Positions 1 through 64,000 are shown, counted from the first letter of the stretch. The stretch is 64,000 bases of DNA from Haliotis rufescens (GCF_023055435.1 NW_025963957.1:1984001-2048000), one strand, 5' to 3'. Numbers and translations are program-made. The notes: generated by a model from the sequence alone, not told the origin.

Positions 1-1700
1 AACCATAACCCACCCTGAGACAGTATTGCCACCATTGCATTGTCACGGACATCTGTGTCCAGAATGAACTTCTTGCCTAGAATAGGATATGGCAGTATTG
101 GAAATGAAATCAAAACTAAGGGTTTCAAAAACTCTTTTGACACTCATCAGTCCCATTGAACTGTGCTTTGTTATCTATGAAATAGTCTGGCAAATCATCG
201 GCAGATGGCGTAATGGGTGTACTTGAATTAGGTTCTGTTGTCTTAGGCACTACAGCTTCACATATTCCTGAGTTCATTTTTGGGCGTGGAGCCATTGGCA
301 CGACACCCTGGATATATGTCCGTGATGTTAGTTCTGGCTTGCATGGAAGGGTATTATACTTTGCTTTAGACAACAGGGTCACCGTGGAGCTAGAATCTAT
401 CCAAAATTGCATCATGTGTCTAAGATGCCAGTAAAATAGAAACCACTATAATATCTATAGTTATGTTTGCCAACTTGTCCTATTCTTGGGATATATATAT
501 ATATATTGCTTAGCCCCTTGTTCCTCTCTCAAGGTTCGACCCTCCACCTTGACAGATTGACGTTTCCTGTACCCTCGAGTTTCCCTGCCTTTGACTCTGT
601 TGCGGGGCCTGGGCCCCAGAGTCAGGGGCATCATATGCATCTCAGTCATTGTGTGTGTCCTCGACTATTGGGCATACATTGCCTAAAGCTCTGGCACATC
701 TGATTGTAGATGGGTCCGTTCCTGAGCAGATGCCAATTTTCGTTGCAGACAAGGCGTCGTGCAGGCCTACGAGCCTGAGCAGTGATAATTACTTGCTGCA
801 GGTGTAGGTACAGAATGTTGTTCTCTATTGGACCTGGCAGACTCACACTTGTGTTCAACCCTCGATATACTAGAGGCAATGTCCTTGAAATACATCTCAA
901 GGCCTATGCTGGATTAACATAACGCGCGGATTTTTTTCTGCTTCTTATTTCTCCCTTGAGTCATGTTTAATAGCCTCATCGCGTACAATGACATCAACAG
1001 CTTCAGAGACAGAGCGACATTCACGATCCGTGCATCTACATTTCATCTTGAGAGGTATTGCCTTGAAGAGTTGGTTTAGAGCTAGGGCTTCCTGAGCTCT
1101 TGCATTAAGGTTAGAATATCCTCGCTATACCATTTGGCTCAGATCATTGCCCAAAGTAGCAATTGATTCATAAGGTCTTCTTTGTCTCATTTGTAACCGA
1201 AAGAGTCAACAAATTCGCTGCCGTGAACAACCAAATCTATCACCAAGCTTCCTAACTAGGTAATATAGTTCCCCACCTCATCTGGAAACAGACCTGTAGA
1301 GAAGGTACGTGCCGAATCCCCAAAACTACCTGCAAGGGACAAAATCGTTTATTGGTCTTCCCACCTGCCAAGTTTAGATCTTCAATGTGTTGTATGTTTG
1401 CTTTAGTAATGAGTCTTAGCCATGGTTGATTGGGTAGAGGGAGAAGTAAGTAATAATCTAGCCTCAACATTGGGTAACTCGAATGAGTCTGGCATCAGTC
1501 TCTCTACTGAAGGAACAATTATTTGCTCATGACTATGAACATAATTGCACCAGATTTTATTTAACTGTTCCTAGAATCTCTCCTTGAAGATGACTTGGGA
1601 CACATAAGAAGCACCGGAGCGACTCTGTTGTACCGCAGGATGTTGCCTTCCCTGCCTCCCAGGTATCCTATCATCAGATCTAGGACTTGAGTCACGACTG
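1..1700 (-). mobile_element. Degenerate Ty3/Gypsy LTR-retrotransposon internal region (gag zinc knuckle - aspartic protease - [RT deleted] - connection/RNase H)
   Basis: Minus strand: decayed zinc knuckle LVCNENWHLLRNGP (about 710-755), retropepsin-like WIDSSSTVTLLS (about 365-405), then KAQFNGTDECQKSF and, after a frameshift, PILPYPILGKKFILDTDVRDNAMVAILSQ (about 15-110), which matches the Gypsy PIL.YP...F.L.TDAS...GAVLSQ pattern. Many stops. The upper boundary is approximate. Confidence 0.8.
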
Positions 1701-1742
1701 ACCCTAGAGACTTGTTAATTAAGCGATTCCCCTACAACATCT

Positions 1743-1910
1743 CGGTCGGTCGGGTAGCAGAGCGGTTAACGCGTTCGCTCGTCACGTCGAAGACCCGGGT
1801 TCGATCCCCGACATGGGTACAATGTGTGAAGCCCATTTCTGGTGTCCCCGGCCGTGATATTGGTGGAATATTGCTAAAAGCGGCGTAAAACCATACCCAC
1901 CCACTCACTC
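1743..1910 (+). mobile_element. tRNA(Asp)-derived SINE, family 1
   Basis: A-box tagcagagcgg, B-box ggttcgatcc, tRNA-Asp-like cgctcGTCacg arm, body ...gaatattgctaaaagcggcgtaaaacc, (actc)n tail; multiple copies in the window. Confidence 0.85.
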
Positions 1911-2104
1911 CCCTATACATCTATAGTTTCGCATATGACTAACAAAAGGATTCGGGCCACTGGATAGTAATTAAGAAAATTAGTATCCCTCTTCTGACAC
2001 CAAAATGTAACATCTTTCGGGCGTTAGTGTAAACACAAATAACATAAGGAAAAGAGGAAGTTTTGGCAGTCACAGTAGAAATAATCAGGACAACGAGACA
2101 ATTA

Positions 2105-5100
2105 CCATGATATGAATCAATGGTGTGGTGGTAACCCGTGATGTTGATCAACGGTTTGGCTGGTAACCCATGATATGAATCAATGGTTTGGTGGTAACCC
2201 ATGATATTAACCCGTGATATTAATCACTGGTTTGCCTGGTAACCTTTGATATGAATAAATGGTTTGATGGCAACCCGTGATATTAATCACTGGTTTGCCT
2301 GGTAACCCATGATATGAATCGCTGGTTTGGTGGTAACCCATAATATGAATCAATGGTTTGGGTGGTAACCCGTGATGTTGATCAATGATTTGGCTGGTAA
2401 CCCATGATGTTAACCCGTGATATTAATCACTGGTTTGCCTGGTAACCCATGATATGAATCAATGGTTTGGGTGGTAACCCGTGATGTTGATCAATGATTT
2501 GCCTGGTAACCCATGATATGAATCAATGGTTTGGTGGTAACCCATGATGTTAACCCGTGATATTAATCACTGGTTTGCCTGGTAACCTTTGATATGAATA
2601 AATGGTTTGATGGTAACCCGTGATGTTGATCAATGGTTTGGTGGTAACCCATGATGTTAACCCGTGATATTAATCACTGGTTTGCCTTGTAACCCATGAT
2701 ATGAATCAATGGTTTGGTGGTAACCCGTGATGTTGATCAATGGTTTGGCTGGTAACCCATGATATGAATCAATGGTTTGGTGGTAACACATGCTATGAAT
2801 CACTGGTTTGGTGGAAACCCGTAATGTTGATCAATGGTTTGATGGTAACCTGTGATGTTGATCAATGGTTTGGTGGTAACCCGTGATATTAATCAATGGT
2901 TTGGTGGTAACCCATGATATGAATCAATGGTTTGGGTGGTAACCCGTGATGTTTTTTTTGACATTTTTTATTCCTTTCGAAGAGTTGTACATCAGGTTCA
3001 GAGGTTACACAGTAGGTTTAGTCAATTGTAGTGAAAATACGTTACATAGATGTACATTTCTTGTGATATAAATATAGCATGCATAATTGAAACACACCCA
3101 CGCACACGCACACGCACACGCACACGCACACACACATGATATGCCTCAAGAAGAGCATGAAAAGTTGTATCGATAGTCTGATAGAACTAAAACAATTATG
3201 GTAGTATTGCTATTTGAGGCATAGCTGATCTATAGCCTTATTGTACAGGGCATGATTATTATATTAATTTGTGTAGGATTTTTCCCCATTTTCGTTCAAA
3301 TTGTAATAGACCATTGTTTTTGGTGGCAATGAATTTTTCAATCATCGCTGTCTCTTTTAGTATTTTCTTAAAATTATCAAAAATTGGTTTCTCACCCTTA
3401 ATACTTGATATATATATATATATATATCTTTTACTGGATATTATAATATGATTAAGTAAAAGTTTATTTTTGTCGAATCCAAAAATAACTGAGTATTTGG
3501 TAAGTGAGATCCTAGTATTTGTGTCAAGGTTTAAAAAGGTTTCCAGTTTGCTCCAAAAGTGTTTAACACATTCACATTCCCAATATACATGTATAAGGTT
3601 TTCGCCATTTAAGTCACAAAAGGAGCAAATATCATTATCAACTAGTTTCATTCTTAATAATTCCTTTTTGGTGTAAATTATTCTGTGGATAAACTTAAAC
3701 TGAAAGTCAATCAATTTAGTATCTTTGTTACATTTTCTGAAATTTGAATAAACTTCTTTCCATTGAATATCATTATCAAAAAGAGATTGCCATTTTCCAT
3801 TTACTAAGGGTGGTTTTGTTATTGTAATTAGTCTATCATAAAAGTACCTAGATCCTTGAACGGGTATAAATATATCCCTCAATTGTGGACTAAGATTTAA
3901 GTCATATATTGGTATTTTGATATAATGATTGACAGTGTCTCTCCATTCTTTAGGTATACTAAGTTTAACCTTATTATAATCTAATATTGTACCCTGTATA
4001 TCATAACGTACTTTTAATATTTCAAATGGCAAAAATCCATTCTCATTACATAAGTCCTTAATTGTCACTATACCCTTTTTAAACCAATTTTTAATTATGT
4101 AGTTTTCATGTTTAAATTGGTGATTTAGCCATAGGGGCTGTGATAGAATTTCGGAGATCCTTTCTGAATTTGTTGTAAATTTTCTGCCGTAATTTCCCCA
4201 AACATTTAAAACATCTCTCCAAAAAGGGTTTTTCACACATAAATATTTATCAGCATTGACTCCTAAATTTATCATATCAGTGAAAGAAAAAACTGAGGGA
4301 TTATCACATGTACTCTTTTTTAAATACTTTCTTAAAGTAGATAATTTTAGTGATTCTATAAATATTTTAATGTCCACCATTCTAAGCCGACCATCAGCAT
4401 AATTTTTTTTCAGATTTTGCCTTTTAATTTTATCTGGTTTATTATTCCATAAAAAACTAAACAAAATTTTATTTAAATTTGTAATAAAATCTTCTGGGGG
4501 GTTTGGCAGTGCCATAAAAATATGGACAAGAGTTGAGAGAGCCAATGACTTGATAACAGTAATTTTACCTATAAGAGTCAAGTTTCTTCTTCTCCAGTTT
4601 GCCAATAACCTATTTAATGTTTCAAGTCTTTTTCGGGTATTGATAACCCATAGATCTTGCAAATGGGGGTTGAGAATAATTCCCAACACTTCAAATTGCC
4701 TACATGCCAGTCTAACTTTAAGTCTTCACAAATATTTGTTGAGCTCCCTGCTTTCGACCCGACCCATATGGCTTTTGTTTTATCAATATTTATTTTAAGT
4801 CCAGACATTTTAAAGAAACAATCAAGTATATTTATTGCTGCATACAGGCAGTCAGCCTCTCCGTTTAAGAATAATTGTGTGTCGTCTGCATACTGACCTA
4901 ATTTGTACTCTTTCTCATTCAATACAATTCCTATAATGTTTTTATTGTCTCTTATCATACAGCCTAAGATTTCCACAGCAAAAAGAAAAAGATATGGTGA
5001 TATTGGGTCTCCTTGTCTGCAACCTCTTTCATTAATAAAGAAAGAAGACATATGACCGTTTTGTATTACACAAGAGGATGCATTATTAGTTAGTAGGTGT

Positions 5101-5945
5101 ATCCATTTGTGATGTTGATCACTGATATGGCTGGTAACCCATGATATGAATCACTGGTTTGGTGGTAACCCATGATATGAATCAATGGTTTTGTGGTAAC
5201 CCGTGATATTAATCAATGGTTTGCCTTGTAACCCATGATATGAATCACTGGTTTGGTGGTAACCCGTGATATTAATCAATGGTTTGCCTTGTAACCCATG
5301 ATATGAATCAATGGTTTGGTGGTAACCCGTGATGTTGATCACTGGTTTGGCTGGTAACCCATGATATGAATCAATGATTTGGTGGTAACCCATGATATGA
5401 ATCACTGGTTTGGTGGTAACCCATGAAATGAATCAATGGTTTGGTGGTAACCCGTGACGTTGATCACTGGTATGGCTGGTAACCAATGATATGAATCACT
5501 GGTTTGGTGGTTACCAATGATATGAATCAATGGTTTGGTGGTAACCAATGATATGAATCACTGGTTTGGTGGTAACCTATGATATGAATCAATGGTTTGG
5601 TTGTAACCCGTGATATTAATCAATGGTTTGCCTTGTAACCCATGATATGAATCAATGGTTTGATGGTAACCCGTGATGTTGATCACTGGTTTGGTGGTAA
5701 CCACTGATATGAATCAATGGTTTGGTGGTAACCCGTGATATTAATCACTGGTTTGCCTGGTAACCCATGATATGAATCAATGGTTTGGTGGTAACCCGTG
5801 ATATTAATCAATGGTTTGGGTGGTAACCCATGATATGATTCCATGGTTTGGCTGGTAACCCGTGATATGAATCACTGGTTTGCCTGGTAATCCATGATAT
5901 GAATCAATGATTTGGTGGTAACCCGTGATATGAATCACTGGTTTG
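2105..5945. repeat. About 31-33 bp minisatellite (tggtaacccatgatatgaatcaatggtttgg and variants), split by a LINE insertion
   Basis: Tandem units visible at 2105-2953 and 5109-5945. Confidence 0.95.
2954..5108 (-). mobile_element. 5'-truncated L1/Tx1-clade non-LTR retrotransposon (ORF2 RT C-terminal part, frameshifted)
   Basis: GCRQGDPISPYLF and QYADDT (ORF 4614..5051), frameshift near 4690, LTLIGKITVIKSLALS and C-terminal CSFC...HVYWEC (ORF 3259..4689). AATAAA plus a short oligo(A) at the 3' end. 8-bp TSD gtgatgtt at 2946-2953 and 5109-5116. Confidence 0.92.
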
Positions 5946-6139
5946 TGCGGCCCAGAATAGTTCATGTACGGATTGCCGCGATATATGCTGCATGGTAAAA
6001 GAAAGCATGCAGTTGAAAATCGGATTTGACCCCCAAATTACAAACGCTACTTTCTGAAAACAGCCAACGAAACACTTTAAACTTAAGGTTCCTAAAACAC
6101 TACTGTGACACCTGTATGAAATGCATCACCATCGAATTA

Positions 6140-6241
6140 CACCAGAAATGGGCTTCACACAATGTACCCATGTCGGGAATCGAACCCGGGTCTTCGGCGT
6201 GACGTGCGAACGCTTTTTAACCACTAGGCTACCCGACCGCC
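6140..6241 (-). mobile_element. SINE family 1, 5' part
   Basis: Reverse complement of the tRNA-Asp-like head (gggaatcgaacccgggtcttcggcgtgac). Confidence 0.8.
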
Positions 6242-6509
6242 CAACAAGAAGGATGACTTCACATACAAAGGCAAGTAAATTGTACACCTGGAAAATAACC
6301 AGAACACGGAATCAATCAATTGATGACTTACTTATCTTCTTCTTTGATCAACCATACATATATTTTTATAGTATAGACATGACTTACTCATCTTCTACTT
6401 TGATCACCTAAGCTGTTTTTTTCTGTGTTAGCAAGACCTGCTCATCTCATCTTATTCTTTTTCGGAATGTTGTCTATAAACCTCTGCAAGTTTCACACTC
6501 AGCGTCAAA

Positions 6510-7314
6510 ATGGCAAATCTTCAGACAGCTGAGTTTGGTACTACACAGAGAGGCGGTCAGCAAGTGCTTCATGCTGGATACCGATACAGACAGAATGTCA
6601 AGCGTCAACTTACAGTTCACTAGAAGTGTGTCATTCCTGGCTGCAATGGAAGATGTAGCACTATCGGCGACCACATCGCATCCATTACTCCGCACACTCA
6701 TCCTCCTGTTGAGAATGCAGATCACATCAGAATGATAGCCAGAATGAAGGAACTTGTCAAGACTGACATCACTCCTGTGCAGCAGATCTACAATGCTGAA
6801 CTCGACCAAGCTGACGAAGACACAGCAGCCACCATGCCTTCCTTTGCCAGTGTACAAGCCGCCTTGTACAGACATAGAGCCATGTCGGTTCCGCCAGTTC
6901 CTGAATCCAGAGCCAACGTCAAAATGGAAGATCCATGGACCAAGACAGAAGATGGCTGAGTACCAAAGTACCTAAGTAGAAGATGACGCCAGATTTCCCT
7001 GTAATATCTGGAACCAGCACGAGAACACTGGACCTCGCTCCAACAACCACCTGGAGGGGTTTCACATTGGACTAAAGAGAATGCCCCTGTCACATCCCAA
7101 CATCTACCAGTTCATAAAAGATATCAAGAAGATTAAGACAGCAGATAAACGTTATAGACGGCAGACAGGTCTTGGTGGTGCTGTTAAACGACGTGCACGT
7201 ATTGACAGAGACAGTGATGCCCGACTTGAGAGACTGAAGCTACACCTCGCAACTGGACGAACAACTGTGATGCAGTTTCTAGATGCAGTTGGACACTTGG
7301 TGAAATTACAGTAA
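6510..7314 (+). mobile_element. Internally deleted FLYWCH-containing MULE-like transposase pseudogene
   Basis: ATG 6510: TTQRGGQQVLHAGYRY...VH*KCVIPGCNGRC...HTHPP (FLYWCH with Trp changed to TAG), then MPSFASVQAALYRHR...PPVPESR...WTKTEDG, then directly the C-terminal SNNHLEGFH...SHPNIYQFI motif. The DDE core is missing. Confidence 0.75.
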
Positions 7315-8199
7315 TTGTTATGTGACTGATGAATTAGTGTATCACACATGTACTTGATTAACTTATGTGACTGATGATGATGATGATGATGATGACGATA
7401 TTGATGTATGTTGAATATATGACCTTATTAAAGTATAAATCATCAGTGCAAGAGTTTATTTTCTTCAGTTGTTGAAAAATATGAAGTATACCTCATTACT
7501 GGAAGAGTTCACTTTTCTAAAAGTATAACAGCATTTAGGTGATGTGCAGTCAATACTAAATTGTTTTGATAAGGGGGTAGGCGAAATGGGGTGTAGGCGA
7601 TAAGAGGTCAGGCCGGAATTTCCTCAAGTTGAAATTCTATTCAAAGTGGCGAACTTTATTTTGAACTTTATTGTCTGTATCAAACAAGACATATAAGTTT
7701 GAACCACCAAATGGACAAAATACCCTAATTCCTATCAATATTTCGTCTTCACCTAGACATATGGAATAGAATGTGGATCAAATTTCCCCTAAACGCCACA
7801 GAATACTCAAACAAATTTAACAATGTTTCAGTCAAAGTTTTATTATATAAGGTCATTATACATTACATAAGATGAAATGTAACTGGGAATTGTAGAGCGC
7901 AAAACTATAAGTTAGTAACTCATATGTATATATGACTATATCTATTGCTCTTAAATTAGCACTAAAACAAAAGTGCTAATTGTACGAATCCTTTTAACAT
8001 TTAAAAAAATTCAGTTGCAGGTATGAACATAATTCGGCACATGTAACTCCTGGGTGTATGCTATCTACAGGCTTATGGCACGGCATTGGCATCAAATAAA
8101 GAAGGCAATCTCAATCTGTGCCGCGGCATTAACTCATTCATAATTTAACATCATTTGTTAACAAAATCATATGTCCCAATGCCATCAACGTCGTCTTTG

Positions 8200-8425
8200 A
8201 GCACTTTTTCAGTTATATCACGAGGTGATAACGTGGGTAGGGAGAAAAGCACAAAGTGATGCGGGTCTTAGATGTTTACCGCTTCGGTGAAAGCCACGAG
8301 CACGGGTATGGTGCTGACATACTTCATCTGGGTGAATCTCGAATTCAAACCCGCGATAGTAGGATTCTGGCATGCCTCAGGGACGCAACAACGACTTGCG
8401 GTGCCCTAGACGACTTGACCATCAG
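8200..8425 (-). mobile_element. tRNA(Leu)-like SINE, family 2 (diverged)
   Basis: Homologous to 12610-12885 and 35205-35468 (cacgagcacgggtatggtgctgaca core). Confidence 0.7.
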
Positions 8426-9184
8426 TACCCCCTCAACTGTTTCATTGGAAGACCCCTATTCAAATCCAAGAATATTGTCATACCGACCGACTTGGGAGAG
8501 CCTTTGTCTGAATGAACAAAAGCTAAATACGCTGTAGCCACGTCATGTGTATGTCTAGAATTGCCATTGTATTGTACATCGACTGACTGACATCCTAAAA
8601 GAGCTGTGCAACTATGTCACCGATCAATTACTGTTGGTTATATTTATGACTTTATCCATGCCAGGTACACTTAGCTGTATAAGTCTTGGTCCAGAGATGA
8701 GAATGAGAAGAGAAAGGCTTTACCCTCAGCTCCTAGGTGCTCCGGGGCACCAACACCATCACTACTGTCACTATTTGCTGACTTGGCACATAGTGCTTCT
8801 TGTTTCAATATAGAGAGCTATATCACCACTAATTCAAAGCAATTATAAGGTCATAAGGGTTTAAAGGTATGTAGGTTTTACAGGTGTTTGAAGCACAAAA
8901 ATGAATAACACATGGACAAATCAATATCCCAAGAGCAGCAACAACTGTTAATAAGTCAACATTCAGAACACATTAGTAAATTACGCCAAAGAATGATAAC
9001 ACATTTATATTGTTATCACATGATAACACATGATATCAAGGACATACCTATTCGTTTACAGTTTCAGAGTATCTTTATATAGTCCCTAAATTGTAATATT
9101 TGGAAGCCATCCAAGCGTAAAAGTTCAGTCACACGCCTACGTAGCTGAAAACAGTGTTTTATTGACCCTTGAATACCACGAGGC

Positions 9185-11760
9185 ATGTGTGCGTGCGTGC
9201 GTATGTGTGTGTATGTGTGTACATCTATGTGTGTACATATGTGTGTACATCTGTGTGTGTATGTGTACATCTGTGTGTATGTGTGTACCTTTATGTGTGT
9301 GTACATATGTGTGTGTATGTACATGTGTATGTATGTATGTGTACATCTGGTTATGTATGTGTTCATCTGTGTGTGTACATCTGTGCGTGTATGTATGTAC
9401 ATCTGTGCGTGTATGTGTGTACATCTGTGCGTGTATGTGTGTACATCTGTGCGTGTATGTGTGTACATCTGTGTGTATAGGTGTGTACATCTGTGCGTGG
9501 ATGTGTGTACAACTGTGTGTGTATGTGTGTAGATCTGTGTGTGTATGTGTGTACATCTGTGTGTGTGTGTGTGTGTGTACATTTGTGCGTGGATGTGTTT
9601 ACATCTGTGTGTGTATGTATGTACATCTGTGCATGTATGTGTGTACATCTGTGCGTGTATGTGTGTAGATCTGTGTGTGTATGTGTTTACATCTGTGTGT
9701 GTATGTGTGTACATCTGTGCATGTATGTGTGTACATCTGTGTGTGTAGGTGTGTAGATCTGTGTGTGTATGTATGTACATCTGTGTGTGTATGTGTGTAC
9801 ATCTGTGCGTGTATGTGTGTAGATCTGTGTGTGTATGTGTGTACATCTGTGTGTGTATGTATGTGTACATCTGTGCGTGTATGTGTTTACATCTGTGCGT
9901 GGATGTGTGTAGATCTGTGCGTGTATGTGTGTACATCTGTGCGTGTATGTGTGTAGATCTGTGTGTGTATGTTTGTACATCTGTGTGTGTATGTATGTAC
10001 ATCTGTGAGTGTATGTGTGTACATCTGTGAGTGTATGCGTGTACATCTGTGTGTGTATGTGTGTACATCTGTGTGTGTATGTATGTACATCTGTGCGTGT
10101 ATGTGTGTACATCTGTGCGTGTATGTGTGTAGATCTCTATGTGTATGTGTGTACTTCTGTGTGTGTATGTATATGTACATCTGTGCGTGTATGTGTGTAC
10201 ATCTGTGCGTGGATGTGTGTAGATCTGTGCGTGTATGTGTGTACATCTGTGCGTGTATGTGTTCACATCTGTGTGTGTATGTGTGTACATCTGTGTGTGT
10301 ATGTATGTACATCTGTGCGTGTATGTGTGTACATCTGTGAGTGTATGGGTGTACATCTGTGTGTGTATGTGTGTACGTCTATGTGTGTGTATGTATGTAC
10401 ATCTGTGCGTGTATGTGTGTACATATGTGCGTGTATGTGTGTAGATCTGTGCGTGTATGTGTGTACATCTGTGTGTGTGTATGTGTACATCTGTGTGTAT
10501 GTGTGTACATCTGTGTGTGTATGTGTACATCTGTGTGTGTGTGTGTATGTGTACATATGTGTGTATGTATACCTCCCGAGTATGTGTGTACATCTGTGCG
10601 TGTATGTGTGTAGATCTGTGTGTGTATGTGTTTACATCTGTGTGTGTATGTGTGTACATCTGTGCATGTATGTGTGTACATCTGTGTGTGTAGGTGTGTA
10701 GATCTGTGGGTGTATGTATGTACATCTGTGTGTGTATGTGTGTACATCTGTGCGTGTATGTGTGTAGATCTGTGTGTGTATGTGTGTACATCTGTGTGTG
10801 TATGTATGTGTACATCTGTGCGTGTATGTGTTTACATCTGTGCGTGGATGTGTGTAGATCTGTGCGTGTATGTGTGTACATCTGTGCGTGTATGTGTGTA
10901 GATCTGTGTGTGTATGTGTGTACATCTGTGTGTGTATGTATGTACATCTGTGAGTGTATGTGTGTACATCTGTGAGTGTATGTGTGTACATCTGTGTGTG
11001 TATGTGTGTACATCTGTGTGTGTATGTATGTACATCTGTGCGTGTATGTGTGTACATCTGTGCGTGTATGTGTGTAGATCTGTATGTGTATGTGTGTACT
11101 TCTGTGTGTGTATGTATATGTACATCTGTGCGTGTATGTGTGTACATCTGTGCGTGGATGTGTGTAGATCTGTGCGTGTATGTGTGTACATCTGTGCGTG
11201 TATGTGTTCACATCTGTGTGTGTATGTGTGTACATCTGTGTGTGTATGTATGTACATCTGTGCGTGTATGTGTGTACATCTGTGAGTGTATGGGTGTACA
11301 TCTGTGTGTGTATGTGTGTACGTCTATGTGTGTGTATGTATGTACATCTGTGCGTGTATGTGTGTACATATGTGCGTGTATGTGTGTAGATCTGTGCGTG
11401 TATGTGTGTACATCTGTGTGTGTGTATGTGTACATCTGTGTGTATGTGTGTACATCTGTGTGTGTATGTGTACATCTGTGTGTGTGTGTGTATGTGTACA
11501 TATGTGTGTATGTATACCTCCCGAGTATGTGTGTACATCTGTGTGTGTGTATGTGCACATCTGTGCGTGGATGTGTGTACATCTCTGTGTGTATGTATGT
11601 ATGTATACATCTATGTGTGTGTACATCTGTGTATGTGTATATCTCTGTGTATGTACATCAGTGTGTGTGTGCGTGTACACGTGTGGTGTGTGTGTGTGTG
11701 TGTGTGTGTACATCTCTCTGTCTCTGTGTGTGGAGCTTGTGTGTAGCTGTGTTTGTATAG
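9185..11760. repeat. 22-bp (GT)n-derived satellite (gtgtatgtgtgtacatctgtgc) with a 945-bp higher-order duplication
   Basis: The unit is directly visible. The rare marker acctcccgag occurs at about 10571 and 11516, and identical ORFs recur at a 945-nt offset (9675/10620, 9749/10694, 10009/10954). Confidence 0.95.
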
Positions 11761-12609
11761 CTACGCATTTCTATGCCTCGCCGTATAATTAGGTTAGTTG
11801 CAACAGTGATGATATACACTAATCGTTGGGATGGACACAGTGAAAACGGAGCTATGAAAGAAAGGTTGTGATTGGCACACTGTTGAATAAGATCAACACA
11901 GAAAAAGAATATAAATCGACAAGGAGTAAGTTTGTAACTTGAACGCTTACCCCGAAGCGGTCATAAAAGGTGAACGAACAGAATATCTTCGATTTCCTGA
12001 TAGCTTGAATTAAAACAAGAAAACAACCCGGATATTTAATAATTAGAAGCTATAGCAGAGTTGAACAATCAATATATTGTATTACATGTTATTCCGCACA
12101 TCACATTGAATTGAAACAACAGACGTTCTAGACTATTTCCGTATATACCAATTATGTTTAGCACTTTAGAGAATATGATCCTCACAATCTAGCCACTTTC
12201 CAGCTTCCTATTTCACACGTATCTTTTGTGTACTCATTTTGACTGAATGTAATCAACGGGGATATATTAAAAATTTCCATGTGCTCCACATTAGATTACA
12301 GACAGACATAAAACATACATATTTACAAAGATAAAACTGTTTCTAAAATAAGTTAAAATAAGCTGATAAAAAATGTATCTGGTAATGGAAGACAATATTT
12401 ATCTTTAAATAAATAAGCGATATTTACTGCCTGTAAACATTATGGTTTTCAGAATAAGATCAAAGTAAAAATACATAATAAACAGAACATTTGGCTTTTC
12501 TTGTAAAAATATGTTATCTCTCCTGGTGACCTGAAAATGTTGATATTTTCACTCTTGGATGCGACATTTATGAAAATATCAATTTCAAAGTCACTCGGGG
12601 ATATAGTGG

Positions 12610-12885
12610 GTGACTGAGTTGGGTTTAACGCCGCTTTTAACATTATTCCAGTTATATCATGGCGTGTCAGCTTAATGTGGGAGTAAAGCCCGAAGTGATG
12701 TAGGTCTCAGACGTTTACTACTTCGATGAAACCCACGAGCACGGGTATGGTGCTGACAAACCTGGAAACATAATCGAGGCGAACCGGGATTCGAATCCAC
12801 AATCATAGGTTTCTGGCGTGCCCAAGGGACGCAACTCTGCACAGCGAATCGCTGCGCCTTAGACGACTGGACCTCCCGTGCCCCT
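12610..12885 (-). mobile_element. tRNA(Leu)-like SINE, family 2
   Basis: Minus strand: agtcgtctaaggcgc...gtggattcgaatccc head and ...ggaataatgttaaaagcggcgttaaacccaactcagtcac tail. Confidence 0.8.
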
Positions 12886-14133
12886 ACTCAGTGATATAAA
12901 CATGTTATTTTATTAGTATATACATAAAACGGGATTAGTAATCTAAGAAACATTGAACTTCATAAGAGCACCAATTCAAATATATTTCATTCATAAAAAA
13001 AACATGTAGCTAATTAAATACAACAGTCACAAAGCATTGCAGCTCATTATATTAAAGAAGTCATAGTAAATGGGTTAAGAAGTTTCCATAGCATAGATAT
13101 TTAATAATAATAGACTATAGCAGGGTTGAAATATCAACATAGTGTATAACATTATATTCCTCATACCACATATTTACTGAATAGCACATTAACTAATTAT
13201 AAATCATAATTATATGTTCAAACATTCATTATGGTGGACCTGGCGGCCATGTGTATTATAAGATCTGAATTAGTTCGATAGACTTTAGCTGTTACCACCA
13301 ATGTCAATTTTCAGCATCTTTAGACTTCTGGTCTTAGAGGACTTGACGAGGAAATGTTAACATGTATGAAGGAGTCACGCACAAAGAACAAGGCAACACG
13401 ACATTAACTCACTTGAACCTTCAGTCCAGGTGAGCTAAACAAATACAGCACAGGCGGTTTACAATTACAGTTATCAAGTCTAAGAAACCTCTATCGCTGA
13501 ATACATTTTGTTTTAAGTATATATTCTCACCGCCAAAAGAAACGCGAATACCATATATGTTGGTTAATGTATGAAGACTTACTCATATTCAAGAGATATT
13601 AGATTGGTTTGATGCACAAACGAACGTTCTGGTATGTTGTGTGAACCGATGCTCCTGAACTCATTACATGTGACGTCATAGATCCATGACTCGAGATGCA
13701 CCATTTGTCTCGTGCAGGATTAGCGTGTAATGTTTGGAAATCACGTGCAGCTTAAGAATAAAGAAACATCTCTTCTCTGTGTATGTTTCGAAGGATCGCG
13801 TTGCGTTTGGCGTTGAGTATATAACATACGACAACTGGAAAAAACAACATTATTCACAAGATCAACATGTAGCAATATACATCTTGTTATTTGTTAACTT
13901 TGCACAAGCATATTAATTTAGTCATAAAAAAAGAGAGTACTAAAAGAACTATTCCCACAAAACGAGTCATGCTATAGTTACAGCAAAAGAACCCAACCAT
14001 ATTNNNNNNNNNNNNNNNNNNNNNNNNNNNNNNNNNNNNNNNNNNNNNNNNNNNNNNNNNNNNNNNNNNNNNNNNNNNNNNNNNNNNNNNNNNNNNNNNN
14101 NNNNNNNNNNNNNNNNNNNNNNNNNNNNNNNNN

Positions 14134-14277
14134 TTGTTTTACGCCGCTTTTTGCAATATTCCAGCAATATCACGGCGGGGGACACCAGAAATGGGCTTCA
14201 CACATTGTACCCATGTCGGGAATCGAACCCGGGTCTTCGGCGTGACGCTTTAACCACTAGGCTACCCGACCGCCCCG
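14134..14277 (-). mobile_element. SINE family 1
   Basis: Near full-length copy adjoining an N gap. Confidence 0.85.
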
Positions 14278-14470
14278 TGTGAGTGAGAGAGAGAGAGAGC
14301 GAGTGTGTGTGTGTGAGAGAGAGAGCGAGTATGTGTGAGTGTATGAGAGTGAGTGAATGTGTGAGTGTGTGTGTGCGTGTGTGTATGCGTGTGTGAGTGT
14401 GAGTGCATGTGCGTGAGTGTATGTGTCTGTGTACGTGTGTGTGCGTGCGTGCGTGTGTGCATGCGTGTGT
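14278..14470. repeat. Compound (GA)n/(GT)n microsatellite
   Basis: Directly visible. Confidence 0.9.
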
Positions 14471-14873
14471 GTTCCCGAATATTCTTGAGAAATAAAATTA
14501 TGCTTCAAAATGAGCAAAAAAAGAATTTGCCTGCCACGGAATTAAGAATGTTCCAATGTGTTTTTCTTAAAAAAAAAATCCACCCGGCTTCTGGTCTTGT
14601 AGCTGTAAATGATATAAATCCACGCAACCATCCACTCAACACCTCACCATCCAAACTACAAACAAAAACATATTATCTATTCAAAAACCAAAGCCAAACA
14701 TCACTCAAAGTTAATAGTAAGGAATTTCTCAATGTCACTGTTAATACTATACATACACGACCGATTGTGTATCATACTCAGTAGATCATGCCATCAATAG
14801 ACGATTGAGTCATAAGTCATCATCATGTCTTTAGTATCTGTCAGGTATGAGTTCATGGGCAACATGAAGCCGT

Positions 14874-17800
14874 CTATTGCATCCCCAGTAGATCGTCCCT
14901 TTCTCGATAAAGACACTGTAGTTGCTTCTGGAGGACTTTTTTGATTGCCTGTAAAATTAGTAATAAAATATATTACATCAAGATAATTACCCAGTTTTAA
15001 ATGTTCCACAAATGAAGAGAACATTTCTATATGAAGAGCAAAAGAAACGCAAGTCTGACACTTTTTTCAAGTTTTTGAACAAAAGACAAATTCATATAGT
15101 GAAAGGTCAGTTTAAGAGCTGAACGTAGTTGCGTCGTCCAAAAGGCCGGCCAAGGAAGAATACACTATCGACACCCTTGCTTTATGAGGACGTGCGTTGT
15201 CCTATTGGAACTACTGCAGTTGAGGATGTAACATGAAGAACTTGATCCCATACACAACAGAGTTACACGTTGTCAGATGTTAACAAGGAAGTTAACTGAC
15301 TATAAAGGTCCAGTTTCCACCCTTGCCGATCGAGGCTGGAAATATGGAGTTTTATTTTGGCTGGACTAACGAGTCTATGCAAAGACCAATCAAAAACGCG
15401 TAACGATATCGACATCCGGTTCGTAAACTGCCTTGCAGATTTTGGTTGCTTGCAGGATTTACAATGCACGTGTACCGTCAACTGATATTTTCCAAAACTT
15501 TTCATGTTTTAATCAAGGTGCTTATGTGATTTGAGGCACTTCGCGAAGAAAGATCCGTTCTATTACAATATATATCGTCTTCATAAGGTGCTGCTATTTT
15601 GTTTTTAGTTATATTAGAGGGGGGATCTGATTGATCAACAGGATGACATAGAAGGGACATAACTCGTAATAGCCAATGGTGCCGCTACGATTTAGCACAG
15701 AAATTCCAGCCAAGTTCGTGAAGGGAGGAAACTGTACTTTTACAGTCAGTTAACTCCCTTGCCTCGGGAAGATGGTTGTCGGAAGACATGAACCTGGGAA
15801 CTATGGTTGTGATTTTAGCTCCCGGAACCATCACACTTCCACGGTACCATTTGTTAGCCTGAATGACTTGTCTGTGAAACTCGTCTGAAAAGACAACTTG
15901 ATACCACTGAGCACTTCGCCAACGATGATGTTGCCGGGGCCCACTGTGAATGTCGCTGACGGTGTTATTTTTGTCAAGATTAATACCACATACTGACGTC
16001 GACAGTTGACTAAACAGTTGTCTTGTGACAGTGGTGACATGGCATCCTAACTCTCTGGTTACAGCAGCTGCAGAGTTACATGACATCAGTCATCAATTCA
16101 GACAAACTTGAATGGTTAAACTTATAATCATTCAAACGTTTTTAGAAGTTGCGTTTCTTTTACTGTTCAGCATACCCAATTTCATTTCATTCACAATAGC
16201 TCTAAAGTAAACGGTTTTAAAGGAAAGGCTTTTAAGTTAGTATGTAGACATTAGTTCTTATATCATTGTATCAATGTTAAAGAAAGGAGACTTTGATAAA
16301 TGTGCTTTAGATTCGGCTGTAAAAGAGTGAGTAGCCACACATATTTACTAGATTCAAGTGTGATAATCACCCCTTTGTTTCTTCTTGCACCCTGCTTCGT
16401 CAACTTATCAAGTTTTGCCTCTTTCTCTGTTATACTCATCATGATGATTTCAAGGCTCTTTGGAGCCAGTTGAGGAACACGTGTGGTTGGACCCCAATCT
16501 CTGCTTCCACTGGCTGAAGGCTGAGTATTTGGACATTCCTTGATTTCCTCATCAGTAACATCATATGCCTTTGGACCAGACCAGCCAAACCCCAAGACAA
16601 AGTATACATTCTTTTGCCATAACGACCGTTTTCGAATAGGTAGTGATGTGGGGATCGCTACATTGAACATATTCCCTCCTACCGATTTCAGTTGCATGTT
16701 AATTTCCAGTCCCTCATTTAGGAGAACACCTTTCATTCGCTTCAGTCTATTCAAAGCTGTTGCTGTGCGCCAGACTCCATCTCCTATGTCTCCTTTTCCT
16801 TCATTTCTGCCATTTAGTTGCTCATAGTAAACTATACTCTCCATGTCTTGGCCTTTTCCAAGGAAGAAATAGGTTGCATCTTTTTTCCTGAAATGGCGGT
16901 TTCCATCTTTTTGTCTTGGGTGATTCTTGTAAAATGCTTCTTTCCATTGGCTGATTGCTTCCAAAAGTCTTGAAGATGAGCACAGGTTATACATGTGACG
17001 ATCCTCCGTTGGCAAATGAAAAAGAACAAGATACAGAAAAGTCTCAAGGTGAGGCCGTGTTCCCTGTTGAATTTTACATTCATAAAGACTTTTGCTCCAT
17101 TCTATCATTTGTTGGAAGCTTGCAATTGTTTGTTCCTTATCTTCCACTCCATTGTATGCAATACATGTGTTCAAAATGGTCACAAAATCAAAAGCATTAG
17201 CTTGAGGTGATTTCACATTTTCAACCATTAACTTGTAAGCGCTGCAAAGCTTCCCTCCACCTGTTGCCATGATCCGGAGAGCACTGGGCAGTGATGCAAC
17301 CCCTAGCCTCCTGGCGCGCCTTCTGCGAAACGCCATGGCATCTTCATTATTCATGCCATGGGGAACTCTATCAGTTCCTTCTCCAAAGAAACCATCAATA
17401 TTTTCTTTGAAGCTGATAAGGAGCTCATTGTTTAGGTGTGAGTCCTTTGGAATAATGTCGGCAGATGTCACACTTTTAAGCTGGTGAAATTCCTCATCAA
17501 GTCTTCGAAGAGCTCTTGTCGCATCATCTTGCATCTGTTTCAAATGCTCAATATCTGCTTCACCAACAAACTGAAACGTGTCGGGAACAAACTTTGCATT
17601 GACCAAGAATTTATGCATATCCTCCTTCCCTGTGTAACACTGAAACTTAGGGAAAGTACTCAGCAACAGTATGATAACCCTGATCTCTCCACAGTATCCT
17701 GCATTGTTGATAGCAGTAGTTTCATTTTCACTGAGCTGTTGCTCTTTTCTGAACGTCTCTATAGCTTTGAAGGCAATGCCAATTATACGTTTAGCATCAT

Positions 17801-20800
17801 CCCCATTGATTTTGTTGGTATCTGTTTCTGAGTGTTGAACATATTCATCAAACAGCTGCTCCTTGTAAACCATTGCTAAAGTATCCCAGAGGAAGGAATT
17901 TCGGTACCACTTGTTTGTAGCAATCTTAGCAAAGCGTTCAGCTTGTGTCCAGTTTTTGCAATGGATGTAAAATCTAGCAATCTGTTGAGCAATGAGTGCA
18001 TCATCAGACATCTCAAATACCTTGATCATGAGGTTTACAGTTCCATCAATATCAACATCGTCAATGGCTGCCAAAACAAATGGTGAAAACCTTTCTTTTC
18101 TATCATCTTTTGAGCGAGATCTTTTCTTGATGATGTTTCTGATAATGTACAGTAAACGTTCAGTATATGCAGAATCAACGAGAAACACATTAGAATCGAG
18201 TAGCTGGTTCATTATGTCAACAATAGTTTCTCCTTGCTTTTCCATAAGTTTTAAAAGAATTGCTTTAGCAAGGAGGCTATGTATGATGCGCAATGTCTGT
18301 TCTTTTGTCCCTTGACCAGCTGATCGTGATGATTTGTTTAAGAGCACCCTCAATGGTGAACTTAAGCATGTCTCCCAACCTTTTTTTCTTGAATAGGTGC
18401 GTTGATTTCCTGTACTGATGATCATGCCGCACCTCTGTGGTGTTTGCATGAGTGGATCAAAGCAGGCCACGGGAACCGGACTGAAGTCAACATCATATGC
18501 ATTTATGAGAGCAAGGTATTTTAGGACCCTTTGCTCTTTTTCATCTTTGATGTTATTGACGAGTGTACCAACTGTTCTGTGAATATATTCACTGTTGAAG
18601 TTTTCCTTCAGGATGTTAAAGGATATCAAGAGTTTGGGATCGACTTTTTTGTCATCTTTGAACCTCTTTTCTAGATCAGCATTTTTCATTTCAAACCAGG
18701 CAAGCTCCTTTGTGGTCAGTTCATGCTTGAGTAGTACTTTCCGGCTGTCACACTGGATTGGCAAGTCAGCTCTTCGCTGGCAAACAAGAAGGACACAGAA
18801 AACGGATAGAATGCCATCCGATGATCTTGCTGCGATACGAGCTTTATCCTCCAGGACAGCATAGAGAAGGCTCATTTTTTCATCATCATGGTTGTCAATC
18901 AAAACCAGTGGGGGATTGGGACTATCAGGATCCTCATAGCATCTCAGAGTAGCTATTTGTTCAGGTGTCTGGTCATTTATTTGCTTAACTTCACAGCATC
19001 TGTACTTGTCCTTCAGATCCCACAGGATCTGGCGAGCTGATGTGGTACCTCCTGCCCCTGGCTGGTGTAACAATGTCACCACTGTTACTTTATTGTCAGT
19101 TTCTTTAGTAGTAGTAAGGGCGTCTGTTATTTGATTCATCAGACTTTCATGACAAGCTCTCTTAAGAACGTGATCTCCAGGAAACCAAAAATTCCACCAG
19201 TCTACTTCACCTCCCCTGAAAAAAATCTCCTCTACCTCACGTCTTTTAGCTTCTTTCTTCTTGGTATCATTCACAATTTCACTGTCGCTACACTGTTGTA
19301 TGCTGAGAATGTCCAAATCGCACATATCCTCCTTCACTCTTTGCCGCAGAGAGCAATGCATACCCTTTGATGTTGGTAAAAGGCATGCAGATGGTTGTCT
19401 CAAATTTGTGACTTGACAAATGGTATCGTTAAGATGATTCCAAGGAATGCCAACAACACATCTCTCATTGAGTGATCCTGTATCAGCACAGTGACGAGCA
19501 ATCATCTGTTCTTTCCAAAGATCAGCAATAGCGTCATTTTCAGCCAGTATTATCCACTGTTCTTGGAATTTAGTAAATATCTCATCTGCTGCCTCCAACA
19601 TAACTTCATAATTCGATGAGAAAAGAAATACTAACACCAGTGCTCTTCCTTGGGGTATGCTATTATGATAAAATTGTATGGCCCCCCGAAATCCTTCAAT
19701 GCGCTTTTGTTTCCACTCAAAGGGGCCAAAGGCATGCTTTCCCAGACATTCATAGCCATTACAAAATGTCCATGTGTTCAAGGAAGATGTTTGAAGATTC
19801 TCTAAAAATGCAGCATGCTTTTCTTTCTCAAGATTTTCTCCTCCGTTCTTATCAAAGTTGTCTGTTGTTAAGACCTGCATGACTCTCTCTTTGTTCATCA
19901 CATAATGATAAAGGCCTTTAGTGTCACTTTCGGGATCAAAGTCAAAGATTGCTGTTGCATCTATATCTTTAACAAATGATAGATTTTCTTCTATGAAATT
20001 TGCTTCCATTTGGTCACCAAGAGGACTAAAAAACAACACAGGATAAACGTCATCTTCAAGTGTTTCTGCGCCACCAGTAAACAAATTGAGAAACTTTCTT
20101 CTCAGGTTTTTGGCAGGTCCAGGCGCCTGTGTCTTCGCTTCTTGGGTTTGACGTAGAGTTGTTAAATCCATTACAGTTTTAGATGTGAAGTGTACAAGAT
20201 CTCTTCCATCATGCCTTTTTATTGCGCCCTCTGTATATCGAAACAGTCTCTGTTTATTCTTCTTGCCAATGGGGAATTTTGAACTGATTAGAAACACTTC
20301 ATGTTTTACAACATGACTTGTTGGAACAACATCTATTTCTACAACATAGCGGGGGTCGTCACTGTTATTCCTGTCAATGACCTCTACAAATGTTGGATCT
20401 CGTATTACTTTAGACACAATCTCATGATGCTTTTCTTCGAAGGCAAATTTTATTTTGCTCATGATTTCACTCCGACATTTTTCTGTGTCAAGAGTGTATC
20501 CAACAACTTCTCCGGGCAGTACTTCCAGAGAGCCCTCTGGGCATATACCAAAGTAAATTGTGCCATTTATCCTGTCATTCATACATGCTGCAGCAAATGC
20601 AACTGTCTCATCTGCCATTTGCTGAATCATGACTGTAGGCTTTTGAATGTTAGCAAAATATTTGACCGGCTGCACCATGTTACCACTGCAGAATTCGGTG
20701 TTCACAACTCTTCCTTTCACATATTTGACCCATGGTTCTACTGGATGTTCAAACTTCCTTAATGTCTCTTGGTATGGGCATTCTCTCGGCTTGCAAGTGC

Positions 20801-23800
20801 TATCTGGTGACTCAATGACACTTTGTTCAGTGTTCGTGTTTTCCGTATCATGAGGTTGCGATTCAATGTTTGAAATGAGTAATAACAAGGCCCGCTTATG
20901 TCCAAATTTCAAGGAAGGGAAAAGTTCATTTATGTCTGTCTCCTTTAGTGAGAGGAACACTTCTCCGGTGATGCACTCGTCTTTGCATTTTGCTATGACG
21001 TCTTCCTTCTTGCCAATTGTAGGATGATTGTTGAGGAAATCACATAGACCATCAACTTGCATCAGTTTGACATTTTCTTTGGTCGGTGTTGATAAGAGGC
21101 CTGGTTCTAAAATATCGAAGATTTGTTTGTAAGAATGCTTTCAATACAGTTAATTATTTATTATTAATGGCGAAAGAGGGATTTATGATTACACACACAC
21201 ATGCACATAATCACACACAGAGTAGACTCTCATCAGGTGGCAATTAGATGGACGGAGCCACATCTTATAACTTACTTCTAGTTTACACAGTTTACTTGTT
21301 AATGTGTTTCTTTCACTGTAAGAAATGTCAATTCAAGACGTCAAATATCAATCAGTGACAGTAGGGTACATGTATTGTCTCTCACGTGTTTTGAAGTTTT
21401 TATTTGAATATTTACGTACTTGTAGGTGTCTGTGAAGGTCTTATTTGTAAATTTCTCAAATAGGGTCTTGTCAGGGTTAAGGAAAGATAACGAAAGACAT
21501 AATGAAAAAACATAATGTAGAGCTGAGATGAACATCTATTTCTGATCTATTTGGAAAATCAACAAAATATTTTTGAAACAGCTTGTAAAATTACTTTACA
21601 ATTCAAAGGATACATTTCCCTTTTTGAACGCTGTTGCCAAGTTGCGTCAGTGAACACTTGTGTGATGAGATCCCTGAGCTGTTTGTCACCCCAGTCATAG
21701 TTCACCCCTGCCGAAGTCACACATTCCTTGATGACCGCTTTAACATCTGGCAGGGGACACGTCGAGCCTTTTCTGTTGATAAATCTATCAAGCAGGGCAC
21801 CTCTGACGACATCTTCTGTTTGTGGTTGATCAGCTATGACGAAGAAATAAAAGATTGTGGCAAGTTAAATAACAACAGAATTGCTCCCTGTTTTAACAGT
21901 TCATTGTGGTATATGGCTTACGTGATAGTGAGTGAGTTAGTTTGGTTTACCGCCGCTTTGAAAATTATTTCGGTTTTATGTGCACACCTACAAGGGTATG
22001 GTGCTAACAAACCTAGAATCACAATCAAGGAGAACCGGGATTCGAACCAACGGGCATAGGTTTCTAGCACGCCTAAGGGACGTCATTCTGCACAATATGT
22101 AACAGTCGGCGACAGACTGACATTTCTGGTTTGCACACTGACAGAGGACACGGAGAACCTTCTCGGTTGATGACTCTATCAACCAGAGTTTCTCTGACGA
22201 CATATTATGCTTGTGGTTGATCACCTATGACCATGTAATAGTTGTAAACGTCAAAGACCTACTTTATTTCTTGCTGTCCTCATCAAGCTGACATGTTTCA
22301 GAAATGGTGTTTGATTGTAACATTTTTTTCCAACAGAATGTTCGTTTATGTTCATGGGACCATTTTGAATTTGTATGTATTCTACGTGAAGTGTGAATTT
22401 ACATGAACAGGTCACGAGGAAGGAATTCTTTGCAATATCCAGGTGCAAGTTAGGGGAATCGTGAGCAGCGATACTGTCCATTTGAAACCGCATTACATTC
22501 AAACGTTTATTAACCTATATTTGTTGCTTGGATCAAAAACGTCATGCCACGACTCGCAACGTTGCCATGGGATGCCTTGAGGCTGGGGAGTGTGAATTTG
22601 CTGTTGCACTTCATCTCCATGTTCACCTAGCACCATTTCTCGTGTTTGGGATTGATATCAGCAACACATTTCCACGCAAGATCGGCCCCGCAAACCCACG
22701 GCCATTCTAGAAACCAGATCCTGACCCCATAGAACATTTGTTGGTCATCGATAGACAGGTACGCATACGACAACCGCCTCCCTGGATGCTTCAGCAACTG
22801 CTACACATATTGCTGGACAATTTGGCTATGTCTCCACAAGCTTGGAAGCAACGATTTCTTCAATGAAGAGCAGTTTTGGAGGCACATGTTGGTTGAAATA
22901 TACTGAACCAAATTAAAAACTTCACAATCCTAAAATTTTAACATTTTGACCAGTTATTATTGTGGTCCCTTATTGTGTATTTAAACAGTAATGGCCACGT
23001 ATTGTCTTCAGATAACACCCGTTTTTGTGCAGGTGAATCGATCAAAATCATGTGCACAACACTATAGTGGCAAAAGTGTTTTTTCACGTGCAACTGGTCA
23101 CGTGGCCATAATACCGAACGTGTTTTCAGCCATTCTTGTTAGCAGTCATTAACAAAAAAAAGAAAAACACAAGAAAACAAAAGTCTTTACGGCCATTTGT
23201 CATGCCACGCCTTTCAAATGTGCAACGTAAACGTGCTATCGGCATGTTGCAGACGGGAACATCCGTAGCTGAAGTTGCAAGGACGATGGGTTGTAGTCGA
23301 CGGACTGTTTATGATTTACAGACGCGTCTACAGCAAACAGGTACCACCGCTGATCGCCCTCGGCCAGGTCGACCACGTGTGACGTCACATGCAGAGTATC
23401 GTCAGATTGTCTTACGTCACCTCCGTAACCGATTTTTGACGGCTACATCAACCAGAAATGAACTGTTTAGGGGTAGACTGAGTGCGCAAACTGTTCGAAA
23501 CCGTCAGAGAACTGCTCACCTTCAAGCACGACGGCCATACTGCGGGACGATTCTGACTCAATTACACAGACGTCAACGTCAATTGTGGGCACAGCGACAC
23601 TTACGATGGACTCAGAGGAATTGGAATCAGGTCTTATTCAGTGAATGAATTCCGATTTAATCTTCGATTTGCTGATGGTAGGGCAAGGGTGTGGAGGCGC
23701 CGTAATGAACGTTACGCCCAGTGTTGTGAACAGGAAGTTGACAGATTTCGAGGCGGAAATGTCATGGTGTGGGGTGCTTTCTGTGGCAATGCATGTTCCA

Positions 23801-24801
23801 GGCTTCTTGTCATCCGTGGCAACCTCAACGCTGCTGCTTACCGCGACCAGGTACTGGCACCAGAACTTCTGCCTTTTATGGCAGCACATGGACCCGGTTT
23901 GATCTTCCAACACGACAATGCCAGACCCCACACAGCAATTTTGACAAGGAATTTCCTTCAGAATGCGGGAGTCAACGTCATGGACTGGCCGTCAAGGTCT
24001 CCCGACTTCAATCCCATCGAACACGTATGGGATGCTCTTGGCAGAAGTCTGCGCACTCTCCAGAACCAACCACAGAGTTTGCAAGATCTTGCAATTGGCA
24101 CCATTTTGCAGCAACAATGGCTGCTTGTGTGCCATCAGATTCTCGTGCTTGGGACTTATGATTTATACTGTTGATGTTATTACCGAAAACCGTGGGTGCT
24201 TGGAACAAACTATGGTTACCACCGTTAATCAAAATCCTTCTTTGGACATTAATGATTAAATATTAACTTCTCTGATTCATGTGTCCTTTTTATATCATAT
24301 ATGGGATTACTTTTAAAAATGTGAAGTTTTTAATTTGACTCAGTATAGTTACTGAGAACACACGCCCACTTGTCAAATGACATCAATACTGACTAAACTT
24401 GTATTCCGACTTTCTTGTTGTATATGTACTATGGCTGCAAATGATATTGTATTAAAGTGGTTTCAGGTGAACAATGTAATTACCAGTGCATGTCTATATA
24501 ACGGGTGCCACCGGTGGGGCAGAGATGTCCTATGAATATGGATATCGCTTTTATTTACCTTGAACACAACATATAAAAATATGTGAAAATTCACCTGTGC
24601 GTTTCTATTGTGGGAGAGTATATAACCGGGATTAAACTAAACTCATTCTTTTAATTTGATTAAAATCACAACGTGACCCATTTTACAAGTTCAAACCTGT
24701 GCAAGTAACAATACAGCAATGTGCTGTCATATACCGCTTCAACTGACCAATGAACACTGAGAATCGATAAATTAACACATGCCAAAGTATGTATATAGAT
24801 A

Positions 24802-24833
<32 letters not shown>

Positions 24834-25983
24834 TGCGTGCGTGTGTGCGTGTGTGTGCATGTGTGTGTGTGTGTGTGCAGGTGCAGGTGCGTGTTATCTA
24901 TTTGTGACACCTGTGTTAGATATGACCTATAGTTGGTTATTGTAGGGACGTTACCCTATAATCTGCCAGCGGCCGTAAGTTAATATGTCACGCTCGTGTG
25001 TGTTCATGTTTCAGGCTATCCTTTGTAGCATTTGGCTACGCACTGCTCTCTTAACACTAGACAGCAGCTGCACGCATACATACAATAGTGATCACGCGCA
25101 CCATGACAACACAACACAACCCGTTCAAACATGAGCAGGTAGCACAACACCCTGTGCTGTATAGTTACCTTTTCGTACTTATGCACTGTCATTTCGAGTG
25201 CCTCAGGTTCGCCGTTGTTATAGTTGAGAGGGGTGCCTTAGGTTTGTCTGCTGGTATGAAATATTGGACTTTAACAGCCCTGTATCGTCGGCCCTAAAGA
25301 CGTATTGCATTAAATGTCAACCTATCGTCGAGCCTAAACGGTTCTGCAGAATGTCGTCCCTGAGGCGTGTCAGAAACCTATGATCGTTGTTTCGAATCCC
25401 TGTTCGCTCTGTTCATTACACCTCCGCGGCTAAGTCATAGAGCGTCTGCCCAGAGAGCGGAAGGTCGGGGGTTGTCTACCTGCCTAACGCTCGCTCGGCA
25501 TTCATGGGATAAAACATGGACTAGTACACACACGACTTTCCACATTGAGCTCAAATGTGGTATAACTGAAAATACTGAATTAATGTATAAAGCGACGTTA
25601 CATCAAACCCAGTCATTCACTTTATAGATGCTCATGTGTTCATCACCTAGCTGAAGTTTATCTCCAAAGGACTTACCTTCTAAACAGGCATCTTCATCGG
25701 GCGTAGCTGCAAGTTTCTCCTCTATGTGTGGCTGGATTTCTCTTACAATGTCACAGAAACGTTTATACGCGTTCAGATTTTGTGGTTTTCGTTTCAGCGC
25801 GAACAGTAGTCTTTCCACCTTTTCAGGTTCAGGAGAAATACTTTTGATTAGTTTATACTCGCTGTCGTTCAGTGTGCCATTTTGGAACAGGCCGTTAAGA
25901 ATGTCACCGCCATCTTCCAACTGAAGCTCACTTTTAAGATAGACCCAATTCTTCATTATCCTGCGCCATTCCTTGGAATCCAT
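14874..25983 (-). CDS. SAMD9: SAMD9/SAMD9L-family STAND NTPase with N-terminal CARD and RFX-like winged-helix domains (5 coding exons, about 1794 aa)
   Basis: Exons 25983-25677 (307 nt, donor GTAAGT), 21833-21614 (220 nt, U12 donor GTATCCTTT), 21466-21420 (47 nt, donor GTACGT), 21106-16371 (4736 nt, donor GTGATT) and 14948-14874 (75 nt, acceptor tactaattttacag, ends TAG). Total 5385 nt, intron phases 1,2,1,0 all compatible, no stops in the joined frame. The symbol indicates family membership, not 1:1 orthology. Confidence 0.8.
15028..16173 (-). mobile_element. Decayed Tc1/mariner element in the last intron of the SAMD9-like gene
   Basis: Inverted ends aaaagaaacgcaa (about 15040) and ttgcgtttctttt (about 16150). 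Remnants VTRELGCHVTTVTR, HHRWRSAQWYQVVFSDEF and GSVMV. Confidence 0.7.
16263..21106 (-). CDS. SAMD9: Main exon of the SAMD9-like gene: SAM, AlbA_2-like, SIR2-like, P-loop NTPase, TPR, OB-fold
   Basis: SAM (ECITGEVFLSLKETDINELFPSLKFGHKRALL); AlbA (FAAACMNDRINGTIYFG...RDPTFVEV...YVVEIDVVP); AIFDFDPES and WTFCNG; FFRGGEVDWWNF; Walker A HQPGAGGTTSARQILWDL; Walker B LVLIDN; C-terminal VYFVLGFGWSGPKAYDV. These are all SAMD9-family hallmarks. The ORF reads on to 16263 but probably splices at 16371. Confidence 0.95.
21420..21833 (-). CDS. Two small exons encoding an RFX-like winged-helix domain
   Basis: Joined translation ADQPQTEDVVRGALLDRFINRKGSTCPLPDVKAVIKECVTSAGVNYDWGDKQLRDLITQVFTDATWQQRSKREIPYLRNLQIRPSQTPT. 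By eye it resembles the RFX/D5 winged-helix pattern. It is absent from the ORF track. Confidence 0.65.
21467..21613 (-). other. U12-type (minor spliceosome) GT-AG intron, 147 nt
   Basis: 5' site GTATCCTTT at 21613-21605; branch site TTTCCTTAAC at 21485-21476; AG about 10 nt downstream with no pyrimidine tract; removal restores the reading frame. Confidence 0.85.
21928..22090 (-). mobile_element. SINE family 2 fragment
   Basis: gtgagtgag tail, gggtatggtgct core, accgggattcgaacc B-box. Confidence 0.65.
22137..22224 (-). pseudogene. Dead duplicate of the 5' half of the winged-helix exon
   Basis: Same acceptor gtcatag, then DQPQA*YVVRETLVDRVINREGSPCPLS, compared with DQPQTEDVVRGALLDRFINRKGSTCPLP in the live exon; in-frame TAA. 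Confidence 0.75.
22500..22880 (+). mobile_element. Highly decayed Tc1 remnant
   Basis: MPRL...AMGCLEAG...VALHLHVH paired-like start and a decayed SPDLNPIEHLW-like segment (ccagatcctgaccccatagaacatttg). Confidence 0.55.
22901..24345 (+). mobile_element. Tc1 (DD34E) DNA transposon, frameshifted
   Basis: 26-bp TIRs tactgaaccaaattaaaaacttcaca / tgtgaagtttttaatttgactcagta flanked by TA. Transposase starts at ATG 23202 (MPRLS...GRPRVT), frameshift at the FSDE motif (about 23645), FQHDNARPH to SPDFNPIE spaced D34E. Confidence 0.95.
24800..24892. repeat. (GT)n/(GCGT)n microsatellite
   Basis: Directly visible. Confidence 0.9.
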
Positions 25984-25987
25984 ATTC
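25677..25987 (-). CDS. CARD (death-fold) exon, first coding exon of the SAMD9-like gene
   Basis: MDSKEWRRIMKNWVYLKSELQL...ILNGLFQNGTLNDSEYKLI...KVERLLFALKRK...AYKRFCDIV...HIEEKL fits the six-helix CARD pattern. Acceptor tttcag lies 4 nt before the ATG; phase-1 donor GTAAGT at 25676. Confidence 0.85.
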
Positions 25988-28900
25988 CTGAAATATGACC
26001 TCGATCAGTTATTAATGTAAACTAATGACATGGTAGGGTGGACGATCCATTTCTTGATTACTATTGTAGCAACGTTTCCGTTTACTTTATAACATCGTTA
26101 TGAAGCAACTGAAAATTTGAGGTTATTGTCCAAAAGAAGTTCAAATTATCTAATGTTATGTGGTAGTATACATTGTAATTCAGTTATAATGATTGTTAGT
26201 GTCGTTACTGTTGTAGCTAGTTTTTGCTGTCCACGGCTCGTAATTTAGAGTTACCTTCTAAATGCCATCCAATGATCTTGTTAATCATTATGTTTAAAAT
26301 TTCAGGATCGAGACATCGTGTGATTCCAGATACAGATATAAAACATATGTAACCGATATTTCTTAAATTTTATATTGTCACCGTTCTCGCCCATGAGGTT
26401 TTCAAAGCATATAGCGACGACTCGATTTACATTTTACATTTTACATCATACCAAAAAACAAACTGGAATTCACAAACGGAATAGTCTCTTATCAAAATCT
26501 ACTATCGCCTTTTGAATTCGGCCTATCGTCTACGTACGGTCTAATTTGCATGATTTGTATCAAACATGAATTAAAACGATCTTTTCCGCATTTGCCTATT
26601 TTAATTACTTTTTTTAGTAAATGTAGTTGCGGGTTTATCACATCGACATATCTCGATTGTTCCTTATAGTCTTAACATTTCCAGGAAATGTTCCCAAGAA
26701 AATCTGACCTAATTACACAACGCAACAATCTATTGTGAAGTCGGCCCAGGTTACGTTTATCAACGTTGTTTGTAGATAACTCGACTGTGTTTTCGGTGTA
26801 TAGCAAGACCGACAGTAGATTTTATCAAAAAAAACCCTCATTAAACCTCACATCTACGGGGAACAAACAATACAAATATAACCACAGCATGTCTATATCC
26901 GTAATTTGCTCAGTTCTATTAAAACTTGGTAAGATATTCATATAGTGCTCGGTCATTGAGTGTATTGATGTTAATATACCATGCTAACAACAAACACATT
27001 TGGGCATTAGATTATGCCTTCTATCCAGATCTCATTTGTCATGCTTTACTCTATTTGGTAACTGACAGATTAAGAAAACAAATGAGCAACGATGCAAGAT
27101 GTCCGGGCACGATGACCCACATTCAGCCACAATTGTAGGGCGACACCCCGGTTATACTACCTTCTTTCCACCCGTCTGTCTGTCAGGTTTGTGTCCTGTC
27201 CAGTAAGATGTCCATTTCTAATCGGACAACCACTCGGTGTATATTCTCCAGTGTTATGGCTCACTCCTATCCGAGTGTCGTTCCAGCTAAAGAGATCTAC
27301 TTCTTGGAAACCATGTTACGCAATCAGTCATGTATTTATAACTGTGTAGTTTAGCCAAACCCCATAACATGTACAAACGTGTAGAGGTCGCGCTGATTAC
27401 AAAGAAGTCCTATCTCTCAGTGTGCACTTCTCGCGTTACTTCACTTCAGTCCGAGAAGACATCGGGGACCAGTTCAAAGGTTCGATATCGGATATAAAAC
27501 TTAATTCCTTAAGCTTTGGGGCATAAAAATACTTTAATTCAGAAATGTTGCAGTCCGGAGTTTCGTAACCATTTCCGGGCTGTTAAACTCGACTGGCGAC
27601 ATTAGTTCCCTGAATCCTAAACCTAAAAGTCTTATGACCAATTAAATTGTATTTGAATATACTATATAGTCCATCTAGACAATCTAGAACGCAAATCCCT
27701 TATATAGTTTTACCCTATCTGTTTGCGTAATGTGTGAGCGGCCATATTGCTTACCTTACATCCACCTTGCTTGTGAATGCTGTTAGTTATCCGAGTAACA
27801 TATGTATGTAATATAACACTAGTATATCGATATTCCCCATGTCCTCTTGTGTTAAGACTGAACGGTCGACCTTTCCAGGTAACGTGATGTGTTCAAGTAC
27901 CAGGAAATAGGTTACGTACCTGAGCTATTGTTATGTCATCGATCCGGGTGTCACGCGCTTATCAGTCATAGCCTTGTGTTGAATAAGGATTATAATTGAA
28001 GTATTTGTCGTGCACAAATTCATTATTAATATACCAAAAAACAAGTTCCCGCTCTTACACTACCTGAGGAACCTGACACTCCACTGTGATACACAATGTT
28101 TCCTCACCTGTCATATTTTCTAAACAGTAAAATTGCTGACTACAGCGTATTCTTCTCCGACGACCATGCAGTGAAACGTGATACTTAGATCTCGTTTAAC
28201 CGTGTTTAACGTGGCCGGATAAACGACAATGTTTCAATTACTGAGAAAATATGTTTGAAGTGAAATAATACATTACTTAAATACAGTACATGTTTATACT
28301 TTTCAATGAATACTAAAGCACTGCCATACAGAACTAAGATGAATACAGTTCATCGTAACTTACAATTACAAATACTTCAACACGTAAGCTTCCTTTGGGA
28401 TTCCGTATTAGAAAAGGGCATTAAACAATATTGACGTAACTTGGGGACTTGGTTGGTTTTGTGCCATTGTGCACTGGCAGCGTGACACGTTACTTAGAAT
28501 ATGAATCACTGGTTTGTCTGACCCAGACTTAATTGTTTACAGGCCGCCGTGCGTTATAGAATATAAACAACAGAAGCTTCACACCTGATATTGTTGGCTT
28601 GATTAATATGTAAGACATTGATTTGCGAATACATGTATATTCATGGCTTCGCGGTTATTGTGAGGTCATATATGAGGTATATATTGCGTTTACAAGAGGA
28701 TAAATCAGTTTGAAGTTCAAGTATATACAAAATCATCATATGCTATGCTCAGTTATAGTAGAGGAACTCGCAATATGCATGTAGCAAAAACAGGTGCGTA
28801 GCTTGGGGTAGTTAAAACGTAAGCAAACGTGTTACCGTACATATTTGTCTTGAACACTTATAGACATCCCAGTCGTGGAAATAACACATTGTAAGTGTAG

Positions 28901-31900
28901 AATAGTTTGATGGTTATTATAATAATCCAACCCAAATAAAAGCGACAAAACCCTTTCCATATTTAATAAAAAACTCTACTAATAGCAGAGTCGATAGCAC
29001 GAGTCCGACTTATCATGACTAGTGTTTGAGAATCACTTTCAAATAGTGATGACACCAGGTGTTCGCGAAAGGTGGGCGTACCCCGCCCCACCGGTGTCAC
29101 CCGTCATAAACACATACAAAAAAACTAATGCTACTCGCAAACACAACAATATCGAACCAACTCATCAACGACAATTTTCACACGGGGTCAAACAGGAAAC
29201 AAACCAAAGATCAAGTAACTGTTTTGTAACAGTTGCAAAGTGTAAGCACTTGCTTTTGTATTACGTAACAGCTATGTCACAGAAGAACCGGATGAGAATC
29301 GGATATTGCAAGGTCACATTTTGTTTGTGTGTGATCCAACCCTGACACTATGGACTTGATTGCTTGAGTCCGAACGGAAACTTACTGACTCTTGCGTAGA
29401 ACAACAGCCACGCATTCCTTCAGCCAACAACCGTATGTCATCCCGCATGTCATTACGATTCAACAAAGAGCAAATAGATGTATGCCGAATTGTAAACCTA
29501 TAGAAAGTCACGACTCTCTTGTAAGGTTTGGCAGCATGGTCGCGTCTCGGCAACTCGGAAGAGTCTAAACTGCGAAAAGGGGTGTAAGCTTTGAAGGCAA
29601 CATAAGTGAAATACTTAATTGTTACTTATATGAAAGTGAATGCAGCTTGCAAATTGTAATTAAACTGAATTAAATTGAATTTAAATGTGAAAACTTTGTT
29701 TTTATTTCTGATTTGATAAGCCAAACAAGCCAATGTTATTGAATAAAAACATAGGTCAATTCACCCTTCCTGCAAATAGAACAGCTCAACCTTTTCGGAT
29801 CGTTTCAAATTCTCAAAAGAAATAGGATTTTCATTTATTTTTTTGATAAACCTAGTTTTCATGGATTTTTGAGAAATAATAAAAATAGAATTAAAATATG
29901 GAAGTAATAATCAAACAAAGCATTAATGAAAATAAATTTCTTCCTAATGGATGAAGTCACACAAGTTTCCCCCTCTTGTCAAGTGGTAGCAGCCACGTGC
30001 ACCATGGCAACGATAGAACTTTTCATTCGAGCCCCACAAGCTAACGGTTTCGGGTCTCGAGATGAATTTCCAAGATGCAAATACTCGATAAAATCCCGGA
30101 AAAAGACACACATATAGTATTTATCTTCTAAATGAAACTGTGCATTTTAGCATATACAGCCATGTTAACGTTAATATAATTAACCACTACCTTCCAACAA
30201 ATCTCCTCTACCAGTAATATACAACACTAATTCGTTGGTTGGTTACTGTTAAATGTATTGTGTGACTTGGGCCGTATAAAAGGTCTATTTGTGCCCAAAA
30301 CATCAACTGGTTTTAAACAAGAACAATGAAATTCGTGAAGATACGTATGTATAATGATTCACCTATCTGATTCAAGAACCATGTATTTATTCAAAACCGC
30401 AAGTAAAAACGATATCATTTATTAACAGCGGGTACCCTTTCCATGAAAGAAAAGCAGACCAGACAACGGCAATTCTGCAGAGGAAAGAGTTACCTCCCTT
30501 ATACCACTTGCGCAATAAAAAGGCCAGCCTCGCCTATCAGCATGAGTTGTACATGGGGAAGTAAGAATTATGCAGGAAGCATGTCATGATACGGATATCA
30601 CGTCGTTTTAAATGATAACTGTACTTATCTTACAAATTAAACCGAGGAGCAAAAACAAACTATATCTCTCAATTAATTATATTATGTGTCTCAAGTGAGC
30701 GATATCATGTCCAAAAATGAACTGTGGTGGCACTTAGTCAGCACCCAAAGTATACATCTACATGGTTCTATTTAAAAAAAAAATAATTTGATTGAAAAAT
30801 TTAAAAAACCTTTTCTGCGCATCCTTTGCATGTTCATGTGTTACCCCAGTCTTCATTGAACCAATTGTATTTTTTACACAAAATTACCCATCCACAGAAT
30901 ATTTTTTACAACCTGCTGCAGCAATGAGTGATGAATAAATAGATGTAATCAAATTTAACAACAGATCTTTCAATTCTCAATTACATAAAAAACAACCTCG
31001 GTATACTCTCTGTTGCCCACCAGTTCTTTATCATTATCAAGAAAAAATTGAAACATCGTAAATTGATTGATCGTACTTGTCATGGTTATTAATTAGAGTT
31101 TAATTTGTGTGTGTCATTGTTGCGTTGGATTCAAAGTAAGCTTTACTTTGAGGCTCTTTATCCTTAGTAAAACCACAATAACATTTCATTGTCAACTCTT
31201 GGACCTATCGTTTGATATTCGGGGGAGGGGATTTGTTTGAAGAAGACAAAAAACACCCTGTCCTTGATGCATCAGTCGGTATTAAAGTCGAAGACCTATA
31301 TACTTGGAACTTACTGACTGGAAGACATTCATGCATTGAGTGCGTGCGTGCGTGAGTGAGTGTGTGAGCGAGTGAGCGAGCGAGACTGAGCGTGTGACTA
31401 TATACAGCTGAGTGAAAAGAAAACTAAAACTCAATTTCTCCTTTGTGTATATCCGGATTTTGCAGTTCCAAGTTTACAAATTGGTCTGCTATTCCTTATC
31501 AAGGGATCCCAACATGAGCTCCAACTAAATATAGTTCACACACTAGTATACAGCGCTATGGACATAGTGTCACATGTACACCTGTCCTCTCCTTGAAGGC
31601 GTTTAACTCCCGCCACTACATCGGTATCCTTGTAAAATGCAAAAGATAGAGTTACACCCCTTTGACCGCATTGGGATACACGCTCTACAAGAAGATAATT
31701 ATCAAGTGGAAACAATTAATCGAACAAAGAAGATAAAATCAACACAAGTCTACACCAATAAACGGGTAAACACAGGTACATCGAACGACGTGGACAGGTA
31801 CGTAAAAGTTACCAAAAACGCCATACAAAGGCGGTTGCGAGGCATCACACATGCATTTTTGTAATGACTGATTGTTTAATATTAGTTTATATAGCAACTG

Positions 31901-32010
31901 AATCTTAAAATTATATATTTCTATACATTTAAGTCTGCGGTCCATTATACAAATACCTTCAAACAATACAGTGGTTCCCAAGGTGACTATCAAGACGTAT
32001 ACCGTGGATA

Positions 32011-32080
32011 TCGGGAATCGAACCCGGGTCTTCGGCGTGACGAGCGAACGCTTTAACCACTAGGCTACCCGACCGCCCCG
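32011..32080 (-). mobile_element. SINE family 1 head fragment
   Basis: tRNA-like head only. Confidence 0.75.
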
Positions 32081-32568
32081 TATGACATTCAGGGTCTTAG
32101 ATCCTGGAGGTAATGCATACGTTATATAAACATGTTTGTTTTATTTAGGAGATAAATGTACAGAGCTTCCAATGCAGAGCAAGGTTATCTGTAGCCCTAT
32201 CTCGTCACGGTGCCGATGCGACGTTAAATATTAACTCACTCACTCACTGCAGCCCTGTATTGAAGTTGGAACAGGACACGCGGCCTGGGGTTTCAAATGT
32301 CATGTTTAGCAGTAGTAAATCTACAATTAACCGGGCTCTACGTTGAAAACACGATGTGCTTATCTCCATTCTACCATGCTTAATTAAAACGTGAAGTGTC
32401 TAGTGTTAGCTGATATATTGAGTAAAGCTGCATTGGTCAAAGTCATAGTAGAATATCATCATATTATTTCTTTTGTCCTTTTGTCCTTCTTGAACAACTG
32501 GTCATGTCGCAGGTTAGCATTGTTGTGGATGTACTGTGCCTGATCCAGTTAAACTTCAAATATATGTC

Positions 32569-32731
32569 GGGCGGTCGGGTAGCCTAGTTGTTAAAGCGTT
32601 AGCTCGTCACGCCTAAGACCCGGGTTCGATTCCCGACATGGGTATAATGTGTGAAGCCCATTTTTGGTGTCCCCCGCCATGATATTGCTGGAATATTGCT
32701 AAAAGCGGCGTAAAACCGAACTCACTCACTC
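32569..32731 (+). mobile_element. SINE family 1
   Basis: Full-length copy with (actc)n tail; caaatatatgtc flanks both sides (TSD). Confidence 0.9.
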
Positions 32732-34025
32732 AAATATATGTCAAGCTCCAAGCAAGTAGAAATGCACTTTACTCCCTCTTGCTCTCTGTATGTCGATAAA
32801 TGTAGCCCAACGACCCATGTTTTCATTTGATTACATGACGTATAGAATACATACAACATACTTATATATGTGGTATTATCGATATGCCAGTCCTGAATGG
32901 GAGATGTGGCTCCGAATTGGTATTAGGCGATTTCACATTCATAGACCCTTCTGGGTCAATTGACCATATTATTATGTCAATCTCATTAAAATCAGATCTT
33001 AGTTGTTGCTACCGCTACACAAAGATCTCATGACATCCCGTTGCGGGTCATGTCAGAACGACCTTTCATCTGACCAATCAGAGCATCGCTTATCAGATCA
33101 TGAACGCGACAGTTGGGATGTGATTTTTGATCGGGCAACCCCGAAAAAACACAAACAGGGTATACCGACCGACAGTTATGAGCTTTATGTCTTTATTCAT
33201 TAGTCGTAGCGCTAAGATCCCTTTGTGCAAGTGGGCCCATACTCATTATGCAGTGTGATTACATGTATTTATCAGCTTCTGTGGCTGCACTCATCAAGCG
33301 TAGACTTTATGACCGTAAATAATGCCACAACTATATTGCTTTATTAACATCTCATGTTCTTAACTATTTGAATATCTTTATTTATTATGCCTCAAAGTGA
33401 GTTTGACCAATCAGAGAACAGAGCTACTAACCCCATATGAACCCGTATACCGTCAGTAAAATTCCAAGATGGTTGATACTGACCTAATATGAGACCTATA
33501 CCGTCAGTAACAGCCATTTGGGATTTTCCAACACCCACCTCACATATTTCACATGAAAATTCTGGTACAGAAATTCGTTATTCGACACTGTTTTGTGTTT
33601 GAATATCATTAAATTTGATGTGCAAGGATGTTAATGGGTTTTTTTTTTATCACATTCATGACTTCAATAAAGATTATATAAAGTTAAAATTATCAACAAG
33701 GTTTGGCCTCTGAGGTTTGAAGAGTAGTCTCCCTTTGACCCTTAACGTCTTAGGTTGTAAGTGTTAAGTTTTTAGTTTTAAGTTTTGACATTACATGTGC
33801 GACAAAGATACCAAATGGTGTAAACTTTTCGGCATAATAAATTCGTTATGGTATTTTTCTGCTAACCTAATATGGCACCGTATACAGCAACCATAACTAA
33901 TAACATGTAATATATGCTGCCCGATTCGTTCATGACTGTCTCTATGGTTACTCTGTTATTCCAAGACATTGACTTTGGTCATATGGGGGATCGGGTGTTT
34001 GTTGGCTTTCTCTTATTAGTACATA

Positions 34026-34192
34026 GGGGCTATCGGGTAGCTTAGTGGTTAAAGCGTTCGCTCGTCACGCCGAAGACCCGGGTTCGATTCTCGACATTGG
34101 TACAATGTGTGAAGCCCATTTCTGGTGTCCCCCGCCGTGATATTGCTGGAATATTGCTAAAAGCGGCGTAAAACCATACTCACTCACTCACT
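34026..34192 (+). mobile_element. SINE family 1
   Basis: Full-length copy with A/B boxes and (actc)n tail. Confidence 0.9.
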
Positions 34193-34291
34193 TAGTAGTA
34201 TATATCATTTATACAGGTAACATGTCCCTTGGTATTTTGGCACTAAGTAGAGCTTCTAATATTTTAAACCGTAATACGGTTATTAGTGTCT

Positions 34292-34555
34292 TGTTTGCTT
34301 GTTTGTTGTTTAACGCTGCACTCAGCAATATTCCAGCTATATGACGGCGGTCTGTAAATAATCGAGTCAGACCAGACAATCCAGTGATAAATATCATGAG
34401 CATCGATCCACGCAATTGGGATCGATGACATGCATCAGCCATGTCAGCGAGCCTGACCACCCGATCCCGTTAGTCGTCTCTTACGACAAGAATAGTCGCT
34501 TTTTACGGCAAGCATGGCATGCTGAAGACCTATTCTACCCCGGATCTTCACGGGC
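34292..34555 (-). mobile_element. SINE-like repeat, family 4
   Basis: Homologous to 46003-46190 (gtcagcgagcctgaccacccgatcccgttagtcg); (aaac)n tail and 3' end shared with families 1 and 2. Confidence 0.7.
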
Positions 34556-35204
34556 CTACTTTTCAATGAATTGCAGTGCTATACTTTTCAATGAATTGAA
34601 AAACACTGCCATACTGAACTATGATGAATACAGTTCATCATCCTTATTATTACAAATACTTCAAAACGTAAGGTTCCTTTGGGATTCCGTATTAGACCTA
34701 TTCTACCCCGGATCTTCAAGGGTCTATTAGTGTCTACTGGGACCCAGTCGGGCTGGCGCGTATACCGTTTATTGTGATATTTTAACATTTTCCTTTTCTT
34801 TCTTCTGTAACGAAAGATATTCTGATGATAGTTAACAAAAATGTATTCTAAATGCTGCTTTGTATAAACCTGTGAGGCATTATATGCATGTGCGTTTTGT
34901 CAATTATTATAACCTCTATTTTAACAAGTTCAACCCTACAACTGAAACACGTCAGTAAACCAACATTTTTTACACTGTTAAAAACTCAAAACGTCATACT
35001 GTGGTGCTTAGAATGTTACTTAAATCATCAAGGACTTCCCTGTAATTGACATAAACTTTGTGTTTTAAGTTATTTAGATGTTGCCACGTCATATTTCATA
35101 ATTTCTTCTTCCAAATCAAGTGTTAATGATTAATTAACATCTTTACAAATAAACAAAATGAATATCTGATGAAACGTTGAAAGGATATTTACTGATTCGA
35201 ATTA

Positions 35205-35468
35205 ATAGTCGTCTAAGGCGCCGCAATTCGGTGTGCAGAGTTGCGTCCCTTGGCTAAGCCAGAAACCTATGATTGTGGGTTCAAATCCCGGTTCGCCCCG
35301 ATTATGTTTCTAGGTTTGTCAGCACCATACCCGTGCTCGTGGGTTTCACCGAAATGGTAAACGTTTGAGACTTGCATCACTTCGGGCTTTCCTCCCACAT
35401 TAAGTTGACACGCTATGATATAACTGGAATACTGTTAAAAGCGGCGTTAAGCACAGCTCACTCACTCA
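35205..35468 (+). mobile_element. tRNA(Leu)-like SINE, family 2
   Basis: agtcgtctaaggcgc...gtgggttcaaatccc head, (actc)n tail. Confidence 0.8.
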
Positions 35469-36034
35469 GTCTAAAGTATGGAGCAGGCCTTATTTAGTTC
35501 AGGGAGGCTATTTTACATGTAGGACCCCAAAACACTAAAACAGGTGTCGCGTGTAAGTTCAGTGACAAGGACACGACATAACTGTCAGTAATGACATTAA
35601 ATGTTCTCATCCGTCACAGCCAGGTCACCTTGCGTCTTAGACGTCCCAAACTCGCTACGCTTGACAGGCTCAGCAGCTGATAGGATGGAATAAACACAAC
35701 GATGATGAGGACGCGGTTATCTATAATACACCAAAATGGTGACGTCATCTGTCGCCATGTTGGCGTCAGTTGCGTATGTGGATTAATGCCATATGCCAAC
35801 CTGTACAGCGAGGTATTGTGATGGCTCCATTAATTCTCCACAGCGACAAATGAATTAATCGGTACTTCAATGTAGAGGAAACTTTGACGAAAATCTCAAA
35901 AACCCATCCTCAAATATCAATATAGTTTTTAAATGTGACAATTCTCTTATTAATATTTTCTTAATAATTTGATAATATGACGGCAAGGTTTGACCAACGC
36001 AACATGAAAATATAATACACACACTGAGTTTTAT

Positions 36035-36400
36035 CTTTTGAAGTATAATCGAGCATGCTCTTTCTACGAAGGTTTCAGACAGCGTTATACACTCTTGCTC
36101 AAAATTTGCTTGGTGAGGTTTGTAAAGTTTTCAACGGTTTATGGTTGGCAGCTGGAGGACATTTCCAAATGTGACGCATCAGTGACAAAAACGATGTCCA
36201 ATGCAATTCCCTTATTTTCACGTGTACCACATGTTCCCGGTAAACAACTCACTTGCCTTTGCATGTGTTTGTGACGGAGCAGGCTACGATCACCTTTTCG
36301 CGAACACCCAGTATCATCACTATTTGATAGTGATTCAAACACACACAATAGAGCCGGAATCGTAAATCGACTCTGCTTCAGGCAGAGGTTGCTTATGACT
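36035..36400 (+). mobile_element. Penelope-like element 3' fragment
   Basis: Homologous to 43030-43390 and 47950-48140 (ggaggacatttccaaatgtgacgcatc). Confidence 0.6.
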
Positions 36401-36556
36401 ATGAAAAGGTTTTGCGTTTTATTTCCTCTTAACAAGCTACGCTATCTGAACCACTTCACATTTAAAGTGACAAAAATACATCTAAACCATTATTTTGCTG
36501 TTATGAAGAGAAACTTGAGTTCACCAAGATCACATGGGAAACTCAGCCTTTAATAA

Positions 36557-36720
36557 ACATAAGAAAGAGAATTTATGCATGTCAACTTCTTTATTATGAG
36601 GAAACACAACGTTTCGAAGTATATGCTTACTCCATTCACCTGATGAGAAATAATCATATACTCCGAAACGTTGTTTTTCCTCATAATAAAGTTGACATCC
36701 ATAAATTCTCTTTCTTATGT
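36557..36720. repeat. About 165-bp inverted repeat containing a Penelope-type minimal hammerhead-like core
   Basis: Arms acataagaaagagaatttatg...caacgtttcg and cgaaacgttg...cataaattctctttcttatgt. CTGATGA at 36640-36646 and GAAACGTTG at 36665. Confidence 0.65.
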
Positions 36721-36772
36721 GTATCACTTCTAAATGCCTTTCAAAGACTTCAGTGATACATGAGTACATACA

Positions 36773-37600
36773 TTGGCATGCAAGCGCTTTCTAGGTGTCA
36801 AATCGTTTTCAACACCCAACAACATGGTTCGAGGTGAATGTGGGCGGTATCCATTATATCTTTATGCATGCAAAAGAGTTGTTGGTTATTGGATAAGGTT
36901 ATTGAGTATGTCCGATTGTCGCTTTCCAAAGAAATGTTATTATGTGATGCTTCAGGCAGAAAGTAATGGTAAAATTAATTTGGTCTCAAAATGTAAATCT
37001 TTATTGTGCAATCTGGGTTTTGGCTCTGTATGGGAAAACCAGTGTATAAGTCATCCTCATTCGTTTTTATCAGAATTTATGTCGCGTCTGAAATGTAGTT
37101 ATGAACAGGATTGGCATAGTCTTCTGGAAAAGGGTAGTAAATCTTTCTCTTATTCTCTATTCAAGGTATCGTTTGGTACAGAGTTGTATCTTAGCTGTGT
37201 GACCGTCAATAAATTGAGAGTGGCGCTTTCTCGGTTTAGATGTTTTTCGCATCACCTATGTGTTGAAACTGGAAGATACGCTAATATCCCACGTGACAGA
37301 AGACTATGTTGTGTTTGTAATGCTGGCTATGTGGAGGACGAGTATCATTTCTTGTTAGTTTGCTCCAGTTATAACAAGCTACGCGTGGATCACTTACCAC
37401 AAAAATATTGTGAATATCCGACCAAACAAAAAATTAATATAATTATGTCTACAACTGATTGTAAATTAATTGAACGTCTAGCTATCTATGTCTATCAAGC
37501 GATGTCACTTCGTGGTACATTATTGTCACTACAATAACAGCTGTGTACATCACGTCCATTGTAATACAAATGTAACTATGGGCCGATGGCCTACACTTAC
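36773..37600 (+). mobile_element. Non-LTR retrotransposon 3' fragment (RTE-X/CR1-like C-terminus)
   Basis: STPNNMVRGECGRYPL, ALSRFRCFSHHLCVETGRY, LCCVC...VEDEYHFLLVC; 3' hairpin gggccgatggcct. Confidence 0.85.
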
Positions 37601-39400
37601 GAAAAAAACGAATTGAACTGAGAAATGAGCTATATTTAAAATACAATGAACTATTTTGATAGGTGTAGACATAAAAACCATCTCTAGAGTGAAACCTTAT
37701 TACTCCGGACACAGTTTTGTCGGATGATCTGGTTAAGAACGTCTATTAATGTACGAGTATCGTAACACCCTGCCGATGTGTGTCTCGTTAATTCGGTTGA
37801 TTGTACTCGGAATATCAGGTTGTCACTGTGGACATTAAGGAGAAGAACGTCAATACTTTCATAACTGTATATCGCTGCAGAGCTTGCAATTGCTTTAAAG
37901 AAACGGGATTTCGAAATAGTGACGGATCAGTGTTAACAACTGATGACGTCTTCAATACAAAAATCCTCCCATTCTTCAGTCAAACATACTGGGAGGTCAA
38001 CATTCGGATTTTTATATTGTTGAGAAACACATGGCTCATGGTTGCTTACACGACCCCACCGTCAGGACACTATATCTACTTCACATCAACACTTACATCG
38101 TCGACAACTACAAAGCATGCTTCATATACGTTGTTGCAACTTATTGCCAAGGAGAATATGACTTTGTTATTAACACCTCAAAATGTCATGCAACTTTTTT
38201 ATGTTTGCTAACACAGAAGTGTATGGAATGTGTTTTTCGCCGAACACAAAATTGAGACTGTGGGTTTCATAATCAATTTAAGTTACACTTGCCTTTTATT
38301 TAAGCCGTTGTATGGTTGTGACTGATGGCTATTCCGAAGAAAGATAAAGACGGCGTATGAGTAACATAAAAAAGACGCCTTCACTGCTAAAAAACTAGTT
38401 TATATCGTTGACAGTAGTTTCTTCAGGATATTTTTTTTTTAAGATCTGTATAAATTAACTTATCACTGACACTTTCTGTGAACCAGTTGTGACCATTCCC
38501 TCTAGTTAACAATTAAGGATTCCTTATCAGAGACATCCAATCAAAAACACACAAAATGTGGAATAGCTAGCATTGCAGCTGTTTGACTTGAATCATACAA
38601 ATTTGCGATGTTCTTCACATAAGGTCTTAATACTGGCGTACCCGTGTCATGTGTGTGTATATACGTGATACGTGATCTGTTTTCCCCGACAATAACTTGG
38701 TTCATTAGAACGGTATAATTATACAAGATCAAACGGGGTATAGCTGAACAAACAACATTTGCAACAAGGTGTATGTGCGTGTGCGTGCGTGTGTGCGTCA
38801 TTTTGGAGGAAAAATTTCATGAAATTGTTTTCATTACATTAATTCCTGACTATTTCAGACTGAATCGGCAACTATGTACGTTTATGAAGGCATCTTCCTA
38901 ATTTGTGTTGTAAAACGCTACAATAGCAAGAACTAATAATAATGATAATAATAATAATCCCTTTTTACAGCATTTTTTATTTTAAGCTGTAAATAATATT
39001 AATAATAATAATAACAATAATGATAAGCAAAGGCTCGTTTCAACAAATAATATTAACTTACAGATGTAAACAAAATATCACACTAGCTACAAACAACACT
39101 ATCTAGAGTCCTGCCACGTCCATTGTTTTATCAACATACAGACCTTATTATCATATAACGTCATCGATGATGGCACAGAAGTAAGAGTATCATAAAAATA
39201 ATTATAACAAGAGAAAGCAGTAACTGTAGAAGTTTATGCTCCTTAGCAAGGTCCACGCAAAACAGGGAAACAATAAAAGCTTTGATTGATGCGCAGGTTG
39301 CCGCACTTGAGTAATTAAGTCACTCTGACGTACAAGGATACATCTTGATTTATCATGTGAACAATCCGGAAACATGTAGGTCATGTGTGTCTACTGCAGC

Positions 39401-39495
39401 AATGGCGGCAGTGGATGACGTACCTGAGACACAGAGTTTGATTGACAGCTGTCACGTGACTACAGAGGCAGGGCACGAGCCGAGAGTATATAAGG
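39401..39495 (+). promoter_or_regulatory. Proximal promoter of gene A1: TGACGT half-CRE, GTCACGTGAC E-box, TATATAA
   Basis: E-box 39451-39460 and TATA 39487-39493, conserved upstream of A2 and A3. Confidence 0.7.
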
Positions 39496-39564
39496 AGACA
39501 CTGGCCCAGTCTAAGCCAGCGACTGTGAACACCTCACGAACCGAGTTTCACACATCATCCTACC

Positions 39565-42250
39565 ATGGGAAAGGTATATATCTATATCTGATTTATTTCT
39601 TAGAAATGGCTTATACCTTGAAATATATTTTAGATTGAACTCACTGAGAGCATTTATCTATGTGTAGAATTCATATATCTAAGTGAAATGAATATGTTAT
39701 CTTCATTATATTCTTAATGTGTGATACCGTTACGTTAAAAGTAGCATTTTATCATTTAGAGTGAGTGAGTATGGTTTTACGCCGCTTTCAGCGATATTCC
39801 AGCAATATCACGGTGGTTATCATTTAGAAACGGCGGGCGATATTGTCATCAACACATTGAAATGTATATATTTATAACAACTATTCAAAAGGTAGTAATC
39901 CTCAATGTTTAAAGGTTATGGTTCAAATGGGCCGTTTATTCTAGAACCTTTTGGAAAAAAAGGGACATCACAGCAATAAAATATCCCTTTTACTATGACA
40001 TAAGTATAAGGGTGCGCTGTACACTATACATAATATGGCCAATTATAAGATGTAGTTTTTTTGGCATTCAGTGTATATACAGCATCGCAGCGATAGTTTG
40101 CCTCGTCGCCATGACGACGGCCCTTCCCCCTCTCCCCACTCCCGCCTGCTATTCCAAGCAACTTTCGTCTGACCAAAGCTATGACCTCAGCTTTGTCTGC
40201 AATGACGGAAGACAATACCCCGAGTAAGTACATTTAGCAACGTAGCAAACAATTGACAGGACAGGTCGGTTTTATTTCGTTAGAAACGTCCTTTTTCGCT
40301 AGCGAAAATACCATTTGAATTTCCATATATATTAATTCAAATGAAAACGAGTCATATTTATACATAAGGCGTAAGTACCAATAAGTCAAAATGTCGATAT
40401 ATATTCATTTTGTATGACATACCACGTACGTTTGAGTCGAATGTATATGTTATAAGAGTTAATGTACCGTTAAGTCGAAGTGTCTGACATATTCACTTTG
40501 GACTATATAACATGTACCTCTAAGTGGCATAACCGACATGCGTTGATGCACCGTTAGGTCGAAATGTCTGACATTTTACTTTGTCTCCAGACAGGAGATC
40601 GAGGAGGCTCTGTACTACGCCGACGATCACTGGCGTATCTACCTCAACCTGACATCCACCTGCTTCCAGGACCAGGACACCTACTTCTTGAACAAACAGT
40701 AAGTGACAAATCCGGAATAATGAATCTGGATTAGGGAGTAATGTCCCTATAGTTAATTTAATCGTCCACGATAAGCACGTCTTGAAAACTGGTTCACCAT
40801 CCACTATCAATGACTTTGATAATTCATGAGAAACATACTGATAAAATGTAGAAAGAGAACATTAAAATATTGTGGTCTAATGTTCATTGCTCTATACAGT
40901 GAAAAGCTCCATGTTAACAAAATAACGTTACTGTTAAATGTTGTACGTTGTGTATTTAGTTCAATGCTTGTTTTCCTGGTATCCATACGAATTATCATGC
41001 CAGATATTCACTTCCCCCTTTAGCCATTCCCGTAGTTCTTTCAATAAGTATATTTGAGACCATGACATGTACAAATGAATTGCTGGTGTTGGCGAATGTT
41101 ACATTATTCAACATATATTGGCGAATGTTACAGTATTCAACATATATTGGCGAATGTTACAGTATTCAACATATATTGGCGAATGTTACAGTATTCAACA
41201 TATATTGGCGAATGTTACAGTATTCAACATATATTGGCGAATGTTACAGTATTCAACATATATTGGCGAATGTTACATTATTCAACATATACTGGCGAAT
41301 GTTCAATTTCAACATATATTGGCGAATGTTACATTATTCAACATATATTGGCGAATGTAACATTATTCAACATATATTCTGGAAACGTTATTTATTTGAC
41401 CTTGACATTGCAGCTCTGAGCCCAACTACTACAAGTTGAAGAGCGTGTGCAACACCACTCGTACCATGGTGCACACCATCTATGCCATGGACGGTCAAGT
41501 CTGCCACGTTGTCCGCCCTATGTCCCAGAAAGTCTTCTACGCCACATGCGGGTAGGTACACAGCTATGTTATTTTAGAAAGTTCTTATATGTTACTAAAA
41601 CTCATAAAGATGTATTAATGAAGAAGGTTTGATTCTAAAACATACAGACGCCGACAAAATCAAACAAATAATTCTTGGAGTAGTTTGAAATTGTTTTTAT
41701 AAATTTTAGTATTCAAAGGAAGCTTAAGCGAATCAAAACCCTTTACGTATATTGTCCACATTCATATATACACATTTATTGTATAAAAATAAAGGTATAA
41801 AGGATAAAGAACTTTTGCGAAATAAAGGATTATCGACAGGGCAATAATGATAACAATCTACATATCGATACTTAATGACTTAAATATTACTTATTTACGT
41901 TATTAAATATGTATTGTTTGTTTTACAGAGGAGAATGTAACCTTGGTTACGACGGCGTGACCGGCTATCACTGCATTCAACGCGGCATCACCTACCGCAA
42001 CTTCCTCGGTTACTGCCGTCTCCCCGACTCCGCAACCTTCCCAGAATCTTCCCCCATCTATGCTCTTGACCCCTCCGTCGACAACTTCTACGACCCCCGT
42101 GTTGCCCCACCCACCCACCGCATGCAGCACACCCCCCTCAAGAGCGGGGGCCACTACAAACCCAAGGGCTACTTCACGGAGTTGAGCGTTACCCTCCCAA
42201 GCTACTGCGGCTGCAGGGGATATTTCTGCCCCCACGACAGGATTCTTTAG
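39565..42250 (+). CDS. Secreted Spaetzle-like cystine-knot protein, type A, copy A1 (242 aa)
   Basis: Exons 39565-39573, 40072-40223, 40591-40698, 41414-41551, 41929-42250 (GT-AG, phases 0,2,2,2; 729 nt). Signal peptide MGKCIYSIAAIVCLVAMTTA; prodomain C..D..YP..EI..AL; knot VCNTT...QKVFYATCGGEC...CIQR...LPSYCGC. Confidence 0.88.
41087..41380. repeat. 29-bp minisatellite (ttggcgaatgttacagtattcaacatata) in intron 3 of A1
   Basis: About 10 tandem copies; only a single related unit at the equivalent position in A2 (about 53461-53492). Confidence 0.95.
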
Positions 42251-42899
42251 ATAATGACTACGTTCTTTAAGGCACTGGTACGATTTGAACCTGGACTAGT
42301 GGACCAATGAACCAAAGTAAAACCAATTTTTTATACAAGCATTTCATTTTTGATAAATGAAAACTATTTTTTAAGAACCAAAATACTTTACGATTTTTTA
42401 ACAATCTTTTCAACGAATTGGAAATTGCAAGTGTTATTTTGTACACAGGTCACTTTTTTCAAATTATGCTTCTGTTAAACTTATAATTTTTTTGCACTTT
42501 TATACCACAATGTGATCTCGGTCTTAAGTTGGCAAATATGTTAATTGTAAATATTTTGCGAATTCCATGTAAATACATCCAACAGGATGTTGTGAATATG
42601 TATTTATATGTTCCATCTTTGTACAGTATAAACTGACATCATCATTACTTGTGCGCGCATGTATTTTATGTACAGATAATAATATGTGAAAATAAAAGCA
42701 ACATGAAAATATGTACTGTTTCTGCTTTGATGATTATTGCTAATTTTGGCCAATGAAACATAAACATGACTATATCTGACTGATTTCACATTGGTCGAAG
42801 ACACAAATGCATAATTAGAACTTAAGTGAAACTCCGTTAATACGGACCCGGTATTCCGGAATCACACTCCTCCGTCCGATCACTGTGGTGAGTGAACGT

Positions 42900-43390
42900 A
42901 CGTACATACAGTTGCTCTTCTCAAGACAGTATGACAAGAGGGATGACTTCAACTTTCCAATAGTCAACTTTCAATTTGTGCCAAACGATATTCCTGCCGC
43001 TCCAGCCTTTGGTGTCTGCATTTCACAACTCTTTCGTTACAATCGAGCAGGTTCTTGCCACGAACATTTTAAAACAGCGTCACACGTCTCCATACTCCAT
43101 ACAGCTGTCTGATCTTGGTTACAGCAGTCAAAACCTCAGCAAAGCATTCAAAACGTTTTATATTAGATATGTGGAGGACATTTACCAATTTGAAGCACCA
43201 GTGACAAAGATGATGCCCGATGCAATTAATCTGTTTTGACTTGTACGATATGCTCCGTGTTGTTTTCAGGTGAACCGTTAACTTGCCTTTGCATGTGTTT
43301 ATGACGGATGCCAGCGGTTTGGCAGGATACGCTCACCTTTTCCCGAACCTGGTATCGTTACTATTTGATAGTGATTCATAAACAGATGCT
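42900..43390 (+). mobile_element. Penelope-like element RT C-terminal fragment
   Basis: YDKRDDFNFPIVNFQF...IPAAPAFGVCISQLFRYNRA. Confidence 0.8.
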
Positions 43391-43842
43391 TTTGATGCAG
43401 TCGGGACCGTACAAAAGGACTCTCCTTTTAGTGAAGGATTTATGAAAATCTTTGTTTTTGTAACTATTTGATAATAGATTAAATCGGACATTTGTTCATC
43501 CAGATGATGGTACATATACTATTACTGTCCAGATAAACGGTGTCGTTGTATATAAAAAAATATTTACCATTGACAAAAATCTAACTGATTTATTAAAATA
43601 TATCAACTCTGTAAAGACACGAATATTTTACCAACAATAACCAACCATCAGTTGCCTGTAAATATGCCAATCTAGAACACCTGAACTACACCAGTGGTAA
43701 TTGTTCCGATATGATGGTGCTCTCAGATTGTAATTTTTCTTCTTTTCGTTATGAAATAATCCCCCACGTCGCTTGCAGCTTCCATGCTTCCACGTCTATA
43801 AGTTCATGACAAAACATCGACGATACCCTTCCAGACATTGTA

Positions 43843-44140
43843 GGGACCGCCTCCGTGGTCTAGTGGTAGAGCGTCCGCTCGGAGAGCGGGAGGTCCGGGG
43901 TTCGATCCCCGACCGCGTCAAACCAAAAGACGTTAAAAGATGATACTTGTTGTTAGGTTGTCTGGCGCTCGGCATTAAGGCGCTAAAACAAGGACTGGTC
44001 GGCACGGAGTCAAAAGTGTCTGCACTATAAATCGGCCTCAGCCCGGACTAGTATAAACAGTCACACACACACACATGCACGTCGCTATATAGGTGCAATA
44101 ATTTTGGACGTGACGGTAAACCACATTTCACCTCACCCAC
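43843..44140 (+). mobile_element. tRNA-derived SINE, family 3 (conserved central-domain type)
   Basis: gtggtctagtggtagagcg...ggttcgatcccc head, ggcgctcggcattaagg core, (cacct)n tail. Decayed relatives near 25440-25620 and 60080-60270. Confidence 0.75.
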
Positions 44141-44169
44141 CTTCAGACATTGTATCCATCGGACTCAAA

Positions 44170-45800
44170 GTCAATGATATTTATTGTATGTAAGGCCTCC
44201 GGCCCATATACAAAAGGGTTACAAATAAGTAGTTTTTACATATTTGGATATATACTCTATATATATACTTATTTCTGAGGGAAATTGCATTATTAACATA
44301 TACAACCTATTTTAATATGACAGCATCTTCTTTTGAAAAAAGAAGAGAAAAAACAGGTACGGGATAATTTGACAGATAGCGTTCTCGTATAAACTGGTTT
44401 CTTAGATCACAATAATAAGGACATACAAAAGTAAAATAAATTAAATTTTATATAGCTGAATGACATAATGGGCATCACCTCTTCGACTTTTCTTCCTTCA
44501 TTTATCATGAGATCTAACAATCCGAGCCTAAATTGAATAAAAAGACGTCGAAGGGTTTCATTCTTTCATTCAGTGCCACCTGACCCCTCTTCTATAATAT
44601 GACAATATTTCTTTTATCATAGTTAACTGATTGATAATTTCCACTCTTTGGTGAAACATTCTAAAATGTTAAGCTGTTATTGTAGTCCAACAACAGAATT
44701 TGATACTAAAATGACATCATCGGCAAAAAGAAGCATCAAAATGTCCGTTACATCTGGGAACATGTGAAGACCAAGTTTACCCTTAGCCACAATTTCATAA
44801 TATAATTCATTAATAAAAAATAAGAACAATATCGGGCTCAAGATACATCCTTGTCCTAAGCCAACAGGATAGTCAAAGAAGTACACATGATATATTATTT
44901 GAATACATAGCTTTTAATAAAGAGTACATTTCCCCCAGAAGACCAGTAGTTCTTAAACAGTACTATAGTTTATAACGATCAACGGAGTCAAAAGCTTATT
45001 TTTTTAAAAATCGACAAAGGCTACATACACTTTGTGCTTACGACGTGATAGACATTTTTGAATAATCGCATATAATGCGAATATACGATCTGAAGTTGAG
45101 TACTTTTTTCTAAAACCAGCTTGAGTTTCGGGAATTTTATCACGCATGTTAGCCAAATTCGTAATCCTAGAATTAAGTACTGATATAAAAATCTTTCCAA
45201 GAATACTCATTAAGGATATTCCCCTATAATTGTCCGGATTGTTTAAAAACTCCTTTCGTGTGTATTAGTATAATTACCGAACAAGACCAGCTTCTGGGAA
45301 ATATACCACTGTCAAACATCCTATTGAAACATTTTTGACGAAAAGGCCTCATCTCAAATTTGGAACATTTTATCATATCAGTAACAATATGGTCAGGACC
45401 AGCAGCTTCCCACAGTTTAGATGCATTATAGCGTCCAGAATTTCATCCTGTGATAGGTGATTCTAAAATATGTTTGTCAACAACAGTATAACATGGAGAG
45501 GAAATATCCATAATATCGTCAAACCAACACTGTCAGTGTTGAAAACAGTGTAATTGGAAAAAAAAAACTTTCATAAAACGTATATGCCACTAAGCCTTTG
45601 AGATACTATCTATTCTATTTGTCTGCTTCTTAATGAACGTATTTGTTTCCAAAACTAAGAAGGAGAATGGATAGTATCACCATGTGTATTAGCCTAAATT
45701 TACACAAGTCATATTTATATTTCCTACAGCAGAATTTGTTGTGATTTCTCTTTTTGCAGTACATGTTTTTATTAGAGTCACTACGTCTACATCTAATTGT
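44170..45800 (-). mobile_element. Decayed non-LTR retrotransposon (RT domain)
   Basis: YRGISLMSILGKIF, QAGFRKKYST, VAFVDF, GLGQGCILSPILF, LLFADD. The 3' hairpin gggccggaggcct resembles that of 36773-37600. Confidence 0.85.
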
Positions 45801-46002
45801 ATAATTGTCGCAATTGTGTGAGTGAGGTTAACGCCGCTTAGAACCACGTTAATTCAGTAATATAACAACAAATCAGCTTAATATTGGAGGAAAGCCCCAA
45901 AGTAGCTGAGTGATGAAATGAAACCAACGGGCACGTCTGTAGTGTTGACAGACAAGAGAACAATAATAAATTAACTAGCTGTTCTCTTCACAGTATAAGC
46001 TT

Positions 46003-46190
46003 TGTCTGTTTGTTGTCTAACGCCGCACTCAGTAATAGTCAAACTATGTGACGGCGGTCTGGAAAAAATCGAGTCAAGACCGAAATTGGGATACGATGAC
46101 ATGCATCGACCAAGTCAGCGAGCCTGACCACCCGATCCCGTTAGTCGCCTCTTCCGACAGACATAGTCGCCTCTTACGACAAGCATGAGT
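46003..46190 (-). mobile_element. SINE-like repeat, family 4
   Basis: Homologous to 34292-34555. Confidence 0.7.
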
Positions 46191-46896
46191 TGCTGTCAGC
46201 GTACAGGCTGCTTTCAACGGGGAGCTCCCGTGTGCCTGATTAGGATGCCAGTATCTCATGCTTACAGTGCCTGCCGACTAAAATATGAGCTGGGTTCTTT
46301 TAGACTTTCCTCCATGTCGTGGATAAGCTGAATTTAGACACTGGTGTTTTGAATAGTTTTCGAGTTGTATACAGAGGCGATAAAAGCCTTTTCGTTATCA
46401 CACGACATCTCTGCTAAAAACTGAGTCCATTATATGATTCCGACTACCTAGTTCATAAGAAACGTGTTTATAAATCACTGTGAAATTGTGATGAAAGGTC
46501 ACTTAACACAGGCTACAGATGCTTACTTCTTAAAAGCAGCTATCAATTCATAAAGGGCTTGGTATTTTTTGTTTTATGTAATAAAATCACAGGACTCTTT
46601 ACAGAAGTTTATTTAAATAAATTGCCTGTTTTGTGACGATTCCCAAAGGGACACCATGCTCCATTGTCTGTTGCCCATTTTCAATGACTGCAATAATATT
46701 AATGTGAGACATTGACACATTGTGTCTGTGTAATGAGAATAACTATTTGTTACTTGACTGATCGAAATAAAAAAACTTTAAAAAAAATGTGCAGATGGGT
46801 ATTGCATATTGCTCTAATGCAATTTGGCCCAAATCTAAACTCGCGTTAGGTTCAACGAACTACCTGGAAAGAATTGACAACGAAACATTGGAGCCA

Positions 46897-47170
46897 CATG
46901 TGCGTATGTGTGTGCGTATGCGTATGTGTATGTGTATGTGTACGTGAATGCGTATGTGCATGCGTATGTGAATGGGTATGTGTATACGTATGTGTATGTG
47001 TATGACTATGTGAATGCGTATGTGTATGCTAATGTGTACGTGAATGCGTATGTGTATGCGTATGTGTATGTGAATGGGTATGTGTATACGTATGTGTATG
47101 CGTATGCATATGTGTATGTGTATGTGAATGCGTATGTGTATTCGTATGTGTATGTGTATGTGTATGCGTG
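46897..47170. repeat. (TATGTG/TATGCG)n hexamer microsatellite
   Basis: Directly visible. Confidence 0.9.
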
Positions 47171-47559
47171 GGCTTCGGGAAGAACTGTGTCATTCTATGT
47201 TCTCTTGTGTCGAGTGATTCAATTTGTATGCATAATATCATCATTCTCTTTGAACTGATAGTTTTGAACACTTTGTAATTCTGGAACTTGATGTGTTGTT
47301 GTAAGAGATTTCGCTACATGTTTGGTATAACTTTGATACAGGGTTCTAAAATAGCTCACCCATAATATAGATTACAAGGGGGATTTATATGTCTTATTGT
47401 CATGGTTATACCCATATTATCAGTTACCAGTGAGTTAAATGACCCACTACATGCCAGAACGAGTGATGCATGTCAACGTATCCCTTTTGCGTAGTCCCAC
47501 AACTCCCGCTGATACAGAGATATAGCACAACGAGGAAACGTTGTATTATCTTTAGCTAG

Positions 47560-48140
47560 CATCCCCATGGGCACCAACTGTGCTCCCATTCTTGCTGTCC
47601 TGTTTCTTAATGCATATGAGTCGGGATTTCTTTTCAGATTGGCAAAAGTCAAAACAAGGTAATTTGGCCAAGATGTTTAACCTGGGCTTCATGTGTATCG
47701 ACGATCTGATAACGTTCAATAACTATCAAATAGTCAATTCACTTCCTCTGACGTACCCACCTGAACTACAAATTTAGGAGACCAGTGAGACCGCCTCATC
47801 TGTTTCATGTTTCAATCTATGGACAAAGAATCAGAGTGACAAAACACTCTCCACGAGACTGTATGACAAGAGGGATGACATCAACTTTCAATAAGTCAAC
47901 TTTCCATTCATGTCAAGCAGCTCCACCCTTTGGTGTCTACAATTCATAACTTTTGAGATACAATCGAGCATACCAAGATTACAAACATCATCGTGCGACT
48001 TTTGCTCAGAAGTTGTTTGATCAAGGTTACAACATCCAAGGCTCCAAGCTTACAAAGGTTTATGGTAGACATGAGGAGGACATTTCCAAATGTGACGCAT
48101 CGGTTGATAAAAACATGACGTCCGATGCTTTTATTTATTT
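47560..48140 (+). mobile_element. Penelope-like element RT fragment (decayed)
   Basis: IPMGTNCAPIL, CIDDLITFNN, YPPELQI, LYDKRDD. Confidence 0.8.
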
Positions 48141-48308
48141 TGAACAGGGATGTTGGTGGATGTCAATGTTCAGTTAGCCATGTGACGTAACATGGAAAGT
48201 CTACTTGTTCATATTGTTTTTGTCACAACTAGGCAAACAACAAGTTTGCTTTCGGTTTGTTTTATATTCATTTTGTATAAACCATTCACAATAAAAAACA
48301 CCGAAAAA

Positions 48309-48400
48309 GAGTGAGTGAGTGAGTATGGTTTTACGCCGCTTTTAGCACTATTCCAGCCATATCACGGCGGGGGACCCCAGAAATGGGCTTAACACATTAC
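48309..48400 (-). mobile_element. SINE family 1, 3' fragment
   Basis: (gagt)n tail and ttttacgccgcttttagc. A similar fragment lies at 39760-39815 in A1 intron 1. Confidence 0.75.
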
Positions 48401-48744
48401 ACCATAAAAGAAAATACACAAGTATTATTCAGAGAGATTTATTATTACACAAAGTTGGCAACACAACAAAATGTACACGTTATGTACAATATAAACAAAC
48501 TATTTACATGTGCGAGCATGATATATTTACAATGATAATATATAATGTCACAAATACTTCAAAATCAATACGATTAAAAGCATTTTTGTAAGGTCGAAAT
48601 AAACAAAGTTCACAAAACATTGTCCTTCTTGTTCTCAAGTGTTCCTAACATAAACGAATAAATGTTTGTATTCGGCATGACGCTGAGTCCCACTATTACA
48701 CATGCGTAAAAGTACGACTTCGCAGAGGGAGTGTAAACCATGGT

Positions 48745-51093
48745 TTACACAAACTGATACTTGAGACATTCGTATTTCTTACAGCTGCATCCGGTGGGGA
48801 TGGTGACGCGGGTTCTGCGGCACTGCTTGATCTCGCCGGGACAGAAGACGTAGATATCACGTTCAACCATGCCGTCGGGGACGCAGTAGTGGTGTTTCAC
48901 CTCCGTGGTGTCCATGACGCAGTGACCTCTGGAGAAAAGAGATGATGGTGAATATTGTGTAATAATACTTTTTTGTACAAGCCTCAAATGTAATACCGAC
49001 GTGTACATTATAAAAAGACCTTTTAACATTTTTGAATTGTGCGACTCAGAATCAGACCAAACGTAAATTGAAGACGTATGTTGCGCATATTGTTTATTAA
49101 TACCTCTTATTCCCAAAATTAGAAACATAAGACCCATGTTACTTACAAACCCCAAACCACCATGAACTTGAAGGAAATCGTTTATCATGAATACTAGCAT
49201 ATGAAAGCTGGACATGTTTGGTCAAGCTAATCGTGTGACGTACCCGCATTGAGCGACTTCAATTCCCTGGGCTTCAGGCATGATGACGTAGCAGACCTCT
49301 CGGCGCCCGTTCGCGGTGTTGGTCCACCAGATTCTCTCCAGAAGCTCGGTGTTCTCGGAACACAGATCCTTGTAGCGGTAGGCGGGGTAGTGGCTGGAAT
49401 ATACCACAAGCATGGTTTAAACAGCTGTAGTGCAATAATTATAGCATTGCGTTCTTGAAGAAATGTCTGTGCGGCTGGAGTTTAATGCCGCGTTTCAGCA
49501 ATACTCCAACCTACGGTGGAGTGAACCAGGCATGGGATTGACACAGTCGAACTTGGTTTCTGAGAGTGAGTGAACGTTTAACAACAAGTCTACTCCATCG
49601 TCCATTATACAATTGAGTCGTGTGAAACATGGAGATGACATCACTGATCCGTTTGTCTCGTCATATAAATTGATAATATTGTCACATCATAAACAAGGTA
49701 AAAGACTGTTTTACATAGGTAAATTATTTTTTTAATGTAATAATGACAACTCATGGTATGACACATGTGATAGTACTCGAGTGATTTAGTAGGACACAAG
49801 ATCAAATTGAGTTGGGTGAGTCAGTGCGCTGAGTTTTGGAAAGCCACAGGTAACCTTCTAACATGTGTAAAAGTGACCTTCACCTGAGTGAGTCAGTTCC
49901 CTATTGAACAGTATATCAGATATATTGCGACGGGACAGCTTAATATGGGAGGGTAGCTCGAAGTGACGATGAAACGGGTGATGACTAGTAGCTTGGGTGG
50001 ATCATTTGTACCTACCCGGTGGAGTTCATCTTGTTGTGGAGGTAGCATCCCTGCACCAGCAGCATGTACTCCATTGCGTCGGGGTCCTGTTCCAGGGCGC
50101 TGAACACACGGTCACTGGAACAACCACGTTAACATCATTGTCAGCCTTCTCATACACTATGGTGTACAGACAACAGTAGAACTTACAGTGTGAACACACG
50201 GTCATTGGAACAACTAATAACGCATCTTTGCAATTTCACAACATAGCTTCTTAAAATTACAAAAGACGCGGGGGACAGAACCCGAGCCATACAGATGACA
50301 AGCGATGACATTTACAACTTGGCCATCCCGCCCTACTGCCTGAACTAATTTACAACATAAATGAATATAAAGCATACTTCGGATAAATATAAATAATATA
50401 AAATAATTATTTACCTGTTTGTTGTTTTCCTCAAATATTTATGCATACATTTTAAGGGAAACACAACATCAAAGCATATTTCTAGATAAAATACATACAC
50501 AGGGTATTTGTAGGACTTGTCGAAGCACAGCTTTTCCTTGGTAGGCCATTCGTACTGGGGGACGCCATTCTTGTCAAAGTAGCAGATTGGCTGTTTGGTC
50601 TTGGCGGAGAGGGCGCTGAAGATGCTGGAACCGTCACGGACGCGGGCACCAAACAAGGAAGACTTTCTGGATTTCAGGAGGCTAGCGAATCGGCTGGAGG
50701 TTGAGCCTCCCAGAGAACGCCCCCCGACAGGGGGTCGATTCCACGCCAAGGTGACGGCGGTGAGGGACATGAGAACGCATAATGTCACAAGAACTCTCTG
50801 GAAGAAATGAGAGACAGGGGTTGTCAGCAAATCGTAGAAACTGGATGATAATTGTTCATTGTCTATTGTGTATTAATGCTGTTGAATTTACAACTTCTAC
50901 AACTACTACTGTTACTACTGGTGCAACTGCTGCAACTATTATTACTACACTCAATATTGCATACAGCTGCGAACGGCGCTTAAAACAACTGTTAGATAGG
51001 ATATATACATCATTTAAACTACTCTGCACATAAATAAACTGTATATCAAGACATTAGCATCGTACACAGTTAGCAAAATATTCTACTTACCAT
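48745..51093 (-). CDS. Secreted Spaetzle-like cystine-knot protein, type B, copy B1 (244 aa)
   Basis: Exons 51093-51091 (ATG only), 50797-50499, 50114-50016, 49393-49244, 48928-48745 (phases 0,2,2,2; 735 nt). Signal MRVLVTLCVLMSLTAVTLA; prodomain LCFDKSYKYPVDRVFSAL; knot DLCSEN...QGIEVAQCGGHC...YCVPDG...IPTGCSC. Confidence 0.88.
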
Positions 51094-51178
51094 ATTTACA
51101 AACAAAGGACCAATCTATGTTAAAATAGTTACTGTAGCTGTGTACAGCGATGGCTGACTTGCTGGGGCCTTTCGCTCG

Positions 51179-51610
51179 CTTTTATTCCCTCTCGATTCGG
51201 AAGGAGGAGCACATTTCAGCCAATCAGAAGTGGCGTTTTTGATTGAATGACCCTGACGTCACGCGGCAACACTTCTTCCTGAAAACAATGGCGGCAGTGG
51301 ATGACGTGCCTACGTCACAGATCATAACAAGGAGATTTAAAGATAACAACCTCTCTCTTATACATTCACGGTGTTCCAATGCCACTTAAGCCTCTTGCCC
51401 ATCAATCAGAATGACAGAGTGAGAGAACATGACAATATATACATACATACAGATGACGCCAGTTATAATTAGATACATATAAATGACGACAGTTGTGACA
51501 AGATTGACGTTGTACAATAATTTATTAAGAGATAAAAAATTGACGTCACAGAATTTGAAGGACAACTGTCACGTGACAAGAGAGACAGGGTACGAGTCGA
51601 GAGTATATAA
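51179..51610. promoter_or_regulatory. Candidate bidirectional promoter B1/A2
   Basis: Minus-strand AATAAAAG TATA-like element (about 51179-51186), CCAAT 51220-51224, perfect CRE TGACGTCA at 51254 and 51541, GTCACGTGAC 51568-51577, plus-strand TATATAA 51604-51610. Confidence 0.7.
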
Positions 51611-51681
51611 GGAGACACTGGCCCAGTCTGAGCCAGCGACTGTGAACACCTCACGAACCGAGCTTCACACATCATCCTACC

Positions 51682-54437
51682 ATGGGAAAGGTATATATCT
51701 ATATCTTATTTATTTCTTAGAAATGGTTTATATGTTGAAATATATTTCAAAATGAATTGATTGAAAGCATTTAGCTGTGTATAAAGTTGCATATTGCTTA
51801 TTGAAATGAATTTTTTCCACGAAAATGGTGTTCACAATACATTTTGGTATTTTTAATGTGTGCACTTCGACCGTTACGTTAATGGTAGCATTTTCCTTTT
51901 AGTGGTGCTATTGTTACAAACACATATTTAGGTATATCTTCAAAGCTAATGTTCCGTAGGTAGTAATACTCAATATTTAAGATTTTTGTTCAACTGTGCC
52001 GTTTATTCTAGAACCTTATGGATCATAAAAACACCAGAGAAATTGAATTGTTCTTTCATTACCCCTTTATACTCAAACATAACCAATTACAAGATGTGAT
52101 CTTTGTTTTCCAGTTCACCTACTATATCGCGGCGTTAGTCGGCCTCGTCTCCATGACGACGGCCCTCCCCCATCTCCCCGCTCCCGCCTGCTATTCCCAG
52201 CAACTTCTGTCGGACCAGAGCTTTGACCTCAGCTTTGTCTGCAACGACGGAAGACAATATCCCGAGTAAGTACATTTAGCTACTTCGGAAACAATGTACA
52301 GGGCAGGTTGTTTGTGTTTCGTTTGAAAAGTCTTCTTAAGTTTGCCGTTTGCTGTATGAATTTTCACAAATATATAAAATCAAATTAAAATGAGTCATAA
52401 ATGAATTGTATTTAAGTCGAACTGTCTTTGAATGACACACCATGTACCTTTAAGTCGAATTACCGACATGCGTTGATGTTATAAGAGTTTTTGCACCGTT
52501 AAGTCGAAATGTCTGACATATTCACTTTGGACTATATAACATGTACCTCTAAGTGGCATTACCGACATGCGTTGATGTACCGTTAGGTCGAACTGTCTGA
52601 CATTTCACTTTGTCTCCAGACAGGAGATCGAGGAGGCTCTGTACTACGCCCACGACCACTGGCGTATCTACCTCAACCTGACATCCACCTGCTTCCAGGA
52701 CCAGGACACCTACTTCACGAACAAACAGTAAGTAGCGCAGCACACTAGATCTACTTTGAAATAAAGCAACAAAACCCTCCCCATAATCGAACGAAATGTC
52801 TATTGTCCTTTGCACGATTAGGACAATATCATGAGCATGTGTTTCTGAATCAATATACAAAAAGTAATGATACCAGATGCTGGCGACACATTGAGCGTTT
52901 CCTGCACTTGTGGAACCCGTCACAAACATATGCAAGGACATCTCAATTGTTTACCTGAAAATATGCGAATATATTGTATTGATCAAAACAGGAAATTGCA
53001 TCGATCGTCAATTTTTACCCCTTTAATCCGGACGCGTCGCTTCCAATGAAATCGCCCGGAATAACGATACTTGAGTTGGGAGTAATGTCTCACTGGTTGT
53101 ATGTCATTCACAATAATAAAGTCCTGAAATCGGGGTTCCGGATTAACAGGGGTTCACTATCTATTATCAACGACGTTCTTATATATTTTCATCCTAGGGA
53201 GTGCTTTATGTTAAATATACTGAAGAAATGTAGATAGGAAACACATTAAAATATCTTAGAATAATGTTCATTGCTCTATTCAGTGAAATGCTTCAGATGA
53301 AAGAAAATAACCGTACTGTGTTAAATGTTGGTACCTGGTTATTTCGTTCATTACCGAATGATACCTGGTTTTCCTGGTATCCATACGACTTTTGACAATA
53401 CCAAACACATACTTCCCTCAGTTTATTTGAGGCTTGACATATACAAATTAAAACTGGTATTTGTGAATGTTACTATATTCTACATATATTCTGGAATCGC
53501 TATCATTGACTTTGTCCTTGCAGCTCTGAGCCCAACTACTACAAGTTGAAGAGCGTGTGCAACACCACTCGTACCATGGTGCACACCATTTATGCCATGG
53601 ACGGTCAAGTCTGCCACGTTGTCCGCCCTATGTCCCAGAAAGTCTTCTACGCCACATGCGGGTAGGTACACGGCTATGTTTTTAACAAGAAGTTCATTAT
53701 ATATACTAAAATTCATAACTAAGCAGTTGGTTATAATTAATATATTTTTAATGATATGTCAACGACGAAGGCTTGATTATACAAAACGCAGGCTCCTACG
53801 AAATCAAACAAATAAATGTTGGAGTAGTTTGACTGCATATTTATATTTTTGAAAAAGATTTTATATTTTAATATTCAAATGAAGCTCAAAAGGATAAAAA
53901 ACCCTTGCATTCATTGTACACATTCATATATACATATTTATTGTCTATAAAGAAAGTTTAGCAGTTCAAATACTCATGTGAAATTAAGAATTATTAAAAG
54001 GACATTCATAGCAATCTACATATCGACACTCTAAGACTAATTATAAGACTTATCATTAAAATATTATTTATCCATTACATCTCGCTTTACTAAATATGCC
54101 CTGTTTGTTTTACAGAGGAGAATGTAACCTTGGTTACGACGGCGTGACCGGCTACCACTGCATTCAACGCGGCATCACCTACCGCAACTTCCTCGGTTAC
54201 TGCCGTCTCCCCGACCCCGCAATCTTCCCAGAATCTGACCCCATCTACGCTCTTGACCCCTCCGTCGACAACTTCTACGACCCCCGTGTTGCCCCACCAA
54301 CCCACCGCATGCAGCACAACCTCCTCCAGAGCGGGGGCCACTACAAACCCAAGGGCTACTTCACGGAGTTGAGCGTTACCCTCCCCAGCTACTGTGGCTG
54401 CAGGGGATATTTCTGCCCCCACGACAGGATTCTTTAG
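51682..54437 (+). CDS. Secreted Spaetzle-like cystine-knot protein, type A, copy A2 (242 aa)
   Basis: Exons 51682-51690, 52114-52265, 52620-52727, 53524-53661, 54116-54437; same lengths and phases as A1, intact. Confidence 0.88.
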
Positions 54438-57400
54438 ATGATGACTACGTTCATAAAGGGACTGATACAATATGAACAAAGACCAATTGAAGCCAGTTGT
54501 TTTCCACAAGCATTATTTTTAAATAAGTGAAAACTATTTTTAAAGAACCAAACTCTTTCTGATTTTTAGAAGCCTTTTCAAGTAAATGGAAATTACAAAT
54601 GTTATTTGGTTTACACTTCACTTTTTTCAAATCATTTCAGACTTACCTTTATTTTTTCCTCACTTTTATACCACAATGTGATATCGGTCTGAAGTTGGCA
54701 AATATGTTAATTGTAAATATTTTGCGAATTCCATGTAAATATTTACTATAGGATGTTGTGAATATGTATTTTATATGTTCCATCTTTGTACAGTATAAAC
54801 TGACATCATCATTGCTTGTGCGCGCATGTATAATATGTACAGATATTAATATGTGAAAATAAAAGCAACATGAAAATATATACAGTTTCTGTTTTGATGA
54901 TTATTGTTTAGTTTGGACAATATACACTGTAAATGTATTTCAGTAATATATAAAATATATATTTATCATATAATGGGTAGGTTTCTTAGCAGGATAAAGC
55001 CAACGGATAAAAACGATATCCGTTGGGGTCATATGCGGAAAGAGATGCAAATATCAAAGGTCAAGTGGGGACTACTTTCAGTGTTTATAAACAAACATGG
55101 CGTTGCCCTTGTCATTCGGCAACCGAGTCAGAATTAATCATCGGGAATCTGGATAAACTACATAGATAATTTCTATAATTATCAAAAGAACAGTCTAATA
55201 TACTTAAAATCAGTGTCTAGCTGTGACGCAGTAAGGCATTTTATAAGTTTTGGCAACTTTGGAGATATAAATTTCGAAACAATTTTGCGAGGGCACTAGG
55301 CCTAGCCAAGCGGTATCAGTAGCCATATCTGTGCTTGTTGACCTCTGCGGCTTGAAACCTTTTCCACAAATAAAAATAGTTGGATTTGGCAGAAATATAT
55401 TTGAATTGTTACCTTGTTTCGTTTGGTCGCTGTGTGTACATCTGATTGCATTTTTTAACGTTATGACAGGACAGGACTAGTTACTCTAGCGGACAGACCG
55501 ATGGATTGCCGCGAAATGCAAGTGAATAACAATTGTTGTTTTGCGTATATGTTGCTTCGCCACTCTATAAAAAACAGATTTCAGTTGGAACTATATTGGC
55601 TACTGTCACTGTCCGACTGACACATCACTTACCCTGTGACGTAATAAATATTAATGCGCGCTTTCCAGGAAAATTCGCAATGTTTAGGTTATGTTTGTGA
55701 GAGAGTGAAAGCGATTTTCAAGTACAGATTAAAGAATGACATTTTATGATAAAGAGGTTATCACGCTTGTGTGTTTGGGGATGGTAAACATCCTGTATTA
55801 GGAATAAACACTATGTATTCCTAATGAAGGATATTTACCTTCCCCAAACACANNNNNNNNNNNNNNNNNNNNNNNNNNNNNNNNNNNNNNNNNNNNNNNN
55901 NNNNNNNNNNNNNNNNNNNNNNNNNNNNNNNNNNNNNNNNNNNNNNNNNNNNNNNNNNNNNNNNNNNNNNNNNNNNNNNNNNNNNNNNNNNNNNNNNNNN
56001 NNNNNNNNNNNNNNNNNNNGGATGGTATATATATTTATATATATATAATTTATATATAACTGAAATATAAATTATATATAACTGAAATACACCAATACAC
56101 CAATNNNNNNNNNNNNNNNNNNNNNNNNNNNNNNNNNNNNNNNNNNNNNNNNNNNNNNNNNNNNNNNNNNNNNNNNNNNNNNNNNNNNNNNNNNNNNNNN
56201 NNNNNNNNNNNNNNNNNNNNNNNNNNNNNNNNNTAGTCCTAAATAGGTCCATTATATTGGTGCTGTCAAGATAACATTTTTCTTCTTTTTGTTATGACAT
56301 AAACCGCACGAGAGGTTGTGGTTGTCGAGGTTGTGGTCGACAGTGTGAAAAGTCCTTCACGTCGCATGCAGCTGAGCGAGGGTCTGCAAGTTCATGACTA
56401 AACCAAAACCATCCCCTTCCAAACATTGTATCCATCAAATTCACAATTAACTGTTTGATTGATTCTATAAGTTGGCAAATAAATAAGAAAACCATACAAC
56501 TTTATGGATAACAACTTTTGGTTTATTGCATATAGCGACGTTTCGATGTAGATTCTTACACCGTTACCAAGCTGGAGTGACAACGACCAAGCGATCAAAT
56601 TTACAATTGTGTGCATGAGGTTAACGTTGTTTCTGTAATGTAACAACGAATTCGAATCACCTTAATATTGGAGGAAATCCCCAAAGTAGCTGAGTGATAA
56701 CTGTTGCCAGTTCAGTGAACCCAAACCAACGAGACGTTGACAGACAAGAGCACACATGAATTCATAAGCTGCTAACACTCTTCACTGTATAAGCTGCTTT
56801 TAATTTGGTGCTCCTGTGCGACTGATTAGGTTGTCAGTACCTAATGCTTGCAGTGCCTGCAGAGTAAAACAAGAAGTGAGAGGTCGGGACTGGTGACTTG
56901 GCTCAACGCTCCCGACAGTGTAGATCGTTGGTCAAAAAAAAAAATGCTTTCAATCACTGGTTGGCCCATTCCAGTCTCGATTATTAACAGGTCGCGCTGT
57001 ATAGCTGAAATAATGCTGACTGATTCACGCACTTACCTAATAAAACGAAGTAAGTGTATCTGATAAGTAAGGCGAAGCTGACGTGTTCACTGTACGTAAA
57101 ACAAGTATGGTTCTTAATATCTTTCTGCGAATTTGAAAAACTAAAGAATTGATAACATGATATGGATCCCTTTAACACGTTCCTTCATGTCGTGAGTGAG
57201 CTGGGTTTATATAACTTTTTCAATAGTATTTTCAAAAGCGACGGCACCTTTTCCATTACCATAAGAAATTGATGCTAAAAGCAGAGTCCATTGTACGATT
57301 CGAGCTATATCATAAGCATGTGTTTATGAATCACAATCAAACAGTGATGAAACCTAAATTTACAGCAAAAACTTACTTCTTAAACATAATAATTTTAATG

Positions 57401-58409
57401 AAGAGTTCTGTTTGCTTTATGTAAAAAATACACGGGACCCTATACATTCGAATAAATTGCTTGTTTTGCGAGATACATTTTATCAAGATTTTGACAGATA
57501 CAGAACGCGATTTCCATTGAGGCTTATTTAAGCGATGTGTTAATCTAGGTCTTCCAGCCCTAAAGTGTCACCCAGGGATTGTCGTTAAGTGAAACCCACG
57601 GCCACAGCTATGATGTTGGCTATCCAGTCTTAGATTCGAACCCACGACGACCGGTAACTGAGCAACAGAGGACCGCAACCAGACAAAGTAGGATGGGAGC
57701 CATATATGAGTTGTGGCAATTCAAGTGATAAAGTACCACCGTTTCAATACTTGTTACAAGAGCTTTAGCCATAGTCTTAAAGAGGTCATAACATTATCAT
57801 AAAGATAAGTCGTGCCGAGAAGGTTCAGATAAATGCTGTAAAAATACCACCATTTGCAATAAATATATTTTGATTGCTCATACTGTCGACAACTATCATC
57901 TCATCTTGACGGAAGTCAATGCATCACCTCAAAACAGCTCATATATTGTGTAATATAACACCATCTAAAACGGTAGCCTACATATTAGAGACACAATAAT
58001 GATCTCAAACAAACAGAAATATCTGCCTCAGGTGATTAACTCTCACATTGACTGATGTGGATACTCTCAATAATAATAATAGCACAAAGACAATGATCAT
58101 TTCCTGACATGTTTTGACATTTTAGGGTTGTTTGATTGATCAGATGCATTATCATTACACCGTGTTCGCTGAAATATATACATGCAGTGACTCACTTTGG
58201 ATGAATCATAGTACAGAAGGGTTAGGGAGATTGAACTGTAGGAAAAACAAATGCGAAACGTGCTCGATAACGAAATCAGGGACAAAACTGTTGTGCGTAA
58301 ACAATTGGAAATAATAACTGATGTATATTTATTGGAAAAATTACTCTACATCCAGGCTGAAAATATTTTTCTGTTTGTAAGAGAGGCAATGCATTGCTTA
58401 CAGATGTTC

Positions 58410-59922
58410 TGAAATTGTCATTGATGATGGCTATGTTTTGGCTGTGTAGGATATTTTGAGGCGGAATCTAACGGCGATATTGTCATTAATGATGGTTATG
58501 TTTTAGCTGTGTGGGATATTTTGTGGCGAAATCTAACGGCGATATTGCCATTGATGATTGCTATGTTTAAGCTGTGTGGGGTATTTTGTGGCGGAGTCTA
58601 ACGGCGATATTGCCATTGATGGTGGCCATTGATGATGGTTATGTTTTGGCTGTGTTGAGTATTTTGTGGCGGAATTTAACGGCGATATTGCCATTGATGA
58701 TTGCTATGTTTTAGCTGTGTGGAATATTTTGTGTCGGAATCTAACGGCTATATTGTCATTGATGATGGCCATTGATGATGGTTATGTTTTGGCTGTGTGG
58801 GATATTTTAAGGTGGAAACTAAAGGCGATATTGTCATTGATGATGGTTATGTTTTAGCTGTGTGGGATATTTTGTGGCGGAAAATAACGACGATATTGTC
58901 ATTGATGATGGCCATTGATGATGGTTATGTTTTGGCTGTGTGGGATATTTTGCGGCGGAATCTAACGGCGATATTGCCATTGATGATTGCTATGTTTTAG
59001 CTGTGTTGGATATTTTGTGGCGGAAACTAACGGCGATATTGTCATTGATGATGGCCATTGATGATGGTTATGTTTTGGCTGTGTTGAGTATTTTGTGGCG
59101 GAATTTAACGGCGATATTGCCATTGATGATGGCCATTGATGATGGTTATGTTTTGGCTGTGTTGAGTATCTTGTGGCGGGATCTAACGGCGATATTGCCA
59201 TTGATGATTGCTATGTTTTAGCTGTGTGGGATATTTTGTGTCGGAATCTAACGGCTATATTGTCATTGATGATGGCCATTGATGATGGTTATGTTTTGGC
59301 TGTGTGGGATATTTTGTGGTGGAAACTAAAGGCGAGATTGTCATTGATGATGGTTATGTTTTAGCTGTGTGGGATATTGTTTGCGGAAAATAACGACGAT
59401 ATTGTCATTGATGATGGCCATTGATGATGGTTATGTTTTGGCTGTGTGGGATATTTTGTGGCGGAATCTAACGGCGATATTGTCATTGATGATTGCTATG
59501 TTTTAGCTGTGTGGGATATTTTGTGGCGGAAACTAACGGCGATATTGTCATTGATGATGGCCATTGATGATGGTTATGTTTTGGCTGTGTTGAGTATCTT
59601 GTGGCGGGATCTAACGGCGATATTGCCATTGATGATTGCTATGTTTTAGCTGTCTGGGATATTTTGTGTCGGAATCTAACGGCTATATTGTCATTGATGA
59701 TGGCCATTGATGATGGTTATGTTTTGGCTGTGTAGGATATTTTGTGGCGGAATCTAATGGCGATATTGTCATTGATGATGGTTATGTTTTAGCTGTGTGG
59801 GATATTTTGTGGCGGAAACTAACGAAGATATTGTCAGTGATGATGGCCATTGATGATGGTTATGTTTTAGCTATGTGGGATATTTTGTGGCGGAATCTAA
59901 CGGCGATATTGCCATTGATGAT
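58410..59922. repeat. 63/78-bp minisatellite (gatattgtcattgatgatg[gccattgatgatg]gttatgttttggctgtgtgggatattttgtggcggaatctaacggc)
   Basis: About 20 tandem units in two length variants. Confidence 0.95.
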
Positions 59923-60146
59923 GAGTATTATTCAAAGTTATATTACCATCGTTGAAGTTCATTGCTCGAGGTGTCCTGATATTATCTGTGATGGTGGCTA
60001 TTTTTTTACTTTGCCGGGTATTTTCGCGGGAAACTAAAGAACAATTAGCTCCATAGTATGCTGCCCATACGGAAGGTAACTGATATTGTCTCAGTGTAAT
60101 GACAGCATTCGCAGATGGGTATTGCTTGAATGCCGTTTGGCCCAAG

Positions 60147-60204
60147 CACACGCACACGCACACGCACACGCACACGCACACGCACACACACACACACACA
60201 CACG
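60147..60204. repeat. (GCACAC)n/(AC)n microsatellite within a SINE 3' end
   Basis: Directly visible. Confidence 0.85.
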
Positions 60205-60809
60205 TAACTATATAAGTGAAATAATCTTGAAGGCGACGTTGAACCCAATTTCACCTCATCTCACCTCACTCCACTTCTCGTCAGTAATAGGCAAACTACA
60301 AGTTTTATTCAGTTGTGTTTTATTATCTGTAAATTATTCACGGTAAACATCACCAAAAAATCTGAAAAGTATTATTCATAGTGATTTTATGTGTTTCACA
60401 AAGTTGGCATCAGATAATGGTAACAAATATGTTGCGAACTCCACAGATAAATATACACGTTATGTACAGAGTAAACAAACAACTTACACGTGCGCGCATG
60501 ATATATGTACAGATGATAACATATAATGGTAAAACAGATTCCTCAAACTTAAGATCATTAAAAGTCTATTTACAAGTCGAAATATACCTGTCATATTGAG
60601 AAATTTTTATGAAGAACATAAAATCTGTTACAAACATTTTCCGGCCTGTTCAATTATGTTCGTAACATTTACGTATTCGTAAACATGTCGTAAGAGATCT
60701 CTGTTTGTGTATACATATCTGTATTTGGCATGACGTAGAGTCCTTGCAATTACGCCACTATTACACATGCGTAAAAGTACGACTTCGCAGAGGGAGTGTA
60801 AACCATGGT

Positions 60810-62977
60810 TTACACAAACTGATACTTGAGACATTCGTATTTCTTACAGCTGCATCCGGTGGGGATGGTGACGCGGGTTCTGCGGCACTGCTTGATCTCG
60901 CCGGGACAGAAGACGTAGATATCACGTTCAACCATGCCGTCGGGGACGCAGTAGTGGTGTTTCACCTCCGTGGTGTCCATGACGCAGTGACCTCTAGAGA
61001 AAAGAGATGATGGTGAATATTGTGTCATAATACTTTTTTGTACAAGCCTCAAATGTAATACCGACGTGTACATTATAAAAAGACCTTTTAACATTTTGAA
61101 TTGTGCGACTCAGAATCAGACCAAACTAAAATTGAAGACGTATGTTGCGCATATTGTTTATTTATACCTCTTATTCCCAAAATTAGAAACATAAGACCAA
61201 TGTTACTTACAAACCCCAAACCACCATGAACTTGAAGGAAATCGTTTATAATGAATACTAGCATATGAAAGCTGGACATGTTTGGTCAAGCTAATTGTGT
61301 GACGTACCCGCATTGAGCGACTTCAATTCCCTGGGCTTCAGGCATGATGACGTAGCAGACCTCTCGGCGCCCGTTCGCGGTGTTGGTCCACCAGATTCTC
61401 TCCAGGAGCTCGGTGTTCTCGGAACACAGATCCTTGTATCGGTAGGCGGGGTAGTGGCTGGAATATACCACAAACATGGTTCAAACAGCTGTAGTAGGAA
61501 CATAATAGTATGTACGTCTTCAATAAACGGCTGGATAGATCACATGACATGACGCCGCGTTTCATTAATAGTCAAACTCACGGTGGGGTGAACCAGATAT
61601 AGGATTGACACAGTCGAACTCGGTTTCTCGGAGTGAGCGAACCTTTATCCACTAGGCCACTCCATCGCCCTTTATACAATTGATCATTTAGAGATGACAT
61701 CACACATTCTGATTTTTCATCATATAAACATATAATGATAGTATCGTGCCATAGTACACAAGGTAAAAGGCTGTTTTACAAAGGTAAATTGAATATATTT
61801 ATGCAACAATGACAGCTGTTAGTGTAACACAGGTGATGGTACCTTAGTGATTTGATGGTCGTTATTGCTTCGACTCCAGATCAAAATAACGAAGACATAG
61901 TAACAATTTACTACTGTGGCGAAAGCCAAGGGTAACCGCCTAGTATAAGAGTGTGTGAGTTGGGTTTAACGCCGCTTTGAACAGTATTTCAGATATAGTG
62001 CGAGGGGACAGCTTAATATGGAAGGGTAGCTCGAAGTGACGATGAAACGGGTGATGACTAGTATCATCTGTACCTACCCGGTGGAGTTCATCTTGTTGTG
62101 GAGGTAGCATCCCTGCACCAGCAGCATGTACTCCATTGCGTCGGGGTCATTTTCCAGGGCACTGAACACACGGTCACTGGAACAACCACGTTAACATCAG
62201 TGTCAGCCTTCTCATACACTATGGTGTATAGACAACAGTAGAACTTACAGTGTGAACACACGGTCACTGGAACAACGTATCTTTGCAATTTCCCAACATG
62301 GCATCTTGAAATATTGAAATACGGGGATCTTACCCGACCCTTACAGATATGACAAGCGATGATATTTACAACTTGACTGTGCCGCCTGACTGCCTGGACT
62401 AATTTAACAGCATAAATTAAAATACTAAAGCATATTTTGGAAATAGTATGAAGACAATTTGCCAAAACGAAGAGAAGAAAGAATTATGATATATGTATAC
62501 ATATGCATTTTAATAAAAACAACAACACCAGACCATGTGTTTAAATAAAATACATACACAGGGTACTTGTAGGACTTGTCGAAGCACAGCTTTTCCTTGG
62601 TAGGCCATTCGTACTGGGGGACGCCATTCCTGTCAAAGTAACAGATTGGCTGTTTGGTCTTGGCGGAGAGGGCGCTGAAGATGCTGGAACCGTCACGGAC
62701 GCGGGCACCAAACAAGGACGACTTTCTGGATTTCAGAAGGCTAGCGAATCGGCTGGAGGTTGATCCTCCCAGAGAACGCCCTCCGACAGGGGGTCGATTC
62801 CACGCCAAGGTGACGGCGGTGAGGGACATGAGAACGCATAATGTCACAAGAACTCTCTGGAAGAAATGAGAGACAGGGATTTTCATAAAATTAGAAAACC
62901 TAGTTGTTAATTATTATTTTTTGTTTCGTTTTATGATTTGGAATATGTCAAAACTATTGATATACGATTACAGCTGA

Positions 62978-63017
<40 letters not shown>

Positions 63018-63391
63018 GTTGCTGCTCCTACTACTACAACTACGAGCAGTACTGCTGCTATCACTCCTACTCATTCTGNNNNNNNNNNNNNNNNNNNNNN
63101 NNNNNNNNNNNNNNNNNNNNNNNNNNNNNNNNNNNNNNNNNNNNNNNNNNNNNNNNNNNNNNNNNNNNNNNNNNNNNNNNNNNNNNNNNNNNNNNNNNNN
63201 NNNNNNNNNNNTGACGTTTCTACTACAACCACTGCTACTTCCAATATTTTAGGCAACAGCTGCAAACGATGTTTACAATTCAACTACAAGATAATATTAG
63301 ATAGAATATCTGTTAAAATACTGAGACCTTAATAAACTGCTTTGCAAGACATTACAATCGTACACAGTTTGCAAAATATTCTACTTACCAT
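60810..63391 (-). CDS. Secreted Spaetzle-like cystine-knot protein, type B, copy B2 (244 aa; 250 aa if the microexon is used)
   Basis: Exons 63391-63389, 62856-62558, [62266-62249 optional], 62176-62078, 61457-61308, 60993-60810. Nearly identical protein to B1. N gap in intron 1. Confidence 0.87.
62978..63078. repeat. (CTA)n microsatellite in B2 intron 1
   Basis: Directly visible; runs into an N gap. Confidence 0.9.
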
Positions 63392-63476
63392 ATTTACAAA
63401 CAAAGGACCAATCTATGTTAAAATAGTTACTGTAGCTGTGTACAGCGATGGCTGACTTGCGGGGAGCTTAAGCTCG

Positions 63477-63657
63477 CTTTTATTCCCTCTCGATTCGGAA
63501 GGAGGAGCATATTTCAGCCAATCAAAAGTGGCGTTTTTGATTGAATGCCTTTGACGTCACGCGGCAACACTTCTTACTGAAAACAATGGCGGCAGTGGAT
63601 GACGTATCTACAACTGTCACGTGAAAAGAGGGCAGGGTACGAGTCGAGAGTATATAA
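63477..63657. promoter_or_regulatory. Candidate bidirectional promoter B2/A3 (about 180 bp)
   Basis: TATA-like element (minus) about 63477-63484, CCAAT 63518-63522, TGACGTCA 63552-63559, CACGTG 63618-63623, TATATAA 63651-63657. Confidence 0.7.
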
Positions 63658-63728
63658 GGAGACACTGGCCCAGTCTGAGCCAGCGACTGTGAACACCTCA
63701 AGAACTGAGCTTCACACATCATCCTACC

Positions 63729-64000
63729 ATGGGAAAGGTATATATCTATATCTGATTTATTTCTTAGTAACGGCTTATACCTTGAAACATATTTTAGACT
63801 CAACTTATTGCGAGCATCCATCTTTGTGTAAATTTGCTGGCGCCGAATATTGTCAGCTTTATTATATTCTTAATGTGTGAGACTGTTAAGGTAAAGATAT
63901 CATTTTATCATTTTAGAAACAAGTGGCGCTATCCCTTTTCACTGTATATATAAATATATAAATATATGATTATAAGAAGTACTCTTTGCGTTTCAGTTTA
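63729..64000 (+). CDS. Type A Spaetzle-like gene, copy A3 (first coding exon MGK 63729-63737 plus intron 1; continues beyond the window)
   Basis: Promoter, 5'UTR, ATGGGAAAG|gtatat and intron 1 are homologous to A1 and A2. Confidence 0.75.

What the first reader, a model, noticed from the sequence alone, without database searches (positions are those of the whole stretch)
39565..64000. Tandem array of paired A/B Spaetzle-like cystine-knot genes: candidate two-subunit ligand system
Seen in sequence: two strongly diverged paralogues share intron positions and phases (0,2,2,2), a signal peptide, a C...YP....AL prodomain and an aligned cysteine scaffold ending P..C.C. They are arranged A1(+), B1(-)/A2(+), B2(-)/A3(+) with a period of about 12.1 kb. 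Established: this scaffold is the Spaetzle/neurotrophin-type cystine knot, and other cystine-knot hormones (bursicon, GPA2/GPB5) act as heterodimers of paralogues. Inference: A and B are co-expressed and co-amplified at about 1:1 dosage, possibly as a heterodimeric Toll-type ligand or as an abundant secreted structural or clotting protein.
Basis: partly seen in the sequence, partly recalled or inferred. Interest (0 to 1): 0.8.

Follow-up and report, generated by a model that had tools for sequence, protein, structure and literature searches.

The report
Abalone paired cystine-knot-like gene array
Red abalone carries four tandem copies of a two-gene cassette encoding two old sister forms (A and B) of an unnamed, snail-restricted family of secreted cysteine-rich proteins; both genes are expressed, but they could not be shown to be Spaetzle relatives or to work as a pair.

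Summary
The window (Haliotis rufescens, contig C179) has intact 5-exon genes A1(+), B1(-), A2(+), B2(-) and the first exon of A3. All have GT-AG introns with phases 0,2,2,2, and spliced RNA contigs from four runs confirm the B1 and A2 introns. Genome-wide the array is exactly 4 A plus 4 B, strictly alternating, with no other copy.

A and B are true paralogues (hhalign 95.6%, E 1e-8). The three N gaps lie in intergenic DNA or in B2 intron 1, so no coding frame is affected.

"Spaetzle-type" is not supported as membership. Pfam and PDB profile searches find nothing, and profile comparison with abalone IL-17, Noggin and DAN domains is negative. A cystine-knot fold remains likely but unproven. For it: a C-x-G-x-C...C-x-C scaffold, protein-language-model neighbours in the Spaetzle/NGF/IL-17/Noggin clan, and weak structural matches to cystine-knot growth factors. 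Against it: both AlphaFold models have pLDDT about 37.

No convertase site separates the "prodomain" from the knot.

The head-to-head B/A promoter is the seam of a duplicated convergent A> <B cassette. A:B copy number is 1:1 in four Haliotis species. Heterodimerisation is untested.

The scan met this array before on adjacent DNA (s1-811087); my tests agree with that follow-up.

The parts
39565..42250 (+). Gene A1 (LOC124141447, 242 aa). Exons 39565-39573, 40072-40223, 40591-40698, 41414-41551, 41929-42250.
   Evidence: DNA reading and splice check. 100% identical to P0016 / XP_046365422.2.
39393..39564 (+). A1 core promoter and 5' UTR (E-box CACGTG, TATATAAGG). This is the left edge of the duplicated cassette.
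   Evidence: Alignment of the A1/A2/A3 upstream regions; self-BLASTN.
48745..51093 (-). Gene B1 (244 aa). Exons 51093-51091 (ATG only), 50797-50499, 50114-50016, 49393-49244, 48928-48745.
   Evidence: RNA joints 48928|49244, 49393|50016, 50114|50499 and 50797|51091.
51094..51681 (.). B1/A2 head-to-head spacer (588 bp). B promoter (CRE TGACGTCA, CCAAT, AATAAAA box) plus about 250 bp of extra DNA plus the A promoter. This is a duplication seam.
51682..54437 (+). Gene A2 (242 aa). Exons 51682-51690, 52114-52265, 52620-52727, 53524-53661, 54116-54437.
   Evidence: RNA joints 51690|52114, 52265|52620, 52727|53524 and 53661|54116.
60810..63391 (-). Gene B2 (244 aa). Exons 63391-63389, 62856-62558, 62176-62078, 61457-61308, 60993-60810. 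The N gap 63079-63211 lies in intron 1.
63392..63728 (.). B2/A3 head-to-head spacer (337 bp). The seam is at about 63578-63585, where the right end of the cassette meets its left end.
63729..64000 (+). Gene A3: exon 1 (63729-63737, MGK) and the start of intron 1. The rest lies beyond the window.
42251..48744 (.). Unit 1 tail-to-tail spacer. It is not conserved between units. It holds a decayed reverse-transcriptase fragment (44677-45376, minus strand) and microsatellites.
54438..60809 (.). Unit 2 tail-to-tail spacer. It holds two N gaps (55853-56019, 56105-56233) and a 65/78/143-bp satellite (58411-59923).

Best explanation
The region is the first 2.5 units of a four-unit tandem array in red abalone. 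Each unit is a convergent gene pair, A> <B. A and B are ancient paralogues of an unnamed gastropod family of secreted, N-glycosylated, disulfide-rich proteins of about 240 aa.

Each protein has two parts: a conserved helical N-domain with 3 cysteines, and a C-domain whose nine shared cysteines include C-G-G-x-C and C-x-C. That is the ring signature of growth-factor/cytokine cystine knots.

The array grew by unequal crossing-over of the whole cassette. This keeps A:B at 1:1 and created the short head-to-head B/A "promoters" as junction seams.

Both genes are transcribed, correctly spliced and under purifying selection.

Inferred, not shown: the proteins are extracellular cystine-knot-type ligands or binding proteins made in bulk. 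They probably act in the same process, possibly as a non-covalent A/B complex. B carries one extra cysteine that could make covalent B-B dimers.
For: - Gene models, intact ORFs and intron phases.
- Spliced RNA contigs in 4 runs from 3 studies and 2 species labels.
- A/B homology: hhalign Prob 95.6%, E 1.2e-8 over 108 columns, with introns in the same columns.
- Exactly 4 A + 4 B, alternating, and nothing else in the 1.33-Gb genome even with an A+B profile at E<=1.
- 1:1 copy number in H. cracherodii, H. asinina and H. rubra.
- Orthologous copy pairs between H. rufescens and H. cracherodii.
- Purifying selection: A1/A2 dN/dS 0.34, B1/B2 0.09.
- B is 88-99% identical across four species.
- Seam: the B4 upstream region stops matching exactly where the A1 upstream region starts matching.
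- Invariant C, C, C-G-G-x-C, C, C, P-x-x-C-x-C, C scaffold in A, B and the Lottia homologue.
- ESM Atlas: for both A and B the nearest clusters with a Pfam family are Spaetzle/NGF/Noggin/IL17, scores 0.90-0.92 with 178-193 shared features.
- VIA-align: the five best rows, and every listed match to the C-domain of model A, are cystine-knot growth factors (sclerostin Z 5.9, gremlin 4.8, vWF CTCK 4.5, VEGF 4.5, IL-25 4.4, NGF 4.1).
- Foldseek: the weak lists for both models are dominated by the same superfamily.
- Charge complement: A N-domain -8, B N-terminal extension +9.
Against: - No profile method sees a known family. Pfam gives nothing at E<=10 for full-length A, B or Lottia. PDB hmmsearch is empty. 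hhalign against abalone IL-17, Noggin and DAN gives 0.1%, 0.4% and 2.6%.
- Both AlphaFold models are unreliable (mean pLDDT 37.6 and 37.5).
- All structural matches are below the tools' noise levels, and VIA-align on model B finds no cystine-knot protein at all.
- Atlas scores of 0.9 occur by chance in 4-10% of shuffled proteins.
- Contig depth cannot rank expression, and the tissues are unknown.
- Nothing here tests physical A-B interaction, and the cysteine counts (12 vs 13) do not fit a one-disulfide heterodimer.
Confidence: 0.6

Rival explanations
1. A and B are divergent members of the Spaetzle family proper. They would be secreted pro-ligands, cleaved to a C-terminal knot dimer that activates abalone Toll-like receptors.
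For: - The Atlas top named clusters carry PF16077 Spaetzle.
- Motifs around the knot (Q-x-V-x-V-x-x-C, C-x-Q/P..., P-S/T-x-C-x-C) resemble the Spaetzle consensus as I recall it. This is a lead from memory, not a test.
- The own-genome scan finds no real exon-level Spaetzle match, so the niche may be open.
Against: - The Pfam Spaetzle HMM misses full-length A, B and the Lottia protein at E<=10 and misses the array in the genome scan.
- The ring spacing C-x3-C is the TGF-beta/DAN/PDGF type, not the wider NGF/Spaetzle ring (plus textbook knowledge).
- There is no conserved cleavage site between the N-domain and the knot. The N-domain is as conserved as the knot.
- No Spaetzle chain appears among the 50 best structural rows.
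Confidence: 0.12
2. A and B form an obligate two-subunit (heterodimeric) cystine-knot ligand, on the logic of bursicon or GPA2/GPB5. Cassette amplification would preserve stoichiometry.
For: - Old paralogues are kept adjacent and amplified only together, at 1:1 in four species.
- Contig depths are similar in each of 4 RNA runs.
- Opposite net charge of the A N-domain and the B extension.
- B is under very strong constraint.
Against: - There is no interaction data.
- Cysteine parity is 12 vs 13.
- The cassette structure alone forces 1:1 copy number whatever the function.
- The shared promoter is a duplication seam, not an ancestral co-regulation device.
- Only an A-type homologue was found in Lottia. 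However, B was never searched exhaustively outside the word index.
Confidence: 0.2
3. They are abundant extracellular structural or effector proteins (haemolymph clot, mucus, matrix or egg-coat component) that work independently as homo-oligomers. Gene amplification would simply raise output.
For: - Four-fold amplification and high k-mer depth of the transcripts (up to thousands) in all four RNA runs.
- The N-domain is retained and no pro-protein processing site is present.
- An extra free cysteine in B could cross-link chains.
- The family is lineage-restricted.
Against: - B is far more conserved (omega 0.09; about 91% identity between H. asinina and H. rufescens) than typical structural or immune effector proteins.
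- Depth from contigs is not a valid expression measure, by the tool's own warning.
- No proteomic evidence was found in the literature search.
Confidence: 0.25
4. The C-domain is not a cystine knot at all but a new disulfide-rich fold. The C-x-G-x-C/C-x-C pattern and the language-model neighbours would then be convergent.
For: - All sequence-profile tests are negative.
- AlphaFold confidence is about 37.
- VIA-align on model B gives nothing.
Against: Three independent weak signals point the same way: the motif, the Atlas neighbours for both paralogues, and the structural rankings. The Pfam Sclerostin model also touches B exon 5 at E 0.01.
Confidence: 0.25

Closest known systems
Spaetzle / neurotrophin (NGF) cystine-knot ligands
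   Same: Secreted proteins of about 240 aa with an N-terminal region plus a C-terminal domain of about 100 aa or more ending P-x-x-C-x-C. They are the nearest protein-language-model neighbours. NGF is a weak structural match, Z 4.1.
   Different: No Pfam Spaetzle or NGF match. Narrow C-x-G-x-C ring. No cleavage site. The N-domain is conserved and holds cysteines. There are nine, not six or seven, C-domain cysteines.
DAN / CTCK / sclerostin-gremlin-norrin group, and PDGF/VEGF (8-membered-ring knots)
   Same: C-x-G-x-C ... C-x-C signature. These are the best, though sub-threshold, structural rows (sclerostin Z 5.9, gremlin 4.8, vWF CTCK 4.5, VEGF 4.5). Sclerostin tops the Foldseek list for B. 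The Pfam Sclerostin model matches B exon 5 at E 0.01.
   Different: hhalign against five abalone DAN domains gives only 2.6% probability. There is no Pfam DAN, Cys_knot or PDGF hit. The genome's canonical DAN genes lie elsewhere.
Heterodimeric cystine-knot hormones (bursicon alpha/beta, GPA2/GPB5)
   Same: Two diverged paralogous subunit genes kept together. Knot of the same ring type.
   Different: No sequence relationship was detected and no dimer evidence exists. These known hormones are single-copy neuroendocrine genes, not four-fold amplified and highly transcribed cassettes.
Mollusc IL-17 expansions
   Same: Lineage-specific tandem arrays of secreted cystine-knot cytokine genes. This genome has at least 52 IL-17 domain loci. 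The background is reviewed in PMC11087794.
   Different: hhalign between A+B and abalone IL-17 gives 0.1%. The IL-17 domain sits in one exon with a C-x-C-x-x-C pattern. No IL-17 locus lies in this array.
Lottia gigantea hypothetical protein LOTGIDRAFT_154424 (P0020)
   Same: The only full-length relative found outside Haliotis. It is A-type, 39% identical, with the same N-domain motifs and cysteine scaffold.
   Different: Shorter knot loop, an extra cysteine (C-V-C), and a KR site before the knot.

Membership tests
Spaetzle (Pfam PF16077) | Match to the family HMM at or above the gathering score | tested here: not met
   No hit at E<=10 for single exons, full-length A (P0016), B (P0001) or Lottia (P0020). 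The own-genome scan gives no hit in the array.
Spaetzle (Pfam PF16077) | NGF-like knot with a wide ring between knot cysteines 2 and 3, plus one intermolecular cysteine | tested here: inconclusive
   The sequence shows C-G-G-x-C, three residues between the cysteines, which fits the narrow-ring type. Which cysteines form the knot is not known without a structure.
Spaetzle (Pfam PF16077) | Proteolytic activation site releasing a C-terminal knot fragment | tested here: inconclusive
   Haliotis A has no dibasic or R-x-x-R site at all, and B has none at the domain junction. Lottia has KR there. Clip-protease sites cannot be predicted from sequence.
Spaetzle (Pfam PF16077) | Binds and activates a Toll receptor | not testable with these tools
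   Needs binding assays.
Cystine-knot growth-factor/cytokine superfamily | Six knot cysteines including C-x-G-x-C and C-x-C, conserved across the family | tested here: met
   Invariant or near-invariant in all A, B and Lottia sequences.
Cystine-knot growth-factor/cytokine superfamily | Fold: two long beta-hairpins tied by a knotted disulfide ring | tested here: inconclusive
   AlphaFold pLDDT is 37.6 and 37.5. Model A's C-domain matches only cystine-knot growth factors, but at Z<=5.9, under the tool's stated background level (typical best Z 7-8). Model B gives no such match in VIA-align. The Foldseek lists are enriched for the superfamily but have E>=0.05.
Cystine-knot growth-factor/cytokine superfamily | Independent similarity to named members | tested here: inconclusive
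   In the Atlas, all ten best named neighbours of both A and B fall in one clan (0.90-0.92, 178-193 shared features). This is a lead, not an alignment.
IL-17 (PF06083) | HMM or profile similarity to IL-17 domains | tested here: not met
   No Pfam hit. None of the 52 genome loci is in the array. hhalign gives 0.1%.
Noggin (PF05806) / DAN (PF03045) | HMM or profile similarity | tested here: not met
   The genome's Noggin and DAN loci lie elsewhere. hhalign gives 0.4% and 2.6%.
Two-subunit cystine-knot hormones (bursicon, GPA2/GPB5) | Two paralogous subunits that are co-expressed and heterodimerise | tested here: inconclusive
   Paralogy is shown. Both are transcribed at similar contig depth in 4 runs. 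Dimerisation is not testable here. Cysteine parity is 12 vs 13.

The most novel reading that the evidence does not exclude
A and B are the two subunits of a gastropod-specific heteromeric cystine-knot ligand, a new family unrelated in sequence to Spaetzle, IL-17, DAN or the glycoprotein hormones. Their convergent two-gene cassette would be amplified as a unit so that subunit stoichiometry stays 1:1 while output rises.
Probability: 0.2. Interest if true: 0.7.

Novelty: new variant of a known kind. Interest (0 to 1): 0.45.

Why it matters
Molluscs lack clear Spaetzle orthologues, and much of their extracellular signalling repertoire is unannotated. This is a strongly conserved, highly transcribed family without a Pfam model, present in a commercially and ecologically important genus. 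It is annotated only as "uncharacterized protein" in four abalone genomes.

If it is a new cystine-knot ligand pair, it would add a lineage-specific signalling or haemolymph system. It would also be a clean example of cassette amplification preserving subunit dosage. Even if it is only an abundant secreted protein pair, it is a usable marker and a candidate for abalone immunity, reproduction or mucus/matrix biology.

The analysis also corrects two tempting readings. The bidirectional promoter is a duplication seam, and the Spaetzle label is not earned.

Tried and rejected
- Pfam on each exon and on full-length database proteins: nothing except a sub-threshold Sclerostin touch.
- PDB profile searches with the A, B and A+B alignments: nothing real.
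- Word-index protein search with the B exon-2 frame, full-length B and full-length A: only Haliotis clusters.
- Exhaustive phmmer with A exon 5: the A protein itself, Lottia P0020, unnamed ENA fragments, and two spurious repeat proteins.
- Both AlphaFold jobs gave pLDDT about 37, so the Foldseek and VIA-align results are leads only.
- IL-17, Noggin and DAN membership were rejected by hhalign against domains taken from this same genome.
- The two marginal genome hits to the Spaetzle HMM are repeat or unrelated ORFs.
- Literature searches by accession and by topic found no description of the family.
- An ancestral bidirectional promoter was rejected in favour of a duplication seam.
- I never joined exons into a spliced sequence. 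Exons were searched one by one, and full-length work used proteins returned by the databases.
- The N gaps were not filled.


Full report
**What is there.** The window is Haliotis rufescens contig C179, bases 1984001-2048000. Self-BLASTN confirms a tandem period of about 12.1 kb. Positions 39430, 51547 and 63610 match one another, and 48690 matches 60755, at 82-95% identity.

I read the DNA on both strands and checked every border. This gives four complete genes and the start of a fifth.

| Gene | Strand | Span | Protein |
|---|---|---|---|
| A1 | + | 39565-42250 | 242 aa |
| B1 | - | 51093-48745 | 244 aa |
| A2 | + | 51682-54437 | 242 aa |
| B2 | - | 63391-60810 | 244 aa |
| A3 | + | exon 1 only, 63729-63737 | rest beyond window |

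- Each complete gene has five exons, GT-AG introns, intron phases 0,2,2,2 and an intact reading frame.
- Exon 1 encodes only M in B and only MGK in A.

**RNA evidence.** Logan contigs from four runs (three studies, two species labels) were laid on 48700-54500. They show joints with GT..AG (or CT..AC) ends at exactly the predicted B1 and A2 borders. Single contigs span all introns.
- These joints corrected my first guess for the B exon 3 acceptor from 50099 to 50114.
- Contig depths of A and B are alike within each run:

| Run | B depth | A depth |
|---|---|---|
| X1 | 1251 | 876-960 |
| X2 | 538 | 467-591 |
| X6 | 178 | 201 |

- In X4 both run into the thousands.
- The tool warns that contig depth cannot rank genes, and the tissues are coded. 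I therefore treat this only as a hint of similar abundance.

**Assembly gaps.** Gaps 55853-56019 and 56105-56233 lie in the A2/B2 tail-to-tail spacer. Gap 63079-63211 lies in B2 intron 1, next to a trinucleotide repeat. No exon or frame crosses a gap. The flanks are collinear with unit 1.

- A stop-free frame around B exon 2 retrieved P0001, a 245-aa "uncharacterized protein" of H. cracherodii.
- An exhaustive phmmer search with A exon 5 retrieved P0016. This is XP_046365422.2 (LOC124141447, H. rufescens), and it is letter for letter my A1 model.
- All full-length work used these database proteins.

**Are A and B related?** Yes.
- Pairwise BLASTP is weak, at 24-29% identity in exon 4 and the start of exon 5, plus a short 50% patch at the C-terminal C-x-C motif.
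- Profile-profile comparison of an A-only alignment (13 sequences) with a B-only alignment (12 sequences) gives 95.6% probability and E 1.2e-8 over 108 columns.
- Introns 1, 2 and 4 fall in identical columns and phases. Intron 3 lies within 4 residues, at an indel.
- The joint alignment shows a shared scaffold: C-Y...C...Y-P...C in the N-domain, then C, C, C-G-G-x-C, C, C, P-x-x-C-x-C and a final C.
- B has a unique basic, serine-rich extension of about 51 aa after the signal peptide, and one extra cysteine.
- A has a proline-rich loop about 46 residues longer between the last two blocks.

**Extent of the family.**
- In the 1.33-Gb assembly there are exactly four A and four B genes, all on C179 between 2.0236 and 2.0671 Mb. 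They alternate strictly as A> <B four times. An A+B profile finds nothing else at E<=1.
- NCBI proteins in the same 90% clusters give A:B gene counts of 4:4 (H. cracherodii), 3:3 (H. asinina) and 2:2 (H. rubra).
- Outside Haliotis I found only an A-type protein of the limpet Lottia gigantea (LOTGIDRAFT_154424, 39% identity) and unnamed ENA fragments.
- B-type relatives outside the genus were sought only with the word-index search. Their absence is therefore provisional.

**Evolution of the array.**
- H. rufescens A copies pair with H. cracherodii orthologues, so the multi-copy array predates that split. H. asinina and H. rubra copies cluster by species.
- Nei-Gojobori counts, summed exon by exon, give dS 0.122, dN 0.041 and omega 0.34 for A1/A2. 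For B1/B2 they give dS 0.058, dN 0.005 and omega 0.09.
- B is 88-99% identical across four species.
- The tail-to-tail spacers are not conserved between units and are filled with different repeats.

**The "shared promoter".**
- All A copies share about 125 bp upstream of the ATG, including CACGTG and TATATAAGG.
- A1 shares a further 30 bp or so with the internal spacers and then diverges.
- The last gene, B4, shares the B promoter (CRE, CCAAT, AATAAAA) only up to 187 bp upstream of its ATG. That is exactly where the A-side homology begins in the B2/A3 spacer.
- The head-to-head spacer is therefore the right end of the cassette joined to its left end. It is a duplication seam of an ancestrally convergent pair.
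- This agrees with the earlier follow-up on the adjacent window (s1-811087), and I tested it independently here.

**What fold or family?**
- Sequence profiles fail.
  - Pfam finds nothing at E<=10 for A, B or Lottia.
  - PDB hmmsearch finds nothing real.
  - Genome scans with the Spaetzle, NGF, IL17, Noggin, DAN and Sclerostin models hit other loci or nothing, never the array.
- hhalign of the A+B profile against domains cut from this same genome gives 0.1% for IL-17, 0.4% for Noggin and 2.6% for DAN.
- Both AlphaFold2 models are poor, with mean pLDDT 37.6 and 37.5.
- Three weak signals still agree on a cystine-knot growth-factor/cytokine fold.
  1. The conserved C-x-G-x-C and C-x-C motifs.
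  2. The ESM Atlas neighbours. For both paralogues all ten best named clusters are Spaetzle/NGF/Noggin/IL17 (0.90-0.92, 178-193 shared features).
  3. The structural rankings.
     - With VIA-align against 48,161 chains, every listed match to the C-domain of model A is a cystine-knot factor: sclerostin Z 5.9, gremlin 4.8, vWF CTCK 4.5, VEGF 4.5, IL-25 4.4, NGF 4.1, norrin 4.0.
     - The Foldseek lists for both models are dominated by the same proteins at E>=0.05.
- All of these sit below the tools' stated noise levels, and VIA-align on model B found none.
- I put the cystine-knot fold at about 0.65-0.7 and Spaetzle membership at about 0.1.
- From textbook knowledge, the narrow three-residue ring is that of TGF-beta/DAN/CTCK/PDGF knots, not the NGF/Spaetzle ring.

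**"Prodomain" and dimers.**
- The N-domain is as conserved as the knot between Haliotis and Lottia, and it holds three cysteines.
- Haliotis A has no dibasic site anywhere, and B has none at the domain junction.
- With 3+9 cysteines (A) and 3+10 (B) in the mature chains, the N-domain is probably disulfide-linked to the C-domain and retained.
- B has one unpaired cysteine, which suits a B-B or other covalent link. A has none. A simple covalent A-B dimer is therefore not favoured, but a non-covalent one is open.
- The A N-domain is acidic (about -8) and the B extension is basic (about +9). This is compatible with association but proves nothing.

**Verdict.**
Paralogous, co-amplified, co-transcribed secreted cysteine-rich proteins: yes. 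Spaetzle-type knot "established": no. Released prodomain: unlikely. Heterodimer: untested.
- I found no published description. PMC11087794 gives the background on invertebrate cystine-knot ligands.

Noticed in passing
window 51091-51093, 63389-63391 (B); 39565-39573, 51682-51690, 63729-63737 (A): The first coding exon holds only the start codon in B (ATG directly followed by GTAAGT) and only three codons (MGK) in A. The phase-0 intron right after the ATG is shared by both paralogues and confirmed by an RNA joint (50797|51091).
   Followed up: yes
window 41089-41378: A 29-bp minisatellite (10 copies, 95% match) sits inside A1 intron 3 and is absent from A2.
   Followed up: partly
window 58411-59923: A satellite of 65/78/143-bp units (about 10.5 copies of 143 bp) lies in the unit-2 tail-to-tail spacer. 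Strong GC skew there (+0.41 in 58001-60000).
   Followed up: no
window 44677-45376 (-) and 36773-37537 (+): Decayed retrotransposon pieces. The first has a reverse-transcriptase fragment (Pfam RVT_1, E 4e-7) in the unit-1 spacer. The second is a 254-aa ORF that looks like a LINE-type ORF tail, left of the array; it was not scanned.
   Followed up: partly
G000 C57:34.09-34.64 Mb, C512:0.79-1.0 Mb, C192, C451 and others: At least 52 IL-17-domain loci, most in two large clusters. C192, C451 and C512 carry near-identical hits with equal scores, which may be uncollapsed haplotigs.
   Followed up: no
G000 C113:4942817-4943413 (+) and 4962674-4963243 (-): Two Noggin-family genes 20 kb apart on opposite strands. 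One has a basic, glycine/arginine-rich insert of about 30 aa before the last knot strand.
   Followed up: no
B proteins, residues about 21-71 (window 50737-50585 in B1): A B-specific extension of 51 aa, serine-rich and very basic (pI 12), nearly invariant across four Haliotis species and absent from A and from the Lottia protein. Its role is unknown.
   Followed up: partly
window 51307-51562: The B1/A2 spacer carries about 250 bp that the B2/A3 spacer lacks (588 vs 337 bp between the ATGs). This is an insertion or deletion at the duplication seam.
   Followed up: partly
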